In this document: piece after piece, positions 1-64,000 of the stretch
Position numbering within the stretch: position 1 is the first letter of the stretch
Layout: the number at the start of each line of letters is the position of its first letter
Assembly: GCA_947495975.1 (NCBI GenBank)
Contig: CANMBE010000009.1
Coordinates: forward strand, 14,560 to 78,559
From: Ignavibacteria bacterium
Lineage (GTDB): Bacteria > Bacteroidota > Ignavibacteria > Kapaibacteriales > Kapaibacteriaceae
Direction: 5' to 3'
Length of the DNA stretch: 64,000 nucleotides
The notes under the pieces: generated by a model
The model's database searches: none
The model's input: only the letters and a program-made list of their open reading frames with translations
What the model was told of the DNA's origin: nothing
Translations under genes and position numbers: made by a program

Positions 1-925
1 TCGCGTTTCCATCGTAGTAGAGCGTGTCTATCTTTGCACCCCACGAGCGCGAAGCGCCAGTGCTGAATGCATACCGACCTCCAGCACCCTGTGAGTACTG
101 GTTCTGCAGTTCCGGCAACTTGTTGACTTGGTCAAATGCCCATGATCCAGAGACATTGACGTTGATCTTTCCGCCTTCTGTTGCCTTGCCCTTCTTCGTT
201 GTGATGATGATCGCACCACCAGCTGCACGAATACCGTAGAGCGCCGTAGCGGCTGGTCCCTTCAGGACGTTCATGCTCTCAATACTATTCGGGTCGATAT
301 CCATCGCGCGGTTGGAATAGGCGACCGACGCAACCGTATTCTCAGAAGCGACCTGCGAGTTGTCGATCGGAATACCGTCAACAACGAACAGAGGTTGGTT
401 ATTGCCCGTTAGCGATGCTGAACCGCGAATGCGGATGTATGATGAAGCACCAGGAACGCCCGTAGAGCTATTCACCTGAACACCAGCTACGCGAGATGCG
501 AGTGCGTTTACGATGTTCGTCTCGCGAGAGTTGATGATTTCGTCGCTCTTGATTTCTTGGGTAGCGTAACCCAGCGACTTCTTTGAGCGACCGAGACCGA
601 TAGCAGTTACAACTACTTCCGACTCTGTACTCTCGTCGTCGTCCATCGAGACGTTAACGACGTCGCTTGTCCCGAGAACAACTTCCTTGAACAGCTTTCC
701 GATAGATCGGAATTCAAGGGTAGCACCCGTGCTGCCAGCCTTGATCGTGTACGACCCATCCTTCTTTGAGTAGGCACCGCCTTTTGTGCCCTTTAGCTGG
801 ATGGTAGCCCCGGCGATTGCAGAACCGTCACTGTCTGTGACCGTTCCCTTAATTGTTCTGTCCTGTGCGACGGTCACCACAACCGTTGTGCAAAGAACCA
901 GAACCAGAGAGAAAAAGTGTTTCAT
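1..925 (-). CDS. susC: SusC/RagA-family TonB-dependent outer-membrane receptor, N-terminal part (runs off the window edge; absent from the ORF track)
   Basis: Own translation from ATG 925: MKHFFSLVLVLCTTVVVTVAQDRTIKGTVTDSDG...IAGATIQLKG (signal peptide + carboxypeptidase-like domain), EVVVTAIG, SLGYATQEI, RIRGSASLTGNNQPLFVVDGIP, DIDPNSIESMNVLKGPAATALYGIRAAGGAIIITTKKG (SusC plug signature). Confidence 0.95.
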   Translation of the reverse strand, partial: MKHFFSLVLVLCTTVVVTVAQDRTIKGTVTDSDGSAIAGATIQLKGTKGGAYSKKDGSYTIKAGSTGATLEFRSIGKLFKEVVLGTSDVVNVSMDDDESTESEVVVTAIGLGRSKKSLGYATQEIKSDEIINSRETNIVNALASRVAGVQVNSSTGVPGASSYIRIRGSASLTGNNQPLFVVDGIPIDNSQVASENTVASVAYSNRAMDIDPNSIESMNVLKGPAATALYGIRAAGGAIIITTKKGKATEGGKINVNVSGSWAFDQVNKLPELQNQYSQGAGGRYAFSTGASRSWGAKIDTLYYDGNA

Positions 926-1191
926 ACTCCTGCACTGAAGAGTGGATGAAAAAAGTGGACTTTTCTTAGGAATGTATGTTTGCGCCGAAGCGCTCTCGAC
1001 GTTTGGTGGTCCCAACAAACCAACGCATGTCCTAATGTAACTAAAGCATAATATATTCAAAGCAAAAAAATTACCCCTCGCCTAATCGCCCCCTGAACCT
1101 GCCCCCGCGTGTTTGGTTCGCGGTTCTCGGCTTCAAGATCCTTTTGACCACCAAACTATCATTTCAGTTGGTAGCGTCTTTGGGGAGCAGG

Positions 1192-2085
1192 TCAATCTGC
1201 GTTGCTTTGCTCATACTTGTTGTAAATCAGCTGAATCAGGAGTCCAAAGAGTACAGCAGCAACAACGAGAATGTTGTTCACCACCCCTTCAACAGTGAAT
1301 GACATTCGAATCAGTATAGTGGATATGATGAAGCCTGAGTTTCGAATGATGACATGAAACTTATCTGTATGAAAGAATGAGACAAGCAGCAGGATTACAT
1401 CGACGATCACGAGTAATGTAAAGAACTGCTCAAAAAAGACTCTGTTAATGCCGTGAAACTCTGTAAGTGTTGACGACCCCGTTGTAAAACTGCCTACAAG
1501 CCAATCAACAAATGAATAGATGGCCAATATGAACACCAGCGGCACTAGTCCCGATGCGATAATGCTCTTAATACGGGCATACTTTTGTGTTCCCTCGTCA
1601 ATGTTCGCTTGCGAGTTTGCTGAGGTAAAACGGCGCTTGCTCTGCGTAGAAAAGACATAGATCAGATAGAACAACAGCAATGTTGAGATGAGGTCATACG
1701 TAAACTGCAAATCATACTTGAGGGTAAACCAGTCAGATGACATCTTCAGATTAGCCAGATCTTTGAACAGTCTGCGCATGATGATGAGTAAAATGATCTC
1801 GTACTGTTTGTTGATGTACGTGCTGAGAGATTTCGGTAGATAGAAGATGAGGAGATACACCTCATAAACAAGAATGAATGAGAAGGGCGTATAGAGCGCA
1901 GATATCGGGCTGCTTAGAAGTTGTGAGGACGTATCTGCCTCTATTAAACCTGATGCAGCGAGAAGTATGATAGCAAGGTGCACAAGAAAACTTGCGATGG
2001 CTACCATCAGCGTGAAACGCTCAATACGATGCCGCTTCTCCGGGGAGAGCAACTGTTCCGAAAGATTTAAAAGAGCATGCTTCAT
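1192..2085 (-). CDS. Polytopic membrane protein of unknown function (297 aa)
   Basis: About 7-8 hydrophobic segments; long clean ORF co-oriented with blh; no family motif recognised with confidence. Confidence 0.7.
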   Translation of the reverse strand: MKHALLNLSEQLLSPEKRHRIERFTLMVAIASFLVHLAIILLAASGLIEADTSSQLLSSPISALYTPFSFILVYEVYLLIFYLPKSLSTYINKQYEIILLIIMRRLFKDLANLKMSSDWFTLKYDLQFTYDLISTLLLFYLIYVFSTQSKRRFTSANSQANIDEGTQKYARIKSIIASGLVPLVFILAIYSFVDWLVGSFTTGSSTLTEFHGINRVFFEQFFTLLVIVDVILLLVSFFHTDKFHVIIRNSGFIISTILIRMSFTVEGVVNNILVVAAVLFGLLIQLIYNKYEQSNAD

Positions 2086-2220
2086 GTAAACACCCCTTCA
2101 GTCTGTTTTTTTAGTTGTAACGTCATACACGCATGACTTTGAGGGGCAAGTTAAGGGCTTTGTTCCCCTCATCAACAGGTGAGCCCCTTTACTTGAACGT
2201 ACAGGCTAGCGCTACTGGTT

Positions 2221-3087
2221 TCAAGAATCGCTGGCATACACTCTGTGAAACAGCCTGGTGTGAGGCACAGTAAGTGCACTTAGTGCAATAAAGAGCATTG
2301 CAAGGATGTTGAGGCTAGGGAACATAACGTATCCAATGCCGATCCCAACAAAGGTTAGCAGAGTTAGCGGCGAGGCAGCAATGATGAGCCTGCGCCAAGA
2401 CCATGGATGCGCATCATCAATGTGATACCGTAGCGCATTCATACTTGACCATGAATGTACGACCACGAAGTACCATGCAAAGGCTATCAGCGAAGGGGCT
2501 AGAAGGGAAACGGCCAGTATGAGCATGCTATGAATCACAGATCGTGCAGGTTGCGTATCAGAACCAACAAGCGGAACTCCAATCACCAGCGCCGCGGCTA
2601 CGAGTCGAATGAGGCCGTACTGGGCCACCATAGATGTATCAACGGAATACCCGAGTAGTGTCTGCAGAATTCTACCGACGCTTGGATCATGAAGATCAAT
2701 GAGCACAATGAGGATAGATGTTCCGTAGACCAGTGCAAGTAGAGGTTTGATTCTCGTAGTAGAGCGGATATCACAATCACCGAAGTGCCATGCAGAGTTT
2801 ATCAAGAACAATGCGAGCATGAGAGTTGGCTGTACAAGCCAGATGCCGAGTACAAGGGCTATGCAGACGATATAGATCGCCAGCTCCCGCAGACGTTGTG
2901 CCCGTGTAGACATGAGATGGAGATCTAAGGACCCATGGGGTATCCCTAGGAGAGCAATTAGGATACCAGCAAGAAGAATGGCGATATCCGTTGGCATAAA
3001 GCCAAGTCCTATAGCCACGATGGCCGTCAGGGGATAAACTATCGTCGTATGATTGCGCGCAGGAACGGACGCCACGGTAGACTCCAA
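2221..3087 (-). CDS. blh: Brp/Blh beta-carotene 15,15'-dioxygenase (retinal synthesis); start codon uncertain
   Basis: GIPHGSLD, WHFG, HS and ALTVPH motifs in a multi-TM protein; lies next to crtY and a rhodopsin. Confidence 0.93.
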   Translation of the reverse strand: MESTVASVPARNHTTIVYPLTAIVAIGLGFMPTDIAILLAGILIALLGIPHGSLDLHLMSTRAQRLRELAIYIVCIALVLGIWLVQPTLMLALFLINSAWHFGDCDIRSTTRIKPLLALVYGTSILIVLIDLHDPSVGRILQTLLGYSVDTSMVAQYGLIRLVAAALVIGVPLVGSDTQPARSVIHSMLILAVSLLAPSLIAFAWYFVVVHSWSSMNALRYHIDDAHPWSWRRLIIAASPLTLLTFVGIGIGYVMFPSLNILAMLFIALSALTVPHTRLFHRVYASDS

Positions 3088-4118
3088 AATATCTTCACTT
3101 CGTCAGTAAGCGAGGTCCCCTCGTCGAGAAACCGAAGGATCTTTTCGACAGGATTTCTCGAGAACAATGTCCAGAGGATTCTTGGCACCTCATGGGGCTC
3201 ATCACGAATGATTCTCAGGAGCAGTTGATCATACCATCGAAAGCGTCCGGGGGGTAGTGGAGGAACAGAGAACACACCAGTTCGCTTGTAGGACATCATC
3301 ATATGCTCGGCATCCCGCACGCAGCGTGCAACAGTATAGCCAGTAGTTGGCTTCGTGAGTCCACCAGCGGTTCCTATGCCAATCCATGATTCGCCATGCA
3401 GACGCTGTGGCATACGATCTGTCATAGGAATGATTCCAATCTCTGTTGCTTCTACTTCATAGTCTGATGCGCCTATGATGTCGGCAATGTAGGCTCTCAG
3501 TCGCACCTCATACTGTTCAGCATCCCAGACAGCAGCAGAAAACACTGTGCACTCTACGAGCGCCTCGTTCTGCGCATACGGCAGTACATAGACAAAACAT
3601 ACACCATCTGACTGGTCTACACGGAAGTCCATCATTGTTGCTACGTCTGCATCGAACATGGCCGTAGACGTGCGAATTCGCCAACCTCTAAAGTGCTGTA
3701 ATAGGGAAACACTTGCCGGTATGCGATCACGTCCGCGATCACAACTATCGAGCGATACATTTGCCTCCGGATTGGGTGCAGCCGCATTGCCGGTCTCTCG
3801 TACAATGTCTACCTGTGCATCAGCAAGGGCGCGGATAGATGCGGCGGTATACTGACAGTACACCATGCTTCCTAGGTCTAGACCAATTGAGCATTGACCA
3901 AATCCCATGCGCACATGCTTCCACTGTGCGACCGCAGCAGCGGAAATGGCGGACAATGATGAGCCCCATACACAAAGTGTCCTGTCTGGCACATCATGCG
4001 ACCGGTCCAGCATGGTTACGCATAGACCATCAGGTCCAAGCACACGCCGCGCAACGATCGCATAGATATGCGCGGCAACGCCGGCCCCAAGGAAGTGCAG
4101 AGATGTAGTGCGATTCAT
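3039..4118 (-). CDS. crtY: Lycopene beta-cyclase (CrtY/CrtL type)
   Basis: N-terminal FAD motif LGAGVAA, DRTLCVWG, TMMDFRV, FVYVLP, EIGIIPM, IGTAGGLTKPTTGY, RFRWYDQLLL; upstream of blh. Confidence 0.9.
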   Translation of the reverse strand: MNRTTSLHFLGAGVAAHIYAIVARRVLGPDGLCVTMLDRSHDVPDRTLCVWGSSLSAISAAAVAQWKHVRMGFGQCSIGLDLGSMVYCQYTAASIRALADAQVDIVRETGNAAAPNPEANVSLDSCDRGRDRIPASVSLLQHFRGWRIRTSTAMFDADVATMMDFRVDQSDGVCFVYVLPYAQNEALVECTVFSAAVWDAEQYEVRLRAYIADIIGASDYEVEATEIGIIPMTDRMPQRLHGESWIGIGTAGGLTKPTTGYTVARCVRDAEHMMMSYKRTGVFSVPPLPPGRFRWYDQLLLRIIRDEPHEVPRILWTLFSRNPVEKILRFLDEGTSLTDEVKIFWSLPWRPFLRAIIRR

Positions 4119-4440
4119 AGCAGTGCGGGAAAAATAGCCATGTTTGCGATAACGATTTTATCCCTAATATCGACCGAGTTGACTAACAACCTTCAATTCA
4201 TCACAAAGGTGAAACAGACATATATCCTTCCGAACCACGTAGGAAACTCTTGATTAGTTGTTCGAAACGTCATACTTTCTGCGGTTGGGGAACTGAAACA
4301 AGTCTTCGCATGGTTAAGTGATGATACGCCAGGAAGAGAGAAGCAGTATTCGTTGTATCGCGCCGTCAAGCACAATGCTGTGACGTTGCGATATGCCGAC
4401 TAACGGCTAAGCGGTTATTCTGAAATACGAGGTAGGACCT

Positions 4441-5214
4441 ATGTTCTCTGCTACCCTGCGTTTTGCAGCTCTTTCACTCTCAGTAGCTCTGCTTGGTACA
4501 AGCACAGCCTTAGCCTCCGATGGTAAACTCGCCGCAGGCGATTACATCGGATTCACGTTCTTTATAGGGTATATGGCGATGTTTGCCGCCTCGGTGTTCT
4601 TCTTCTTTGAGCGCGGTCGCGTGTCGGACAAGTGGAAGACATCGATGCTGGTGGCGGGATTGATCACGATGATCGCTGCCGTACACTACTTCTACATGCG
4701 CGATGTGTGGCTCTATACGGGTACGTCGCCAACGCAGTTTCGGTACATCGACTGGATCCTGACGGTTCCACTGATGTGTATTGAGTTCTACCTCTTGCTG
4801 CGTCCAGCCGGAGCTTCTTCCTCAATGCTGTGGCGTCTGATCGGTGGTTCTGTGTTGATGCTCGGAGCAGGATACATGGGCGAAGCCGTACAACCAGCAT
4901 CGAACCTGATGTGGGGTTGCATTTCGACAATTGGTTGGGCAATCATCATCTATGAAATCTGGATGGGTGAAGCACGCAAGCGTGTTGATGCGTCTGACAA
5001 TGCTGGTGTGAAGACAGCCTTCGTGCGTCTTCGCTGGTTCGCACTTGCAGGCTGGGCAATCTATCCTATCGGTTATATGTTGCTCCCTGGCAACCTCATG
5101 CATGGAATGATACCTGTGTCGAACATGGATCTGATCTATAACATCGGCGATGCCGTTAACAAGATCGGCTTTGGCTTGGTTGTGTACGTGATGGCAATCA
5201 ACGACACGAAGTAA
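4441..5214 (+). CDS. Proteorhodopsin, DTE proton pump, predicted green-absorbing (Met at tuning site), with signal-like N-terminus
   Basis: Helix C RYIDWILTVPLMCIE gives D104/T108/E115 with M112 at the L105 tuning position; H82 (H75 equivalent); helix G DAVNKIGFG gives D237 and retinal K241; GAGGT just upstream. Confidence 0.97.
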   Translation: MFSATLRFAALSLSVALLGTSTALASDGKLAAGDYIGFTFFIGYMAMFAASVFFFFERGRVSDKWKTSMLVAGLITMIAAVHYFYMRDVWLYTGTSPTQFRYIDWILTVPLMCIEFYLLLRPAGASSSMLWRLIGGSVLMLGAGYMGEAVQPASNLMWGCISTIGWAIIIYEIWMGEARKRVDASDNAGVKTAFVRLRWFALAGWAIYPIGYMLLPGNLMHGMIPVSNMDLIYNIGDAVNKIGFGLVVYVMAINDTK

Positions 5215-5243
5215 TCTCGCCAAACAAATCGGCAACTTGAACG

Positions 5244-5284
5244 CGGGCGCTCCACAACAAGGTGGAGCGCCCGTTGTTGTTTGT
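5244..5284 (+). terminator. Intrinsic terminator after the rhodopsin gene
   Basis: Perfect 12-bp stem CGGGCGCTCCAC/GTGGAGCGCCCG, loop AACAAG, followed by TTGTTGTTTGT. Confidence 0.85.
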
Positions 5285-5414
5285 CCGTTTCGTAGTCCTT
5301 CTTCTGCGCAAGCAGTTGCGCACACGCCTGTCCGATACTCGATCGCTACATCATGTGATGTGTTGGGAGAATCACCTCACGTAAGAGATCCTCAGCGGAT
5401 CTCGCGCCTTGATA

Positions 5415-6368
5415 TCACCACGGCGTCCACGATATCGCAATGGCGGGAATCACATTCGGGCCAGGAATAATCGTTAGACCAAAGTCAAATGTTACTGCGG
5501 TGTTGGCTTGGCGGAGGCCAAGAAACAATCCGCTCTGCGCTGGACGTGTGAGGTCAGCATTCCAAAGCTCGCCTAAAAAGTGCAAATCATGCATTTCAGG
5601 AAAGCGCACATCCATCATAAACGCAACACCAATAGTACCATTCTGAAACGGAAAGGAAAACGGATTAGCCAACGTGCCACTGTTCACTGTGTAAAGGTCT
5701 TTGCCAGCAACCTTTGCATGAATGATGCTACTTACACTCGTCCGCTTACCGGTAAATGTAGCAACGGCGTAGATGTGACCTATGAAGTTTACATCGTTCA
5801 TCCACGCGCCATTGATTCCAAATGCATAGATCTGTTTGCCCCCTTCCACTAATCCATTCTCTCCTTCATAGACGGTGCCCTTGATGTTCACCGTACTAAA
5901 CTGATTTTCCCAACCGATAATGGGGATGAGCGTGCGTCCGGCGGTGACGCTAAGAAAATCAGAAATGCCAACGCCAATCATTGGCAACACACCTTCTACA
6001 AGTGCGATGTAGTGATCACCCTTTATCGCGTTGGCTGTGGGCAAAATGAGACCTCGGTTGCGCGCGCGATACGATAGCTCGAGTAGGCTGATCCACGATA
6101 TCTCGCTTGCATAGACACGCGCTCTGCCAAAAGGAGTCTTTATGCGGATGAAGGAGCCAACTGAGTCTGAACCAGATTCAGTAACGGGGCCTGACACCAC
6201 GTCGCCATTGATAAGGCGAACGTAATATTCCGCTTCCACATCAAACTCAATATTCTCAAGCGCCTCGTCAGTGATCCCTTGCTGCGTTTGTGCCACACCT
6301 AACGCGGCGGCACAAACAAACACGCCAATCAAAGTTATACCTACCAAGAAGCGTGATAATGGGCTCAT
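5415..6368 (-). CDS. Secreted/outer-membrane hypothetical protein (317 aa; start moved to ATG 6368)
   Basis: ATGA overlap with the rlmN stop; signal peptide ending ALGVA|Q; alternating beta-strand pattern; ends in aromatic W. Confidence 0.7.
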   Translation of the reverse strand: MSPLSRFLVGITLIGVFVCAAALGVAQTQQGITDEALENIEFDVEAEYYVRLINGDVVSGPVTESGSDSVGSFIRIKTPFGRARVYASEISWISLLELSYRARNRGLILPTANAIKGDHYIALVEGVLPMIGVGISDFLSVTAGRTLIPIIGWENQFSTVNIKGTVYEGENGLVEGGKQIYAFGINGAWMNDVNFIGHIYAVATFTGKRTSVSSIIHAKVAGKDLYTVNSGTLANPFSFPFQNGTIGVAFMMDVRFPEMHDLHFLGELWNADLTRPAQSGLFLGLRQANTAVTFDFGLTIIPGPNVIPAIAISWTPW

Positions 6369-7474
6369 TCTCCCTTGCCTTCCTGGGAGAAGGCGAGCTG
6401 ACCACACGCCGCATCAATGTCTAGCCCAGCAGAAGAGCGCACGTTCACTTGCACATCTTCTGCGCGTAGACTGTCCGTAAACCACTGAAACTGTTCTGGG
6501 GATGATGGCTTGAGTACACCTGCAAATCCTTCTGGCATAGCAAAATCAATCTCATGAAATGGAATCACATTTACTTTTGTTGGCATGCGGCGCGCAAGCC
6601 TGCCTAAACGCTTTACGTCAGCAAGAGTGTCATTGAGTCCATCAAACAAAATGTATTCGTACGTCACAGACTTATGTGTTTTGCGGTAGTAATATTCTAG
6701 AGCTTCAATAAGTTCAGGTAGCGGATACTTCTTTGCAAGTGGCATGAGATCCTCTCGCAGATCTTGCGTTGTTGCATGTAAGGACACTGCCAGCTTAATG
6801 ATTTGTCCTTCATCTGCCATTCGAATAATACCAGGAATTACTCCTGCTGTTGAGATTGTTGTTCGGCGTGCCGCAACCATATTCGTCCGCTGATCGGTAA
6901 AGATCTGTGTTGCCTTCATCACGCTATCGTAATTATTCATCGGCTCGCCCATGCCCATGTAGACGATGTTCGTAATCGGCTTTGTAGAAAATTTCTGTGC
7001 TTCTAGAAATTGATCAACAATTTCGCCCGACGTAAGATTGCGGGCCATTTTCAACGTACCTGTTGCACAAAAAACACAACCAAGATTGCAGCCAACTTGC
7101 GTAGACACACAGAGGGTAAGTCTCCGCGGATGTTCGCCATCAACAACCATCTCGCTTGGAATAAGAACGCTTTCAACAGCACGTCCATCCCATAGCTCAA
7201 AGAGAAACTTCTTTGTTCCATCAACAGATTCTTGTACCGTTTTAAGCACAACACTCTGTGTTCGATAATCCCTCTTCAGCCTATCGCGAAGATCCTGCGG
7301 TAAGAGAGACATTTCTTGCACATCGTTGAGACGTTGAATATATATTCCGTCATAGACCTGCTTTGCGCGGTATTTGCGCTCGCCGGCATTGAGAAACAAC
7401 TGTTCTAACTCCGGAAGGGGATGCCCCTTAAGCTCAGTTGGACCTTCAACAATGTCTCGCTTTGCAATTGCCAT
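6365..7474 (-). CDS. rlmN: 23S rRNA (A2503-C2) methyltransferase RlmN
   Basis: CVSTQVGCNLGCVFCATG radical-SAM CxxxCxxC, MGMGEP, LAVSLHA, YEYIL, DIDAACGQL. Confidence 0.97.
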   Translation of the reverse strand: MAIAKRDIVEGPTELKGHPLPELEQLFLNAGERKYRAKQVYDGIYIQRLNDVQEMSLLPQDLRDRLKRDYRTQSVVLKTVQESVDGTKKFLFELWDGRAVESVLIPSEMVVDGEHPRRLTLCVSTQVGCNLGCVFCATGTLKMARNLTSGEIVDQFLEAQKFSTKPITNIVYMGMGEPMNNYDSVMKATQIFTDQRTNMVAARRTTISTAGVIPGIIRMADEGQIIKLAVSLHATTQDLREDLMPLAKKYPLPELIEALEYYYRKTHKSVTYEYILFDGLNDTLADVKRLGRLARRMPTKVNVIPFHEIDFAMPEGFAGVLKPSSPEQFQWFTDSLRAEDVQVNVRSSAGLDIDAACGQLAFSQEGKGE

Positions 7475-7489
7475 AATGATCTCTTCCTG

Positions 7490-8620
7490 TTACACTAGTA
7501 GGTTAGCACAATCGCGTGCTACTGTTGACGATAATGCAATACCCATACCGTTACATCCAAATGCAACAAGTGTGTGCGTTGAGACGAAGGCAACATAGGG
7601 TTGTTTTGTTGTTGTAAATGCCATTGTTCCTGCCCATCGCAAATCAATTTCAATATCTGTGTGCGTTGGCAGTATCACTGTTCGAAGCATTATTTCTAGT
7701 GCTGTCTGAATGAGTTCTGTTGTTGTGTGCAGAGGCGTGCGTTCACCCTCAATGTCTAGGTTACGCCCACCCCCCAATAGGACTCTGTCTCCAAGTGCGC
7801 GAAAGTAATAGTACCCTTCATCAAAGTGGTACGATCCATGTAACGCAAGGTTGGTAAGGGGCTTCGTGATTATCACTTGACCACGGCCTGGGAGAATCTC
7901 GGGAAGCAATGCGTTCTTCACTAATGATGGAATCATTGCGTTGGTGGCAATAACAACCTTGCCCGCCTTAATAGCTACATCCTGATGAGCCGTGCGAACA
8001 AGAAGTTCTACCGAACTGTTGCCTTCGTCAGTAGACACAACTTCTGCACCCGTACGAATGTGCACACCTAACTTTGTTGCCATTGCCCACAACGATGCGA
8101 TGAGCTTACCAGAATGGAGTGTGCTCTCAAACGGTGTATGAATGAGAGTGCGAATATTCTTTGACATGTTATGCGCTTTGATGAGATCATTGCGCTGAGA
8201 GAAAACATCACTGCCAAAGATTGGGTACAAGAGTTGATTTACTTCTTCCAATCGCTGTAGTGATTGATGATCTTCAAGAAAGATTTCAGAACCACCATCT
8301 TCTCGATAACCGATATCATAATGCTTGCATCGTTCACGCAGTAGAGTGAGACCCTGCAGCCTCTGCTGCACCATTACATACGCAGCTTCTGCACCCATCA
8401 GATCGATGTCTGAGGCGATTTCACTAACGGAACCAACACATGCAAAACCTGCATTGCGCGTTGATGCTCCGGTAGGCAATAGACTACGCTCCAAAAGCAG
8501 AACGCGCCATTCAGGGTGGCGCGTTGCACATTCGATTGCTGTACTGATGCCGATGATTCCGCCACCTACGATGGCTACATCAAACGACAGCCAGGATTCT
8601 TGTTCCCAAAAAGATCTCAT
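7490..8620 (-). CDS. FAD-dependent oxidoreductase (DAO/PuuB-like family)
   Basis: VGGGIIG Rossmann motif, GASTRNAGF, VVIATNA, GCNGMGIALS; substrate not inferable. Confidence 0.85.
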   Translation of the reverse strand: MRSFWEQESWLSFDVAIVGGGIIGISTAIECATRHPEWRVLLLERSLLPTGASTRNAGFACVGSVSEIASDIDLMGAEAAYVMVQQRLQGLTLLRERCKHYDIGYREDGGSEIFLEDHQSLQRLEEVNQLLYPIFGSDVFSQRNDLIKAHNMSKNIRTLIHTPFESTLHSGKLIASLWAMATKLGVHIRTGAEVVSTDEGNSSVELLVRTAHQDVAIKAGKVVIATNAMIPSLVKNALLPEILPGRGQVIITKPLTNLALHGSYHFDEGYYYFRALGDRVLLGGGRNLDIEGERTPLHTTTELIQTALEIMLRTVILPTHTDIEIDLRWAGTMAFTTTKQPYVAFVSTHTLVAFGCNGMGIALSSTVARDCANLLV

Positions 8621-8636
8621 GCTGAAGAACCATCAT

Positions 8637-8744
8637 TCACCGTTGATTGAATCCTGTGACGCAGAACATGTCGTAAAAACTGCACTGCACAAGAGCTGGA
8701 ACAGCCAATGCCAAGACAAGGAGAACCGTTAATATTGTCTGCAT
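8637..8744 (-). CDS. Candidate 35-aa small membrane/secreted peptide (below the ORF-track cutoff)
   Basis: Own translation MQTILTVLLVLALAVPALVQCSFYDMFCVTGFNQR*; strongly hydrophobic N-terminus; consensus -7 element 43 nt upstream. Confidence 0.4.
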   Translation of the reverse strand: MQTILTVLLVLALAVPALVQCSFYDMFCVTGFNQR

Positions 8745-8787
8745 CTAACTTATCTACGTGATTAGTACGTATTTTCTCGTACTGCTG

Positions 8788-8795
8788 CAAAAATA
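8788..8795 (-). promoter_or_regulatory. Bacteroidota-type -7 element TATTTTTG
   Basis: Exact match to TAnnTTTG on the minus strand, upstream of the sORF/oxidoreductase/rlmN run. Confidence 0.5.
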
Positions 8796-8865
8796 CAACG
8801 GAATGCCATGTGTAACGCACTGCGAGATAATGGTTTCTTCTCATTGTCACCGCGATGAATGAGAA

Positions 8866-9414
8866 ATGACGTATACCCTTTTATCAGACGAGCAGCTGTT
8901 TGCCCTTGTGCGAGACAGCAACGATGAACAAGCCTATAGGGCTTTGTTCAAACGATATGACAAACGGGTGTATGCCTACTGTCTCAGAGCACTTGGGTCT
9001 CATGACGACGCTCAGGACATGTTCCAAACGATTTCGATGACGGTGTTTGACAAGCGACAGTCGTTCTCTGACGGATCTTTTGCAGCGTGGCTGTTTACGA
9101 TCGCACGAAATTTTTGCCTCAAGGCATTACGCGGTCGGAAACACACCACAGAACTCACAGACGATATGATGCCGGCAGAAGAGGAAGAAACTCACAGTCA
9201 GGATTTTCTTCTGCGTCAGGCACTTCATAAAGCAATAGCCGAGCTTCCAAAAGAATTTCGCGACGCTATCGAGATGAGGTACTTTGACGATCTACAGTAT
9301 GAAGACATCGCCGATACACTTGGCATAACGGTGCCTCTTGCAAAAGTGAGAGTTTTTAGAGCCAAGAAAATGATCCAGCAATCTATGTCCACGATTATTG
9401 ACGAACTACGATGA
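8866..9414 (+). CDS. ECF-family RNA polymerase sigma factor
   Basis: Region 2 (YAYC...DDAQDMFQ...FAAWLFTIARN) and region 4 (LPKEFRDAIEMRYFDDLQYEDIADTLG...KVRVFRAK); 182 aa. Confidence 0.93.
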   Translation: MTYTLLSDEQLFALVRDSNDEQAYRALFKRYDKRVYAYCLRALGSHDDAQDMFQTISMTVFDKRQSFSDGSFAAWLFTIARNFCLKALRGRKHTTELTDDMMPAEEEETHSQDFLLRQALHKAIAELPKEFRDAIEMRYFDDLQYEDIADTLGITVPLAKVRVFRAKKMIQQSMSTIIDELR

Positions 9415-10295
9415 CGAATCAAGAACTACTCGCCGGCTTTCTGGATCGCTCATTGAGCGAAGAAGACCTACTCAAATTTGAAGAGCTCAAAAAAGCCTCT
9501 CCAGAATTCGCTAGCGAGGTGCAAGAAATGCTAGCCGTTGAAGAGCTCCTCACGGTTTCTGCTCCGCGTGTTCAATACCCAATTGCCTTCCTTGCAACCG
9601 TTGAATCATCCATCGCAGCCAAGGTTGCTGCTGGAGCAACAGCTATTGGTCTCGTAACATGGCTTGCGCATGGTGTGTGGACGTGGGTAGCTGGTGGTGC
9701 GGCTGCCGTTGTGATTGGTGGAGGTGCTCTCTATCTAGCAACCAACAATGAGGCAACACCTATAGCTCCATCGAAGGCAACCATCAAAGCAGCACCGCAC
9801 GCCTCTGAAAATCCATCGATTGAGTCTAACACTCCAACTGTTCCTGCGTTGGGACCAACACGGCAGCCACAGTTTAGAAACGCTGCCAAGCCAAATGCTC
9901 AATCAACATACTCATCCGGTTCTGAGATCAATGCCCAGATCACAGAGGCTACGGCTGTGATCGTTAGTCTTAAGGCTGATTATGAGAAGTGTTTGGAATC
10001 AAACGACAAGGTTCGCTGCGCACAAATCGCACTAAGCCTTGGTAGACAGCTTCGCAAAGAAGAAAAGAACGCTGAAGCACGCAAGTATCTTCTGGCCGCC
10101 GTACATCATGCCCGAACACTGAAGCTTGCCGTCTTTGAAATGGACGCTCATGGTGAGCTTGGCATGTTGGCAAAATCTGAAGGTGATGACCAGCGCGCTG
10201 CAACTTCATTCCGCAAAGCTGTTGAGATTGGACAGAGCAGCAATAAGAGTTCAAGCAAGTGGAACACGGAACTCGAGAACCTCGAACGACGCTAA
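9411..10295 (+). CDS. Putative transmembrane anti-sigma factor with C-terminal TPR-like domain
   Basis: ATGA overlap with the sigma gene; N-terminal LLAGFLDRSLSEED helix typical of anti-sigma domains; TM segment; Pro/Ala/Ser linker; helical TPR-like repeats. Confidence 0.7.
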   Translation: MTNQELLAGFLDRSLSEEDLLKFEELKKASPEFASEVQEMLAVEELLTVSAPRVQYPIAFLATVESSIAAKVAAGATAIGLVTWLAHGVWTWVAGGAAAVVIGGGALYLATNNEATPIAPSKATIKAAPHASENPSIESNTPTVPALGPTRQPQFRNAAKPNAQSTYSSGSEINAQITEATAVIVSLKADYEKCLESNDKVRCAQIALSLGRQLRKEEKNAEARKYLLAAVHHARTLKLAVFEMDAHGELGMLAKSEGDDQRAATSFRKAVEIGQSSNKSSSKWNTELENLERR

Positions 10296-10333
10296 TTCCG
10301 TGGTTGAGCTTTTTCTAGAACGGCGCACCACCC

Positions 10334-12352
10334 CTACGGTTGCCGTTCTTCTTTTATATACACTTCTGCACGCTGGTACAGTTCCTTTTCAGGACCAACA
10401 AGACCACGGCGAAACCAGGCAGCCGCATTGAGCGGTTTCGTATACACTGGCGCATCAGACTGTAAAAACTCTGCCTCGTCCGTTTCTGTTGCAGGATAAA
10501 ACTCAATGGATGTAAATGGCCCAGCACCGCTGAATAGCTCTGACTCTGGTGTTGATAGATAGTCTGGCGGATGAAGCCGTAGGATCTCAACACGTGAGGA
10601 CGGTACGCCACTTACGTCTGTCACGGATTGCGAACGCATGGCGATGCGGCCGGGCTCACTCCTTGTGCTAGCACCCTCTGTGTCCTCTAAACGAAGCTCA
10701 ACAAGAATCTGCTGAAGCAATACTGCATCAGCGTTGAGATTTTCATTCATGTTCCAAAGTATCATCGCTGGTACCGCACCTGTGTCTGCATATGTACGAA
10801 CTGACCTTCCGGCCTGAAACATGGTTATAGACCATTTGTTCATTCCAGCTTCACTCACAACATCGGGCATTATGCGCACGCGAGGTAGTCGTGTTTCGTT
10901 TTGTACAAAAGATGATGCTACGGGACGAATCAATCTCCGCGTTGGATCTACGATCATCACCCAGGGCAACGGTGAAGGTTGACCCTTTCGAACTTCAACG
11001 TTTATCCTCCGCGATGCAATTCCAAAAGATTGCATGAGATAACGTTGAACAGATTCAATACGGCGCAAAGCAAGTCCCTTACCAAACTCAGTACCATCAT
11101 CATACGCTAGCAACGTGCATGAAGCCGAGGGATTCACTTTTAAACGGAAGCCAATGACATTGAGAACATGATACTGCCAATGAACATTAGCATCAGTGAG
11201 CGCAGACGGCTCTTTCCATGATGCTGCACGTGATGATGAGAATTGAACGTAGCGTGCAGGCAATACCGAAGAAGAGTCATCAAAAATCACAAGAGGCATC
11301 ATTGGTACAGTTCTACTCAGGCGAACCCTCTGCGCATAAAGTTGTGCATCATCGCTCACGGATCCATCGTCATGCATAAATGCAAGACGAAGTGATCCAC
11401 GCAAAACAGAAGGGGGCTTGGGCAGCAATGTTCGGTAGCTCTCACGGACACGGATGCGAACGACGTTTCCATCGATTATAGAATCTGAGCGTGTTGATGT
11501 AAGCGAGGTGATTGCCTCTTTTACTTGCGTGCTTAAGTCCACCGTGGTGTCTCGCTCGATAGAAACAAGCCGCACTTGCTGCGGAGTTGTTTCTATCGGA
11601 TTATTCTCTTGGATTCCAAAGAGATAACGAAAACCAACTCCAAACGTAAATGATTGTGACTGCAGTGCGCCATCGATATTGACTGACGTTAACACACGTG
11701 AGTAGCCAACGTGAGGAACAAGAAAGAGATTGCGCGTTGTTGTGAGCGGCAACAAGCCCTCGAGATGTGCCTCTATCCCAGTGACAATCGCTGCACGATT
11801 TGGAATAGCCCCTTGACTTGTCATCTGTTCTGTACTGCCATCCACAAATGACAGTCCAGTTGGATCTATAAATCTTTGTGTCTGCGTGTAGTTATCAGAA
11901 ATGGGGAACCACAATGGAATTCCCACGGCGATTGCAAGCCATGAAAATGGCTCGTAGCGCACACGTGGTTCTGCAAGAAACATCACAACATCGGAGGTGA
12001 GCGAATGCTGTAGCGTAGCAAAAAAGACTTGACCCTGCTCTGTAGCGATTGGCACTCGCTCTGTGGCCGTGTAGGACATTGCAAGTGACCGAGCACCCAA
12101 TCGTGCACCCACACGAATATTCTCCAAGAGCGGAATATCTGCACCAACATGAAACCACCATCCAATGCTCGCAGTTGATGGAGAGAACAGCACGGACTCA
12201 GGTGAGGCAACACCTGGTATGGAGCCGAATGACCCGAGTGGCGCTTGAATGCCAACACCAACAGAAGCATCTACAGCAAGCGAAACTCGCTCCTGTTGTG
12301 CGCAAATATGAACGGAGGCAAGAGCCCACAAGAAAACAATTAACCGTAGCAT
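10334..12352 (-). CDS. Outer-membrane protein with N-terminal beta-barrel and OmpA-like domain
   Basis: Signal peptide HICA|Q; amphipathic strands ending FTFGVGFRYLF; OmpA-like VIFDDSSS...LALRRIESVQRYLMQSFGIASRRI. Confidence 0.65.
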   Translation of the reverse strand: MLRLIVFLWALASVHICAQQERVSLAVDASVGVGIQAPLGSFGSIPGVASPESVLFSPSTASIGWWFHVGADIPLLENIRVGARLGARSLAMSYTATERVPIATEQGQVFFATLQHSLTSDVVMFLAEPRVRYEPFSWLAIAVGIPLWFPISDNYTQTQRFIDPTGLSFVDGSTEQMTSQGAIPNRAAIVTGIEAHLEGLLPLTTTRNLFLVPHVGYSRVLTSVNIDGALQSQSFTFGVGFRYLFGIQENNPIETTPQQVRLVSIERDTTVDLSTQVKEAITSLTSTRSDSIIDGNVVRIRVRESYRTLLPKPPSVLRGSLRLAFMHDDGSVSDDAQLYAQRVRLSRTVPMMPLVIFDDSSSVLPARYVQFSSSRAASWKEPSALTDANVHWQYHVLNVIGFRLKVNPSASCTLLAYDDGTEFGKGLALRRIESVQRYLMQSFGIASRRINVEVRKGQPSPLPWVMIVDPTRRLIRPVASSFVQNETRLPRVRIMPDVVSEAGMNKWSITMFQAGRSVRTYADTGAVPAMILWNMNENLNADAVLLQQILVELRLEDTEGASTRSEPGRIAMRSQSVTDVSGVPSSRVEILRLHPPDYLSTPESELFSGAGPFTSIEFYPATETDEAEFLQSDAPVYTKPLNAAAWFRRGLVGPEKELYQRAEVYIKEERQP

Positions 12353-12367
12353 CGATGCAAAATAGGT

Positions 12368-14128
12368 CTACTGCACCACGAATAAGCGAACAACGCTATT
12401 GATTGTACCACCAGCTGCACCCTCAACTAAAAGTTGCGCGTAATATGAACCGGGTGCGAGTACGATATCGGCCAACCCTGATGAACTGATAGAAAATTCT
12501 CGTGACCCTGCCCGGAGAGCAGATGTGAGATCAACCCGTATCTGACCAAGGGCATCAATAACCACAAGCCGCCCCCCTTGGGTTGGAACATTGCGGATAT
12601 GAAGTGTGGATTGCGAGACAACGGGATTAGGATCCACGTCGGCCACCAATACGCCTTGAAGCGTATTTACATATCGTGGGCGCCCGTCCTGATAGCGCCA
12701 AACATTTGTGACGAGCACCATGGACGTAGTTGGCTGCAAGGTCTGTGTCTGATTGTCCTGGCGCGTAATAGCACATTTTGTAATCGATAATGGAGTACGG
12801 TCCGCATCGCCAAGCACAACTACAAATCTTGCCTGAGCAATTACTTGTACGTTGCTTCCAATAATCTTGGAGCCATTGAGCCCCGTTTCACCCAAATTGA
12901 GCACAGGCTGATCATCAACAACTGATCGCTGCTGCGTTCCTGTGAGAATAGGAACAAGCATTGTTGGATTGTAGGTGATGTCGCAAACGAATGACTCAAG
13001 TGCAAGTGGAAGGTCAATCGGATCTCGCGTGATTGCCATAACATCAAACAAAACCGTATCGCCGATGCGATGATAGAATGTGTCTGCTGTAAAACCCATT
13101 GATAACTGAATGGGGCGAGGCACCATGGTAACGTTCACAACAATAGTTGTTGAGTCTACAACAGCTTCACCAAAAGGTGAACGCAGAAGAACAAAGCCGT
13201 ATCTACTTTCAGCAAACGCTGTAGGAGCACATGTGAATTCTATGCGAATTCTCTGATCCTTTGTGGGTCCTGCAGACGATAAAAAGCGCGCCGAAACTAC
13301 ACCTTGCGTAATGTTTGGTTCAATGGAATACACAAATGATTTGTTGCGAGGAGCTACTGGTAGGTCTACCATGAGCGTGTCCTTGCGTGTAGCACCTACA
13401 ATCATTTTGTTAAAGACCACGATTTTCTCAGACGGCATACGAAGGCCAATACCATTGAAGTATACGTTGATCGTATCGAGTGGTTTACCATTTGATATAT
13501 GCAATCGAACCAACCCCACGGTGTCTGTAAAGGTACCTTCACGCTGGGGTTGAAAAACTAAACCAAATGCGAGAGAATCGCCGCCCACGAGCACTGGACC
13601 GTTACGATTTACAAGTTGGAATGGCTCATCAAGTGTACCAATGACCTGCCATCGTACGTTCTCGTTTAGTTCGGCTCGCACAATCACACGTCTGTTCGAA
13701 AGATCGCCTGTCAGAACTTCACCAAACTCTACTTTATCGGTTCTGTCCACACGAAAGGCCGTTCCGAACAAACGAATCCGAATAGTATCATTCGTTGGAA
13801 AAGTTGCGACTGTACGCCGAAGAACTATTTCGTCTTTAAATGATCCTGGAACGGTTGGCTCAAATGAAACCTTGATTCGTATCTCACCACCAGCGATCAC
13901 AAGATCCCTACGCTGCGTTGCCATGGTATATGGGCCGTCGCAACTATCTATCACAACATATTCGCCCAGACCAACGAGATTGCCAATGCGCACTTCTTTA
14001 TCTGCGCGTGCGCCAACAGGCAGCGGGGCAAAGCTCAGAGACTCTATGATTGGCCGGCCTGGCTGCGCATTCGCCAGAATTGGAAGCGTAAGCAGCAAGG
14101 CTAGAAATATGGTGGTTTTTATTCGCAT
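12368..14128 (-). CDS. T9SS cargo with Ig-like (ASH-like) repeats, a cohesin-like domain and a C-terminal sorting domain
   Basis: LANA|Q signal; repeated IRLFGTA/VYFNGIG Ig ends; IGDTVLFDV...SFVCDITYNPTML (cohesin-like); VDPNP...IDALGQ...GSYYAQL CTD. Confidence 0.7.
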   Translation of the reverse strand: MRIKTTIFLALLLTLPILANAQPGRPIIESLSFAPLPVGARADKEVRIGNLVGLGEYVVIDSCDGPYTMATQRRDLVIAGGEIRIKVSFEPTVPGSFKDEIVLRRTVATFPTNDTIRIRLFGTAFRVDRTDKVEFGEVLTGDLSNRRVIVRAELNENVRWQVIGTLDEPFQLVNRNGPVLVGGDSLAFGLVFQPQREGTFTDTVGLVRLHISNGKPLDTINVYFNGIGLRMPSEKIVVFNKMIVGATRKDTLMVDLPVAPRNKSFVYSIEPNITQGVVSARFLSSAGPTKDQRIRIEFTCAPTAFAESRYGFVLLRSPFGEAVVDSTTIVVNVTMVPRPIQLSMGFTADTFYHRIGDTVLFDVMAITRDPIDLPLALESFVCDITYNPTMLVPILTGTQQRSVVDDQPVLNLGETGLNGSKIIGSNVQVIAQARFVVVLGDADRTPLSITKCAITRQDNQTQTLQPTTSMVLVTNVWRYQDGRPRYVNTLQGVLVADVDPNPVVSQSTLHIRNVPTQGGRLVVIDALGQIRVDLTSALRAGSREFSISSSGLADIVLAPGSYYAQLLVEGAAGGTINSVVRLFVVQ

Positions 14129-14197
14129 CTGTGGTGTTATGAGAACCCAAAAAGGTGGATTCCGTTACAGTGTTGCTCTGTGGTATATAAACCTACA

Positions 14198-16261
14198 CTA
14201 TCGTGCTGAAACAATGCAGGTTTCACCGGTCCATTCCTGCTTAAAGACCTTACCCGTTCCCACGATCCGCACATTGAATCCGGCGGCATAGAGCACGGTA
14301 ATGGCTCGCCGCAGTGGGAACCCAATAACATCTGGACGCTGGCTAGCCCCCTGCTGAGGTTGTCCTTGAACATTTACACTGGTGCCACGCTCAATACGCG
14401 ATCCATTGGCAGGGTTTTGGCGCAAAATGAGCCCAGCGCCAGCGGTCATTTCTGCACGAAGACCAAGCCGGCGAAGAACGCTATCCGCCGTGGAAAGTCC
14501 AAGGCCGCGCACGTCTGGCACAATAACCGTGTCAACCTCGGATGAAGCAGCAATACGTTGTTGCGTAACGGCATCGAGCTGCAACATCGTCATGGTCTTT
14601 TGGACAATTCTTCGGAAGATCGGAGCGGCTGTGGTGCCCCCATAGATGCTGGTGATTGGTCGGTCTAGCATAACGATCATCGCTACACGGGGCTTATCAG
14701 CCGGATAAAATCCAACAAAGGATGCGGTGTAGTTCTGCTTTCCATACTGGCCTAGCGTTAGTTGTTGCGCCGTGCCTGTCTTACCCGCGATACGCACACC
14801 AGATATGCGAGCCTCTTGTCCGGTACCTCGTTCTACAACGCCAACAAGCATATCTGTTAAGATTCTGGCCGTTTCAACACTAACAACTCGACGAATCTGT
14901 TGAGGTGCAATAGCAACATCCACATCGCCATCAGTGGTGAGAATGCCCTTTACAACATGCGGTTGCATGAGTATGCCACCATTTGCTATCGCTGCGTAAG
15001 CATCTAAGACCTGTAGCGCGGTTGCACTTATGCCGTAACCAAACGACATGAATTGCTTTGTAGAGGGTCCAAATTCATTCGGCCGCTTCAGTCTACCTCG
15101 TACTTCTCCAGGCAGATCAATGCCACTTGCAATTCCAAAACCAAAATCACGAACGTATTTATAAAACACACGATCGTGGAGCTGCTCCGCCAAGGTCGCG
15201 AACACCACGTTTGAAGATTGTTCTAGTGCACCACGAAATGTTGTTTGCCCAACAGGGTGGTCATCAGTGATAACGGCGCCCCCTGCCATCTTCAGCACAC
15301 CATTTAACCCATTCACTTTATCATCGGCCGCAAGCTTACGCTCTTCTAACAATGCAGCAGCCGTTATGGCCTTCATTGTGGAGCCAGGCTCATATTGATC
15401 GGTAACGGAACGAATACGAATTGCATCATCGGTAGCGGTGTTGAGTCGGTTTGGATTGAATGACGGAAAGGAAGCCATGGCCAGAATCTCGCCTGTTGCG
15501 GGTTCTATGGCTATTACTGTACCTGAAACAGCACCTGCATCTCGGACACCCCGCGCGAGTTCTTGTTCGGCCACCCGCTGAAGTTCCAGGTCGATTGTGA
15601 GTTGTAGACCCTGACCATTTCGTGGTGCTTCGCGCTCCGGATCTACACCCGGGCGAAGTCTGCCTCGTCCATCTCTTTGCATCACAACAAAACCACTCTG
15701 CCCGCGCAGTATGCCGTCATAGTGTAGCTCTAAGCCTGTTAGACCGTTGTTGTCCACGTCTGTGGTGCCAATGAGCTGAGCAGCAAGCGGACCATGAGTA
15801 AAGGACCTCTTCGGTTCTTTCACACGGATAAGCCCCCTATCACGAATGGTATCGAGCACAGGAAACATTACCGTATTTACTCCACGTGCAAGCCACACAA
15901 ACCTGCCTTGTGCGTTACGAAGACGATCGAGGTACACCTGTGCAGATTCCTCTGCTGCTGCTGAGAGCAACTGCGCACACATCTCGGGATGTTCAATCAT
16001 TGTTGGGTCGGCAGCAAAAGACGTGGTCTTCATCATCGTTGCGAGGTCTCGCATCTGCCTGTCTACAAGTCTCCCGCGTTCTGCGCGCAGTGGCACTCTG
16101 CTTTCATATTGCTTCTTCGCCAGATCTCTATACTTAGCACCTTCTACAACCTGAACCCAAAACAGTCTACCGATAACGATGGTGAATGCGAAAGAAAAGA
16201 CGAGCGTTAAGAGGCCCGACTTCCATCGAATAGGTTCGTATGACTGCACATCAATATTCAC
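14198..16261 (-). CDS. ftsI: Penicillin-binding protein FtsI/PBP3 with two PASTA domains
   Basis: RGRLVDR, YEPGSTMKAIT (SxxK), SSN (SxN), KTGTAQ, C-terminal VPDVRGL and RPDVIG PASTA repeats. Confidence 0.92.
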   Translation of the reverse strand: MNIDVQSYEPIRWKSGLLTLVFSFAFTIVIGRLFWVQVVEGAKYRDLAKKQYESRVPLRAERGRLVDRQMRDLATMMKTTSFAADPTMIEHPEMCAQLLSAAAEESAQVYLDRLRNAQGRFVWLARGVNTVMFPVLDTIRDRGLIRVKEPKRSFTHGPLAAQLIGTTDVDNNGLTGLELHYDGILRGQSGFVVMQRDGRGRLRPGVDPEREAPRNGQGLQLTIDLELQRVAEQELARGVRDAGAVSGTVIAIEPATGEILAMASFPSFNPNRLNTATDDAIRIRSVTDQYEPGSTMKAITAAALLEERKLAADDKVNGLNGVLKMAGGAVITDDHPVGQTTFRGALEQSSNVVFATLAEQLHDRVFYKYVRDFGFGIASGIDLPGEVRGRLKRPNEFGPSTKQFMSFGYGISATALQVLDAYAAIANGGILMQPHVVKGILTTDGDVDVAIAPQQIRRVVSVETARILTDMLVGVVERGTGQEARISGVRIAGKTGTAQQLTLGQYGKQNYTASFVGFYPADKPRVAMIVMLDRPITSIYGGTTAAPIFRRIVQKTMTMLQLDAVTQQRIAASSEVDTVIVPDVRGLGLSTADSVLRRLGLRAEMTAGAGLILRQNPANGSRIERGTSVNVQGQPQQGASQRPDVIGFPLRRAITVLYAAGFNVRIVGTGKVFKQEWTGETCIVSAR

Positions 16262-16575
16262 CGTGACGTTTTCTCTTCTAACACCGTTGGTGCCTGCGGT
16301 GGAGGTATCAATCCGAGTTGTTCCTGCGCAATACGTGTTATGCGGTCGGCTGATTGCAGTCTATAGGACTCAGTGCGCAAGCTTTCATTTACCGTACGCA
16401 AAGAATCGATTCTTCGTTGAAGTACATCGGATTCAACAAGTAGCTTCTTAACACCAATCACGTTGCTTACATACAACACTGTTGACATGGCACTCACAAA
16501 GACAAGCGCAAAGATGCTCCAACGGTTAAGGAGACTGCGTTGCTGTACAATCGCGGTTGGCTCCTTGGCTTCCAT
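16258..16575 (-). CDS. ftsL: Cell division protein FtsL
   Basis: Short cytoplasmic N-terminus, one TM, coiled coil, RITRIAQEQLGL; GTGA overlap with ftsI. Confidence 0.8.
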   Translation of the reverse strand: MEAKEPTAIVQQRSLLNRWSIFALVFVSAMSTVLYVSNVIGVKKLLVESDVLQRRIDSLRTVNESLRTESYRLQSADRITRIAQEQLGLIPPPQAPTVLEEKTSR

Positions 16576-18653
16576 TAGCGTACCTCGGCTCCTGATCCAA
16601 CCACGCTATCAGTAGGCACTACAAGTGTAAGTACGCCATCCGAATTGGTGGCAGCAAGTACCATGCCTTGCGATTCCATCCCCATGAGTTTCGCTGGTTT
16701 CAGATTTGCCACAACTACAATGGTCTTTCCGATCATCTCTTCTGGTGTGTAGTGCTTTGCGATGCCTGCAAGAATCTGTCTACGCTCTGTACCAACGTCT
16801 ACTTGCAGCTTCAACAACTTCTCTGACTTCGGCACTCGCTCGGCTTCAACTACAACCGCAGTCCTCAGTTTGATCTTTGAGAAATCATCAATTGTAATCA
16901 TATCATCAACCACAGCATCAACAACTGTATCAACAACAAGTTTTTCTACCTCGCGCTCAACCACGTTGTTCTCCACTTTTGTAAATAATATTGTTGGCGT
17001 GGTAAGGGGCACTCCAGCCGCTACCTGAAATTCATGGGAGTGAGACCATACATCTACTCCAATGGAGTTTTGCTTAGGAGCTCCAACAGACACATCAACA
17101 GATAACATACTCTGCATCGTAGCAGATGCCACGGGGCAGAATGGAGCAAACACAATTGATAACGTGCGAATTGCTTGTAGACACACAAACATTGTGGCAG
17201 CACAATCTTGTGGATCGCTCGCTATCGTCTTCCATGGTGCTTTATCGTTGAAGTATTTATTTGCTGCGCGCGCAATATTCATTGCACCTGTTGCTGCGTC
17301 CCTAAACCTATATGCATCAAGATTCATCCCCACTGCGTTGTTACCATCACGCAGCGCATCGAGAAGAACTTGCTCGTGTGGGCCATACTCAAAACCATCT
17401 GGCAATGCAGGTACAACGCTGTTAAAATTCTTCTGAACAAATAGCATTACACGGTTAACATAGTTACCAAGAATCGCTGCTAGTTCATTATTTGTTCGTG
17501 CTTGATAATCTTTCCACGTAAAGTCACTGTCCCTTGTTTCTGGCATGTTCATGGTAAGCACGTAGCGCACTATGTCTTTGTGCTGTGGCTCGGGGAATGC
17601 CTCAACATATTGATTCACATCAATAGCCCAGTCTCTGCTCTTTGAGAACTTCTTGCCCTCGAGGTTGAGGAATTCATTCGCTGGCACATTCTTGGGAAGG
17701 ATATATCCTTCTGCTGACCGTGTGCTAAGGAGAATTGGAAAGATGATCGTGTGAAACACGATGTTATCTTTTCCGAGGAAGGCTGTATACTCCGTATTCG
17801 AATCGCACCACCACCGTTTCCAGTCTTCGGGTTTCCCTTCGTTCATAGCCCACTGCTTGGTGATGGAGATATATCCAAGCACAGCTTCAAACCACACGTA
17901 GAGCACTTTGCCTTCAGCATGTTCAACAGGTATTGGGATGCCCCATTTCATGTCTCGGGTTGCCGATCGTTCAGCAAGACCTTGTTTTAGCCATGATCTA
18001 CTTTGCTGTAGAACGTTATCCTTCCAGTGGCCGGCGTGCGACTCAATGTATTCTTCACACCATTGCTGAAATGCATCGAGGCGGAAATACCAATGTTTCG
18101 TCTTGCGAACTACAGGAGCCTTTCCACTCACAAGAGAACGAGGATTCTTAAGATCTAGCTGATCGTAATACGCTCCACAATTGTCGCACTGATCTCCGCG
18201 GGCCTTATCGTATCCACAATTTGGACACACTCCTTCTACGTAACGATCTGGCAGGAACAACTGAGATTCATTGTCATAGAACTGATCTGCTTCTCGTTCT
18301 ACTAGAAGCCCCTTATCTAGCCATACCGTAAAGAATTCTTGCGCTGTTGCTGTATGAATTGGATTAGACGTTCGGTCATAAAGATCAAACTCAATATCGA
18401 GCGACTTCAATGCACATGCATTTGCTTCATGATATCGATTGATGACAACACGAGGAGTAACGCCCTCTTTTTCTGCAGCAATTGTAATGGCAACACCATG
18501 TTCGTCAGAACCGCAAAGGGCTAACGTGTCGCGTCCACGTAGTCTGCAATAGCGTGCATAGATATCTGCAGGCAGCGTTGAACCAACAACATTGCCAAGG
18601 TGCGTAACCCCGCTTGCATACGGTAGTGCCGATGTAATCAGATATCGTTTCAC
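16575..18653 (-). CDS. metG: Methionine--tRNA ligase with C-terminal tRNA-binding domain
   Basis: TSALPYA..HLGN, CPNC..ARGDQCDNC, YVWFEA, GKDNIVFH, KFSKS, C-terminal KLLKLQVDVG...GMESQGM. Confidence 0.98.
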   Translation of the reverse strand: MKRYLITSALPYASGVTHLGNVVGSTLPADIYARYCRLRGRDTLALCGSDEHGVAITIAAEKEGVTPRVVINRYHEANACALKSLDIEFDLYDRTSNPIHTATAQEFFTVWLDKGLLVEREADQFYDNESQLFLPDRYVEGVCPNCGYDKARGDQCDNCGAYYDQLDLKNPRSLVSGKAPVVRKTKHWYFRLDAFQQWCEEYIESHAGHWKDNVLQQSRSWLKQGLAERSATRDMKWGIPIPVEHAEGKVLYVWFEAVLGYISITKQWAMNEGKPEDWKRWWCDSNTEYTAFLGKDNIVFHTIIFPILLSTRSAEGYILPKNVPANEFLNLEGKKFSKSRDWAIDVNQYVEAFPEPQHKDIVRYVLTMNMPETRDSDFTWKDYQARTNNELAAILGNYVNRVMLFVQKNFNSVVPALPDGFEYGPHEQVLLDALRDGNNAVGMNLDAYRFRDAATGAMNIARAANKYFNDKAPWKTIASDPQDCAATMFVCLQAIRTLSIVFAPFCPVASATMQSMLSVDVSVGAPKQNSIGVDVWSHSHEFQVAAGVPLTTPTILFTKVENNVVEREVEKLVVDTVVDAVVDDMITIDDFSKIKLRTAVVVEAERVPKSEKLLKLQVDVGTERRQILAGIAKHYTPEEMIGKTIVVVANLKPAKLMGMESQGMVLAATNSDGVLTLVVPTDSVVGSGAEVR

Positions 18654-18682
18654 AGGTTCATCGTTTTTTGCGTTAGGAAGCT

Positions 18683-19234
18683 TTACTCGAACATGACAAT
18701 ATCAGTAGCTATGCGAGTAGCTGTTGTATCATCGGTTAGTTTGCGAATGAGTGCCAAGGAAAATTCAAATGCTGTACCTGCACCCCTACTTGTAATAATG
18801 CGACCATCGGATGCAACCCGATCAAGCGTATACGTGTATGGAGCAAGCACGTTTGCGATGGAAGGATGGGATGTAACTACTACACGCGCTGGAAGAAGTC
18901 CATATTCGTGCAACACCATTGGTGCAGCACAGATCGCTCCGATGAGCCCCTTTTGAGAAACATGACGCTCAAGAATTTGTTCGAGAGCGTGATTGTTAAT
19001 GAAGTTTGATACGCCTTGCTCGCCTCCCGGTAGGACAATGGCATCATAATGGTGATCATCATGGATATCATCAATGTGCACGTCTGGTACAATTCTTACG
19101 CCCCGAGAGCACACCACGATGTCTCCTTCGCCTGCTACAGTAACATCTAACGATGCACGCCGCAGCATATCGATGATGATGACGGCTTCCATTTCTTCAG
19201 TGCCATTGGCAATAGGGACAAGAACTTTCTTCAT
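18683..19234 (-). CDS. DJ-1/ThiJ/YajL family glyoxalase/deglycase
   Basis: GTEEMEAV, DMLRRA, LPGG, AICAAP (catalytic Cys), ITSRGAGTA. Confidence 0.92.
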   Translation of the reverse strand: MKKVLVPIANGTEEMEAVIIIDMLRRASLDVTVAGEGDIVVCSRGVRIVPDVHIDDIHDDHHYDAIVLPGGEQGVSNFINNHALEQILERHVSQKGLIGAICAAPMVLHEYGLLPARVVVTSHPSIANVLAPYTYTLDRVASDGRIITSRGAGTAFEFSLALIRKLTDDTTATRIATDIVMFE

Positions 19235-19237
19235 GGG

Positions 19238-19720
19238 TTAGTCTTTATGCCCTGTCTCTGCGCCAACTGGGATTGCGGGTTGCGATCCAAGATCAGGTCG
19301 TCTAATTTTTCCACCTTCGTGTGCTGTAAGTCCAATCTGTATGGATGCACCTAAGGCAATCACAACAAACAGAGTTGAAATTAGTGGAGCAAGAGACATC
19401 GCCTTCCACTGAGTGAACAATGCAATGCACGCTATCGCTGCTGTTGCGAGTATGATCCACAATGAAAGTTGTGCCATGTCTTCATGCGACTCGATTACAT
19501 TCTCGCTAACACCGGCAATATTCTCAACACGATCTTCAGCACCTTCACCAGTCAGGTACGTAGGCACAACGGCTAATGCCATGACAACGTACACTGCGAG
19601 ACCCGTCATTCTAACAGCGTTGATTTTCATCACAAGGCCAATGATCACAACAAGCAGTGCTGCAAGTGTTCCAATAACGGGAACATGATTAAAAAGTAGG
19701 TGAATCTGTAGCTCGTCCAT
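19238..19720 (-). CDS. DUF2231-like 4-TM membrane protein
   Basis: HLLFNHVPV, YLTGEGAE, SHED and AHEGGKIR pattern with four hydrophobic helices. Confidence 0.6.
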   Translation of the reverse strand: MDELQIHLLFNHVPVIGTLAALLVVIIGLVMKINAVRMTGLAVYVVMALAVVPTYLTGEGAEDRVENIAGVSENVIESHEDMAQLSLWIILATAAIACIALFTQWKAMSLAPLISTLFVVIALGASIQIGLTAHEGGKIRRPDLGSQPAIPVGAETGHKD

Positions 19721-19723
19721 GAT

Positions 19724-21265
19724 TTACTCCCATTCAATGGTGGCAGGGGGCTTCGACGATATGTCGTAAACCACTCGATTGATTCCTCGAACTTCATTAA
19801 TAATGCGATTGCTCATTCGTGCCAACACATCGTAGGGCATATGGTACCAGTCAGCAGTCATACCATCTGTGCTTGTTACAGCTCGCAAGCCACATACGTT
19901 CTCATACGTGCGTTCGTCTCCCATCACACCAACTGTACGCACTGGGAGCAGTACCGCAAACGCTTGCCAGATCTCGTTGTAGAGTCCAGCATTACGAATC
20001 TCTTCAAGATAGATCTCATCAGCTTCGCGTAGGATCTCGAGCTTTTCAGGAGTAATTGCGCCAGGAATACGGATTGCAAGTCCTGGACCTGGGAACGGAT
20101 GACGCTCAACAAACCAATCAGGAATTCCTAACTCGCGGCCAACAGCGCGCACTTCATCTTTGAAGAGTTCGCGAAAAGGTTCAATGAGTTGCAAGTTCAT
20201 CTTGTCGGGCAAGCCACCAACATTATGGTGCGTCTTAATGGTTGCAGACGGACCTTTGATGCTTACGGACTCAATCACATCCGGATAAAGCGTGCCTTGA
20301 GCCAGGAACTTTGCGTCAGAGAAATTGCTCGCTTCAATTTCAAAGAGGTCAATGAATGCTCCACCAATGATCTTGCGTTTGCGTTCGGGATCTTCAACGC
20401 CATCGAGCCTCGAAAGAAACATGTCTTTGCCATCTACAAGATCAACGGTCATGGAAAAATGAGTCTTAAACATCTCAATGATGTTGTCGCTCTCACCCTT
20501 ACGCATAAGACCACTATCGATGTGAATGCAGTGCACTTTGTCGCCAATTGCCTTGTGAAGCAACACGGCAGCAACTGTTGAGTCTACTCCACCACTCAAC
20601 GCACAAATCACAGCACCATCACCTACCGTTGAGCGAATCTCTGCGAGAGCTGCATCTATAAAGGACGTAGCATTCCATGTTGTTTCACAACCACAGATTG
20701 TGGTAACAAAGTTGCGCAAGATTGTTTTTCCTTCGTTGCTGTGATGCACTTCGGGATGAAACTGCACGCCCCATATTTTTCGTTCAACATTGCGAATGGC
20801 ACAAATATCAGCGTTCTCCGTGTGAGCAATGCGCTCAAAGCCAGGAGGTATTTTGGTGATGTGATCGCCATGACTCATCCATACCTGTGATGTAGGACTT
20901 AAGCCGTGGAGAAGGTCACTTGTATCGTCAACCACGAGTGTAGCGCGGCCAAATTCACGACGCGCTGCTTTGTCTACAACTCCACCAAGTTGATACGCAA
21001 CCAGTTGAAGTCCATAACAAATGCCTAACACAGGCACACCCAAGTCAAAGACATCAAATTCGGGTAGTGGTGCATCGTCCGAATACACACTGGAGGGTCC
21101 ACCAGACAGTATGATTCCTTTGGGGTGCAACGCTGCAAGTTCTATTTGACCAATGGAATAGGGATGGATCTCTGCATACACGCCAACCTCGCGCACTTTA
21201 CGTGCGATAAGCTGTGTGTATTGCGAACCAAAGTCGAGAATAATGATACGCTCTGCGTGTGTCAT
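19724..21265 (-). CDS. guaA: GMP synthase (glutamine-hydrolysing)
   Basis: [57 protein letters not shown]. Confidence 0.99.
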
Positions 21266-21269
21266 GCTG

Positions 21270-21277
21270 CAAAGTTA
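21270..21277 (-). promoter_or_regulatory. -7 element TAACTTTG, 4 nt upstream of the guaA ATG
   Basis: Minus strand reads TAACTTTG-CAGC-ATG; exact TAnnTTTG match. Confidence 0.65.
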
Positions 21278-21309
21278 CGACCTATGCCGTCCGCAAGTAG
21301 ACTTACACA

Positions 21310-22563
21310 TCAATGCTCTACATAGTCTAGTTCTTTTCCATACGTTTCCTTCAAAAACACGAGCCCTGTAAACGCAATGGCCATTGTTAGGCATCCAACG
21401 ATCACGGCTCCTGAGACAAGGGGCTGGCCAGGGAAGAGGACCTGGTCACTTTTTCGTAGTGCAGCAAAAACCAGGAGCGCTGGCATAAGTCCACCTCGAA
21501 CAACGTTCGGTACGGTAGTAGCAACTGTTGCCCGCAGGTTTGTCCCAAACTGTTCTGCTGCTGTAGTAACAAAGACAGCCCAATAGCCGGCTGAGAATCC
21601 AAGCACGCATGTCTGGATGTAAGTGAGTGTCTCAGTTTTCGCTGGCGTAAAGAGGTACCATGTCACACTTGCTGTTGTGAGAAGCAAAAAGACAAGAATC
21701 GTCTTGCGCCGGCTCTTAAGTAACTGGCTTACGAGGCCGCTGGCAAGATCCCCAGCAGCAAGCCCTACATAGGCCCACATCACAGCCAAACCAGCAACCA
21801 CATTTGCAGAGCCCCCTCCCTCGCGGGTGAACTCAGGCGCAAACGTTACAAGAATGCCGATCACAAACCAGACCGGGACGCCGATTGCTACACTGCTGAG
21901 ATAGGTACCCAACCTACGTTTCTTAAAAATCATCAGGAAGTTGCCACGAGAAACGGGCTTGTCTTCGATGTTGTTGAACATACCAGACTCTCGAACCCGC
22001 ACGCGCATCCCGAGGAGACAGAGCCCCAGAACGCCACCAATGATGAAGGCTACACGCCAATCCGTCAACTGGTGAACAGCATACGCCCCAACAGCACCAA
22101 GAATTCCCATCGATGCAACGATTGTAGTGCCATAACCCCGAGAGTGTTTTGGCATTACTTCACTCACCAGGGTAATGGCAACTCCAAGCTCACCAGCAAG
22201 GCCAATTCCGGAAAGGAACCTGAATGTTGCATACATCGGCACGCTGGTTACGAAGGCATTCGCGATGTTCATTACCGAATACATCAAGATGCTACCGAGC
22301 AATACTGAGAGTCGGCCCTTCTTATCCGCTAGAATGCCAAAGAGCAGACCACCAATAAGCATCCCAACCATCTGCGCATTGAGAATCATCTCGCTAGCAT
22401 CCTGAATACCACCAGGCAATACACCGATTGCCGCCAGGGACTCTGGCCTGACAATGGAGAAGAGTATCAGGTCATAGATATCCACAAAATAGCCCAGTCC
22501 ACACACTAGCACAGTAAGCCAGATGCGGGTAGACATCGTAGAATCTTTCGTTGCTGAAACCAT
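21310..22563 (-). CDS. MFS transporter (true start possibly 22536)
   Basis: LGYFVDIYD, GILADKKGR (motif A), GIGLAGE, about 12 TM. Confidence 0.92.
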   Translation of the reverse strand: MVSATKDSTMSTRIWLTVLVCGLGYFVDIYDLILFSIVRPESLAAIGVLPGGIQDASEMILNAQMVGMLIGGLLFGILADKKGRLSVLLGSILMYSVMNIANAFVTSVPMYATFRFLSGIGLAGELGVAITLVSEVMPKHSRGYGTTIVASMGILGAVGAYAVHQLTDWRVAFIIGGVLGLCLLGMRVRVRESGMFNNIEDKPVSRGNFLMIFKKRRLGTYLSSVAIGVPVWFVIGILVTFAPEFTREGGGSANVVAGLAVMWAYVGLAAGDLASGLVSQLLKSRRKTILVFLLLTTASVTWYLFTPAKTETLTYIQTCVLGFSAGYWAVFVTTAAEQFGTNLRATVATTVPNVVRGGLMPALLVFAALRKSDQVLFPGQPLVSGAVIVGCLTMAIAFTGLVFLKETYGKELDYVEH

Positions 22564-22580
22564 GGCGTATTATCTACCGA

Positions 22581-22991
22581 TCAAAGTGAAGATGGTCCAA
22601 AAGCGTTGGGAAGTAATTCTGATAGGTTGTACCATACGTCCTTGCGATCAGGGGTGGTACACAGGATAGGCATATCTGGGGCACACTCAAACAGCACCTG
22701 CCGGCATGCACCACATGGCGACGCAGGTTGTCTGGCTTCAGTAACCACAACACAGAATTGAATGTCGCGGCGTCCAGCAACCGTAGCTGCAGCTATAGCC
22801 GCACGCTCAGCACAGTTTGTAAGTCCATAGCTTGCATTCTCTACATTGCAGCCTACATGGATTGCACCACTACCATCAACAACTGCAGCACCCACTCGGA
22901 ATGCCGAGTATGGCGCATATGCATGTTCACGTGCCAGTAGTGCAGCATTGACAGCAGCATGTACCAGAGCATTATTCATCTCGAATTTCAT
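22581..22991 (-). CDS. cdd: Cytidine deaminase
   Basis: AYAPYSAFRVGAA, GCNVENASYG, CAERAA, SPCGACRQ Zn motifs. Confidence 0.96.
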   Translation of the reverse strand: MKFEMNNALVHAAVNAALLAREHAYAPYSAFRVGAAVVDGSGAIHVGCNVENASYGLTNCAERAAIAAATVAGRRDIQFCVVVTEARQPASPCGACRQVLFECAPDMPILCTTPDRKDVWYNLSELLPNAFGPSSL

Positions 22992-23006
22992 TGCACCAAT
23001 CTACGT

Positions 23007-23894
23007 ATGGATTGTACACGTTCACTTCTTCGTTGGTACCGAAAAAACGCTCGCACGTTCCCATGGCGTATCGAGAAACCAGATCCCTACGTTGTGCTCG
23101 TTTCAGAAACGATGCTTCAGCAAACACAGACATCGCGCGTAGCAGAAGCACTTCCAAAATTCTTAGAGCGATTTCCAACGATAGAGACACTTGCAAAAGC
23201 GACCAACGGAGATGTGATTCGGCAATGGAAAGGGCTCGGCTACAACTCTAGAGCCCTGCGGCTGCGAGATGCAGCCAAGGCGGTAGTAGCAGACCATGGT
23301 GGTATTATTCCGCGCAGTCTTCCTCTCCTTCAATCACTCCCTGGTGTGGGGCCATACACATCTGCAGCTTTTCTATGTTTTGCGCACAATAAGAAGGTCG
23401 TTGTCCTTGATGTAAACGTACGGCGTGTGTATTCGCGACTTATGAAGCGTCAGCGCACAACAGCCGATACGGAAACCGACAATACACTCATTCCATTTGC
23501 AGAGTCATTCATCCCTGCACGCAGTGCAGCAGAATGGCACCATGCAGTGATGGATCTTGGTGCCACGATTTGCACTGCTAGATCTCCAGCATGTACGAGC
23601 TGCCCCCTCGCACAATCATGTCCATCTAACAGCATACTCATTAACGTTGCACGCGCGAAAAAGCGCGAACCAGAATTCCGTGGTGATCCACGCAGGCTGT
23701 GGCGCGGACGGTTTATTGACGTGCTCCGCAGGTGCAGTCCACGTACGGAGTTAAAACTCAGTGTTCTATTCAAGCGTGCTGCAGGGAGCCCCTTGCTTGA
23801 TGACGAACAGGAATGGTACGCGGCAACGTTAGAGCAACTTCAAACAGATGGATTCATACGTCTCATGCCGAAGGGTGTGCGGCTTGCAGATTAG
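23007..23894 (+). CDS. mutY: A/G-specific adenine glycosylase MutY, short form (start moved to ATG 23007)
   Basis: VSETMLQQT, WKGLGYNSRA, LPGVGPYT (HhH), LDVNVRRV, CTARSPACTSCPLAQSC [4Fe-4S]. Confidence 0.9.
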   Translation: MDCTRSLLRWYRKNARTFPWRIEKPDPYVVLVSETMLQQTQTSRVAEALPKFLERFPTIETLAKATNGDVIRQWKGLGYNSRALRLRDAAKAVVADHGGIIPRSLPLLQSLPGVGPYTSAAFLCFAHNKKVVVLDVNVRRVYSRLMKRQRTTADTETDNTLIPFAESFIPARSAAEWHHAVMDLGATICTARSPACTSCPLAQSCPSNSILINVARAKKREPEFRGDPRRLWRGRFIDVLRRCSPRTELKLSVLFKRAAGSPLLDDEQEWYAATLEQLQTDGFIRLMPKGVRLAD

Positions 23895-25174
23895 AGAGTA
23901 ATCGATAATCCAGCGGTGAAGATGTTAAAGGTGCTCACGTTATAGTCAACAGCAATTCTTACTGGTCCATATCCGAGTGAAGCGCCTATGGTCCACTTCA
24001 CATTCGTATTCATCGCTTTTACGATTGAGGTCTGTGGTCTCAAATCGCCGGGCTGATCAAGGGTAGGTATTGCACGTTGTCCAAGCGGTGGAGCTGGCAA
24101 CAGTCCAAGTTCAATCTGTGTTTCTTGTGGAAGCACATACGTGTAATTGCTCGTCACTGCAATGTTTTCGTATGCTATTCCGGTGTAGATGTCTAACACC
24201 TTCCAGAGGTTTTTACTGGCGTGCATGTTTACGCTGTAGATCGAAGCGTTGGCATCGAGTTTTGATTCTGTAAAGCCAACGGTATTGCGAAGACGCGTTC
24301 CTTGATACACACCTTGTATGGCAAGGTCAAACCATCGCTCGGGAAAATATTGAGACAGACTATGCTTTATACCAATGCCCCAGAAAGAGAACTCGCCAAC
24401 GTTAGGGTCAAACTCTATAGGCGGAAGAAACCGAATGAGAAGTTCTGTGCCGAACAGTGCGCCAATTTCGATTTGAGGTACGGCAGCAATAATTCTCGTC
24501 ATGTCTACACCCGGTGGCAGTGTAAGAAAGCCAACCAAGTTCACATTAGAAACGAGTGCGTCAATTGTTGCCTTGCTTGCTGCATCGAGCAACTTGTATT
24601 CAGCCCTGTTGTGAAGAACCGAGAGGAGTTGTGCGTTTGTTGGCAGTAAAACAACATTATCTGGCCGCTGACCAAACAGGGTTGCAGCACTGTCTGGCAG
24701 CACAATAAATCCACTGTCTTGGGAATCACGAAAAAGCTCTTGCACCAGCATTGTGGCAAGACCCAGAGTGTCAGAATACAACGGACCAATCACGAAAGAA
24801 GGGCCCGATGGTCCAATGACAACCTTGCCATATTTTGCTAGCTCAACCAGCACATTCACACGCGGACCAAGATCAATTTGTGGTGTATACCAGCGCTGAT
24901 CTTCGTTGATGTAGCCACTCATTCCATTGACGCTGACACGTACATATGGACGATCAACTGCGTCCGGCACATATGCCCGATCATAGAACCGGGCGTTTGA
25001 TGTTGCATTTATCGTGTTTACCATCGGTTGGATATACGGCACTGCATTACTCTCAAAGAGATCTTTGAGAATTGCGCGTGTGATGTCAACAGCCAGTGGA
25101 TTATAGAACTGCTGCGCCTGAATGTGTGTAGCAAACAGTATCACAATCAGAAAAACGATTGATTTTTTTATCAT
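23891..25174 (-). CDS. Outer-membrane beta-barrel-like protein (DUF6588-like); start moved to 25174
   Basis: Signal peptide HIQA|Q; ATGA overlap with the upstream gene; VPQIEIG...IRFLP...WGIGIKHSLSQY; C-terminal FTAGLSITL. Confidence 0.6.
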   Translation of the reverse strand: MIKKSIVFLIVILFATHIQAQQFYNPLAVDITRAILKDLFESNAVPYIQPMVNTINATSNARFYDRAYVPDAVDRPYVRVSVNGMSGYINEDQRWYTPQIDLGPRVNVLVELAKYGKVVIGPSGPSFVIGPLYSDTLGLATMLVQELFRDSQDSGFIVLPDSAATLFGQRPDNVVLLPTNAQLLSVLHNRAEYKLLDAASKATIDALVSNVNLVGFLTLPPGVDMTRIIAAVPQIEIGALFGTELLIRFLPPIEFDPNVGEFSFWGIGIKHSLSQYFPERWFDLAIQGVYQGTRLRNTVGFTESKLDANASIYSVNMHASKNLWKVLDIYTGIAYENIAVTSNYTYVLPQETQIELGLLPAPPLGQRAIPTLDQPGDLRPQTSIVKAMNTNVKWTIGASLGYGPVRIAVDYNVSTFNIFTAGLSITL

Positions 25175-25356
25175 TGAGTAAGAAGCTTCTTGCGAATGAA
25201 AATGTAAATCGGCACAGCAATCATGGCAATGAGTACAAGTCCCATGAGGTCTAGCGCCAACGCAAAAACATTCCGCATAATCCACCACAGTACTTTAAGC
25301 ACAACGTAGCCAATTGCGAGTGAGAAGATAACTGCGAGAATTGTTTTGATGTTCAT
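25171..25356 (-). CDS. Small membrane protein (61 aa, 2 TM)
   Basis: MNIKTILAVIFSLAIGYVVLKVLWW...; ATGA overlaps at both ends. Confidence 0.7.
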   Translation of the reverse strand: MNIKTILAVIFSLAIGYVVLKVLWWIMRNVFALALDLMGLVLIAMIAVPIYIFIRKKLLTQ

Positions 25357-26666
25357 TGTTGGTGTAGTTCGTGAAGCATAGAGCCAAGTTGATGAGCAGC
25401 AGCGCGACGTTCGTATTTGGCGATTTCTTGCACATTCGGTTGTGTAATTGATTCGCCCCTTATCCAACGATCAAAAAACATGCCGATGATTTCGGAGATT
25501 CCAGAGATGTTGTCCTGCGATGCACTGAGGCCAGCCGAGGTTTCCACAAGCAATGCCTCGATAGCGCTACCAGCTGGTGCGAGGGCAATAATCGGACGCC
25601 CTACGCCAAGGTATTCGTAGACCTTGCCTGGTACGATTTCTGCGCTCTCTTTGGCGTCATCAACGATAAGAAGCGAGGCTTCGCTTTTCATCACATATCC
25701 TATGCTCTCTGCATGCGGCACGTAGCCAACAATCTCTATGGAGGGGGCGAATCGTGACGATTGGAACATCGCTAGCACTTCATCGCCAAAACGTCCTACA
25801 AAGCGCAGGTGCACGTCTGAGGGGGTTATTAGGCCCTGATTGGCCAACAGATCTAGAGCATCAAAAAATGCTTTCGGTGTTCGCCTGCCGTACATCGAGC
25901 CCGTGTAGGTAATGGTGAACTTGTCATTGCGTTCGTACACAGCGTTGGGAAAGTCTGAGGCATCGTATCCATTTGGAACATGCTTGAATTTGGACCTGTT
26001 GAGGTGCGGGTACTTCCGGAGGGCATCGTCTATGATTCCCGTCCACGCACACTCTACCATATCGGCCTCATTAAATACAGAGCGCTCAAGAGATCGATCG
26101 ATTGCCGCAGGAAGAAACCATCTGTCTGGGGTGGTAAGAAACTCTGTCCATGGATCTCGGAAACCTGCAATCCATGGTAGCCCGGTTTTCCGTTTGATTG
26201 ATCGCGCAATCAGGGCGCACGTATACGGAGGTGAGGAGCTATAGATTGCTTGAATGTTGTGTTTGTGCACCAACTCCACTCCAACTTTTGCCGCCTTCCG
26301 TAGCCAAGCAATTCGTGCATCAGGAATGAAGACTGTTGCTCGCACCCATTCCGCCAAACGCTCCTTGACACCTTTTCTCTGCGTCCCTGCCTTGTTCACG
26401 TTCACGTCTATCGCAGCCCCTTTTCGCCCCATGAACTTCCGATAGAGATCATAGGGCTCAAGAATAGGAACGCGAACAACCGTAACGTCCAACGGGATTT
26501 TTGCAAGGAGAGATTCATCGCGCGCTGGGAAGTCTCCATTCTCAACAGTTAGTACCATTGGATGCCATCCTGTTTCGCGCAAATACGTGATGTGCTTCAA
26601 CACACGCTGCACACCGGGCCCACCGCCGGGAGGGAAGTGGTAAGCAATCACAAGGATAGTCTTCAT
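25353..26666 (-). CDS. GT4-family glycosyltransferase (start moved to 26666)
   Basis: VIAYHFPPGGGPGVQR, SSSPPYT, AGFRDPW, VPNGYD, YTGSMY, PGKVYEYL; ATGA overlap with the methyltransferase stop. Confidence 0.9.
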   Translation of the reverse strand: MKTILVIAYHFPPGGGPGVQRVLKHITYLRETGWHPMVLTVENGDFPARDESLLAKIPLDVTVVRVPILEPYDLYRKFMGRKGAAIDVNVNKAGTQRKGVKERLAEWVRATVFIPDARIAWLRKAAKVGVELVHKHNIQAIYSSSPPYTCALIARSIKRKTGLPWIAGFRDPWTEFLTTPDRWFLPAAIDRSLERSVFNEADMVECAWTGIIDDALRKYPHLNRSKFKHVPNGYDASDFPNAVYERNDKFTITYTGSMYGRRTPKAFFDALDLLANQGLITPSDVHLRFVGRFGDEVLAMFQSSRFAPSIEIVGYVPHAESIGYVMKSEASLLIVDDAKESAEIVPGKVYEYLGVGRPIIALAPAGSAIEALLVETSAGLSASQDNISGISEIIGMFFDRWIRGESITQPNVQEIAKYERRAAAHQLGSMLHELHQQ

Positions 26667-27490
26667 GCAGGCAGTTGGAAGATGAAGGCTGCTTCCATAG
26701 CGAGGGAGCGAACAAAAGGTAATGACCGAATGGCTGTGACCTCTAGGCTTGGGATCGGTCTTTGGTATTTCCAACGGAACACGGGGCGCAATGCAAAGTA
26801 GCGTTCGCCAAGAACGAGGAGACCGGCATCCTTCGCTGCCTTTATAACGCCCAAAGCTGTGCAACGAATCACGTGTAATCGTTCAAGTTCTTCTTGGTTC
26901 ACTGGGTTACCCTTGCGAACGAAGTTGCTGAAGATTGACCACGGCAACATGTGCAGAAAGGGTAACGCACCGGCCTTCGTACCCATCAACTGTTGGTGTC
27001 CACCAAATGGCGACGTATACGGTGGAAATGTTACCACCACCACACCACCCGGTGTTAACAGTCTCGCAATATTCTTCAATGCAATTGTTGGATCATCCAG
27101 ATGTTCAATCACATCACGAAGCAGAACAATGCTAAACCTGCCGCGCCATTCAACAGGAATGTCTTCATAAATCACATCGTGTTGCGTGAATTCCATCGGC
27201 AGGCCAAGTGATTGCCACAACGGGTCACTGATCTGCGAAAGGAGAGCCCCTTGAATATCAGTTCCCAATGTAAGCGATGCGCCTCGCTCAGCAAAGGCCG
27301 CCAGCACACCACCCTCGGCGCACCCAATTTCACATACGGCTGCACGCGGCTGTAACAGGCCGTGCTGTTCAAGCCACGGAATGAGAGTATGTACAGCCAA
27401 TCGGTACTGCATACGCACATTTCGAATCGTGCGCGGATGAAGATCCATCTGCGCAACACGATCGGCAAGGTCGAGATGTAAGGGGCTCAT
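26663..27490 (-). CDS. Class I SAM-dependent methyltransferase
   Basis: VCEIGCAEGG motif I, LLRDVIEHL, LLTPGGVV, FPPYTSPFGGHQ. Confidence 0.88.
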   Translation of the reverse strand: MSPLHLDLADRVAQMDLHPRTIRNVRMQYRLAVHTLIPWLEQHGLLQPRAAVCEIGCAEGGVLAAFAERGASLTLGTDIQGALLSQISDPLWQSLGLPMEFTQHDVIYEDIPVEWRGRFSIVLLRDVIEHLDDPTIALKNIARLLTPGGVVVVTFPPYTSPFGGHQQLMGTKAGALPFLHMLPWSIFSNFVRKGNPVNQEELERLHVIRCTALGVIKAAKDAGLLVLGERYFALRPVFRWKYQRPIPSLEVTAIRSLPFVRSLAMEAAFIFQLPA

Positions 27491-27497
27491 GGAATGC

Positions 27498-27529
27498 CAA
27501 AGATAGCACGGAGCGCCACCGTATCTTTG
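27498..27529. promoter_or_regulatory. Back-to-back TATCTTTG -7 elements (putative bidirectional promoter)
   Basis: CAAAGATA (27498-27505) and TATCTTTG (27522-27529) in the 48-nt gap between divergent genes. Confidence 0.65.
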
Positions 27530-27538
27530 CGCACCCAT

Positions 27539-28537
27539 ATGAAGTACTCCATAGTAGTGGCCGTCTACAATCGGCCCGATGAGCTCAACGAGCTACTCGA
27601 AAGCCTTACACAGCAGACCTTCACAGACTTTGAAGTGATCATTGTTGAGGATGGCTCGTCAGTGAGCTCACAAGATGTCTGTTCGGCATATACTTCTCAA
27701 CTGCAGATCCACTATTATGCAAAAGAGAATAGTGGACCAGGGCCGGCGCGAAACTATGGGTGCAGACGGGCTTCTGGCGACTACTTCCTCTTTATTGATT
27801 CTGACTGCACCGTTCCACCAACATATCTCTCAGTAATCGATAGCGCCGTTGCGAAGCATGGCCTTGACGCGTTTGGTGGGCCAGATCGCGAGCATGAGAA
27901 GTTTTCGCCTATACAAAAGGCAATCAGCTTTGCCATGACGTCTATTCTCACCACAGGTGGAATCCGGGGTAGTAAGGTCCGCGTGGGCGGCGTCTTTCAT
28001 CCCCGTTCATTCAACATGGGAATATCGAGAGACGTGTTCAATGAGACTGACGGTTTTGCTCGAATGCGTTTTGGTGAAGACGTTGAGTTCAGCATTCGCA
28101 TACTCACATTAGGATTCAACGTTCAGCTTATACCTGACGCGTGGGTCTATCACAAGCGGCGCACAGATTTCAAAAAGTTCTTTACGCAGGTTCACAACAG
28201 TGGAATTGCACGAATCAACATTTCGCTTAGGCATCCTGCAACGCTAAAGATTACACACTTCTTTCCTGCTGCATTTCTTCTTTATTTTTGTTTTGCGCTT
28301 GTTGATACCCTAGTAGCACCGTACGGCTGGGTAACGCTCATACCACTCGCCCTTTATAAACTTGCGCTCTTCTTGCAAGGGGCTCTCCAATACCGATCAA
28401 TCACCTTAGGCGTGGGCTGCGTAGCGGCTTCATTTGTGCAACTCGTAGGCTACGGTTCAGGATTTATTCGCGGCATCATTTGGCGCGTTATCCTTAACAA
28501 GCCGGAACAGGGCGTAATAGAGAAAACGCTCTGTTAG
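27539..28537 (+). CDS. GT2-family glycosyltransferase (start moved to ATG 27539)
   Basis: YSIVVAVYNR, IIVEDGS, NSGPGPARNYG, FIDSDC, GEDVEFS, VYHKRR; C-terminal TMs. Confidence 0.9.
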   Translation: MKYSIVVAVYNRPDELNELLESLTQQTFTDFEVIIVEDGSSVSSQDVCSAYTSQLQIHYYAKENSGPGPARNYGCRRASGDYFLFIDSDCTVPPTYLSVIDSAVAKHGLDAFGGPDREHEKFSPIQKAISFAMTSILTTGGIRGSKVRVGGVFHPRSFNMGISRDVFNETDGFARMRFGEDVEFSIRILTLGFNVQLIPDAWVYHKRRTDFKKFFTQVHNSGIARINISLRHPATLKITHFFPAAFLLYFCFALVDTLVAPYGWVTLIPLALYKLALFLQGALQYRSITLGVGCVAASFVQLVGYGSGFIRGIIWRVILNKPEQGVIEKTLC

Positions 28538-29298
28538 AGCCTTACTTGAACCATAAACGTAAAGCTCATGTGGTAGACGATACTTTCGCCTGACTCATTG
28601 AGCGAAACTGGGGTCAAAAGCTCTCCGCGGCCACCTTCAGACGTGGGCCGTTCATCACGTCCAATGAGATTCATTGCTCCCCAGCCAATGCTGGTATTCA
28701 CAAAGACGGGATAGTAGATTTCACCTTCGAGTCCCAGACGTACTAGTCCACCAAGGCGTAATGCAGAGGGTTTACCATTGAATTCATCGCCTTGTGTAAT
28801 TGGTTCACCTTCAATGATTACAACACCAGAGCGGGTGATTGTGTTCTCGCCAACACTCAACACCCGTGCTTCAACGCCTAGGTATGCACGTGCAAATGCC
28901 CAAGGAAACTCTACAAAGGACCATTCAAAACCCGTGAGCCCCGTCCACAATGTATTCTGATGTGTAACGCGGTACGTGAATGATTCACCTTTAATGCTCT
29001 GCGATCCCTTAAATGAATAGAAGTCAACACCCAGTGGAATACGGAATTTCTTCTGCTTGTCTAAATCCGCGTAGGCACGAAATCCCCAGCCCATTTGTGC
29101 GCCATCAAAGGCTCCACCAAACGTGTTTGTGGCAGATGAGGTATCCTCTCCGCCAGCGATGCGGAATACTGCAGGATTGTTATTCGTAATCCAATCTGTG
29201 GAAATCCCGGTTGCTACACGGAAACGTACCTGGGCTTCAACTGAGACAGCTGCCAGGATTGTTAGGACGAGCAAGAGTAGATGGTGTTTACGATTCAT
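28534..29298 (-). CDS. Outer-membrane beta-barrel protein
   Basis: SVEA|Q signal; alternating strands; terminal FMVQVRL. Confidence 0.65.
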   Translation of the reverse strand: MNRKHHLLLLVLTILAAVSVEAQVRFRVATGISTDWITNNNPAVFRIAGGEDTSSATNTFGGAFDGAQMGWGFRAYADLDKQKKFRIPLGVDFYSFKGSQSIKGESFTYRVTHQNTLWTGLTGFEWSFVEFPWAFARAYLGVEARVLSVGENTITRSGVVIIEGEPITQGDEFNGKPSALRLGGLVRLGLEGEIYYPVFVNTSIGWGAMNLIGRDERPTSEGGRGELLTPVSLNESGESIVYHMSFTFMVQVRL

Positions 29299-29359
29299 GG
29301 GTGTTTAATATGTTCGGGTGCAAGACTATCGTAAGAATGACCTAACGCGTGCCTGAAGG

Positions 29360-30529
29360 TTACGTCAGACGTTCACGAACACTGTAACGCTGATGTTCTA
29401 AATTGTTTTTAACAATGAGCTCGCCAATAAGTCCGATGGAAATAAGCTGCACACCAACAATGATCATGGCAATACCAAACAATGCAAGAGGTCTATTACT
29501 GAGGCTTGTGCGGCCAAGAAACCACTCAACGGCAAGGTAAAGATCCGTTATCAAACCCACAATGGCAAACAATGACCCAACAGCACCGAAGAAGTGCAAT
29601 GGACGCTTGATATAGCGGGTTGTAAACATCACGGTAAGTAGATCGAGATAACCTTTAAGAAAACGACTTACCCCAAACTTAGACGAACCATACTGACGAG
29701 CACGATGGAGGACGGGGATCTCAGTTACGCGGAAGCCTTCCCAATGAGCCAAGGCCGGGATATAGCGGTGCATTTCACCATATACCTGAACGTTATTTAC
29801 TACTTCGCGCCGATACGCCTTGAGTCCGCAGTTGAAATCGTGAAGTCTGATCCCGCTCATCTTTGACGTTACAGAATTGAAGAGCTTTGAGGGAATAGTT
29901 TTGTGCCATGGATCGTGCCGCTTGCGTTTCCAGCCAGAGACGAGGTCATATCCCTCATCTAGTTTGGCGATCATCGCCGGTATTTCATTTGGGTCGTCTT
30001 GCAAATCGGCATCCATCGTAATAACAATATCGCCCTTGCTTTCTGCAAACCCAATTGCAAGAGCGGCCGACTTACCATGATTTGTTCGAAAACGAATTGC
30101 TTTAAAGCGATTGTTTCTCGTGTGAATGTCTTGAATGACACGGAATGAGTCGTCAGTAGAACCGTCATCTATAAACAACACTTCGTAGCGTCCTCTTGAG
30201 ACACGTTCTAATACCGACTCAAGTTGACGAGACAACTCAGGCAGTGACTCTGCTTCATTGAGCAATGGAATGATCACTGATATCGTGGAGTCACTCATCT
30301 GCTGCCCACGTGAACGGCGCTCACCTCGAGGATGATGGCGTTGTTGATCGTGTCTACGGTTTTCTTGACGGGGCTGATCAGCCCGCACATGTTCCTGCCG
30401 CGGTTGGTCCTGGCGCAACTCACCTTCGTGAGTATCACCACCGGGTTGTCCTTGATTTGCGCCGGATTCAGGACGCCTTCTTGGCCTTCGCCTGCGAGAC
30501 GGCCTTTGATTGTTTTGCTCTTCACTCAT
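29360..30529 (-). CDS. GT2 polyprenyl-phosphate glycosyltransferase (ArnC/GtrB/DPM-like) with a ~77-aa Arg/Gln-rich N-terminal extension
   Basis: ISVIIPLLNE, IDDGSTD, HGKSAAL, MDADLQDDP, DFNCGLKAYR, GEMHRYIP, two C-terminal TMs. Confidence 0.9.
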   Translation of the reverse strand: MSEEQNNQRPSRRRRPRRRPESGANQGQPGGDTHEGELRQDQPRQEHVRADQPRQENRRHDQQRHHPRGERRSRGQQMSDSTISVIIPLLNEAESLPELSRQLESVLERVSRGRYEVLFIDDGSTDDSFRVIQDIHTRNNRFKAIRFRTNHGKSAALAIGFAESKGDIVITMDADLQDDPNEIPAMIAKLDEGYDLVSGWKRKRHDPWHKTIPSKLFNSVTSKMSGIRLHDFNCGLKAYRREVVNNVQVYGEMHRYIPALAHWEGFRVTEIPVLHRARQYGSSKFGVSRFLKGYLDLLTVMFTTRYIKRPLHFFGAVGSLFAIVGLITDLYLAVEWFLGRTSLSNRPLALFGIAMIIVGVQLISIGLIGELIVKNNLEHQRYSVRERLT

Positions 30530-30550
30530 TACATCTGTTCCTTCATTGCG

Positions 30551-31330
30551 TTATCGGCGTACAATGCTTTTGTGTATCACATTGCCGTTCGGAAGGAGCA
30601 CTCGAACAACGTAGAGTCCAATGGCCGCGTTGGTAAGGTTGAGTATATCATGACACGACGTAATGGTCTTTTGCTCAACGAGTGCGCCCTGTGTGGACAT
30701 AACTGATATTGATGATCCATCAACCATACCATCGAAGTATACCATGTCACTTGTTGGGTTCGGATACATATGTAGTTCAGAGCTTGCGTCTTCTTCTACA
30801 CTCGTTGTTGTGCCGTTATACCACACCAACACCTTCATGCGCCTAATTGCCGGGTTGTCTGTGCTGTACGATGCACCCGGTTCCATCTTCACTTTGATAA
30901 AGTTGTTAGGGAAGTCAGTAAGTGCATCTGTAAGGTATGCCGAATCTACGTGAACGGGAAAAGAGTTTCTCCATGTCACATTAAGCCGTCCTCCGTCCCA
31001 AAGTACGTTTACGTCGTAGTCCTCCCTGAATTGCACATTTGGTACAAGACGTCGAATGTCTTTTGGGCTCATCCACAAATAGTCGGAAGAAGGTGGAACC
31101 GTATAGACAACGTGCACCCCCGCCGGAGGCGGTATTGACGGTATTTCGCTTTCACCCAAGGCTGTATCTACTTCTGCTGTTCCCAGGGGATGAGCTGCAA
31201 ACGTAAACGTAAAGCTCTTACTTCCAATTGGAGTTACGTTAACAAACGTCATTGGAAACTCAACCATCTGTGCCACTACGGTGCACGAGAGTATGAGAGT
31301 CATAACAAACGTAGCGATGAGACGAAACAT
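30551..31330 (-). CDS. Small T9SS cargo (259 aa) with one 'ELPPxP'-like domain
   Basis: TVVA|Q signal; VDTALGESEIPSIPPPAG; CTD MYPNPTSD...QGALV...GLYVVRV...KSIVR. Confidence 0.75.
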   Translation of the reverse strand: MFRLIATFVMTLILSCTVVAQMVEFPMTFVNVTPIGSKSFTFTFAAHPLGTAEVDTALGESEIPSIPPPAGVHVVYTVPPSSDYLWMSPKDIRRLVPNVQFREDYDVNVLWDGGRLNVTWRNSFPVHVDSAYLTDALTDFPNNFIKVKMEPGASYSTDNPAIRRMKVLVWYNGTTTSVEEDASSELHMYPNPTSDMVYFDGMVDGSSISVMSTQGALVEQKTITSCHDILNLTNAAIGLYVVRVLLPNGNVIHKSIVRR

Positions 31331-31345
31331 GTTTGAACCTATCCC

Positions 31346-31384
31346 AAAAAAGAAAGGGCAGCAGTAACCTGCTGCCCTTTTCTT
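31346..31384 (-). terminator. Intrinsic terminator after the 1035-aa gene
   Basis: Perfect 12-bp stem AAAGGGCAGCAG/CTGCTGCCCTTT (31353-31364/31369-31380), 4-nt loop, U-rich tail on the minus strand. Confidence 0.85.
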
Positions 31385-31404
31385 AATAATTCAATCCGAA
31401 CTCT

Positions 31405-34400
31405 TTAGCGAACGATTGACACCGAGCTTGTTGCCGTTGTGCCATTAAGTGTGACCTTAACGATGTAGCGACCTTGAGCAAGAGCGGCTGTATTCATATC
31501 GAAGCCATAGATACCGGCGGATTTTTCATCGTTAACGATGGTTGAGACAAGTTGTCCAACTGCATCGTACACAGAAACATTTACCTGACCCGCTTGTGGC
31601 AGTGTTACGTTCACCATACCAACATTGCTGGCTGGATTAGGCGATACAGATACCGTAAGCGAAGTAACGTCTGTTTCTTGTCCGTTGAGGCGAATGTATG
31701 GTGTGCGAGCGTCCGTAATTGTGATCGTGTTGTTACGACCAGCTACGATTGTACCAAGAACCTGACCAGAGATCGGATTCGTTACTACATACGAACGACT
31801 TGCATTGTTAACCGTTACCGAGATTGGGAACGTTACACCTTGCAATTGAATCATCGGGTTCTCATCATCATTGATGTACGTCTGATCAGAGAAGCGCACG
31901 TCAAAGAGATTGTTTGGTGGTGGTGGTGGCAATTCAAACACATTACGTGCCTCAAGTGAACCTTGCTTGGCTATGAAGACTTCACCGGTCTTCTCATCAT
32001 TGTCACTAATCGTAACACGTGTTGAGTTTGATGTAATGATGTCTCGTACGCCAGAGAAGTTTACGCCACTCTTGCCAAGTGTACCGCAACACATCGATAG
32101 ATATGCTTGACCACTAATCTTCATCCAATAGCCGAGTCCCGGGATGATTTCACTCACAGCTTGATATCCACGACCAGTTACATATCCGTAGATGTCGCCA
32201 ACAATTGCTGGGAATGCACCTGATCCGAATGGAAGCAGGGTTACGTTTTGCGTTGATGTTGGTGAGGAAAGCGAACCAATCGTGTTCCAACCATCATACA
32301 TACGTGTAGGGAAGATCTGATCGTTGATGTTGCGAATGCGCGAACCAGCAACCGTCTTGTCTAGATCGTCAGAGTACTTCACAAAGTAGCCAATACCAGG
32401 AGCAACGTTAATATCGTTTGCCTGATATGAGTTCTGGGTGAACTTGATCGGGGTATTGAGGGCGTTCTTAAAGACGTCCTTCCAATAGCTCGAAGAAGGA
32501 TTTACAGGAACAGAAAGGAGGTTCCAGCCCTTACTAATTACAGGGAACAGAGCAACCTTCGGAAGTGTGTATTCAATAACGAATGCATCAATGTCTGCAT
32601 CACGAATAGTGAATGACTGCTTCGTTCCACCCAGGACTGTACCTTGAAGCATGTTTACGTTAAAACGTGAACCGTTAAGAATGTCACGGATGTACAGGTC
32701 TGAACTTGGTGTAAACTCATCAGTATCCCATGATACAACCACTGGATAGTTAAGCGGGCTTCCAGCGTTGAATTTACATGTGTATTGGATTGTTGTGTCT
32801 GTGTAAATCGAACGGATGTCGCGCGACGAACCTTTTGGTCGTTGGGCAGATGCAGTCCAGAGATCACCAAGACCATACTGATATATATCAGCGCCATCTT
32901 TATCCTTTGGATACCAGCGTGCGCCGAACGAGTTCAGCGGAGTTGCATATACTGTTTCACCAAAGAGTGTATCAACGAATTCTGTAGCACGGTTGCCTAC
33001 TCCGAACGTAATAAATGTACGCTCAAGTGGACTATTCGAGTTACGGATATCAAGCGTTACACCACGGCCAAGAAACTCTTGACCACGTTGCCAATTATTG
33101 TTCTCGTCGAAGATGTTCGGCTCGTATGGCGTGCGGAAGTAAATGAACGTGACTTTAACACGAACTGGTGTTACATCAAGCGATGTAGACTTGAAAGAGA
33201 TATAGCCTACATACGTGCCGGTAACTTCTTGATCATCTCCGTTTGGAAGCTCATTAGGATCACAAATGATGCGGAAATTCAGATCTCGCTGACCTACCGT
33301 TGGATCACTAAATGGAGTTACACCCAGTGTTGTACCAAGAATACCTTTGTCCATGTATTGGATGTATCCTTCGCGCACTGGCTGTGCAAACGGATTAATC
33401 TCGCCTTGGCCGCCCTTGAGGAACGACTTGAACTTGAGCCACTTCGAATCAGACTGAACAACGATTTCGTAGGCACGAGTACCTGTAACCGTGTTGATCA
33501 CGTCTATATCGCGTGTTCCAAGACCACTTGGTTGATCATCGTAGTTGCTACCGTAGTCAATCGTAATAGGATCAACAACGAACCACTGTGAACCACCAGA
33601 TTGATTAACTGAGTCTACGAGTCGGAATGCTGGATTAGAAACGTTCGTGAATGACAAACGTGGAGAAATGTCTGTTACTTCCAGCCAAATCATACCCGGC
33701 TTTGAAGGACGGAGCGGATCGCGAATTTGCTCTTGTCCAAGACCATCAGTGAAGTAGTTATCTACACCACCAAGACCAGCAAATTCACCCGGAGCACCGT
33801 CACCTGGGAATGCAAGTTCGCGTCCCATTTGGAAATCGTTGTAGTACAAGGTATCACTCGTAAGAATGATTGGTGTACGTGAGCTTTCTTGATTGAGCGA
33901 CGGGTTGGCAACAACTCTGAAGCGCAAATAGATGAGCTCTGTAAATGGACGTTGATCGCATGGTTGCGAAACATCGCCTGTTTGAGGTAGAGCTCTCGAT
34001 GAAACGCCGGTAACCAATGCGCGCTTGCCACGAAGACGGTTCTGAACCGGAGCAGCGATTACACTTTGAAATGTTGTGTCACGAGCAACGAACACCGTGT
34101 ATTCAAAATCACGACCTAGGCAACCTAGTGGTGAAAATTGTGGGCCACGATTAGGGCCATTCTTATCAACGCCAATCATTTCAAGAGCCGTGCTGTCATA
34201 CTGCACTTTAAACTTAAAGCTGTAGATCGGGAAGGCCTTGTACTCAGATGTTGAGCGCCAACAGTTTTTGATGAAGACCGGAACAAGAAGTTCGCGGTCA
34301 CCATTCGAACCACGGCTTGAAGTCCAGATGCGACCATCAGGATAATATGTTTGGTTCCATCCACCACCAGAACCTGTCAGCGAGAGCGTCGGCAGCTCGG

Positions 34401-34512
34401 GCTTGTTCGTTTGTGCTTGAAGCACTTGCGAGCCGAAGCTGATCAATGCTGCAAGCAGGAGAACAACGCCGAGCTTGGCGTGGCCACTCCAAAGAGCATA
34501 TTGACGATTCAT
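31405..34512 (-). CDS. T9SS cargo (about 1035 aa): N-terminal cohesin-like domain, Ig-like domain, two ELPP-type domains, CTD
   Basis: Start moved to MNRQ (GAGGA upstream); VLQA|Q; LLVPVFIKN...YSFKFKVQYDSTAL...LIYLRFRV cohesin-like; SKGWNLLSVPV/DGWNTIGS repeats; VSPNPASN...YDAVGQLV...GRYIVKV CTD. Confidence 0.75.
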   Translation of the reverse strand: MNRQYALWSGHAKLGVVLLLAALISFGSQVLQAQTNKPELPTLSLTGSGGGWNQTYYPDGRIWTSSRGSNGDRELLVPVFIKNCWRSTSEYKAFPIYSFKFKVQYDSTALEMIGVDKNGPNRGPQFSPLGCLGRDFEYTVFVARDTTFQSVIAAPVQNRLRGKRALVTGVSSRALPQTGDVSQPCDQRPFTELIYLRFRVVANPSLNQESSRTPIILTSDTLYYNDFQMGRELAFPGDGAPGEFAGLGGVDNYFTDGLGQEQIRDPLRPSKPGMIWLEVTDISPRLSFTNVSNPAFRLVDSVNQSGGSQWFVVDPITIDYGSNYDDQPSGLGTRDIDVINTVTGTRAYEIVVQSDSKWLKFKSFLKGGQGEINPFAQPVREGYIQYMDKGILGTTLGVTPFSDPTVGQRDLNFRIICDPNELPNGDDQEVTGTYVGYISFKSTSLDVTPVRVKVTFIYFRTPYEPNIFDENNNWQRGQEFLGRGVTLDIRNSNSPLERTFITFGVGNRATEFVDTLFGETVYATPLNSFGARWYPKDKDGADIYQYGLGDLWTASAQRPKGSSRDIRSIYTDTTIQYTCKFNAGSPLNYPVVVSWDTDEFTPSSDLYIRDILNGSRFNVNMLQGTVLGGTKQSFTIRDADIDAFVIEYTLPKVALFPVISKGWNLLSVPVNPSSSYWKDVFKNALNTPIKFTQNSYQANDINVAPGIGYFVKYSDDLDKTVAGSRIRNINDQIFPTRMYDGWNTIGSLSSPTSTQNVTLLPFGSGAFPAIVGDIYGYVTGRGYQAVSEIIPGLGYWMKISGQAYLSMCCGTLGKSGVNFSGVRDIITSNSTRVTISDNDEKTGEVFIAKQGSLEARNVFELPPPPPNNLFDVRFSDQTYINDDENPMIQLQGVTFPISVTVNNASRSYVVTNPISGQVLGTIVAGRNNTITITDARTPYIRLNGQETDVTSLTVSVSPNPASNVGMVNVTLPQAGQVNVSVYDAVGQLVSTIVNDEKSAGIYGFDMNTAALAQGRYIVKVTLNGTTATSSVSIVR

Positions 34513-34547
34513 AGGAAAATCCTCAGATGAGTTGATCAAGAGATTCT

Positions 34548-35690
34548 TCATTTCATTTCCATTGTAACTGTTCTTTTCTTGCCACAGCGACTTACAACAA
34601 AGTAAAGGCCATGTGGAAGACCATGCATCGATAAAAACGTTTCATTCGTTAGTTGATCGCTTGTTGAACCAACAAGCTGACCCATTGCGTTGAAAACATT
34701 TATGCTATTCGTCTGTCCATGGTCACAATAACATCTTGCTATCTGATCGATAATCAGAAGATTATTATTGCGTTCATCGGCAGAGGATGAAACACGTACG
34801 GTTGGGTTTTCAGTTTTGATCACTACACTGTCAGTCAGCTTCGGCCAAACACACGTACAAGAATCCTGAATTGAAAGCTTGGAAGTAATCAAGACCTTTT
34901 CGTTGAGACTCGTAGTAACATTTCGGAAGGTTGCTTCTATCCTTGGCTGCGCATTCCCACTTTGTTTAAACGCTACATGAAGTTCGCCGTTACTACGCTC
35001 TGTACGTAGGATAGTTGCGCCTGTCATTTCAATCAATGTCACAATCGCTTTTGATGTATCACTGTTGTTGATTGTTGCGATTGCTGAAATATTTGATAGA
35101 CCTGGAAGCCGCACATCAAACGCCACCATACCAACACTATCATTCCCAAGAATTATAACACTGTCTTCTTCAATCCACATACCTACATCATTTCTCATTT
35201 TCGCAGCTGCTATTGAAATAATCGGCTCGTTCTTAAAAACGGTGACGAGACGTTTAAATTCACTGTTGAAACTTGGTGGCCAAGGAATAGACAAAGTGTC
35301 TAGATCGGAGCAGTTTCCAGCAAAGTTTCCAGCTACAGCAAATACCGGCTTGTCTCCCACCATAGGTGTGATGATGTTAAAACCTGCAATCCTCATCTCT
35401 CCTTTAACAACAAGGTTCATTGTTGGCTTAAAGTCGAGATTCGCAGAAAGAGTACCTTCTGTGAGCAAATCAATCGGATGAGTGATTGATGAGTCATACC
35501 CAATCGTAATGTCAAAGGACATGAGGCTATCTCGGGAGGTTATCCTCCCTAGTGTTGGAGCGATAAGCCATCGCCGTTCCGAAGAACACACGTCAACGAT
35601 ACGTAAGGAACGAACCGTCATCGTGTCCTGAGCGGCGAGGTTGCTGGCCGTCATAAAGACGGCCAGCATACACATCACCAATTTTTTCAT
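34548..35690 (-). CDS. T9SS cargo (380 aa) with one clear and one degenerate cohesin-like domain
   Basis: NLAA|Q; SLMSFDITIGYDSS...TEGTLS...GEMRIAGF...GDKPVFAV; degenerate CTD VFNAMGQLV...HGLYFVV. Confidence 0.7.
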   Translation of the reverse strand: MKKLVMCMLAVFMTASNLAAQDTMTVRSLRIVDVCSSERRWLIAPTLGRITSRDSLMSFDITIGYDSSITHPIDLLTEGTLSANLDFKPTMNLVVKGEMRIAGFNIITPMVGDKPVFAVAGNFAGNCSDLDTLSIPWPPSFNSEFKRLVTVFKNEPIISIAAAKMRNDVGMWIEEDSVIILGNDSVGMVAFDVRLPGLSNISAIATINNSDTSKAIVTLIEMTGATILRTERSNGELHVAFKQSGNAQPRIEATFRNVTTSLNEKVLITSKLSIQDSCTCVWPKLTDSVVIKTENPTVRVSSSADERNNNLLIIDQIARCYCDHGQTNSINVFNAMGQLVGSTSDQLTNETFLSMHGLPHGLYFVVSRCGKKRTVTMEMK

Positions 35691-35713
35691 CTTGACTATT
35701 GCAGCACGTTCGA

Positions 35714-37765
35714 TTAACGAACTACTGTAACCATGCCTGACGCATTTACTCCAGCACCATTAACACGAATCACGTATGTACCAGGAGCAACAAGTGTGCC
35801 TGTTACGTCCGTTCCGTTCCATGTTGTTGAGAGGGTACCAGCTTGAGCAGCCGCATCAAAAATTGTGTTCACGAGTTTGCCAAACGTATCATAGACACGA
35901 ACGACAACTGAACCAGCTTCTGAAAGTGTCACTGCCATTGACATGTTTACAGACATTGGATTTGGATAGACCAAAACGGCTGATCCAGATTCATTCTCTA
36001 CCATGCTAATAGTGTGTGAACCAACTCCAGCTTCGTTGAAACGAATGTTCGAGAAGTTGAATGTTGACTTTTCTTTCAATGTTACGAATGCAACAGGTTG
36101 TGATACATCAAATGTGCCATTACCTGAAACCACAGCGATGTCTACACTCTTGTCAATTGCAACGGCGCTATTCTCGTTCATCACAGGTGTGACGTCTACG
36201 ATTTCACCATCGGTCTCAAAGCGAATACCAAAAGCACCATTATGGTTGGCATTCATAAAAACAGGAATGCGAACAAGGCCGTTACCAATCTTCGATGGCT
36301 CACCAAATGCTACATCAGTTGCAGCCTTCTTGGTGTCTACCATGCCAAAGTCTGGTCCGGTTGTGTCATTATCATAAATCCACGGTAGATATGGAAGTCT
36401 ACCTGAGATGTAACGCATGATAAGACCAGCGTCATACTCAGTTACTTCATAATAGATCTGGTTCAAGCTGCTAACGTCCGGAGCTTTACCTGAAGTACCA
36501 TAAAGCCCATCGCCTTCATACATAACGCGAACAACTTGCTTTCCTGTGTTTGCACCAACACCCTGGCCAGGGAAGTACTGCTCATTGTCGATTGTACGAC
36601 GCCAGATAACAATCCTTCCGCCCAACGTTGAATCAGCAGAGAAATCTCTCTTGAGCTTCGTGAAATAGTAACGACCTGAGTGATTTACATCACCTTGGTA
36701 CGCTTGACGCTTCCACACAGAATCAAGGGGTTTTTTCTTTACAATAGAACTCATGATGACGCGAGCATCATTTGCAGTTACTCGGCGGTTCTGTGGTAGA
36801 CCATCATGACGCTGACCAGCAGCTGCAGATGTATCTGAGTCACCAAAACCCCACATATCAAATGTGAGATACACGATCGAGTTAAAGCGAATACGTGCAT
36901 CCGAGCGTCCGCCAGAAGGCTGCCATGCTGATGTTGAATCAGTACGCGTGTTTCCTCCTAATGCTGGCTTCCAAAAAAGTCCGTTCCAGAAGTCTGCAAG
37001 GTATCCAGAGAATCCACCATCGCCTTTGATACCAACCGTTGCACCACGTGTTACAACTGTTGTATTCGTAGTGTTTGGATTTCCACCAACTTGACCATAG
37101 GCAAGTTCAATTGCACCTTGGTTGTTGTTCGCTTGACCACCGAGATAAAGACGAGCTTGGAAGTTTCCAACGCTTGAATTTACCGTGGCTACATTAATGT
37201 TCAGATTTTTCCACTGAACAATCAAGCAAGGACGAGTTGGCTTCATCGTATCGCAATTCTCATCACGATCTACATCAATGACCCACGATATCTCAGATGA
37301 CATATAGCCAGCGTTAAAATCGTTTCCTGTACGAATGCGGTGATCGCCCCAGTATGGTGCGATTACATTGCTAGGATAAGACGACGAATTGGTGAAGAGG
37401 CCTTGCGGCTGCTTTGCAGAAACAAGTCTCGTGTTATCAAACGTCAAAAATCCATTAATACTAACAAACACACCCGTGTAGAGGCGTCCGTTATAATTGT
37501 ACGATACACCGGAAGGGAACTGGATGAAGGCATAGCCATCATCGAGGTCATTCACGAATGTAGGTGCAAGAACGAATTGCGATGGAGCGAGTACTGTCTT
37601 GTTCAAGAGCGAAGTAGGGCAGCTGTTGATATCCCGGTATGGAAGACCAACGACGAGTTCTGGCTGGTGGAACTGATTGAAAATCTGTTGCGCCATACCA
37701 TCCACTGCACCGATCGCGATTGAACAGAGTACAATCGCCGCAGCAATAAATACCTGTTTCTTCAT
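35714..37765 (-). CDS. T9SS cargo (683 aa): NIDO/nidogen-like domain, dockerin-like domain with insertions, cohesin-like domain, FlgD-Ig/CTD
   Basis: DGMA|Q; DDGYAFI...VSINGFLTF...NVIAPYWGD...IVQWKN...FQARLY (NIDO-like); VTANDARVIM, GDVNHSG, VTEYDAGLIMRYISG (dockerin); LVRIPVF; VYPNPMS...WNGTD...PGTYVIRV; GGAGT upstream. Confidence 0.75.
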   Translation of the reverse strand: MKKQVFIAAAIVLCSIAIGAVDGMAQQIFNQFHQPELVVGLPYRDINSCPTSLLNKTVLAPSQFVLAPTFVNDLDDGYAFIQFPSGVSYNYNGRLYTGVFVSINGFLTFDNTRLVSAKQPQGLFTNSSSYPSNVIAPYWGDHRIRTGNDFNAGYMSSEISWVIDVDRDENCDTMKPTRPCLIVQWKNLNINVATVNSSVGNFQARLYLGGQANNNQGAIELAYGQVGGNPNTTNTTVVTRGATVGIKGDGGFSGYLADFWNGLFWKPALGGNTRTDSTSAWQPSGGRSDARIRFNSIVYLTFDMWGFGDSDTSAAAGQRHDGLPQNRRVTANDARVIMSSIVKKKPLDSVWKRQAYQGDVNHSGRYYFTKLKRDFSADSTLGGRIVIWRRTIDNEQYFPGQGVGANTGKQVVRVMYEGDGLYGTSGKAPDVSSLNQIYYEVTEYDAGLIMRYISGRLPYLPWIYDNDTTGPDFGMVDTKKAATDVAFGEPSKIGNGLVRIPVFMNANHNGAFGIRFETDGEIVDVTPVMNENSAVAIDKSVDIAVVSGNGTFDVSQPVAFVTLKEKSTFNFSNIRFNEAGVGSHTISMVENESGSAVLVYPNPMSVNMSMAVTLSEAGSVVVRVYDTFGKLVNTIFDAAAQAGTLSTTWNGTDVTGTLVAPGTYVIRVNGAGVNASGMVTVVR

Positions 37766-37807
37766 AGATACTCCAAGATTTACAACTTGTTGTTATTCGT
37801 GACGGTA

Positions 37808-37837
37808 GATTGGGGCCGGAAATTTTCCGACCCCATC
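37808..37837 (-). promoter_or_regulatory. Intercistronic stem-loop without a U-tail
   Basis: Minus-strand RNA GGGGUCGGAA-AAU-UUCCGGCCCC: 10 bp, fully paired only on the transcribed strand (one G.U pair). Confidence 0.6.
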
Positions 37838-37846
37838 GTTGAAGCT

Positions 37847-40800
37847 TTAGCGGACGAACACAACTTGTTGCGTGGCTGAATGAACACCGTCTGTTACACG
37901 AATTGTGTACAAGCCGCTGGACATCATAACACCGTTAGTCAAGCCGTTCCATTCGATCGTGTGGCTGCCTGCCGCAAACATGTCGTTTGCAAGAGTTGCT
38001 ACACGTGTTCCGATCGCATTATAGATCTCAACAGTAACATTCGTTGCCGAAGGCACATTAAATGTGATTGCCGTTGAAGTAGAGAATGGATTTGGAGCTG
38101 TGTTTGTGATTGCAAGGTCATTCATACTTCCAGCATCTTCATCACCCACGTCCGACGTGAAGTCGTAGACGATAATGAAGCCACGGATAGCATCACGACT
38201 GATGATGAGCGTGTCACATGAGCTGCCTGTTGTTCCACTTGTTCGGTGTTGAATGTCGGAGGCCGAACGACCTTCGCCAGTCTTCATGTTGTAAGAGAAC
38301 AAAGCGCCATTAGACTGATCATCACGAATGTAGTAAGACCCTGGGTTCGTTGCTGATACCGCAGGAATGTTTGTACGACACCATGAGATGAATACCGGAT
38401 AGTTCACTGAGCTCTGTCCATTTTCACCACCAGCTTGGAAACGAGCACGATAGATCGCTTCACCTGGTTGTGTATTCTCAAATGGGTAGATACTGCGTGT
38501 AATACCATTTCTATTCGGTATTGTCCAACGAGCATCAAAGATGTCGATGTATGGTACCGGAGGTAGTTCGTATTCGCAATAGTTAGAGTCAAGCTTACCA
38601 TAGCTACCTAGGTCATAACCAGTTGTAGCAATCTCTACATCTCCAATACCCCACTGAAGTGTCTGGAATGCACCAAGATTGTTTTCAACGCGAACGTCAA
38701 CAACAAAACGTGTTTTCGCAGATACTGCAACTTCATATACAAGTTCGCTCTTCACACCCTGGCGGTCTGTTACGACTACTCGGATCTTAATGCGTCCGTT
38801 TACTACGTTGCCCTGAAGGTCAGGTGTACTAATCACTACCGTCTGCGTGTCAGCAATTGGGCTTGACAAGCGAGCAGGATTGAATGTCCACGAACCTGCA
38901 GGCTCAAGAACCTCGAACGTAAGCTGCTCGTTATCAGCTTCTTTACGACGAAGATCGATGTCAGTAACACGAAGTGTGTCCGTGTATGGTTGCCCTTGCT
39001 CTACACACTTAACGATAGGTGAAGCTAGCAGACGTGGATCGTGATTAACAGCACGAACCGTGAGGTTGTACGTACGCACGTCAACAAGTTGACCAGCATC
39101 CGTTACAACAACCGTTACGAGAACTGTTGTATCAGCATATGGAAGATCAGTTACGCGTGGTGTGCCATAAAGCAGGCCACTCGTTGGGTTAATCTTGAGC
39201 CACCTTGGCGTTGTCTTACGTGTAGCATCAAGCGTAATGTTACCAGCTTCTGGGAAGTAAGGATCGATTGCGATTGAGTCACGCGTCTCATCAATATAGA
39301 TGAGTTCAAAAGACTGTGCTTGTCCAAAGTTTGGATCGTAGACCTTGATACGACGATTCGAATCAAGAAGGTCAACATTGTAATCAATATCCTCGATAGC
39401 TTCTTCTAGAGTCGCATCGAGAAGTTGTGGTTGAACGTTAACAAAGAGACGACGTGTAAGTGTGTTAAGTCCACCGTGACCGTCATTAACGACCACTGTC
39501 ATAACCGTGTCAGTATTCAAGTCACCATTGACTGGATTACCTGGATTGAAATCATTGACTGGCTTCAGAATTTCGCGTGCTTCAGTTCCCGGAATGCGAA
39601 CCTCAATGCGACCGCGTGTTGTGAAGTCTTCGGCGAACTGATCACGCGCTCCAGCATTCAAATAACGTCGCATGTAGCGTGTTGAAAGCCAAATAGGACG
39701 CGCTTGTAGAACTTCATCAATGACTACATCTGATGGATTCTCGCGTACCGTTGTTGATAGGAAGCCATATGCGGTCTTTCCATAACGGAAGTCCCACACA
39801 CCGAACTGCTGAACAACTGCACGGTTGGTATCAACTGCAGCCATATCCTCAAACTCATCATCTGTGTTTACGTCAAGACGGAAACGAAGTGAGTCCGTAA
39901 GGTTGGCAACAAAATGGACGTTTAGATCATCTGGTTGCTCATTAGCAGGCACATTGTATACTTCGTCAAGGATCGCATTTGGCTGCACAAGACGGCGACC
40001 AACACGAGACGTAGTGCTCATCATGCGAAGCGTATCGAGATACGTTCCAGTTGCTTTATCGTATGATCCGGCATCAGTTGTTGTTGGGTCAAGAACGATT
40101 GTGGTATCACCCTTCAACATTCCTTGATACGTAACATTTTGAGCCGCGTTAGCACGGTAATTCCAAAGGAAGCGTGGCAACGAGTCTACAACTTGGATAC
40201 GGAAACGATACGAGCTTGAGTCCAACCAGCCAAAGTTTACAGTGTCCTGTTGTAGGAAACGTGCATTGGTGTTATCTGGATTCCGAGCTGCAAGTGGAAT
40301 TGAGTTGTTGTCATACTCTTCAGCGTGGAAATACGATGGGTAGGTATACAACCAACGTGAGATAACGTCCTCGCCAAAACCAGACTTGCGGAGAGAATCT
40401 ACAAGCTCAGGTGATGGAGGGAAGTTCTTCGTTACAACTTCAACTTCTTCGCCACCTGGGACGATGTATGGATTAATTGGACGACCACGTAGCATGCGAT
40501 AGCCACTTGCACCCCAACGTGGGTTGTTTGTGCTTGCTGTTGTGATAAGTGTGTCGCGCAACCAATAGCGTAGTGCAGAATTACCAGTAGTGATATTCCA
40601 GAAATATGACAGCCGCGCATTAACCGTAGAGTCAATTATAACGCGTGGATCATAGAACTTGTTAACGTCAACTGCTGTGATCGTAAAGATTGAATCACGC
40701 TCATATACATCACGACCAGGAATCGGAACACCGCTAGCGTCTGATGGGTAGCTTATTGGCTCGTTGAACCAACTACCTTTACCACCACCGCGAGGCGATT

Positions 40801-43800
40801 GCGCCGCAGTAATTGGTGTGTAAAGACGATTCTCCGTAACAAACACGCGATTGCGCATTTCTGGATGAATAAGTGGTGATTTTCCAAGTGTGTCAGCTGA
40901 ACCAGTGAACTGAGGAGGAACAGTGTTGTTGCCTACAGTGAAGGTCAGACCTCCACTAATAGCACTAACAACGCCATCTTTCCAAAGAATTGTACGAGAT
41001 ACAACGGTTACTTGGTCACCCTCAATTACCGGAAGAGCGCGATGACGCTCTCCTCCAAAGTATGTCTCCAGACCACCATCACCATCTACGGCGTTAGAAG
41101 TAGGAAGTGTTGGGCTATTTCCAAGACGGAAGTTCGGTCCACCGAGTTCACCTAGGATGGTTGAACCTTCCCACTTACGACCTTGCATAGCTGAAGAATC
41201 TTCAGCAGTTGCATTGTCAGCTAGGAAAGATAGAAGCGTCGCTCCCGTACCATACGTTGCAAGACCTTCGTACGCACGACGCATGTTAGGATCTCCACCG
41301 TTGGAAGAATCTGGCACGAGCTCTATGCGTGAACGGAAGTTCGTATCTGTAAGGCCTGTTTGTGTGAGGTTTGTACGGATATAATCACCCGTACGCTCGT
41401 TGATCACAAAGAAGACTGTCTCGTTAATTGCACGCGGGTCATTGTTGTTTACTTCGGCAGTGCCACTGTAATCGGCACGAGCCTCGAGGAACAACGGATA
41501 TCCGATTGGATGATCACCGATAAACTCTGTTTGGACAGCAGCTATATCTGCGAACTTCTCAGCATCGAATGGGTTGCGTGTTGTACGCTTTACGTACTTG
41601 TTGTAGGACGGCATGAGCGCGTCTGTGTAAACCATAAGGTTCGGCGGAACACCAACTGCAAAGTCTTCGATTTGCGCCATACGACGCATCGAATAGTCCG
41701 CTGTTTTGATGTCTGTTCCCTTATCAAAGATGTCATAAATACGACCTTGAAGAAGGAGCGTATCAGGAATCGTCCAGATAGGAATTGGCTTATAGTTATA
41801 GCGCCACGTTGACTCAAATGGACCTTGCTCAGTTGCGTTGTTCGTTGCCTGACGTAGGAAGCGCATGTGCGTCTTACCATTACCTGCAATGAAGAATGTT
41901 TCCTGAGTGCGTCCAAATGATGATGCGTTACCAGATGTAGGAAGAATCGTGTTTACGCTTGCTTCCGTACGTCCCCAGTAGTTACCACGAAGTGTGTCTA
42001 CTCCACCAAAACCAGTACCTGTTGTACCAGCAAGTACACCCTTGGTGTCTTGTGCATCAGGGAGGCGAATGATAAAGCGAGCATCGTTACCATAGATAGA
42101 ATTTGCAGCAAAACTGTAGGTAGTCCACGGAAGTGGTCCACTTACTTCACCGTACAAAATTGCACCAGCTAGATCACTCGAAGCAGGGTTCTCGGCATCA
42201 AGAAGCGGACCCTGAATCGAATCGTTTGCACGACCACGATCAGAAATCGCCTTGTTACCAGTGATAAGACAGCGTGCGAATGCAAGCTTAAGATCATAGT
42301 TGTCAGAATAAACAGCGGCACCTGTATAGGCAGTGTTGTTCTGCATACGTACACGATCAAAAGACACAGTGTCAACACGGACGCGGATACTATCGAGGAT
42401 ATACAATGCACCACCAAGACCAGTTCCGTTTTCACGGATTGTTGTACCAGGGTGAGTTACACGAATATTTCCTTGTTGTGTTGCTCCGCTACCTTGACGG
42501 TCTACGTTCTCAACGGCTACGTTGTCATAGAAACGCGTAAGCATGCGTTCGTCTGCACGTGGGCTTGTTGTTTGGAAGGTAAACACATCATTGCGAGTTG
42601 TGTTCGAAATCGCAACGCCCGTAGCATTATAGGTGATATCATCGAGGTCGGTTACAAAGAAGCGCTTGCGTGTTAACGTATCTGGAGTTACGACGGCTAT
42701 AGCACCACCGTTACCATACCAAGCCTTGTTAGCACGGAACTCAACACCCTTAACTACGTTAAGGTCGGCGTTGATTACATAGAGAGCTCCACCACCACGA
42801 ACATGCTGCTTAATTGAATCAGCAACTTCTCCAACACGGTTGTTGATGAAGTTTCCACGCACGTAACGTAGGTTACGACGCCAAATTGGCAAGTTCAATT
42901 GGCGGCTAACATCAATGTTAACAGCAATAGCACCACCAGAGAAGTTAGCAGTGTTGTTCTGGAATTCTACGCCGTAGTTCGTGCCGTAGATCCACAGTGG
43001 ACCGCTTACTCCACCAGCTCCGTACATAATCATGTTACGTTCAGTGAAGACAGCTCCACCGTCAACGCTTGCACGATTATCACGGAATTTGATGCCAAAA
43101 CCATAATTGCGAGCTGTGATGATTCCGTCCGAACCACCAATGTATGGCGACGCGAGCGTATCATTTACACCTGCAGCCACATAAACAGCTCCGCCACGTG
43201 CGGACGTGTTGGAGAGGAAATGTGTAGGCGGGTTATTATCCAGGTTACCACGGATCTGAATTTGCAATGCTTTTGAGCTGGCGTAGATACCGCCACCTTG
43301 CGAGAAATTGCCAATTGTATTGACCGGATCCGAAGTGACATCCGTGATAAACGGAGTTGTAGTTTTATTGGAAGTATAACGACCGGCGAAGATCACACTT
43401 GTTTGATCAGCTACGTGAACAGCTCCACCACGTGCACCAAGGGTGCGCACGGTGCTATAAACTGCAATGCTGTCTACTATCGTGCTATCTACTCTCTTTG
43501 ATGGCTGACGGTTCTCAGCATAGTTGCTACTGAACTCGATTGTGTCCTTGCCTTGGAAATCGTTAATACCAAAACCAACGATCATTGGCATACGACCGGA
43601 GATGTATACAGCTCCACCGGAAGATTCGTTCTTTTGTGAACGACCCGTGCTGGTGAAAATTTTAGCCGGACGCTGAGCGTCTGTTACTACTCGGATATTG
43701 CCAATGCGGACAGTATCCACATCAGATAGCAACGTGCGATTCGATGTAAAGCGAATCTGACGAATGCGGCCGAGGTACAAGGCTAGACGTGCATCATCGA

Positions 43801-44923
43801 TCGACTGGCGATCAGAATCTGTAAATGTCTCAGCCGCTACATCATATATAAGGTCCGTAATACGAAGACCCTGATTGAGCGGCTGTGCCGTCAATTGGCT
43901 TGTAAGGAACGGATTAACAGTTGGCGAATATTGCGGAAGCGCGTTTATCGTTGTCTGCGAGATTATTGGCCAAAGTTGCAGGGATGAGCCAGCAAATTGA
44001 TCAACAGGTGCTTGCAGAATCTGAAGCGCTCCACCGCGGTAGCGTGCCATGTTGTTGCGGAACGTACAACCAACAATCCATGTGCGAGACGAGAACGTCG
44101 TTATCGCACCACCACCACCGTTAGAGCAGCGGAGGAGAGCATCGTTTGCCGTTTGGGCTTGTGCACCAGAGAATCCTGTACCTGCATTGTTGACGAGATA
44201 CACCGGTTTGTTATCAACCGTTGTGTCCTTGCGGAAGTTCAGGAAGTCTACATCGCGGAAGAACGCTGCGCGCGAACCAGGAAGCACAACAATGTGTCCC
44301 CATTCACGCGAGAAGTTGTTTACGTCGCCTGCAACGAATAAAATTCGGGCTGGACGCACGTGGATCGCCTGAGTCGTTGGTCGGAACCAAGGACTGAGGC
44401 GGATCGCAGATATGACTGTACCAAGTTCTATACGGGCAGCCTTGTACATTATAGCCTTGGCTGGCGTTAGACCTTGAAGGTTCGGATTCGAACCTAAGTC
44501 CACGTTGAAGATCGTAGGATACTTCGACGGGTGAATGGTCGGCTCCGTAGCAATCGTGGAAGACACGACGCCTGGTGCTCCAAAGTACGTTGGGTCATCA
44601 TAACCCGTGTACGGAGGAAACAACGGATTCGCTGCATTTGGATTATACGTCGCAGACGCACGTCCATCAGCAATGATACGGCCACCAGTTGAGTCTACTA
44701 ACCGACCATTCGGTAGAAACTCAACTCGGGTACCGGGTTCGATCAGAAGCGTTCCACCTACGGTGTACGATCCACTGATGCGATAAATGGTGTCACGTAC
44801 GAATACGCGAACCGACCCCGGAGGAATACTACCACGAACCTCCACATAACTCTGTGATAGAGCTACATTAAATGCTGTGGTTAGCACAAACAGCAAGCTG
44901 CTTAGACGAAACCAACGTTGCAT
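37847..44923 (-). CDS. Giant T9SS-secreted adhesin-like protein (about 2358 aa): Pmp-like beta-helix, cadherin/He_PIG Ig domains, ELPP domain, CTD
   Basis: Start moved to MQRWF (GGAGG-TTGT-ATG); VALS|Q; 10 GGA[ILV] and 9 FxxN motifs; NYWG helix end; WLKINPTSGLLYGTP, VNDGHGG, VNHDP cadherin-like; TAPNPFS...YNAIG...GLYTIRV CTD. Confidence 0.85.
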   Translation of the reverse strand: MQRWFRLSSLLFVLTTAFNVALSQSYVEVRGSIPPGSVRVFVRDTIYRISGSYTVGGTLLIEPGTRVEFLPNGRLVDSTGGRIIADGRASATYNPNAANPLFPPYTGYDDPTYFGAPGVVSSTIATEPTIHPSKYPTIFNVDLGSNPNLQGLTPAKAIMYKAARIELGTVISAIRLSPWFRPTTQAIHVRPARILFVAGDVNNFSREWGHIVVLPGSRAAFFRDVDFLNFRKDTTVDNKPVYLVNNAGTGFSGAQAQTANDALLRCSNGGGGAITTFSSRTWIVGCTFRNNMARYRGGALQILQAPVDQFAGSSLQLWPIISQTTINALPQYSPTVNPFLTSQLTAQPLNQGLRITDLIYDVAAETFTDSDRQSIDDARLALYLGRIRQIRFTSNRTLLSDVDTVRIGNIRVVTDAQRPAKIFTSTGRSQKNESSGGAVYISGRMPMIVGFGINDFQGKDTIEFSSNYAENRQPSKRVDSTIVDSIAVYSTVRTLGARGGAVHVADQTSVIFAGRYTSNKTTTPFITDVTSDPVNTIGNFSQGGGIYASSKALQIQIRGNLDNNPPTHFLSNTSARGGAVYVAAGVNDTLASPYIGGSDGIITARNYGFGIKFRDNRASVDGGAVFTERNMIMYGAGGVSGPLWIYGTNYGVEFQNNTANFSGGAIAVNIDVSRQLNLPIWRRNLRYVRGNFINNRVGEVADSIKQHVRGGGALYVINADLNVVKGVEFRANKAWYGNGGAIAVVTPDTLTRKRFFVTDLDDITYNATGVAISNTTRNDVFTFQTTSPRADERMLTRFYDNVAVENVDRQGSGATQQGNIRVTHPGTTIRENGTGLGGALYILDSIRVRVDTVSFDRVRMQNNTAYTGAAVYSDNYDLKLAFARCLITGNKAISDRGRANDSIQGPLLDAENPASSDLAGAILYGEVSGPLPWTTYSFAANSIYGNDARFIIRLPDAQDTKGVLAGTTGTGFGGVDTLRGNYWGRTEASVNTILPTSGNASSFGRTQETFFIAGNGKTHMRFLRQATNNATEQGPFESTWRYNYKPIPIWTIPDTLLLQGRIYDIFDKGTDIKTADYSMRRMAQIEDFAVGVPPNLMVYTDALMPSYNKYVKRTTRNPFDAEKFADIAAVQTEFIGDHPIGYPLFLEARADYSGTAEVNNNDPRAINETVFFVINERTGDYIRTNLTQTGLTDTNFRSRIELVPDSSNGGDPNMRRAYEGLATYGTGATLLSFLADNATAEDSSAMQGRKWEGSTILGELGGPNFRLGNSPTLPTSNAVDGDGGLETYFGGERHRALPVIEGDQVTVVSRTILWKDGVVSAISGGLTFTVGNNTVPPQFTGSADTLGKSPLIHPEMRNRVFVTENRLYTPITAAQSPRGGGKGSWFNEPISYPSDASGVPIPGRDVYERDSIFTITAVDVNKFYDPRVIIDSTVNARLSYFWNITTGNSALRYWLRDTLITTASTNNPRWGASGYRMLRGRPINPYIVPGGEEVEVVTKNFPPSPELVDSLRKSGFGEDVISRWLYTYPSYFHAEEYDNNSIPLAARNPDNTNARFLQQDTVNFGWLDSSSYRFRIQVVDSLPRFLWNYRANAAQNVTYQGMLKGDTTIVLDPTTTDAGSYDKATGTYLDTLRMMSTTSRVGRRLVQPNAILDEVYNVPANEQPDDLNVHFVANLTDSLRFRLDVNTDDEFEDMAAVDTNRAVVQQFGVWDFRYGKTAYGFLSTTVRENPSDVVIDEVLQARPIWLSTRYMRRYLNAGARDQFAEDFTTRGRIEVRIPGTEAREILKPVNDFNPGNPVNGDLNTDTVMTVVVNDGHGGLNTLTRRLFVNVQPQLLDATLEEAIEDIDYNVDLLDSNRRIKVYDPNFGQAQSFELIYIDETRDSIAIDPYFPEAGNITLDATRKTTPRWLKINPTSGLLYGTPRVTDLPYADTTVLVTVVVTDAGQLVDVRTYNLTVRAVNHDPRLLASPIVKCVEQGQPYTDTLRVTDIDLRRKEADNEQLTFEVLEPAGSWTFNPARLSSPIADTQTVVISTPDLQGNVVNGRIKIRVVVTDRQGVKSELVYEVAVSAKTRFVVDVRVENNLGAFQTLQWGIGDVEIATTGYDLGSYGKLDSNYCEYELPPVPYIDIFDARWTIPNRNGITRSIYPFENTQPGEAIYRARFQAGGENGQSSVNYPVFISWCRTNIPAVSATNPGSYYIRDDQSNGALFSYNMKTGEGRSASDIQHRTSGTTGSSCDTLIISRDAIRGFIIVYDFTSDVGDEDAGSMNDLAITNTAPNPFSTSTAITFNVPSATNVTVEIYNAIGTRVATLANDMFAAGSHTIEWNGLTNGVMMSSGLYTIRVTDGVHSATQQVVFVR

Positions 44924-45012
44924 ACAACCTCCAGTCGTAAAATTCTTATGCTTTAATTCTTTCACTTTTTTCAGCTTCATATAGGGGAAAAGGCGGTACA
45001 TGCCGGAGTATG

Positions 45013-45693
45013 CTAATCAATTGCCATGCCAAGCCTTGCCAAACCCCCGCGAGCGGAGCCGGCAACCTCTGACATTTCAAACTTTTTTACAACCAACGTG
45101 TACAATTGAATAGCCTTTTCCTTGTTTCCAGACTTCTCAAAACAAAGTGCAGCGTGATAGTAACAGCGATCCTCTAGGCCACTCTTAGCGCCCTGGGCTC
45201 CAGCTTGTTCATATAATGATGCAGCGCTCGAAAAATCGTTTGAGGCCTCCTTGCATGACGCTAGTCCCTGCAATGCTCCGATTTCAACAATCTGGGCATC
45301 CGAAGCCTGCGCGCGCTCAAATTGCACAACAGCTTCGGTAGGACGACCAAGATTCAAAAGTGCAGTGCCAGCCATTAAGGCTGCAACTGACCCCGCATCT
45401 GTTCCGGCGTATTGCTCACTGATCTCCAGAAGCCCCATTACTTTGTCTGCTCCAACAGCAGGGATTGAATCGCCCGAGAGAGCTTTTGAAAATTCTCCCA
45501 TGTCAAACGTCATCCGTACTCGCGATAGCTGAGTGGATGCCTCAATATTTTGTTCGATCGCATTAGAAGCGTACCACCAATAACCGCCAATGGCAAACGC
45601 AATTACAACAACTACGCCCACAACGGCCTTCCATTGTGTTCGTATGCTGTCCGCAGCTGTCTGCAGTGCTGATTCCGATTGTTCTGTGCTCAT
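45013..45693 (-). CDS. Membrane-anchored TPR protein (YfgM-like)
   Basis: Single N-terminal TM (VVGVVVVIAFAIGGYWWY) followed by several TPR-like helix pairs. Confidence 0.75.
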   Translation of the reverse strand: MSTEQSESALQTAADSIRTQWKAVVGVVVVIAFAIGGYWWYASNAIEQNIEASTQLSRVRMTFDMGEFSKALSGDSIPAVGADKVMGLLEISEQYAGTDAGSVAALMAGTALLNLGRPTEAVVQFERAQASDAQIVEIGALQGLASCKEASNDFSSAASLYEQAGAQGAKSGLEDRCYYHAALCFEKSGNKEKAIQLYTLVVKKFEMSEVAGSARGGLARLGMAID

Positions 45694-45816
45694 GCACTCC
45701 TCTAAAGCTCACGGGATGTGCGTCTCCTACATGAAGACGCACGTTCATTATCTATTCCACTTCACGTATAGTTCGTTGGTATGCGCTAGGCGCACCACTC
45801 CCTTGAAGCAAGAAGG

Positions 45817-45847
45817 CAAATATATGACTGATTTGTATACCCACAAA
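45817..45847 (-). promoter_or_regulatory. Full Bacteroidota housekeeping promoter TTTG-N19-TATATTTG
   Basis: TTTG at 45847-45844 and TATATTTG at 45824-45817, 19-nt spacer; about 120 nt upstream of the TPR gene. Confidence 0.75.
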
Positions 45848-45874
45848 GGAGAATGTGATGGGTGCCAATTGTCC

Positions 45875-45899
45875 TAAGCCATTTTTGCAAAACGGCTTA
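45875..45899 (-). terminator. Stem-loop downstream of the E1 gene (possible terminator or operator)
   Basis: Minus strand TAAGCCGTTTT-GCA-AAAATGGCTTA (11 bp with one G.U); no clear U tail. Confidence 0.4.
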
Positions 45900-45944
45900 C
45901 GGCATAATAGCGGTTTACAGTGTCAGGACTTGTTCACACAGGCC

Positions 45945-48053
45945 CTAGAAAGCCATTGTCTCGCGAATGGTTCGTACCACGTCCCCAACATTGATGAGAG
46001 TTGCACTCTCAAGGCTTTTTGCGAACCCAACTGGGGTATCCTTTGACCCCAATCGCGCCACTGGAGCATCCAAAAATCTAAAGAGCTCCTCTCCTACGGC
46101 CGATGCCACCTCTCCACCAAAACCACCTGTCTTCTTATCCTCATGAACAACAACGCAGCGGCCAGTGGATTTAACTCTCTCAAACACGAGTTCCTTGTCC
46201 CACGGGGCTAATGAACGCAAATCAATGACCTCTACATCAATATTGTCGGCCTTGAGGATCTCGGCCGCCTGTAGACACAAATGCACTGGCGTGCCATATG
46301 TTACGACTGTTACGCTTGTGCCTGGCCTTCTAATCCTGGCCTTGCCGAAAGGAATAATGAAGTCCTCTGGTGGCATTGGAGTAGACGTAGGGCGGTAATT
46401 ATAGAGGAATTTTGGCTCGAGGAACATGGTGGTACCTCGAGACCTAATAGCATTACGCATTAATCCTACTGCATCGTCGGCAAATGACGGACAAACAACT
46501 CTCAATCCAGGGAGTGTCGTAAAAGTACCTTCTAGGTTCTGCGAGTGATACATGCCGCCTTGTATATACCCACCTGATGCAAGTCGAATGACAACTGCAG
46601 GTGCAAATTGTCCGCGTGTACGCCAATAATCATGGGTGCACTCAATGAGTTGCTCCATCGCCGGCCAGAAATAGTCGGCAAATTCAGCCCCCTCAACAAC
46701 AACTCGAATGTCATCCCGATATCGCGTCATGCCATTCGCAGTACCCACGATGTAGTCTTCAGCAATTGGAGCGTTGAACACTCTGTCATTGCCAAACTCA
46801 TCCAGCATTCCTTTGCAGACGTTGAAAATCCCCTGCTTTTTCTCAGATGCTACGTCCTGACCAAAAAGAAAGGTGTTGGGATTGCGACGGAATTCTTCCT
46901 TCATCGCATGTAAGATTCCCTCGCGAAAGGTCAATAATGGGGCGTCAGCAGCAGGCTTCCAACGTGCCTCGCTGCTATCTGTGTATCCAACAACGGGTTC
47001 AGGAAGCAAAAACTCTGAGTATGTTTCGCCCGCAGGTTCGGCAAGGAGCTCAACGGCATCTGCTGCCGCAAAAACGGCCTTCTTGTTTAGCTCTTCAATA
47101 GCCACCAACTCTTGTTCTGTAGTAATTCCGGCTGCCAAAAGTGTTGCACGCATGCGAGGAAGTGGATCGCGCGCTTTCATAGACTCAATGTCTTCCTTCG
47201 TCCGGTAGAGCTCATGGTTGTCAGAATTGGAATGCGAACCAATCCTATCACAATCGGCATGGACCATGGCAGGCCCCTTGCCACTTAACACGTATTCGCG
47301 AGCCAACACCATCGTGCGGTAGGAGTCCATCGGATCGCGCCCGTCACAGAGAAGAATCTTCAGGTTGGTAAAACCACGAAAGTTGTCGGAAACAACAGGG
47401 TTGGTTGTCTGCTCTCGAAGCGGTACCGATATGCCGTACTTGTTGTTCTGGATAACGAATATCAAGGGGAGCTTTTCGCGGTCGGCACCATTCACGGCTT
47501 CGTAATAGTAGCCTTCAGACGTGGTACTGTCGCCTGTAGAGCAATACACAACCTCATCGCCCTTGTATTTTTTGATCGACCGTGCGAGGCCGGCTGCCTG
47601 CTGGGAGTGATTGCCGGTGCACGACGACGAGTTTTGTAGACCGATAGAAATCTTGGCGAAGTGGTTGCTCATGTGACGTCCGCCACCAGCAACGTCTAGG
47701 TCCTTCGATAAACCGTTAGCGATGATTTCTTCTACAGTGAGACCCGCGGCGAGTGATGTGAGGAGATCGCGATAGTAGGGAAACAAGAAATCTTTTCCCG
47801 AGCGAAAGACTTTACCGAGGGCAAGCTGAATACCATCATGCCCTGCAAAAGGAGCGTGATAAGACCAGCCCTTAGCCATCTTTAGATAGTTGGCTGCCTT
47901 TTCGTCGAGGCGCCTTCCAAGATGCTGCGTTGTATACCAATCAAGCAATGTCAGCTTATCAAACCCACTCGTATCAAAAAGATCTTGCCTTGTCTTTACA
48001 CCCGTGACTGGCGTCTTCTTCATCTCCTTGGCCTTGGCCATGTTCGTCTCCAT
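45945..48053 (-). CDS. 2-oxoacid dehydrogenase E1, fused alpha+beta (probably branched-chain)
   Basis: TPP motif GDSTTSEG...QNNKYGIS, HSNSD, FGQDV, FNAPIAE, GGMYHSQ, FLEPKFLY, VVVHED. Confidence 0.9.
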   Translation of the reverse strand: METNMAKAKEMKKTPVTGVKTRQDLFDTSGFDKLTLLDWYTTQHLGRRLDEKAANYLKMAKGWSYHAPFAGHDGIQLALGKVFRSGKDFLFPYYRDLLTSLAAGLTVEEIIANGLSKDLDVAGGGRHMSNHFAKISIGLQNSSSCTGNHSQQAAGLARSIKKYKGDEVVYCSTGDSTTSEGYYYEAVNGADREKLPLIFVIQNNKYGISVPLREQTTNPVVSDNFRGFTNLKILLCDGRDPMDSYRTMVLAREYVLSGKGPAMVHADCDRIGSHSNSDNHELYRTKEDIESMKARDPLPRMRATLLAAGITTEQELVAIEELNKKAVFAAADAVELLAEPAGETYSEFLLPEPVVGYTDSSEARWKPAADAPLLTFREGILHAMKEEFRRNPNTFLFGQDVASEKKQGIFNVCKGMLDEFGNDRVFNAPIAEDYIVGTANGMTRYRDDIRVVVEGAEFADYFWPAMEQLIECTHDYWRTRGQFAPAVVIRLASGGYIQGGMYHSQNLEGTFTTLPGLRVVCPSFADDAVGLMRNAIRSRGTTMFLEPKFLYNYRPTSTPMPPEDFIIPFGKARIRRPGTSVTVVTYGTPVHLCLQAAEILKADNIDVEVIDLRSLAPWDKELVFERVKSTGRCVVVHEDKKTGGFGGEVASAVGEELFRFLDAPVARLGSKDTPVGFAKSLESATLINVGDVVRTIRETMAF

Positions 48054-48074
48054 TGTGTTTCGTTCAATAGTGTC

Positions 48075-49010
48075 TTATTTGGAACGGGTCTTCTTCACGG
48101 GCGTAAGCCATCCGTACGGGTCTTCGCCGTCTACGGTGATTTTATGGAAGGCCTGTTGCATCGCTCGCGTTATTGGACCAACCTTGCCTCTGCCCACGGC
48201 AATTCTGTCTACTGTTTTTACTGGCGTGATTTCTACCGCTGTCCCCGTCAAGAACATCTCGTCACACGTGTACAACATTGCCCGTGGGACGTCTTGTTCA
48301 CGCACGTTAATGCCCAACTCCTGCGCAAGCGTCATCACAGTATCGCGAGTAATACCTGGCAAGAGAGACGATGCTGCAGGAGGCGTGATAAGTTCATTGT
48401 CCAGTACAATAAACACATTCTCGCCTGAACCTTCCGTTACGTTGCCATAGGTGTCTAGGCAGATGCCTTCTGCATAACCGTTTTCAACGGCTTCCATTTT
48501 AACAAGCTGTGAATTCATGTAGTTGCCACCTGCCTTTGCCATTGATGGCAAAGCGTTTGGCGTGATGCGGTCCCACGAAGAGACGCATACATCAACACCA
48601 TTATCTGATGCATCATCACCCAGATAGGCGCCCCATTCCCATGCGGCAATGTAGACTTCAAGCGGACAGCGTAAACTGTAGACGCCCATATCCCCTAACC
48701 CACGCAGAGCAAATGGTCGGATATAGCAGCGGCCGAGTTTATTTCGTCGGACCAAATCAACTGCTGCCTCTGACAGCTCATCAACGCTAAATGGAAGCTT
48801 TGTGCGGTAGACTTTTAACGACATGTGAAGTCGGCGCATATGTTCTTGCAGTCGAAATATGGCTGGGCCATCTGGTGTGTCATAACACCGAATGCCCTCA
48901 AACCACGACGTGCCATAATGCACTACATGTGATAGAACGTGAATAGACGCTTTTTCAAACGGAACGAACGTCCCATTCTTCCAGATTGTGCGGGTTGGCG
49001 TAATCGGCAT
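48075..49010 (-). CDS. ilvE: Branched-chain amino acid aminotransferase
   Basis: VVHYGTSWFEGIRCY, YIRP, AKAGGNYMNS, EGSGENVF, LLPGITR, GTAVEITPV. Confidence 0.97.
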   Translation of the reverse strand: MPITPTRTIWKNGTFVPFEKASIHVLSHVVHYGTSWFEGIRCYDTPDGPAIFRLQEHMRRLHMSLKVYRTKLPFSVDELSEAAVDLVRRNKLGRCYIRPFALRGLGDMGVYSLRCPLEVYIAAWEWGAYLGDDASDNGVDVCVSSWDRITPNALPSMAKAGGNYMNSQLVKMEAVENGYAEGICLDTYGNVTEGSGENVFIVLDNELITPPAASSLLPGITRDTVMTLAQELGINVREQDVPRAMLYTCDEMFLTGTAVEITPVKTVDRIAVGRGKVGPITRAMQQAFHKITVDGEDPYGWLTPVKKTRSK

Positions 49011-50485
49011 TATTCCTCCAACGTGTTCGAACCCTGGACGGACTCCAAGGCTTCCTTCATTAAACTGCTCACAATCGATGGATTTGCAGATCCACCCGAA
49101 GCCTTTAGTACCTGACCCACAAAAAAACCGAAGAGATTCGTTTTGCCTTCGCTGTACTTCTTGAGATTATCTGGATTGTTCCGGATTACATCGTCAACAA
49201 GCATCTTAATAGCACCCTCATCAGAAATCTGGCTTAGCCCCCGCTCATCAATGAATTCCTGAGCCACACGACCGCTACCTATCATGTCAGGGAAAAGCTC
49301 TTTTGCGGTCTTGCTACTAATCTTCCCATTTGTGATGGCATTTACTAATGACGCGAGTTGTGAACTGGTAACACCTACCTCGTTGATCCCGCATTTATGC
49401 TCTCCCATTATCCGCAGCATCTCTGTCATCGTCCAATTGCTTACAAGCTTAAAAGCCTCGCTGGAGGCTGGCACAAGCTGCGAACACGTCTCTTCATACA
49501 TCAGTGCAACGTCTGAGTTGTCTACCAAGATACCTGCATCATATGTTGGAATGCCGTACTGCTCAATGAATCTGCGCTTTTTTGCCAGAGCTAACTCTGG
49601 GAGTGATTGTTGCAATTCCATACGCCAGGCTTCATCTACAACTACAGGAACCAGATCTGGTTCGGAGAAATATCGGTAGTCATGCGCCTCTTCTTTTGAC
49701 CTCATCAGTTTAGTCTTCTGAGCGCCTGCATCCCACATAAGGGTTTGCTGCACCACTGTACCGCCATTCTTGAGCGTGTCAATTTGGCTACCTATCTCGT
49801 ACTCGATTGCCTTTTCCACGTTGCGAAACGAATTGAGGTTTTTTACTTCGCGCCTAGTACCAAAATCGTCTTGGCCATCTGGACGAACGGAAATGTTGGC
49901 ATCACAGCGCAGACTACCTTCCTCCAGGTTGCCGTCACATATGCCGAGGTACATGAGAATTTGTCGGATCTGCTGCAAATACTGATAGGCTTCGTGAGCG
50001 CTTCTAATGTCTGGCTCGCTAACGATCTCAATAAGGGGCACACCAGCGCGGTTCAGATCCACAAGAGTGTCTATATCTAAATCGTGGATGCTTTTTCCAG
50101 CATCCTCTTCCATGTGGATACGCGTGATACCAATGTGCTTTACGCCAGCATCTGTTTCAATTTCTACGGAACCACCAAAACATATCGGATCTGCATACTG
50201 CGTTACCTGATAGCCTTTTGGAAGGTCCGGGTAGAAATAGTTTTTGCGGGAGAATGAGGATACTTCTCGAATTGAGCAGTTGGTTGCAAGCCCCATCTTG
50301 ACTGCGTAGGCAACAAGATTTTTGTTCAAAACAGGCAATGTGCCGGGGTGACCAAGACAAATAGGACACGCGTTCACATTTGGCTGTGCGCCAAAATCAG
50401 TAGGGCAAGAACAAAACGCCTTTGAGGCAGTAGTTAACTGCGCGTGAACTTCTAATCCTATAACGGCATTGTAGCCAGTCCGCAT
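49010..50485 (-). CDS. gatB: Asp/Glu-tRNA amidotransferase subunit B (start moved to 50485)
   Basis: VIGLEVHAQL, GHPGTLP, RKNYFYPDLPKGYQ, HMEEDAGK, RCDANIS, EVKNLNS, YRYFSEPDL. Confidence 0.97.
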   Translation of the reverse strand: MRTGYNAVIGLEVHAQLTTASKAFCSCPTDFGAQPNVNACPICLGHPGTLPVLNKNLVAYAVKMGLATNCSIREVSSFSRKNYFYPDLPKGYQVTQYADPICFGGSVEIETDAGVKHIGITRIHMEEDAGKSIHDLDIDTLVDLNRAGVPLIEIVSEPDIRSAHEAYQYLQQIRQILMYLGICDGNLEEGSLRCDANISVRPDGQDDFGTRREVKNLNSFRNVEKAIEYEIGSQIDTLKNGGTVVQQTLMWDAGAQKTKLMRSKEEAHDYRYFSEPDLVPVVVDEAWRMELQQSLPELALAKKRRFIEQYGIPTYDAGILVDNSDVALMYEETCSQLVPASSEAFKLVSNWTMTEMLRIMGEHKCGINEVGVTSSQLASLVNAITNGKISSKTAKELFPDMIGSGRVAQEFIDERGLSQISDEGAIKMLVDDVIRNNPDNLKKYSEGKTNLFGFFVGQVLKASGGSANPSIVSSLMKEALESVQGSNTLEE

Positions 50486-50565
50486 TCCACTTCCTGTAGG
50501 TCCAAAGAGCATCAAAACTACGGAAATCAACGCTGGTCAATACTAGACAGAAGCTCATTACGGTC

Positions 50566-51537
50566 TTAAAACTTCAAATGTGTGCGCACATCCAGATTCC
50601 CACCACAGACGATTATTCCAACACGTTTGCCTCTCACGAGCTGCGGATCATCAAGGAGAGCCCCAAGTGTAACCGAGGCGCTGGGCTCCACCACAATCTT
50701 TAGCCGCTCCATCATGTGATACAGTCCGTCGATGATTGATTTCTCCGTGGCCGTAACAATTCGAACCTGCGTGTGCTGCAACACTGCAAAAGGTAACTCA
50801 CCCAAGGCAGTACGTAGCCCATCGGCAATTGTCATCGTTGTGGGAGGGGGCTGACGAATTCCGGTATCCATTGAGCGTTTTGCGTCGTCAGCTACCTCTG
50901 GCTCAGCACCAATAATTGCTGCATTCGGACAAACAGCCCTCGTAACGATTGCCGTTCCGCTTAAGAGTCCGCCACCTCCAACTGGTGCCATTATCACATC
51001 CAAGTCTGGGAAATCTTCCAAGAGTTCTAGCGCGGCGGTTCCCTGACCGGCAATCACACGAGCATCATCGTATGGCGGAATTGCATGCGCCCCCGTTGTA
51101 TCAATTATCTGTTGCATCGTATGAAGACGCGACTGCAGGGTGGGTTCGCACAACACAATTGACGCACCGTATTCAAGTACAGCATCCCTTTTAACCTTGG
51201 GGGCATTTGATGGCATCACAATAGTGCATTGAATTCCACGAAGCCGAGCCGCATACGCTAATGCCTGTGCATGATTGCCTGATGAGTGAGTAACAACACC
51301 GCGCTCAGCAACTGCCTCATCCAGCATCATAACAGCATTGCAGGCGCCTCGCGCCTTAAATGCTCCAACCTTTTGAAAGTTCTCGCATTTGAAGAAGAGG
51401 TGAGCGCCGATGAGTTCATTCATCGACTGCGATGTAATGATTGGCGTTCGATGAATGAAGGAGCGAATGCGATCGGCTGCATCACGAACGTCGTTGATCG
51501 TTGGAAGATGAGACAACATCGCTGATTGCGCCATCAC
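50566..51537 (-). CDS. PLP-dependent serine/threonine dehydratase or serine racemase family protein
   Basis: [50 protein letters not shown]; no ACT domain. Confidence 0.88.
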
Positions 51538-53537
51538 ATGTTGCGGCGGTATTGTCCGCCCACTTCGTAAAGCGCATTCGTCATTTGACCAAGCGAACTC
51601 ACTTTTGCTGCTTCCATGAGAGCTTCAAAGATATTGTGGTTCTTTATGGCCGCTTGGCGTAGCGCTACCAAAGCATCATCTGTTTCTTTGCCACTTCGTG
51701 TTTGCACCGAATGAACATTTGTTATCTGCTGTTCTTTCTCATCTGTGGTGGACCGAATAACCTCTTTCGGGATTATTGTTGGCGAACCCTTAGAACTGAG
51801 AAATGTATTGACGCCGATAATCGGATATTCTCCGGTATGCTTCAACGTTTCATAGTACAGCGATTCTTCCTGAATCTTGTTCCGTTGGTACATGTTCTCC
51901 ATTGCACCGAGTACACCACCGCGTTCAGTGATTCGCTTAAACTCTGTGTAGACTGCCTCTTCTACAAGGTCTGTTAACTCTTCGATGATGAAAGCCCCCT
52001 GAATAGGGTTTTCATTCTTCGTTAATCCGAGTTCTCTGTTAATGATGAGTTGTATTGCAATTGCACGACGAACACTGTCTTCGGTTGGCGTTGTAATGGC
52101 CTCATCATATGCGTTCGTATGCAACGAATTGCAATTGTCATAGATGGCGTACAAAGCTTGTAGTGATGTTCGAATGTCATTGAAGTCGATCTCCTGCGCA
52201 TGCAAAGACCTGCCCGATGTTTGAATATGATACTTCAACATCTGCGAGCGTTCATTGCCACCATACATTTGCTTCATTGCTTTTGCCCAAATCTTTCTCG
52301 CTACTCGGCCGATAACGCTGTACTCAGGATCAACACCATTCGAAAAGAAGAATGAGAGGTTTGGCGCAAAGTCATCGATGTTCATACCTCGAGAGAGGTA
52401 GTACTCCACATATGTAAAACCATTTGAAAGCGTAAAAGCTAATTGCGTAATTGGGTTGGCACCTGCTTCAGCAATGTGATAACCGGATATTGACACAGAG
52501 TAAAAATTTCGAATACCTTCGTTGATGAAGTATTCCTGCACATCACCCATCATTCGCAGTGCAAACTCTGTTGAGAAAATGCACGTGTTCTGTGCCTGGT
52601 CTTCTTTGAGAATATCGGCCTGAACCGTACCTCGTACGTTCTGCAATGCTCGCTGCCTGCATTCAGCATATACATCCGGTGGCAAAACCTTATCACCAGT
52701 AACACCAAGAAGTAATAGGCCTAATCCCTTGTTTCCATCAGGCAGGTCAACAGAACCATCGCCGTGTTTATAGAGTGGACGAAGAAGCCCCTTAGCCGAA
52801 TACATCTCGCTGATTTTCTTTTCTATCTCTGGTTCAAGCGAACGTTCGCGAATCACCTTTTCGCATTCTTGATCAATAGCAGCGTTCATAAAAAACGCCA
52901 AAATCATCGGAGCCGGTCCATTAATCGTCATTGAAACCGATGTGGTAGGAGAGCACAGATCAAAGCCAGAATAGAGTTTTTTTGCATCATCGAGCGAAGC
53001 AATACTTACACCTGCATTTCCGATCTTTCCATAGATATCGGGCCGGTGATCTGGATCTTCACCATACAGCGTAACGCTATCGAATGCAGTAGATAGTCTA
53101 GCTGCCGGCATCCCCTTGGATAGATAATGAAATCGCTTGTTTGTTCGCTCTGGTCCACCTTCGCCTGCAAACATCCGTGTAGGATCTTCATTCATTCGCT
53201 TAAATGGGTACACGCCGGCAGTGAATGGAAACTCACCTGGCACGTTTTCTTGCATGCACCACCGAACAATTTCGCCCCAGTCTTTGAATTGAGGCAAGGA
53301 TATTTTTGACACGCGGGTGTGGCTGAGAGATTCACTGTAGTTGTCAACACGAATTTCCTTACCACGAACACTATATGTAAAGTGTTCGCCTTGGTACGAT
53401 GCCTTTTTCTTCTCCCACGAAGAAAGCATTGATCGAACGTCACTATGCAGTTGCGACTCAAGCTCAGCTGCGCGAAGCTCAAGAATGTTGATTGCTTCCT
53501 GCACGGGAACAGATACAGTTGTTGTTTTTGTACTCAT
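51534..53537 (-). CDS. icmF: IcmF C-terminal half: isobutyryl-CoA mutase substrate-binding TIM barrel plus part of the linker
   Basis: [26 protein letters not shown] (Phe at the MCM Tyr site), [23 protein letters not shown] (Gln at the MCM Arg site), [10 protein letters not shown], terminal GGQYRRNM. Confidence 0.93.
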
Positions 53538-54869
53538 CTAATTATGCGTTACTGTGTAGAGCTTAGCTGAGGCTGATAACCCACCTATCCAAAGAGTAAT
53601 AATCTTCCCAGCTTTTAAGACAATGGTTGTTGGACCAATAACAACCTGGTTCGTGCCTGCTTTCTTGAAGACGATGGTATAGGTGCTTGGCACGCGACTA
53701 AAGAATGCACTCGTGAATGTGTCACTGTAGCTGGCTTTGCGGAACGAAAGGTCTTGACACTCATCAATTTTTAGGTCACCAGTAGGAGTTACAACGTATC
53801 CATCAAGGTTGGGTGCATCCGCAGAAAGATGGACCACACGCACGGATGTCTCATTTGGCACAAGGGGCTTCTTTAGGTCAACGAGTTCCAGCAACACCAC
53901 GTTTGGTGGAAAGAGTCGGCCCGAACCAAAAAGTGTTTTGAGGCCACGTTGTGCTACCAAAAATGTAGCGTCCGTAATAACTGGAGACCCAGATGCCAAA
54001 ACTGTGGCTGTGTGTTGTCCTGGCGCAAGATCGATGTACGGACTCTGATTTGAAAACGCAAGGTTGTTAATGGACGCCGTTGCAGAACCATCAAGATTCA
54101 CCGATATTGGGCCCGCGCCAGGTACGGCATGCACGACCTGAATACTTCCTCGGTCGGTTGAAACACGTAGATCCTGATATGTAGAGCCGCCTACGTTGTT
54201 GTTATAGAGTCTGGCAATAACACCCCAAGAATCGGCATCGGTAAGAGTGCCCATCAATGCTAACGTATACGACGTGTTTTGATCGAGACGCACACTGTCA
54301 TAGGCAATTTCAAAAGTTGAATTGCCCAACTGCAACACAGAGAATGGATACGTACCAGCATCGATGTCAGAATAATCAGATACCACAGTGTAGCGCAAGG
54401 GACCCAAGAGAAGTGAGTCATCTGTGTACGCCAAGGAAAGCTGACCACCATCTGAAATGCCATTAACAAGATTTATACATGCCTTTCCTGCCATTGGCCG
54501 CCGTACATCATCGTCAAAAGAAAAGGAGAATGTTTTAATCGGAGGGAATGCATACGCCGTAAAACTGCCTCCGGTATACATCCGTTGCACTGAACTAACT
54601 TGAGCCGAATCTTTGCCGGCAAAGTGAATCCCCACTTTAATTACATCGCCACTCACCCCAGCGAGCACATAGCCGCTACTCTTACCAGATTTGACACCGC
54701 TCGTTACTTTCCTATCAACAACGGATAGATCTAATCCGATTGTATCATCATGAGCGATATTCAAGAGTCTAATAAACGTAGTCTCAGTTGGCGGCTTGGT
54801 GCCGTCATCATTAGAACATCCAACGATTAACGCAATGGCCAAGATTGCAACCAATGTGATTTTACTCAT
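53538..54869 (-). CDS. DUF4397-domain lipoprotein
   Basis: Lipobox IVGC; repeated IRLLNIAHD / INLVNG / VVHAVPGAG / VRVVHLSADAPNLD motifs. Confidence 0.8.
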   Translation of the reverse strand: MSKITLVAILAIALIVGCSNDDGTKPPTETTFIRLLNIAHDDTIGLDLSVVDRKVTSGVKSGKSSGYVLAGVSGDVIKVGIHFAGKDSAQVSSVQRMYTGGSFTAYAFPPIKTFSFSFDDDVRRPMAGKACINLVNGISDGGQLSLAYTDDSLLLGPLRYTVVSDYSDIDAGTYPFSVLQLGNSTFEIAYDSVRLDQNTSYTLALMGTLTDADSWGVIARLYNNNVGGSTYQDLRVSTDRGSIQVVHAVPGAGPISVNLDGSATASINNLAFSNQSPYIDLAPGQHTATVLASGSPVITDATFLVAQRGLKTLFGSGRLFPPNVVLLELVDLKKPLVPNETSVRVVHLSADAPNLDGYVVTPTGDLKIDECQDLSFRKASYSDTFTSAFFSRVPSTYTIVFKKAGTNQVVIGPTTIVLKAGKIITLWIGGLSASAKLYTVTHN

Positions 54870-54904
54870 GATTCCCTATGTACCATTTGTTCAATGTTGA
54901 TGTG

Positions 54905-56314
54905 TCATTTAATATGTGTGCCTGACAGTTCGTCTATTGCACCTCGTACTCTCCATAACGCGCGTGCTAGTTGTGACTGTTGCACAACGTGCGCATCGTA
55001 CCGTCGGTTGTTTTCTACGATCTCCGCTAGGTAGCGCGTGCGCTCCGGAGGGATAATGAAGATTTTTTCGCTCATCTCATCGGTAATCTCATAGTTCGAT
55101 TTCCATGGTAATTCGCATCGAGCGATGAGCAGATCGTTGAGAGCCCTGTACAATGTGTTGGTGCCCGGGTCATTAAACTGAGATGCAATTGTTCCATAAA
55201 CTGGCATCTCTTCAATCTTGGTATCAAAGAGCAAGCGACTTCGTTGAAACTGCTTGCTTACGTCGCGCAGCGCATCAAGAGCACCGCGCTTATCAAACTT
55301 GTTGAGGGCAATAATGTCAGCATAGTCAATCATGTCGATCTTCTCAAGCTGCGACGCAGCGCCGTACTCAGGCGTCATTACATACATCGATACATCTGCA
55401 ACATCCGTTATCTGTGAATCGCTCTGGCCGATTCCAGCAGTTTCAACGATGATGAGATCATAACGTGCGTACGAGAGGATTTGAATTGCATCTAGCACGT
55501 GAGGGTTGATAGCAATGTTTGCTTCTCGCGTGGCAAATGAGCGCATGTACACACGTGAATCGCTCACTGCATTCATTCGAATCCGATCGCCCAAGAGTGC
55601 GCCGCCCGTCTTTCTCTTTGACGGATCTACACTTACCACAGCAATTGTTTTGTCAGGATGATCTAGTAAGAATCTTCTAACAATCTCATCAGTCAACGAC
55701 GATTTTCCTGCGCCGCCCGTACCTGTTATACCTAGGACTGGTGACTTCTTTGCATCAATCGCAAACGCAACAAGATTACTGTCTCCGCGTTCAGCACTCG
55801 AGATTGCCTGTGCAATTGCTAACGGATCCTTTTCAAATACACGCGTGCTTAGCTCTGAAGCATGGACGAGCGGCGTTACAAAGTCGCTCTTTTGCACAAG
55901 GTCATTGATCATTCCTTGAAGCCCCATTGCACGGCCATCATCTGGGGAGTACACTCGAGTGATGCCTGCGGCATGCAACGTGTCGATCTCCGTTGGAAGG
56001 ATTGTACCGCCACCGCCCGCAAAGATTTTAATGTGGCCGGCGCCTCTCTCAACAAGTAGACGTTTCATGTAAGTGAGGTACTCTACATGTCCTCCCTGGT
56101 ATGACGTCATAGCAATTGATTGGACGTCTTCTTGAATAGCGCACTCAACAACCTCTTTAACAGACCGGTTGTGTCCTAGGTGAATTACCTCGCACCCTGT
56201 AGCCTGGATAATCCTACGCATCACGTTAATGGCAGCGTCATGGCCATCAAACAATGAAGCCGCGGTGACAATACGAACCTTATGTTGCGGAACGTAGGGT
56301 GTTGGAGATTGCAT
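54905..56314 (-). CDS. icmF: IcmF N-terminal half: cobalamin-binding domain plus MeaB/MeaI GTPase (469 aa; start moved to 56314)
   Basis: [77 protein letters not shown]. Confidence 0.93.
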
Positions 56315-56346
56315 AGACCAGTCCATTAACAATGAGGACAACGTAG

Positions 56347-56354
56347 CAAAACTA
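56347..56354 (-). promoter_or_regulatory. -7 element TAGTTTTG upstream of icmF-N
   Basis: Exact TAnnTTTG; lies inside the ORF-track N-terminal extension, which supports the downstream ATG 56314. Confidence 0.5.
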
Positions 56355-56433
56355 CGCATCACACGTACGTGTTTTACGTTGACGTTTGACTTACACCCCT
56401 TTCCATGAACTTCTACCTAGTAAATTCTGCACA

Positions 56434-57825
56434 TTGAACACAGAGCTCATCATGTTAGGGGGCGCCGAAGAGGTTGGTGCAAACAGTTGTTACCTCAATA
56501 TTGACGGGACGGGCATTATTGTTGATGCCGGGATTCATCCGCGTGATCGGACAGAAAAGGCCTTCCCTGCAGTAGACATGATAGGTGACCGCGAGACGGA
56601 CGTTTTGTTGATAACACACGCTCATGCAGATCATCTTGGGGGATTGCCCTACGTTATGAGGCGTTTTCCGCATTTGCGACCAATAATGACGCATGCCACG
56701 CGAGACTTGAGCCACATTACACTTCATAATGGTGCCCGACTACTACGGTCGGATATTGCAGACCATGTTCCCCGGGAATGGTTAGAGTTCTACAATCGAG
56801 ATGCAATCGAGCTATTGCGGTACGCCTTTGAGGCAATACGCTATGATGAGCCCCTTACCTTTCGCGGGTATCGAGGTCGGTCAGATGTGACGGCCAAATT
56901 TCATTGGGCAGGCCACATACTTGGCTCTGCAGGAATCGGACTGTCTTGCAAGGGTCTCAACATTATGCACACGGGGGATGTTCAGTTTGAACACCAAACT
57001 GTGATACCTAAGGCCACATTTCCACGGCATCATGTTGACGTGCTCATAACGGAAGCAACGAACGGATCCGAAGACTCTATGCCATCGATAGGCGAGGAAT
57101 CAAAACGGTTGGCAGCGTTCATTAATTCAATTAGTGAAAGAAACGGCTCAATACTGATTCCATGTTTTGCACTTGGTAAAATGCAAGAGATGCTAGTCCT
57201 GCTCTATAGTATGATGCGCAGAGGCTCCATACCAAACCTGCCCATCCATACTGGGGGGATGGGAATACGCATCAGCAAGATCTACGATCAATATTGTTAC
57301 AGCGACCCGATGCGGCGTCCAGGCTTTGAGGTCTCAGACGTTGCACAAGAATCAATTCAGCGGGGGGAACTGCACAACGGTGCGTATCTCAAGACGCCTT
57401 CAATTGTCCTTGCTTCGTCCGGAATGTTGAACACTGGAACGATCTCCTATAACCTTGCTCTTCAGTGGATGACACGACCAAAATTTGGCATTGCCTTTAT
57501 TGGGTACCAACATCCAAGTACGCCTGGTTATCAGCTTTTGCATTCTACGATGAAAACACCGTTCGATCTCGCAAGTTTACGTGCAACTCGTTCTTGCGAG
57601 ATCGGCCGATTTCGATTCAGTGCTCATTCTTCGAGAGAAGGACTTGTGTCTTTTGCACAAGATGTGAGCCCTTCCACAGTTGTAATCATGCATGGCGAAC
57701 CTGATGCATGTGACGACCTTGCACTCGAGATACGCGATCGTCTACCAGGTGCACGCATTATCGTACCACGCCTAGGCACGGTCTACAACATAGGCAAGGA
57801 ACAAGATCACATTAGTGTTGAATGA
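56434..57825 (+). CDS. Beta-CASP metallo-beta-lactamase-fold ribonuclease (start probably TTG 56434)
   Basis: LGGAEEVGANS, THAHADHLG, AGHILGS, HTGD, ITEAT, LIPCFALGKMQE, FSAH. Confidence 0.88.
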   Translation: MNTELIMLGGAEEVGANSCYLNIDGTGIIVDAGIHPRDRTEKAFPAVDMIGDRETDVLLITHAHADHLGGLPYVMRRFPHLRPIMTHATRDLSHITLHNGARLLRSDIADHVPREWLEFYNRDAIELLRYAFEAIRYDEPLTFRGYRGRSDVTAKFHWAGHILGSAGIGLSCKGLNIMHTGDVQFEHQTVIPKATFPRHHVDVLITEATNGSEDSMPSIGEESKRLAAFINSISERNGSILIPCFALGKMQEMLVLLYSMMRRGSIPNLPIHTGGMGIRISKIYDQYCYSDPMRRPGFEVSDVAQESIQRGELHNGAYLKTPSIVLASSGMLNTGTISYNLALQWMTRPKFGIAFIGYQHPSTPGYQLLHSTMKTPFDLASLRATRSCEIGRFRFSAHSSREGLVSFAQDVSPSTVVIMHGEPDACDDLALEIRDRLPGARIIVPRLGTVYNIGKEQDHISVE

Positions 57826-58447
57826 GCGTTGGGCGAGTGCACTTCTGTCCATCTGCTCCACTCACAATGATTGTATACATGCCAGTTGGAATGTCTCGGA
57901 CATCAATCTCTAGTGTTGTTGAGGCCGGATGTATTGTATGCGACCGAATGAGTAGTCCGCGTACATCTCGGATTTCAATCATTGATGCACCTTTCAACGT
58001 CCAACTCGCAGTGATTCCGTTAGACGCCGGCAATGGATACACTGAAAGATGACCTTGTTCTGAGATTTCGTTGCTTACAGTGTTTACCAATTGGTATGGT
58101 GCATTCATCTGAATAAAGGCATGACTCAGAATTGCAACTTTAGGTCTTATGGTGCTGCGGATCACGAACCTGTATTTTGATCCCATTGGCTGATCAAATG
58201 GTATCGTCCACACAAATCGTCTAAGCGAAGTAAGGATGTTTGATGCTATCACTGTGGTTGTAGAGCGTTCTCCGTCCCAGAGTTCTAGTGTTGCACGCTC
58301 CGATGCGAGTGCCTCGTCCCAGGTGATTGTAACGGTCTTTCCTGGAGCAAGAGGAACCTCAGTTGCCCCTCCAGAAGGCCAGATGTGTGCAGAACTGCTC
58401 GCAACAAGTATGAATGTTGAGCAGATGAAGAAAATCGTTTTCATCAT
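57812..58447 (-). CDS. Small T9SS cargo (211 aa), one Ig-like domain plus CTD
   Basis: Signal peptide; LAPGKTVTITWD...LELWDG...FVWTIP...YRFVI; CTD VYPLPAS...DVRGLLI...GMYTIIV. Confidence 0.7.
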   Translation of the reverse strand: MMKTIFFICSTFILVASSSAHIWPSGGATEVPLAPGKTVTITWDEALASERATLELWDGERSTTTVIASNILTSLRRFVWTIPFDQPMGSKYRFVIRSTIRPKVAILSHAFIQMNAPYQLVNTVSNEISEQGHLSVYPLPASNGITASWTLKGASMIEIRDVRGLLIRSHTIHPASTTLEIDVRDIPTGMYTIIVSGADGQKCTRPTLIQH

Positions 58448-59436
58448 TCGTCTTTCTTGATAATCATGAGTGGATGAGTGGTAGCACGAATGTTATCGTT
58501 AACCACAATTGCATAGAGTCCCACCGGCAGTGAGCGTGTGGAAATTGATACCTGACCACCTGCAATCGTCTGTGAATAAGCAATTCTGCCTTGCTGATCA
58601 TAGATGTTTACGTAGCCAGGATTCTCGCAAGGACATGATATGTGCAGTTCAGATGTACCGTGCCTCACTGTGCGCTCGCACTGTGAGCCTCCGTAATGCA
58701 CACTAGTGGCAGACTTACGAAAGTGAGCCACGTAAACAACAGCACGCTGCACAGGCCAGCACATATAATCTAGAAGTTGCCGCGGCATTGAGTCATTTGG
58801 TAAAAGCGAACCATCATCAGAGGTCCATCGCTCAAACGTATAGCCTGCACCTTCAAACGCCGTTAGCATCATACCATCATGCACGGAATGATCCTGATTT
58901 GCACTCGTTGGTTCTACAAGTCCAAGTGCCGTAATGTCTTCGCCTGTGGCAATGTCAACAGCACGTGCGTAAGCTTTAAAGCCCGTGGCCTTCCGAAAGA
59001 TTATCCGCGATGTATCGTGTTCTTCGCTCCCATGCCAATATGTGCAATACAATTGTACCTCGTATTGAACCGGTTGCTGGGCAGAATCAAGCACTGGCAG
59101 ACGTTCTCTTGGAATAAGCGTCACCAGTGATGGGCCGTTACACGTGATGTCTGAGAGAATCTCTTGGCGTACTCGTGAACCGGCGAACGAGACGAATCGG
59201 AATAAGCGTGCACAAACTGGATCCGCACTCGAGTAATGTTTTTGCATCGCCTTGGTGATACCTATCCGCAGTGTATCCATGCATCGTGGAATTACGCCAG
59301 ACCAACCTTGTTCTGGCCGCAAATCAATCCACGTTTCATGACAAGTAATGCTGGTTTCCCACTGAGTGTGCGCCGGCGCACACATCAGCAAAACAGCAAT
59401 GATAGTGACTACAAAGCGTGTGAGTATATGTATCAT
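58444..59436 (-). CDS. T9SS cargo (330 aa) with a divergent InlB B-repeat-like domain
   Basis: Start at ATGA overlap (59436); PAHT|Q; LTAFEGAGYTFERWTS...YVAHF; CTD YDQQGRI...VGLYAIVV. Confidence 0.65.
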   Translation of the reverse strand: MIHILTRFVVTIIAVLLMCAPAHTQWETSITCHETWIDLRPEQGWSGVIPRCMDTLRIGITKAMQKHYSSADPVCARLFRFVSFAGSRVRQEILSDITCNGPSLVTLIPRERLPVLDSAQQPVQYEVQLYCTYWHGSEEHDTSRIIFRKATGFKAYARAVDIATGEDITALGLVEPTSANQDHSVHDGMMLTAFEGAGYTFERWTSDDGSLLPNDSMPRQLLDYMCWPVQRAVVYVAHFRKSATSVHYGGSQCERTVRHGTSELHISCPCENPGYVNIYDQQGRIAYSQTIAGGQVSISTRSLPVGLYAIVVNDNIRATTHPLMIIKKDE

Positions 59437-62400
59437 CGGACAACTGAGCGAGATACATACCATTGTCCGCGCAGTCGGTATGTAATGTTCTCGTGTCTTG
59501 CTTCTATTCTCGGAGCAGTTGCGGTACGCATTCCCCACAATTCTTGCCGGTCTTCGAGGAAGGATGCTTCGCCTAAGTGTTCGTCCTGTTCATCAGGCGC
59601 TATGAGGGCACCTATGAGATCGGCCCCAGTTTTAATGAGATCAGGAAGTATTGTTTCCCAGTCTAATTCTTTATTTGGCTCGTTACTACCATACGTTTCT
59701 GCGCGCTTGCGCACGCTGTTGATAACATCGCCAAGTCTATTGACGAGACAGTCGTTTTCATCCTTGCAATCTTCGTCCCATGTTGACATTGCCCACCAGG
59801 CCACATCTGACTCGCCCATCCAAGCGGTTTGAAGCCAAACAACTTTGTCGCCAAAGCTTTGTGGCTGTTCTTTATCGCTGTACGCGTTTGTGCATTCCCC
59901 TTGGGAACCCTGTTGTTGACCGCAGTCCGGAATGCGTGCAAATCCCTGCGACGTTAGCAGAGCGGCGTCAACGGCTAGATCAGCCCCATACATTGCATGA
60001 TAGATTTCACCATTGTTTTCGAATGGCCATATGTCCCAGTCGCCGTCATATGCAATGTCTGCTTCACGTAAACGAAGACCATACCCTGGCAACTCCATTC
60101 GCCGTAGCGTAAACATGTGATCAGTGCGAAGCGGATCACCAGACGCAGACATCAGTCCTGTTGAACATGTTAGGTCTATTATTCCACCATGTAAAGCTTG
60201 CTTGATAGGACGCGTTGTAGGATCGCAGATAAAGAACTCAACGATGTCTGCCGATTGTCCATTCGTGGGAAGAAAGTTTGTATTCCCATTTGTCCCGGTA
60301 CGTACTGCAAAGTCGAGACCTTCTGCATGTGGATCTGTGACGAGTAAATTATCAGAGCTTTCGGCTCTCATCGCTCCTGCTAACACAGAGGGTCCGTCAA
60401 CTGGCATTGTAAACTTGACCTTTACACTTGTCCCTTTTCGCGGTACATATTCAAGCTGTCTTCCACTACGTGGCTCGTCTGAATCCAGATCATAGTAGGT
60501 TGCGGGATCAAACCATCGCTCTTCGAACCGCGCTTCTGACCTTACGCCTCTTGCGTTTCCGCGCACACGCAATCCTATAGATGCAATGCCAAAGTATTGG
60601 CGAAATGCAGCTTGCATGCGTACCTCTGGAGTTCCTGTTGTTTGCTCTAGACAGTTGACTGCATCAAACTGAGCAACGTCGAGATCCATCACCATTGTAT
60701 ACGTTGCGATCTTTTCGGTTATACTTTCAACTGCAGGGATTGCATAACGTGGCAACCGAGCCCACCACCTCCACTCTTCGCCTCGTTTGGTTGCCGCACG
60801 CACAACAAATCGAATATTGTCGCCGCAATGAAAGGCATACCGTGCATATGGTTTGCCCCCGTGCTCACATGTAACATGAGCTGTTGGTACCCATACATCA
60901 AAGCCGTTCACGCGGCAACGACGTTCCACATCAACTCTCGTTTCTGCGTGGGGAAGTTTTCCAACGAGTACATTGTTTGGGTCTTCGGAACCAAGTAATA
61001 CGCGTTCAACACGCAGGTCAATCTGCTTTCGCCTCGCAAAAATCACAACAGCATTCTCTGGATTAAGAAGTGTAGCAGTTAGGCACAGTTCTGCTCTGCC
61101 TTTATCGAACCATACAGGTGGACCCACTGCCGGATCGTGATATCCGGTGATCTCCCAGCACCGTGATGCCTGAGCACATACAGTACGGGTTACCTGCACT
61201 GCATCTTCAAATTCTTGTGCTGTTGAGAATGAGATACCCTCTGCCACGTTAAAGAGTGGGTCGGGATCGGTGTCTGTTAGCCTTGCCACAAGTCTGTACA
61301 CCTCTAGCCTCGAGGGAATGAGAGGATAGAACCTGGGCGTCACAATCACCACCTGGGGTTGATTGTTTATAGCACCGCCTGGCCAACCGAGTGTATTCAT
61401 TAGGACAAGTTTTGGGATGGTGATAGTAGCACCTGTAGCGCCGCCCACACCGGGTATGGTTGAGCTCCATGACTTGAAGGCATTGTTTTGTCTGGCCGTT
61501 GCAATACACGTGAGCTTCGTAGTGCGGGTAGACACGAAGAGTGTCTTTGTTGATTCAACCTTGGCTAGGTGCTCACCTTCTTGGTCATATACATCCACAA
61601 TTCCTCCCGTATCACCTTCGAACACAATGCCGATGGAGTCTATGTGCTCTATGACCGCATTTACAGCCATTACTTCTGCATATAATTCACATGGTATTGT
61701 TGCATCAAGCCTTAGGGTGGTAAGCCCGTTTACGTGTGGTAGGTCTGTGGATTCCCATCGTATAAATCGCCAGTGGTTGGGCAGATTATCAGGCACTGTT
61801 GCAACAAAGGCCGTTCCGTGATGGCTTACATTATCGTTGTTTGTAAGTGTCTCAACAACATCCTTTGGTACCGGTCTGCCATCAACGGCTTTTACATGCA
61901 GTTGGATTTTCCCTGCGCCCCTTACTATGCATTCGTATGTTCGATTGTCGAATTGATCGCCAGTTATTGTTGACATCTGGCACTGAAGTCGAAGCGAGTT
62001 GCCAACATTCCAGCCGTTCGGAGAATAGATACTCACTACTTGCCGCTGAGGATCTAGTGTAATGGCGGTCTCAACTCTTCGCCATGATCCATCGCCACGG
62101 GGACTCTCCAGCACGAATATCTTTTGCAGAGAGTTAGATAGCGGTAGGGGTTGCGTAATACGAATCGTGAGTGGCATTGCACACGTGATCACACTCACAC
62201 TGTCTAACGTACACGATTGTATTTGTGGAACATCACGTACAGTTGTAAACGTGTATTCCAGACGTGCACATAGTTCTCCACTATGACGTTCATCAAGAGC
62301 CACACCACTAACCACACAGCGATAGGTGGTGTTTGGTAGTAGTTGATTCGGCGTCCACCGAATCGTGCGTGTGTCATCTGTTGTGGTGCGTCCCGCAACC

Positions 62401-62714
62401 GCGTGCGCTACCCATCGTGAACGATTTGTACGCTTAGCAATGTTTTCGCGAAGCAGCAGTACTGTTGGTTCAGTGGGACGCCATCCTGTTCGTTCTGCAT
62501 TTGGTGCTTGAAGCGTTAGGCTACGAGGATCAAACTCTGCTGGGGTTCGAATAATAATTGAAGCTGAAGTTGAGATTGCATTTTGTCCGGGCAACGGAAA
62601 TACGGCTTTGAGCTGTGGCACGTTCTGCGCCTGCATAACTTCAGTGGCGATACAAATGAGTGCGATAGTGACCGAAGGTCCACGCACCCAACTGGGAAAT
62701 AAATGTAGATACAT
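59433..62714 (-). CDS. Large secreted protein (about 1093 aa): SbsA/Big_5 Ig-like domains, InlB-like repeats, acidic C2-like C-terminal domain
   Basis: VMQA|Q; AVFPLPGQNAISTSASI...LLPNTTYRC...YTFTT (Big_5); FIRWES, FKSWSS repeats; DGDWD...GEIY...WDED...DEHLG. Confidence 0.65.
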   Translation of the reverse strand: MYLHLFPSWVRGPSVTIALICIATEVMQAQNVPQLKAVFPLPGQNAISTSASIIIRTPAEFDPRSLTLQAPNAERTGWRPTEPTVLLLRENIAKRTNRSRWVAHAVAGRTTTDDTRTIRWTPNQLLPNTTYRCVVSGVALDERHSGELCARLEYTFTTVRDVPQIQSCTLDSVSVITCAMPLTIRITQPLPLSNSLQKIFVLESPRGDGSWRRVETAITLDPQRQVVSIYSPNGWNVGNSLRLQCQMSTITGDQFDNRTYECIVRGAGKIQLHVKAVDGRPVPKDVVETLTNNDNVSHHGTAFVATVPDNLPNHWRFIRWESTDLPHVNGLTTLRLDATIPCELYAEVMAVNAVIEHIDSIGIVFEGDTGGIVDVYDQEGEHLAKVESTKTLFVSTRTTKLTCIATARQNNAFKSWSSTIPGVGGATGATITIPKLVLMNTLGWPGGAINNQPQVVIVTPRFYPLIPSRLEVYRLVARLTDTDPDPLFNVAEGISFSTAQEFEDAVQVTRTVCAQASRCWEITGYHDPAVGPPVWFDKGRAELCLTATLLNPENAVVIFARRKQIDLRVERVLLGSEDPNNVLVGKLPHAETRVDVERRCRVNGFDVWVPTAHVTCEHGGKPYARYAFHCGDNIRFVVRAATKRGEEWRWWARLPRYAIPAVESITEKIATYTMVMDLDVAQFDAVNCLEQTTGTPEVRMQAAFRQYFGIASIGLRVRGNARGVRSEARFEERWFDPATYYDLDSDEPRSGRQLEYVPRKGTSVKVKFTMPVDGPSVLAGAMRAESSDNLLVTDPHAEGLDFAVRTGTNGNTNFLPTNGQSADIVEFFICDPTTRPIKQALHGGIIDLTCSTGLMSASGDPLRTDHMFTLRRMELPGYGLRLREADIAYDGDWDIWPFENNGEIYHAMYGADLAVDAALLTSQGFARIPDCGQQQGSQGECTNAYSDKEQPQSFGDKVVWLQTAWMGESDVAWWAMSTWDEDCKDENDCLVNRLGDVINSVRKRAETYGSNEPNKELDWETILPDLIKTGADLIGALIAPDEQDEHLGEASFLEDRQELWGMRTATAPRIEARHENITYRLRGQWYVSRSVVR

Positions 62715-62790
62715 CACAACCTCTGTAAGTGATAGAGAATTGCGCCCTCTTCAATAATCATGAAAGGGGCGTCAGGAGGTTGTGTGTTGA
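62711..62790 (-). promoter_or_regulatory. 5' leader able to sequester the RBS and start codon of the 1093-aa gene
   Basis: CACAACCTC (62784-62776) is exactly complementary to GAGGTTGTG (62723-62715); it encloses an imperfect 12-bp hairpin (62742-62772). Confidence 0.5.
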
Positions 62791-62846
62791 ACGAGTTGAA
62801 ACGTGACGCGCTGCAAAATGATTTATGCAGACGCTCGTGATTTAGG

Positions 62847-63656
62847 TTACTGAATCTTAATCAGATATACGTGGGGCCAATTCTTGCCCGTTATGTAGAC
62901 GGCTTTTGCTTGTGCGTTGTAGGCAATTCCATTAAGAACATCTGTGCTGACTCTTCTCTCTGAATCGGGTAGGAGTCCAGTTAGATCAATCATTCCCGTT
63001 ACCTGCCCCGACGTGGGATTAATGCTGACTATGCGATCTGACTGCCATACGTTGGCCCATATCTCACCCTCTATCCACTCAAGTTCGTTGAGCTGGCCCA
63101 CGGGCGAACCATTCAGCGTGACTGCTATACTGCGTTGCACGGCGTGACTCTTTGGATCAATCACGCTAAGGACATGAGATCCGTTACTCATGATCAGATT
63201 CGTTCCATCATTTGTTAAGCCCCATCCCTCTCCTGCATACGAGAACGAGTCTATCTTCTTCAGACTTACAGGGTCAAAGACTATACCTGTTTGATTGAGC
63301 CATGTAATCATATAGACAGCGCCATTGAGTACCGTCATGCCCTCACCAAAGTACCGATCATCTAAGCGCTCAATCTTCTTGACCTTGCCGGTGCGGATAT
63401 CTACTCTACGGATACTTGATTGGCCGTATTGGCCCGTGCTCTCCAGAAAAACTCCGTTGAATAACACAAGGCCTTGTGTGAAGGCTGAAAGGTCATGCGG
63501 ATATTTCTCTATCACAACATAGCTATACGTCCGGACCGTTGGTTGGGACTCTGCTGCGGGAGGATTCTCCACTGTTACCCTTTCTGCAAGAGGCCTCTCC
63601 GTGGAGCACGCCTCTAGAATGGCACATATAATGATTGGGAAGATTCTGCGAATCAT
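62847..63656 (-). CDS. Glutaminyl-peptide cyclotransferase, type II (plant/bacterial beta-propeller), lipoprotein
   Basis: LEAC lipobox; YPHDLSAFTQGL, ESTGQYG, FGEGMT, GEGWGLT, LNELE, WANVW, VLNGIA, TGKNW. Confidence 0.95.
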   Translation of the reverse strand: MIRRIFPIIICAILEACSTERPLAERVTVENPPAAESQPTVRTYSYVVIEKYPHDLSAFTQGLVLFNGVFLESTGQYGQSSIRRVDIRTGKVKKIERLDDRYFGEGMTVLNGAVYMITWLNQTGIVFDPVSLKKIDSFSYAGEGWGLTNDGTNLIMSNGSHVLSVIDPKSHAVQRSIAVTLNGSPVGQLNELEWIEGEIWANVWQSDRIVSINPTSGQVTGMIDLTGLLPDSERRVSTDVLNGIAYNAQAKAVYITGKNWPHVYLIKIQ

Positions 63657-63715
63657 ATTCTCTTCTTTGTGTGTGCTGCGAATCTACTGAACACCCATGG
63701 CATGCCCGCGTTAAC

Positions 63716-63723
63716 TAGTTTTG
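63716..63723 (+). promoter_or_regulatory. -7 element TAGTTTTG
   Basis: Exact TAnnTTTG, 9 nt before ATG 63733. Confidence 0.5.
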
Positions 63724-63732
63724 AACCCACCT

Positions 63733-64000
63733 ATGAACTATTCGTCGACTCAACATTTGATCGTAACCAGGCAAATGCTCATGCTGGGGTTATGTGTCTC
63801 GCTGGTTTCCTGTACTACGGAAAAGACTCCGGAGTATATGTCAAAACACGATCAAGCCGATTCATTGGCGTCAATTCAGAATGTCAAGCAACGACACATG
63901 GACTCGCTTGAAAAGCGCTTTCCTCGTATTACATATCACACGTTGGCCGTTTCGTCCAAAAGCGTTCTCGATAGTGTGCGCAGGACGTTTGCAAAGACAA
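63733..64000 (+). CDS. Putative lipoprotein, N-terminal part (runs off the window; not in the ORF track)
   Basis: Own translation MNYSSTQHLIVTRQMLMLGLCVSLVSC|TTEKTPEY...; open to the window end; lipobox LVSC. Confidence 0.65.
   Translation, partial: MNYSSTQHLIVTRQMLMLGLCVSLVSCTTEKTPEYMSKHDQADSLASIQNVKQRHMDSLEKRFPRITYHTLAVSSKSVLDSVRRTFAKT

Follow-up and report, generated by a model that had tools for sequence, protein, structure and literature searches.

For Ca. Stygibacter, another lineage of the FCB group, a CTD-anchored cohesin scaffoldin and dockerin-bearing enzymes were predicted in silico (PMC8542988). Two less probable readings of the locus analyzed here take as their analogues the TfsA/TfsB S-layer, which Tannerella forsythia exports by its T9SS, and the SprB adhesin of Flavobacterium johnsoniae with SprC, SprD and SprF (sprCDBF operon). 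No enzyme domain was found in the Kapabacteria cluster described below, which is carried by a 64,000-nucleotide stretch of DNA (the window). With a probability of roughly 45%, we consider that it encodes a class-wide T9SS-anchored, non-catalytic surface assembly of Kapabacteria joined by cohesin/dockerin-like contacts. As judged from sequence, the parts list for an assembly of this type is plausibly present and co-inherited. The earlier note on this DNA had regarded such a complex as undescribed in the lineage, a novelty that is tempered by the Ca. Stygibacter scaffoldin and by the existence of ordinary Pfam-positive cohesin proteins carrying a T9SS CTD (P0368 and P0389).

As that note had described, a TPR gene is followed by five co-oriented surface-protein genes, all six ORFs lying on the minus strand. 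The features are as follows.

45013..45693, minus strand: TPR protein (226 aa), one N-terminal transmembrane helix, YfgM-like architecture
37847..45001, minus strand: giant T9SS cargo (ORF of 2384 aa; 2358 aa from Met27, at 44923) with PMP-repeat beta-helix, Ig-like He_PIG, module X and CTD
38165..38698, minus strand: module X copy in the giant (aa 2102-2279; hhalign, HMM)
35714..37765, minus strand: p683, with signal peptide, NIDO-like domain, split dockerin-like module, cohesin-like beta-sandwich and CTD
36878..37684, minus strand: NIDO-like N-terminal domain of p683 (aa 28-296; PF06119, subthreshold)
36380..36853, minus strand: split dockerin-like module of p683 (aa 305-462; two repeats, Dockerin_1, hhalign)
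35996..36319, minus strand: cohesin-like beta-sandwich of p683 (aa 483-590; Foldseek, hhalign)
34548..35690, minus strand: p380, with signal peptide, cohesin domain, second (possibly cohesin-like) beta-sandwich and CTD
35223..35630, minus strand: cohesin-family N-domain of p380 (aa 21-156; profile search, hhalign)
34803..35222, minus strand: middle beta-sandwich of p380 (aa 157-296; hhalign, AF2)
31405..34551, minus strand: p1048 (ORF of 1048 aa; 1035 aa from Met14, at 34512), with cohesin-like N-domain, one module X copy, a partial second copy and CTD
33772..34323, minus strand: cohesin-like N-domain of p1048 (aa ~77-260; Pfam subthreshold, HMM, hhalign)
32569..33057, minus strand: module X copy in p1048 (aa 499-661; hhalign, HMM)
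31672..31938, minus strand: partial second module X in p1048 (aa 872-960; hhalign), directly before the CTD
31353..31380, minus strand: terminator-like hairpin between p1048 and p259 (12-bp stem, 7 GC, then T-run)
30551..31330, minus strand: p259, with signal peptide, module X and CTD
30821-31270, minus strand: module X of p259 (aa 21-170; hhalign)
29360..30529, minus strand: GT2 glycosyltransferase (Glycos_transf_2 match)
28534..29298, minus strand: 254-aa secreted protein with signal peptide and Gln, possible outer-membrane beta-barrel

The earlier reading had been tied to synteny across relatives, and this was borne out. A relative of p683 is encoded in 229 species genomes, and in the 83 loci of the synteny set drawn from them the order TPR-giant-p683-p380-p1048-p259-GT2-putative barrel was constant (83/83, down to 33% p683 identity), although some of this synteny could mirror general collinearity instead of function because the housekeeping E1 dehydrogenase gene also lies within the conserved order. 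Each gene was present as a single copy at a fixed place in every locus examined. The spacing of the block is operon-like, with median intergenic gaps of -4 to 87 nt: in 65 loci the TPR gene directly precedes that of the giant (median gap 87 nt), p380 directly follows p683 in at least nine loci, and GT2 adjoins p259 in the loci reaching that far (median gap 16 nt). The start codon of p1048 overlaps the p380 stop (ATGA), an overlap kept across loci, with a median distance of -4 nt (62 loci). However, a strong conserved terminator-like hairpin parts p259, GT2 and the barrel gene from the upstream genes, which counts against a single assembly. Of 73 loci, 52 have such a hairpin (<= -10 kcal/mol, with a T-rich tail) no more than 120 nt downstream of p1048, and the core GGGCAGCAG-N4-CTGCTGCCC is common to at least twelve of these hairpins.

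Both export signals ascribed earlier to the five proteins, i.e., a signal peptide cleaved in front of Gln together with a T9SS-type CTD, were recovered. An N-terminal hydrophobic signal peptide ending A-x-A/S and followed by Gln was read in all five, the Gln column being kept in most orthologues, and the NCBIfam model of the T9SS type A CTD (TIGR04183, cut-off 23 bits) scored above its cut-off in the giant (31.8 bits, aa 2303-2381), p683 (28.4), p380 (24.1), p1048 (35.6) and p259 (26.9, positions 30554-30769). No glycoside hydrolase, protease or other catalytic family of Pfam or NCBIfam was matched in the five proteins, in agreement with the lack of such motifs reported before. Since no enzyme domain is present, the output of the cluster would be structural: adhesion, the capture of particles, or an ordered coat on the cell surface.

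S-layers that depend on the T9SS are established in Bacteroidota, and the cluster might instead specify an S-layer-like or envelope-stabilizing coat needed by Kapabacteria cells, analogous to TfsA/TfsB, in which subunits would be held by lattice contacts, not by cohesin-dockerin pairing, and GT2 would supply the glycan. The type A CTDs on all components and a slow-evolving, single-copy block in every locus examined suit such a coat, as do GT2 and the further glycosyltransferase genes that lie immediately downstream and are syntenic. GT2 itself matched Glycos_transf_2 at E=1.4e-32, is 54-89% identical to its orthologues and, as read from its sequence, has two transmembrane helices towards its C-terminus and begins with a basic low-complexity stretch. 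Nevertheless, a 2358-aa beta-helix fibre with five different subunits is atypical of a two-dimensional lattice, and the cluster proteins matched no known S-layer protein by sequence or by fold, making this coat distinctly improbable.

The last conserved gene of the block, for the putative barrel protein, remains syntenic at 25-77% identity, and its Gln column is kept in 58 of 61 sequences. Of six orthologues searched, one matched OMP_b-brl_2 (E=0.04), and neither the remaining five nor the window protein matched any family. A block that comprises a giant repetitive T9SS cargo gene and smaller accessory genes, which would be co-transcribed, and that closes with a small gene for a putative outer-membrane barrel recalls the sprCDBF operon and thus a gliding-motility set formed by a mobile giant adhesin and its accessory proteins. 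We regard this as very improbable: the cluster CTDs are of type A, whereas SprB has a type B CTD with a PorP/SprF partner, and the barrel protein gave no significant match to PorP/SprF or PorT. Moreover, NCBIfam matches to T9SS proteins (PorU, PorZ, PorW/SprE) were at CTD level only, no full-length NCBIfam family scoring above cut-off for the cluster proteins.

With regard to the proposed cohesin/dockerin-type assembly, the earlier note had placed cohesins in three proteins, of which p380 (~35270-35620) and p1048 (~33835-34295) stood by profile comparison and p683 (~36030-36280) stayed weak (P=0.0015). A profile of the p380 N-domain (A4) retrieved P0368, P0388 and P0389 among 1.84 billion proteins (E 7e-12 to 1.6e-10), and the repeats it matched coincide with, and equal in number, the Pfam Cohesin domains of these three multi-cohesin proteins (E 5e-62, 2e-51 and 7e-21). 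Against the reference cohesin profile (hhalign), the same domain gave P=1.3e-10 (probability 97%), and the sole Pfam match of the p380 consensus was Cohesin (E=0.073). By these profiles, it is a genuine remote cohesin homologue, predicted to stand at the N-terminus of the mature protein. Although p380 evolves fast (21-56% identity to orthologues), its N-domain is its most conserved part and the corresponding HMM was found in 81 of 83 loci. The AF2 model (pLDDT 86.8) comprises three beta-sandwich domains, of which the middle one, also well predicted, is possibly a second diverged cohesin (hhalign P=1.6e-4, probability 50%, 80 columns). In p1048, which has 90 homologues at 28-100% identity, the N-domain is alignable to cohesins over aa 77-138 only; profile evidence indicates a genuine remote cohesin homologue over these first ~60 residues. 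Cohesin was the only Pfam match of both the N-segment and the family consensus (E=0.035 each) and matched 6 of 40 homologues (best E=0.013). The N-domain HMM matched every cohesin repeat of P0389 (full E=3.4e-10, 4-sequence test), and hhalign against the reference profile gave P=6.6e-7 (probability 92%). Control beta-sandwich domains from the same proteins did not match this profile.

The family models suggested in the earlier note gave a divided outcome: TIGR04183 exceeded its cut-off, whereas PF00963 (cohesin) and PF00404 (dockerin) reached their gathering scores nowhere among the cluster proteins, homologues and consensuses, and PF06119 (NIDO) remained below threshold. Profile searches of PDB sequences recovered no cohesin or dockerin. 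The 233 homologues of p683 (35-97% identity) are all full length. PF06119 gave E=0.096 on the window protein, matched 8 of 37 homologues (best 4.3e-4) and reached E=5.8e-5 on the family consensus (23.6 bits against a cut-off of 25); the domain carries an invariant N-x-x-A-P-[FY]-W-G-D-H motif. In the AF2 model (pLDDT 71), the N-domain (aa 30-295) is well predicted, aa 300-480 are poorly predicted, with confidence below 50-60 in the dockerin-like stretch, and a beta-sandwich (aa 483-588) and the CTD follow.

The dockerin-like domain proposed at ~36400-36845 was retained in part. It consists of two repeats (G-D-x-[DN]-x-S...V-T-x-x-D-A-x-x-I-M-x-x-I) broken by inserts of ~15 aa (314-328) and ~74 aa (367-440), and Dockerin_1 stayed below its gathering score: the natural consensus gave E=0.13 (its aa 27-66 aligning to positions 7-43 of 57 in the profile), the consensus with the inserts spliced out gave E=0.0011 (19.6 bits, top match), and the window sequence, spliced likewise, gave E=0.061. 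Against PDB dockerins, hhalign gave P=7.8e-5 for the spliced and 1.2e-4 for the natural middle segment (controls P>=0.19). The module was found in 83 of 83 loci, and no part of p683 is better conserved than its segments (0.73-0.87, against 0.49 for the inserts); a diverged dockerin is moderately supported. Because both Ca2+-loop equivalents carry insertions, Ca2+ binding and the dockerin fold are doubtful. The best single-domain Foldseek matches of the p683 beta-sandwich were the C. perfringens cohesin-like modules 2jh2 and 2o4e (2jh2: TM 0.53-0.56, rmsd 4.2-4.6, ~130 columns), Pfam gave no match, and hhalign aligned 98 columns to the reference cohesin profile; a cohesin-like nature is weakly supported.

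In the assembly that we propose, the proteins, exported by Sec, would lose their signal peptides and pass the outer membrane by way of the T9SS, and a lipid anchor of A-LPS type would replace their CTDs. By its split pair of dockerin-like EF-hands, p683 would then plug into cohesin modules of p380, of p1048 or of both, and module X copies could mediate further like-with-like or common-partner contacts. The resulting complex would have a defined composition, with the 2358-aa beta-helix/Ig-like fibre at its centre. Downstream, GT2 and the putative barrel protein may modify or anchor it.

Module X, an undescribed module of ~150 aa placed just before the CTD, is common to the giant, p1048 and p259; searches of Pfam, NCBIfam and PDB sequences gave nothing that matched it. 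By hhalign, the giant copy matched p259 aa 26-259 (E=4.4e-13) and p1048 aa 499-661 (E=6.4e-12), and the latter matched p259 (E=1.2e-9); HMMs of the giant and p259 copies matched p1048 at E=1.3e-6 and 1e-5. Giant aa 2144-2384 aligned to p1048 aa 872-1048 at E=1.3e-19, CTD included, and a short ELPPxP...FDxRF motif also matches in the partial second copy of p1048. This common module and the common CTD are signs of modules duplicated and shuffled inside the cluster. Such a process, together with co-regulation, would account for the clustering if the five proteins were independent T9SS-anchored adhesins or surface proteins without mutual binding, their cohesin-derived and dockerin-like modules acting as spacers or binding external ligands (glycans, other cells). 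The insertions disrupting the p683 dockerin-like loops point the same way. So does the giant, in which the expected Pmp-like beta-helix was confirmed (Chlam_PMP 35.7 bits, cut-off 20.6) along with He_PIG (32.9 bits, cut-off 24, aa 1919-1982), PMP-repeat beta-helices and He_PIG domains being typical of adhesins such as Chlamydia Pmp proteins. Likewise, whole-model Foldseek lists held mostly generic tandem Ig-like adhesins (MSCRAMM, pilin, integrin-type), so the whole models resemble the generic Ig folds that would have spoken against the earlier note, whereas profiles put the p380 and p1048 N-domains in the cohesin family. However, the copy number and sequence of adhesins are usually variable, and here one copy per gene is kept in fixed order throughout, while conservation in close relatives (84, 81 and 85% identity for the giant, p683 and p1048) nears that of the neighbouring housekeeping E1 dehydrogenase (85%). 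It is precisely in the dockerin-like segments and in the cohesin N-domain that the surfaces are best conserved, and independent adhesins seem unlikely to us.

The giant is 39-84% identical to its orthologues, and 153 of the 600 columns at aa 701-1300 are near-invariant (majority residue in >=97% of orthologues). In the proposed assembly, the membrane-anchored TPR protein encoded upstream may chaperone this cargo in the periplasm. Several TPR families matched it, TPR_12, TPR_2 and TPR_6 above the Pfam cut-offs and TPR_21 (PF09976, E=3.7e-4, aa 20-175) below, and its hydrophobic stretch was read from the sequence at aa 23-41.

The block occupies the minus strand of the window and is made up of the ORFs listed below, including five neighbouring genes whose products are referred to as the giant, p683, p380, p1048 and p259.

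ORFs of the gene block (positions in the window)
45013-45693, minus strand, TPR protein, 226 aa
37847-45001, minus strand, giant ORF, 2384 aa (2358 aa from Met27)
35714-37765, minus strand, p683
34548-35690, minus strand, p380
31405-34551, minus strand, p1048 (1035 aa from Met14)
30551-31330, minus strand, p259
29360-30529, minus strand, GT2 glycosyltransferase
28534-29298, minus strand, 254-aa secreted protein

The gene lengths given in the earlier note are those of the ORFs when internal starts are taken, and some database gene calls place the p1048 start 13 codons downstream (1035 aa). The upstream neighbours of the block are housekeeping genes (2-oxoacid dehydrogenase E1 component, aminotransferase and GatB), and more glycosyltransferases together with a DUF6588 protein lie farther downstream. 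Intergenic gaps within the block are short. An ATGA (34548-34551) holds both the p380 stop and the upstream start of p1048, and the median distance in 62 loci is likewise -4 nt, an indication that translation of these two cohesin-bearing proteins is coupled.

Relatives of p683 were found in 229 genomes in a scan of one genome per species, and p683 homologues, which belong to MAGs labelled Kapabacteria or Ignavibacteria, cover the full length (~680 aa) with 35-97% identity. According to tblastn and HMM searches, the order E1 dehydrogenase, TPR, giant, p683, p380, p1048, p259, GT2 and 254-aa protein is kept wherever the contig extends (83/83 loci), down to 33% p683 identity, in line with the synteny that the earlier note had proposed to look for in relatives. 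Among close relatives, the conservation of the giant, p683 and p1048 is similar to that of the E1 enzyme, with p380 and p259 evolving at a higher rate. Because the conserved order includes a housekeeping gene, synteny is a slightly weaker argument; the translational coupling and the domain-level conservation pattern strengthen it. Public annotation of the cluster proteins is restricted to “T9SS type A sorting domain-containing” or “hypothetical”, and no description of the cluster was found in the literature on Kapabacteria and T9SS or on cohesin/dockerin and T9SS. The block could serve as a lineage marker for Kapabacteria.

As read from the translations, all five proteins carry a hydrophobic signal peptide ending in A-x-[AS] directly before a Gln, and most orthologues in each of the five families have this Gln (+1, the Bacteroidota “Q-rule”). 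Besides, the T9SS type A profile TIGR04183 matched the giant (31.8 bits), p683 (28.4), p380 (24.1), p1048 (35.6) and p259 (26.9), all five above the NCBIfam curated cut-off of 23 bits. The CTD assignment is also supported by Foldseek matches to the C-terminal regions of PorU/PorZ and by PDB matches to CTD chains 8glj/8glk. The Gln-preceding signal peptides and T9SS-type CTDs claimed earlier for all five proteins were thus borne out, and the largest one, described there as a Pmp-like adhesin, does display PMP repeats (PF02415, 35.7 bits for a cut-off of 20.6; TIGR01376, 15.6 for 15) together with a He_PIG Ig-like domain above the Pfam threshold. NCBIfam identities as PorU, PorZ or SprE were dropped, since these matches span the CTD or TPR stretch only and lie far under cut-off. 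The earlier reading had seen no glycoside hydrolase or protease motif and, indeed, Pfam and NCBIfam scans of the five cluster proteins detected no glycoside hydrolase, peptidase or other catalytic family; nor did these proteins include the dockerin-bearing GH, CE, PL or peptidase subunits that define a cellulosome together with their cohesin scaffoldin. The NIDO profile (PF06119) gave 13.1 bits in p683 of the window and 23.6 bits (E=5.8e-5) in the p683 family consensus, for a gathering threshold of 25 bits, and 8 of 37 homologues matched it (best E=4.3e-4).

Cohesin-like domains had been proposed in three of the proteins and a dockerin-like domain in one, with HMMER searches against PF00963 and PF00404 as a check. 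At the level of curated thresholds, this check turned out negative. Direct Pfam and NCBIfam scans of six proteins returned CTD, FlgD_ig, PMP, He_PIG and TPR only, with neither cohesin nor dockerin at E<=1, and the Pfam gathering threshold of Cohesin PF00963 (24.1 bits) was reached by no cluster domain, window sequence or consensus. Below this threshold, Cohesin was the sole Pfam family matched by the N-terminal segment of p1048 (14.7 bits, E=0.035) and by the consensuses of p1048-N (aa ~77-260) and p380-N (aa 21-156; 13.7 bits, E=0.073), with E values of 0.035-0.073, and it did not match p683-C, the beta-sandwich of p683 at aa 483-590. When homologues were scanned singly, Cohesin matched 1/33 for p380 (E=0.0053) and 6/40 for p1048 (best E=0.013), and none of the 37 p683 homologues matched Cohesin or dockerin. 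Searches of all PDB sequences (phmmer and profile hmmsearch with p683, p380, p1048, the profiles A1, A2 and A3, and A4, built on p380-N alone) yielded no cohesin or dockerin, the matches being FlgD-Ig, PorU, PorZ and CTD chains or noise.

The link to the cohesin family came from bridging sequences. A4 retrieved 270 of 1.84 billion representative proteins, most of them p380 orthologues of ~380 aa, and its matches included three database proteins from outside the window, P0368 (E=7e-12), P0388 (1e-10) and P0389 (1.6e-10), in which Pfam recognizes four (E=5e-62), five (2e-51) and three (7e-21) cohesin repeats, respectively. A4 aligned to each of these repeats through identical profile positions, and the p1048-N HMM matched every cohesin repeat of P0389. 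Domains were then compared by hhalign with a reference profile made of three PDB-verified CipA cohesins and nine Pfam-positive repeats from P0368, P0388 and P0389, with the following results.

Comparison with the reference cohesin profile (hhalign)
p380-N, P=1.3e-10, probability 97% (its own profile had served to find the nine repeats of the reference, though Pfam independently identifies these as cohesins)
p1048-N, P=6.6e-7, probability 92%, aa 77-138 only (independent of the selection of the reference repeats)
p380-M, the middle beta-sandwich of p380 (aa 157-296), P=1.6e-4, probability 50%
p683-C, P=1.5e-3, probability 16%
four control domains of the same proteins, P=0.03-0.35

On this profile evidence, p380-N is a cohesin homologue, and p1048-N is one in at least its N-terminal part, while p380-M and p683-C are possible cohesins. 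Hence, two of the three cohesin-bearing proteins of the earlier note were retained, and the third, p683, has only a possible one. Homology among the three cohesin-like domains did not emerge from an all-against-all hhalign (p380-N and p1048-N, P=0.004; p683-C matched neither). A narrower profile of the three CipA cohesins was set aside as uninformative, giving short motif matches only (P 0.005-0.03). The A4 search also brought up P0284 (2387 aa, outside the window), with at least 11 tandem repeats that match weakly positions ~18-62 of the p380 cohesin profile. As Pfam assigns to this protein six DUF6242, a DUF5018 and a type B (CHU_C) CTD, these weak matches indicate that DUF6242 repeats may be related to the N-terminal half of cohesins.

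Type I dockerins consist of two contiguous repeats of ~22 residues, each with a 12-residue EF-hand-type Ca2+ loop followed by a helix. In p683, aa 305-462 contain two copies of G-D-x-[DN]-x-S ... V-T-x-x-D-A-x-x-I-M-x-x-I, whose parts are equivalent to dockerin-repeat positions 1-5 and 8-20, with ~15 and ~74 residues inserted between them. The key residues of both repeats are invariant across the class, and over 80 p683 orthologues the dockerin-like segments are the most conserved (0.73-0.87 majority frequency), the inserts reaching 0.49. The gathering threshold of Dockerin_1 PF00404 (22.9 bits) was not attained, full p683 and its 37 homologues giving no match. Dockerin_1 aligned with the natural consensus at 12.9 bits (E=0.13), the part without inserts, helix 1 to loop 2, falling on positions 7-43, and became the top Pfam match of the consensus once the inserts were spliced out (19.6 bits, E=0.0011; spliced window sequence, 14 bits, E=0.061). 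Comparison with PDB-verified dockerins by hhalign gave P=7.8e-5 (spliced) and 1.2e-4 (natural), versus P>=0.19 for seven control profiles. In the AF2 model, two dockerin-like helices are predicted at 331-343 and 443-453 with low confidence. The dockerin-like domain claimed earlier for one protein is thus moderately supported, as a two-repeat motif with insertions in its loops, and falls short of the Pfam threshold. Since a dockerin was already presumed when the inserts were chosen for removal, and since its loops are non-canonical, this split module is rated as somewhat more probably a dockerin than not.

Cohesins fold as nine-stranded jelly-roll beta-sandwiches, and the beta-sandwiches of the AF2 models of p380 and p683 are of a size that suits a cohesin. 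The p380 model (pLDDT 86.8) comprises three of them; that of p683 (pLDDT 71) is mixed, its dockerin-like region being poor. Searched whole with Foldseek, both models matched mainly tandem Ig-like adhesins, a result confounded by multi-domain alignments with rmsd of 10-37 Å. The best single-domain matches of p683 were the Clostridium perfringens cohesin-like modules 2jh2 (TM 0.53-0.56) and 2o4e; for p380, the cohesin-FN3 pair 2w1n ranked 8 and the scaffoldin fragment 4fl4_C ranked 37, below multi-domain Ig-like adhesins. The adhesin-like matches count in favour of a rival explanation in which the five proteins are independent adhesins.

A further connection between the proteins was revealed by profile comparison. 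Module X, of ~150 aa, occurs in the giant (aa 2102-2279), p1048 (aa 499-661, with a partial second copy at aa 872-960) and p259 (aa 21-170), with pairwise E values of 4e-13 to 1e-9, and directly precedes the CTD in the giant, in p259 and in the second p1048 copy. It had no match in Pfam (consensus sequences), NCBIfam or PDB sequences other than noise (protein G and HIV capsid, E about 0.3-0.6), and would represent a new domain family. Taken together, the common export signals, the strict co-inheritance, the shared and cohesin-family modules, the constrained dockerin-like element and the lack of enzymes fit best with a surface assembly of fixed composition anchored through T9SS, ahead of independent adhesins, of an S-layer-like coat or of a gliding adhesin set, which are rival readings of the same exported proteins. 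In such an assembly, the components would be arranged around a giant beta-helix fibre and kept in place by module X and by contacts of the cohesin/dockerin type; the binding itself, the part played by Ca2+ and the function of the whole are inferences. In its full form, this reading is a tentative one (probability about 0.3): a class-wide, T9SS-anchored, enzyme-free cohesin-dockerin machine in which the split dockerin of p683 would dock on the cryptic cohesins of p380 and p1048 and module X would tie in the giant fibre and p259, forming an outer-membrane organelle of fixed composition, under housekeeping-like constraint and with no equivalent in the cellulosomal or T9SS systems described so far.

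Cohesin-dockerin pairs are known above all for holding Gram-positive cellulosomes together. Non-cellulosomal occurrences are many and, to our knowledge, almost all uncharacterised. As in the cellulosomes of Clostridia, represented by the C. thermocellum CipA cohesins (1aoh/1anu) and the XynY dockerin (1ohz_B), the Kapabacteria cluster appears to combine remote cohesin homologues (p380-N and p1048-N), a duplicated dockerin-type helix/loop motif (p683) and a surface anchoring of its components, predicted here from the CTDs; p683 joins a dockerin-like and a cohesin-like module in the manner of adaptor scaffoldins. However, scans of the cluster proteins revealed no dockerin-bearing enzymes or CBM, there is one dockerin-like module only, with both Ca2+ loops split by insertions, and all modules are below Pfam thresholds. 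Moreover, Clostridia anchor their complexes to the Gram-positive wall by SLH domains or sortase, whereas the Kapabacteria set would be attached to the outer membrane by T9SS CTDs. The X82 cohesin-like modules of C. perfringens GH84 (2jh2, 2o4e, 2w1n), which are among the structural matches of p683-C and p380, are likewise found outside cellulose degradation, but they recruit toxins and glycosidases, unlike the enzyme-free, conserved operon of a diderm. P0368 and P0389 share with the cluster the module family and the secretion signal, and bridge p380-N to the cohesin family, but their canonical cohesins, 3-4 in tandem, are accompanied by cadherin-like, Big_9 or CBM domains, and they lie outside the conserved block. 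PMP-repeat beta-helix adhesins of Chlamydia resemble the giant in their repeats; these Pmps are type V autotransporters, whereas the giant belongs to the T9SS cargo proteins and carries Ig-like domains, module X and a CTD.

There is ample documentation of cohesin/dockerin modules outside cellulosomes (Peer et al., 2009, cited by PMC8542988). For Ca. Stygibacter (Cloacimonadota), a CTD-anchored tandem-cohesin scaffoldin with dockerin-bearing GH18, GH57 and peptidases has been predicted (PMC8542988). Both cases belong to the FCB group, are deduced in silico and associate cohesins with a T9SS-type CTD for surface attachment. The modules of Ca. Stygibacter are InterPro-positive, tandem and enzyme-paired, whereas those of Kapabacteria are cryptic, non-enzymatic, one or two cohesins per protein, and encoded by genes fixed as a multi-gene block across the whole class. 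The cluster hence differs from known systems by its cryptic modules, its lack of enzymes, its split dockerin and its fixed organization. Found in every related genome examined of an uncultivated diderm class, enzyme-free and linked to T9SS, it provides a well-defined case for non-cellulosomal cohesin function and emphasizes that curated thresholds miss such modules. For binding tests it offers p683 aa 300-470 as one partner, with p380 aa 21-156 and p1048 aa 47-260 as the others. Kapabacteria are widespread in freshwater and mats, and their ecology would be concerned if the assembly were a particle-capture or cell-cell adhesion device.

Regarding expression of the block, a strong terminator-like hairpin (31353-31380, minus strand; 12-bp stem then T-run) separates p1048 from p259, the start codon of the latter being 22 nt away (13 nt with the T-tail included). 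A hairpin with a T-rich tail is found 3' of p1048 in 52/73 related loci (at the same position in L005-L042 and others), with a core, GGGCAGCAG-N4-CTGCTGCCC, common to the examples listed. This conservation suggests two transcription units, attenuation, or a 3' end that stabilises the giant-p683-p380-p1048 mRNA. A scan for sigma-70 promoters was set aside, as it found fewer sites than in shuffled sequence and relied on a consensus from which Bacteroidota promoters differ.

The remaining genes of the block were also inspected. The TPR protein (45013-45693, minus strand), syntenic in all loci, matches PF09976 (YfgM-type TPR-like domain) weakly and has a single membrane-spanning helix at its N-terminus; its role may be that of a general chaperone, periplasmic or associated with Sec, and not one dedicated to the cluster. 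GT2 (29360-30529, minus strand), always adjoining p259 and 54-89% conserved, displays an Arg/Gln/Pro-rich, low-complexity N-terminus of ~75 aa and two C-terminal transmembrane helices, an architecture of GtrB/DPM1-like polyprenyl-phosphate glycosyltransferases. The 254-aa protein (28534-29298, minus strand), last gene of the block wherever loci reach, has a signal peptide followed by Gln and an alternating, beta-strand-like sequence; it is possibly a small outer-membrane barrel of the PorT/OMP_b-brl_2 type, for which 1/7 sequences, an orthologue, matched weakly (E=0.04).

Many block-bearing contigs are labelled as MAGs of Hyphomicrobiales, Patescibacteria, Chitinophaga pinensis, Bradyrhizobiaceae, Desulfobulbaceae or Didemnitutus (loci L006, L014, L016, L022, L025, L027, L035, L050 and others); either such record titles are a poor guide to taxonomy or there is contamination in the bins. 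Elsewhere in the window, three large ORFs on the minus strand have no Pfam family at E<=1e-5 (12368-14128, 586 aa; 10334-12352, 672 aa; 59433-62717, 1094 aa). The first of them matches the cluster CTD HMM (E=6.8e-5) and is therefore probably another T9SS cargo. Finally, a 257-aa seven-helix protein (4441-5214, plus strand) shows, as read by eye, the microbial rhodopsin motifs RYIDWILTVPLMCIE (D-T-E triad of the proton-pump type) and NIGDAVNKIGFG (retinal Lys), in agreement with the remark of the earlier note that the organism bears a rhodopsin.

What the first reader, a model, noticed from the sequence alone, without database searches (positions are those of the whole stretch)
51534..56314. 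IcmF split into two intact genes with a DUF4397 lipoprotein gene inserted at the linker
Seen: the N-half (469 aa; B12 domain + MeaI GTPase) ends ...[15 protein letters not shown]. The C-half (667 aa) begins [26 protein letters not shown]... with its ATG immediately after the DUF4397 stop (TAG|ATG). Together they make 1136 aa, about one full IcmF, and all catalytic motifs look intact ([28 protein letters not shown]). Established: IcmF is normally one polypeptide, and stand-alone ICM systems are organised as IcmA + IcmB + MeaI. Inference: a natural fission at the variable linker gives an (IcmB-MeaI) + (linker-IcmA) heterodimer. This is an unusual arrangement and is informative for how the G-protein chaperone engages the mutase.
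Basis: partly seen in the sequence, partly recalled or inferred. Interest (0 to 1): 0.7.

Follow-up and report, generated by a model that had tools for sequence, protein, structure and literature searches.

The report
Naturally split IcmF B12 mutase
A freshwater Kapabacteria-type bacterium encodes the normally single-chain B12 enzyme IcmF as two intact, conserved genes separated by an unrelated surface-lipoprotein gene. The split is normal for this lineage and unreported in the papers searched, and the lipoprotein looks like a passenger.

Summary
On the minus strand lie icmF-N (56314-54905, 469 aa: B12 domain plus MeaI G-protein), a DUF4397 lipoprotein gene (54869-53538) and icmF-C (53537-51534, 667 aa: rest of linker plus mutase barrel), with a TAG|ATG junction.

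- **Not an artefact or decay.** Contigs from four metagenome studies span both junctions without indels. Both halves are under strong purifying selection.
- **Where it breaks.** The break follows a predicted 41-residue helix, in a linker segment whose length varies among fused homologues.
- **Not rare.** About 58 species-level genomes carry a split IcmF: 22 with DUF4397 between the halves, 2 syntenic relatives with adjacent halves and no DUF4397 (secondary loss), about 31 with unlinked halves, and 3 Bacteroidia MAGs with an independent fission.
- **Direction of change.** Split forms nest among fused ones, so fission is derived and recurrent.
- **DUF4397.** It is exported, fast-evolving and dispensable, so it is most likely a passenger.

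The inferred product is a non-covalent complex in which the chaperone stays fused only to the B12 domain. No paper I could search describes this. It is a new variant of a known kind, of moderate interest.

The parts
54905..56314 (-). icmF-N, 469 aa: cobalamin-binding Rossmann domain (about residues 10-145), MeaI-type G-protein domain (about 150-400), and the first long linker helix (predicted 426-466).
   Evidence: Pfam PF02310 plus PF03308. NF045497 positions 1-466. About 60% identical to 4XC6 chain residues 43-507. AF2 model pLDDT 76, best fold match IcmF with TMq 0.78. pN 0.085-0.20 against saturated pS.
54870..54904 (-). 35-nt spacer between the icmF-N stop (TGA) and the DUF4397 start.
   Evidence: Sequence read directly. 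One metatranscriptome contig covers 54700-54915 across it (weak). No terminator signal above shuffle expectation.
53538..54869 (-). DUF4397 lipoprotein gene, 443 aa: signal peptide with lipobox LIVGC (Cys18) and four DUF4397 repeats. Exported and fast-evolving; a likely passenger.
   Evidence: PF14344 at 127.5 bits, 4 stretches. Cys18 invariant in 6 orthologues. 24-62% identity among orthologues against 70-88% for the IcmF halves. Absent from syntenic relatives L172 and L173.
51534..53537 (-). icmF-C, 667 aa: about 95-residue linker remnant followed by the substrate-binding TIM barrel. The ATG abuts the DUF4397 stop (TAG|ATG).
   Evidence: PF01642. NF045497 matched to position 1076, 1089 bits. 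Aligns to 4XC6 chain 514-734 and 734-1113. RMFAGEG and DQAQNT conserved. pN 0.09-0.16 against saturated pS.
52677..52820 (-). About 48-residue insertion in icmF-C (residues 240-287) relative to C. metallidurans IcmF.
   Evidence: Gap between the two aligned stretches. Bacteroidota fused forms align across it without a break.

Best explanation
The window carries a functional, naturally split isobutyryl-CoA mutase. An ancestral fused icmF was broken in a length-variable loop of the inter-domain linker, directly after a long helix.

- Gene 1 (icmF-N) makes the cobalamin-binding domain still covalently fused to its MeaI G-protein chaperone.
- Gene 2 (icmF-C) makes the rest of the linker plus the substrate-binding barrel.

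Inferred mechanism. The two products associate non-covalently, probably as (N.C)2, to rebuild the IcmF active site at the interface between the Cbl domain and the barrel. GTP-dependent opening and closing for AdoCbl loading and unloading then works as in IcmF, but without a covalent tether between chaperone and barrel.

The gene between them encodes an exported four-repeat DUF4397 lipoprotein. It sits in one subclade (the 'trio' clade) and is most likely a passenger gene in the operon rather than part of the enzyme system.

The locus lies upstream of gatB and of branched-chain amino-acid catabolic genes (class IV aminotransferase, fused 2-oxoacid dehydrogenase E1). This fits IcmF's role in isobutyryl-CoA and isovaleryl-CoA metabolism.

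Shown: gene structure, homology, conservation, selection, distribution, derived status of the split. Inferred: complex formation, stoichiometry, activity, passenger status of DUF4397.
For: Anatomy and homology:
- Searches give the ORFs, domains and alignment to IcmF.
- The two halves together cover the whole IcmF model. The combined length of 1136 aa falls inside the 1119-1179 aa range of fused relatives.
- Between two conserved anchor motifs, N tail plus C head is 136 residues, against 117-150 in 61 fused homologues.

Break position:
- It falls at the same alignment column in 7 split forms, inside a segment that varies by about 0-35 residues in fused Bacteroidota.
- It comes 3 residues after a predicted 41-residue helix.
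- The 76 N-half residues after the MeaB-profile match equal the 76 profile positions left, so N ends where a stand-alone MeaB would end.

Selection:
- Both halves show pN 0.085-0.20 against pS 0.70-0.89.
- Omega is 0.025-0.07 wherever dS could be estimated.

Breadth:
- The best 120 homologue clusters of N (100% down to 69% identity) are all 414-498 aa.
- About 58 species-level genomes carry a split form.

The halves work in trans:
- They lie 1.46 Mb apart on one contig (BPHJ01: L184 and L118).
- They lie on different contigs in JBMSYN01 and JAFLBY01.
- They lie on opposite strands in L085.

Derived and recurrent:
- Split forms nest among fused ones.
- The Bacteroidia split clade is monophyletic in 100% of bootstraps and never joins the Kapabacteria-type split (0 of 200).

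DUF4397 is dispensable:
- L172 and L173 keep the order beta-CASP | N | C | PALP | GatB | BCAT with N and C 12-13 nt apart.
- They nest inside the trio clade with 95-100% support.

Other:
- The assembly is verified.
- Published structures treat Cbl plus G-protein (residues 22-442) and linker plus substrate domain (443-1093) as two rigid bodies, and show the G-domain contacting the Cbl domain directly (PMC10481361, PMC9974510).
Against: - No biochemical evidence exists that the halves bind each other or are active.
- Transcription evidence is thin. It consists of short metatranscriptome contigs from related strains, which could include DNA carry-over.
- The DUF4397 gene holds its position in 22 species with tight spacing to icmF-C (0-10 nt in most). 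That could mean more than hitch-hiking.
- The trees are neighbour-joining on corrected p-distances. Deep branching within the Kapabacteria-type group is unresolved: monophyly of all its split forms has only 5% support once Leptospira and one fused 'Kapaibacterium' sequence are added. The number of fission events there, and the order of fission versus insertion, are not settled.
Confidence: 0.8

Rival explanations
1. DUF4397 is a functional partner of the split enzyme. It could be a surface protein involved in corrinoid or cobalt capture, or a gene whose translation is needed to drive translation of icmF-C. On this reading, its insertion into the linker created the split.
For: - Conserved N-DUF4397-C order in 22 species-level genomes.
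- TAG|ATG abutment in the window and 5-10 nt spacers in most orthologues.
- One orthologue carries an N-terminal HMA metal-binding domain.
- The colinear N-x-C order is what an insertional fission would leave behind.
Against: - It is an exported lipoprotein with an invariant lipobox Cys, whereas IcmF is cytoplasmic.
- It evolves far faster than the halves: 24-62% identity, omega about 0.3-0.4.
- It is absent from syntenic L172 and L173, which are still split.
- It is absent from about 31 unlinked-split genomes and from the independent Bacteroidia split.
- No cobalamin riboswitch is present in the window.
- There is no informative structural or family link to known B12-binding proteins. The only hit is a marginal one to the PepT2 extracellular Ig-like domain.
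Confidence: 0.15
2. The two-gene form is an ancestral, pre-fusion intermediate (IcmB-MeaI plus IcmA) and not a fission of a fused icmF.
For: - Stand-alone ICM systems with separate subunits exist (established knowledge).
- Deep branching inside the Kapabacteria-type group is poorly resolved.
Against: - Split forms nest among fused IcmFs of Bacteroidota, Leptospira and other phyla.
- The C-half keeps an about 95-residue N-terminal region homologous to the fused linker. The N tail plus C head reconstitute a linker of normal length.
- The split forms share an about 48-residue insertion with the fused forms of Bacteroidota.
Confidence: 0.04
3. The split is an artefact or a decaying gene: a misassembly, a sequencing frameshift, or pseudogenisation after an insertion.
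For: Some fragmentary or frameshifted IcmF-like entries exist in metagenome protein sets.
Against: - Independent contigs from four studies span both junctions without indels.
- The same arrangement recurs in many diverged genomes with intact ORFs.
- Both halves are under strong purifying selection.
- All catalytic motifs are intact.
Confidence: 0.01
4. The halves are rejoined into one chain, either by split-intein protein splicing or by translational bypass of the middle gene.
For: None beyond the colinear gene order.
Against: - N aligns to IcmF to within 3 residues of its C-terminus and C from about residue 19. That leaves no room for intein halves.
- In other genomes the halves are on opposite strands or megabases apart.
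- A 1.3-kb intact ORF with its own signal peptide lies between them.
Confidence: 0.01

Closest known systems
IcmF (fused isobutyryl-CoA mutase/GTPase; C. metallidurans, PDB 4XC6; NCBIfam NF045497)
   Same: - Same domains in the same order, about 55-60% identity over the whole length.
- Conserved Cbl His motif, P-loop, switch III residues and the RMFAGEG and DQxQNT substrate-site motifs.
- The N-half model superposes on IcmF with TMq 0.78.
   Different: - Two polypeptides instead of one. The break is at C. metallidurans chain residue about 507-514 (native about 487-494), inside the linker.
- Each half scores below the family's 1500-bit naming cut-off (654 and 1089 bits), so automated annotation does not call either one IcmF.
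Stand-alone ICM of Streptomyces (IcmA large subunit, IcmB small subunit, separate MeaI chaperone)
   Same: - The substrate barrel and the Cbl-binding domain are on separate chains that must assemble.
- Same predicted chemistry.
   Different: - Here the chaperone is covalently fused to the small (Cbl) subunit and is not free.
- The large subunit carries an about 95-residue remnant of the IcmF linker.
- The sequences are IcmF-type, nested among fused IcmFs.
The crystallised MeaB:MCM-Cbl-domain 'minimal system' (PDB 8DPB; PMC9974510)
   Same: It pairs a G-protein chaperone with only the Cbl-binding domain of its mutase. The icmF-N protein is a natural, covalent version of that pair.
   Different: That system is an engineered construct of a methylmalonyl-CoA mutase with a dimeric free MeaB. 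This one is a natural gene product of the ICM branch.
Other split acyl-CoA mutases (2-hydroxyisobutyryl-CoA mutase HcmA/HcmB, PDB 4R3U; archaeal split MCM)
   Same: Large-subunit plus small-subunit architecture. The C-half matches HcmA at E = 1.9e-77 and the N-half B12 domain matches HcmB.
   Different: To my knowledge, those systems keep the G-protein as a separate protein, and they are not derived from a fused ancestor.

Membership tests
IcmF (fused isobutyryl-CoA mutase/GTPase, NF045497) | A single polypeptide carrying the Cbl domain, G-protein, linker and substrate barrel. | tested here: not met
   Two ORFs separated by a 1.3-kb gene. Confirmed in independent assemblies.
IcmF (fused isobutyryl-CoA mutase/GTPase, NF045497) | End-to-end homology to the IcmF profile above the curated cut-off of 1500 bits. 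| tested here: inconclusive
   N covers model positions 1-466 (654 bits). C extends to position 1076 (1089 bits). Each is below the cut-off alone, and together they span the model.
IcmF (fused isobutyryl-CoA mutase/GTPase, NF045497) | Base-off/His-on cobalamin motif and a MeaB-type GTPase P-loop with switch III residues. | tested here: met
   FDGHDAAIN aligns with [18 protein letters not shown] is identical. GAASQLEK (Q341 and K344 equivalents) is identical to 4XC6. The role of the switch III residues is from PMC10481361.
IcmF (fused isobutyryl-CoA mutase/GTPase, NF045497) | ICM-type substrate-site residues: Phe in RMFAGEG and Gln in DQxQNT. The residue roles are recalled from Jost et al. 2015, which could not be read here. 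| tested here: met
   Both residues are conserved in the alignment to 4XC6. Their assignment as specificity determinants rests on memory, so it is a lead and not a test.
IcmF (fused isobutyryl-CoA mutase/GTPase, NF045497) | AdoCbl-dependent isobutyryl-CoA/n-butyryl-CoA mutase activity and GTPase activity. | not testable with these tools
   Needs expression and assay.
Stand-alone ICM (IcmA + IcmB + MeaI) | A small Cbl-binding subunit and the G-protein chaperone as separate proteins. | tested here: not met
   The B12-binding and MeaB domains are in one 469-aa ORF.
Stand-alone ICM (IcmA + IcmB + MeaI) | The large substrate-binding subunit as a separate protein. | tested here: met
   The 667-aa icmF-C ORF with MM_CoA_mutase.
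DUF4397 (PF14344) lipoproteins | DUF4397 repeat domains above the Pfam gathering score. | tested here: met
   127.5 bits against a 30.6-bit cut-off, four stretches.
DUF4397 (PF14344) lipoproteins | Export as a lipoprotein: signal peptide plus lipobox Cys. | tested here: met
   MSKITLVAILAIALIVGC. The Cys is invariant in six orthologues. No dedicated signal-peptide predictor was available.

The most novel reading that the evidence does not exclude
The split is adaptive. The Cbl-domain-G-protein protein may act as a dissociable 'cofactor cartridge'. It would leave the barrel subunit to be reloaded or repaired at the adenosyltransferase and then rebind, replacing the in-place domain opening of fused IcmF. 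Recurrent fission at the same loop in two lineages would then reflect selection for subunit exchange.

A weaker variant of this reading is that the DUF4397 lipoprotein is functionally tied to corrinoid or metal supply for the enzyme.
Probability: 0.15. Interest if true: 0.7.

Novelty: new variant of a known kind. Interest (0 to 1): 0.45.

Why it matters
- **A natural test of the tether.** IcmF is the model for how a G-protein metallochaperone loads and unloads coenzyme B12 on its mutase. The field has asked openly what benefit the fusion brings (PMC9974510). A whole lineage keeps the chaperone fused to the B12 domain but has cut the tether to the catalytic barrel, and an independent lineage cut it at the same loop. 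This suggests which covalent link may matter. It also supplies ready-made two-piece proteins for binding, GTPase, cofactor-transfer and structural studies.
- **An annotation gap.** Neither half reaches the curated IcmF cut-off. Where database names are recorded, these genes are labelled 'cobalamin B12-binding domain-containing protein', 'methylmalonyl-CoA mutase', 'isobutyryl-CoA mutase' or 'hypothetical protein'. Branched-chain acyl-CoA isomerisation may therefore be missed in metabolic reconstructions of Kapabacteria-type freshwater bacteria.

Tried and rejected
Steps that gave nothing usable:
- **Homologue search for DUF4397.** The same search for the C-half timed out. No deep alignment of DUF4397 could therefore be built.
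- **AF2 of DUF4397.** The single-sequence model was useless (pLDDT 34.5), so no fold search was run on it.
- **DUF4397 profile against PDB sequences.** Only a marginal hit to the PepT2 extracellular domain, E = 0.002.
- **DUF4397 against genome contigs by exact peptides.** Nothing found.
- **Representative-library search with the N-half.** The 50%-identity clusters mix split and fused forms. Many short representatives are truncated or frameshifted fragments. It could not be used to count independent splits.
- **Rfam on the whole window.** No cobalamin riboswitch or any other family.
- **Promoter and terminator scan.** Nothing above shuffle expectation.
- **Repeats and paralogues.** No repeats flank the DUF4397 gene and no paralogue lies in the window. 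There is no compositional anomaly. No trace of a mobile element or target-site duplication was found.
- **Literature.** Cracan 2010 and both Jost 2015 papers are not held. Searches for a described split IcmF found nothing.

Readings rejected: misassembly, pseudogene, intein or bypass rejoining, and a pre-fusion ancestral state (see rivals).

One early result was withdrawn. The first tree gave 100% support for monophyly of all split forms. That did not survive wider sampling (5%), so I do not claim a single fission in Kapabacteria.
Full report
**Observation.** The minus strand of the window carries three consecutive ORFs.
- icmF-N is 56314-54905 and 469 aa from the ATG. An upstream GTG would give 485 aa, but orthologues begin at the equivalent MQSP/MTNP position.
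- A 443-aa ORF lies at 54869-53538.
- icmF-C is 53537-51534 and 667 aa.

The middle ORF's TAG is immediately followed by the ATG of icmF-C. A 35-nt spacer separates the TGA of icmF-N from the middle ORF's ATG.

Pfam finds B12-binding plus MeaB in the first protein, four DUF4397 repeats in the second, and MM_CoA_mutase in the third. The NCBIfam model for fused IcmF (NF045497, 1076 positions) matches the first protein over positions 1-466 and the third through to position 1076. The scores are 654 and 1089 bits, and each is below the 1500-bit naming cut-off.

Against C. metallidurans IcmF (4XC6), N residues 9-466 align with chain residues 43-507. C residues 19-239 and 288-667 align with chain residues 514-734 and 734-1113. 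Only a handful of residues are unaccounted for at the break. The PDB chain carries 20 extra N-terminal residues, so the break is at about native residue 487-494.

These motifs align with their IcmF counterparts:
- the cobalamin motif (FDGHDAAIN)
- the P-loop (GTGGAGKSS)
- the switch III residues (GAASQLEK)
- RMFAGEG
- DQAQNT

**Not an artefact, not decay.** Logan contigs from four lake or freshwater metagenome runs belonging to four different studies cover 51300-56500. Single contigs span both junctions, with only base substitutions and no indels or joints.

I compared six genomes that share the three-gene arrangement (N-half identity 70-87%). Non-synonymous differences per site are 0.085-0.20 for both halves, while synonymous sites are saturated at 0.70-0.89. 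Wherever dS could be estimated, omega is 0.025-0.07.

The DUF4397 gene is intact in all six but only 24-62% identical, with omega about 0.3-0.4. Its lipobox cysteine is invariant.

**Where the break lies.** In an alignment of seven split forms with nine fused Bacteroidota IcmFs, every split form is broken at the same place. That place is a segment whose length varies by roughly 0-35 residues among the fused proteins.

Between two conserved anchor motifs, the window's N tail plus C head add up to 136 residues. This is inside the 117-150 range of 61 fused homologues.

An AlphaFold model of the N-half (35-sequence alignment, pLDDT 76, pTM 0.78) ends in a 41-residue helix (426-466), three residues before the stop. 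Its best structural matches are the IcmF entries (TMq 0.78), then MeaB, then the small B12 subunits.

The stand-alone MeaB profile NF006958 matches N residues 177-393 over profile positions 43-257 of 333. That leaves 76 positions in the profile and 76 residues in the protein. The N-half therefore ends about where a free MeaB would end.

Published cryo-EM work treats residues 22-442 (Cbl plus G-protein) and 443-1093 (linker plus substrate domain) as two rigid bodies (PMC10481361). The natural break falls about 45 residues into the second body.

**Distribution.** The best 120 homologue clusters of the N-half, from 100% down to 69% identity, are all 414-498 aa long. The few named ones are called Kapabacteria or Ignavibacteria. 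Gene-context look-ups showed the N-DUF4397-C trio with conserved flanks (beta-CASP hydrolase upstream; PALP enzyme, GatB and class IV aminotransferase downstream) in relatives down to 69% identity. One genome has the halves on opposite strands about 4 kb apart and no DUF4397.

I ran two surveys of species-representative genomes. One was seeded with the C-half linker and one with the N-half tail.

| Arrangement | Species-level assemblies | Examples and notes |
|---|---|---|
| N-DUF4397-C trio | 22 | The window belongs to this group |
| N and C adjacent, no DUF4397, Kapabacteria-type | 2 | L172, L173; stop, 12-13 nt, ATG |
| N and C adjacent, Bacteroidia MAGs | 3 | L191, L192, L197; spacers 5-223 nt |
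| Halves unlinked | about 31 | See below |

For three of the unlinked assemblies both halves were recovered. In BPHJ01 they lie 1.46 Mb apart on one contig (L184 and L118). In JBMSYN01 and JAFLBY01 they lie on different contigs. The unlinked C-halves sit in at least six different neighbourhoods.

Fused IcmF is the rule in Bacteroidota, Leptospira, Calditrichia, Myxococcota, Acidobacteriota and others.

**Direction and number of events.** All trees are neighbour-joining on corrected p-distances.
- Split forms nest among fused forms.
- The three Bacteroidia split genes form a clade in 100% of bootstraps. That clade sits inside fused Bacteroidota and never joins the Kapabacteria-type split forms (0 of 200). 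This is an independent fission at the same loop.
- The trio genomes plus L172 form a clade with 99% support. L172 is nested within it at 95-100% support.
- L172 and L173 keep exactly the window's gene order except for the missing DUF4397. The lipoprotein gene was therefore lost there secondarily, and the enzyme stayed split.

Deeper relationships are unresolved. Kapabacteria-type split forms, Leptospira fused forms and one fused 'Kapaibacterium' sequence together form a clade with 99% support. Monophyly of the split forms within that clade has only 5% support. I cannot say how many fissions occurred in that group. I also cannot say whether the DUF4397 insertion created the split in the trio clade or landed between two already separate genes. 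The Bacteroidia case shows that no insertion is needed for a fission here.

**What the middle gene is.** It encodes a signal peptide with a lipobox followed by four DUF4397 repeats. No NCBIfam family matches the window's protein. A profile of six orthologues finds only a marginal match (E = 0.002) to the extracellular immunoglobulin-like domain of PepT2.

I could not obtain a usable structure model or a homologue search. There is no cobalamin riboswitch in the window. No flanking repeats, compositional anomaly or paralogue was found.

I rate the gene as a passenger, at about 0.7-0.8, for four reasons:
- it is exported
- it evolves fast
- it is restricted to one subclade
- it is dispensable in close relatives

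**Expression.** Short metatranscriptome contigs from related strains lie on all three genes. One crosses the N-stop/DUF4397-start spacer (54700-54915) and one crosses the DUF4397-stop/C-start junction (53379-53554). This is compatible with co-transcription but weak, because the contigs are short and DNA carry-over is possible. The consensus scans gave no promoter or terminator signal above shuffle expectation.

**Mechanism.** The sequence and comparative facts above are shown. What follows is inferred.

In IcmF the active site forms between the Cbl domain and the barrel. The G-domain wraps around and contacts the Cbl domain. G-domain pairing between dimers props the mutase open for cofactor exchange (PMC9974510, PMC10481361).

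The split keeps the Cbl-G unit intact and frees it from the barrel. I therefore expect a non-covalent (N.C)2 enzyme that works like IcmF. It would be organised like an alpha2beta2 ICM whose small subunit carries its own chaperone.

The downstream aminotransferase (48075-49010) and fused 2-oxoacid dehydrogenase E1 (45945-48053) fit a role in branched-chain acyl-CoA metabolism.

**Comparison and novelty.** The system is IcmF by sequence but fails the family's defining single-chain feature. It is not a stand-alone ICM either, because the chaperone is fused to the small subunit. Its N-half is a natural covalent counterpart of the engineered MeaB:Cbl-domain complex (8DPB).

I found no paper describing it, although the key subscription papers could not be read. 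It is a new variant of a known kind.

It is widespread, recurrent and unannotated. It bears on the stated open question of what the IcmF fusion is for. Even so, gene fission at a flexible linker is not surprising in principle. Interest 0.45.

Noticed in passing
L191:3747-6694, L192:3747-5571, L197:3747-7148: Three Bacteroidia MAGs carry an independently split IcmF. N and C are adjacent with spacers of 5-223 nt and no inserted gene. The break is at the same linker loop. They form a clade in 100% of bootstraps inside fused Bacteroidota.
   Followed up: yes
L083:8392-9897: In one orthologous locus, the DUF4397 ORF is extended in frame at its N-terminus by a CopZ-like HMA domain (MxCxxC) ahead of the signal peptide and lipobox. 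This is either a real fusion or an upstream small gene with no intervening stop.
   Followed up: partly
window:52677-52820: icmF-C has an insertion of about 48 residues (residues 240-287) relative to C. metallidurans IcmF, at chain position 734. Fused Bacteroidota homologues share it. Its role is unknown.
   Followed up: partly
L108, L109, L113, L136, L154, L219: Fused IcmFs of Leptospira cluster with the Kapabacteria-type sequences (99% for the joint clade, tested with L219) and not with other phyla. This hints at horizontal transfer or a shared deep origin.
   Followed up: partly
L091, L093, L104, L121, L175, L181: Contigs carrying the Kapabacteria-type trio are labelled Patescibacteria, Didemnitutus, Hyphomicrobiales or Melioribacter in their records. 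These are probably mis-binned or mislabelled MAGs.
   Followed up: no
window:45945-51537: Downstream on the same strand: a PALP enzyme (its ORF as listed from a GTG overlaps the icmF-C stop by 4 nt), gatB, a class IV (branched-chain-type) aminotransferase, and a single-chain fusion of 2-oxoacid dehydrogenase E1 alpha and beta. This is a plausible branched-chain amino-acid catabolic neighbourhood.
   Followed up: partly
window:37847-45001: A 2384-aa ORF on the minus strand. Not examined.
   Followed up: no
window:57812-62717: A run of minus-strand genes for secreted proteins. One has a T9SS C-terminal sorting domain (57812-58447). A 1094-aa ORF has no Pfam hit. The gene order is conserved in relatives.
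   Followed up: no
window:52446-52533: In two metagenome runs, the assembly graph breaks into pairs of short alternative contigs here. This indicates strain-level single-base variation inside icmF-C. No indels were seen.
   Followed up: no
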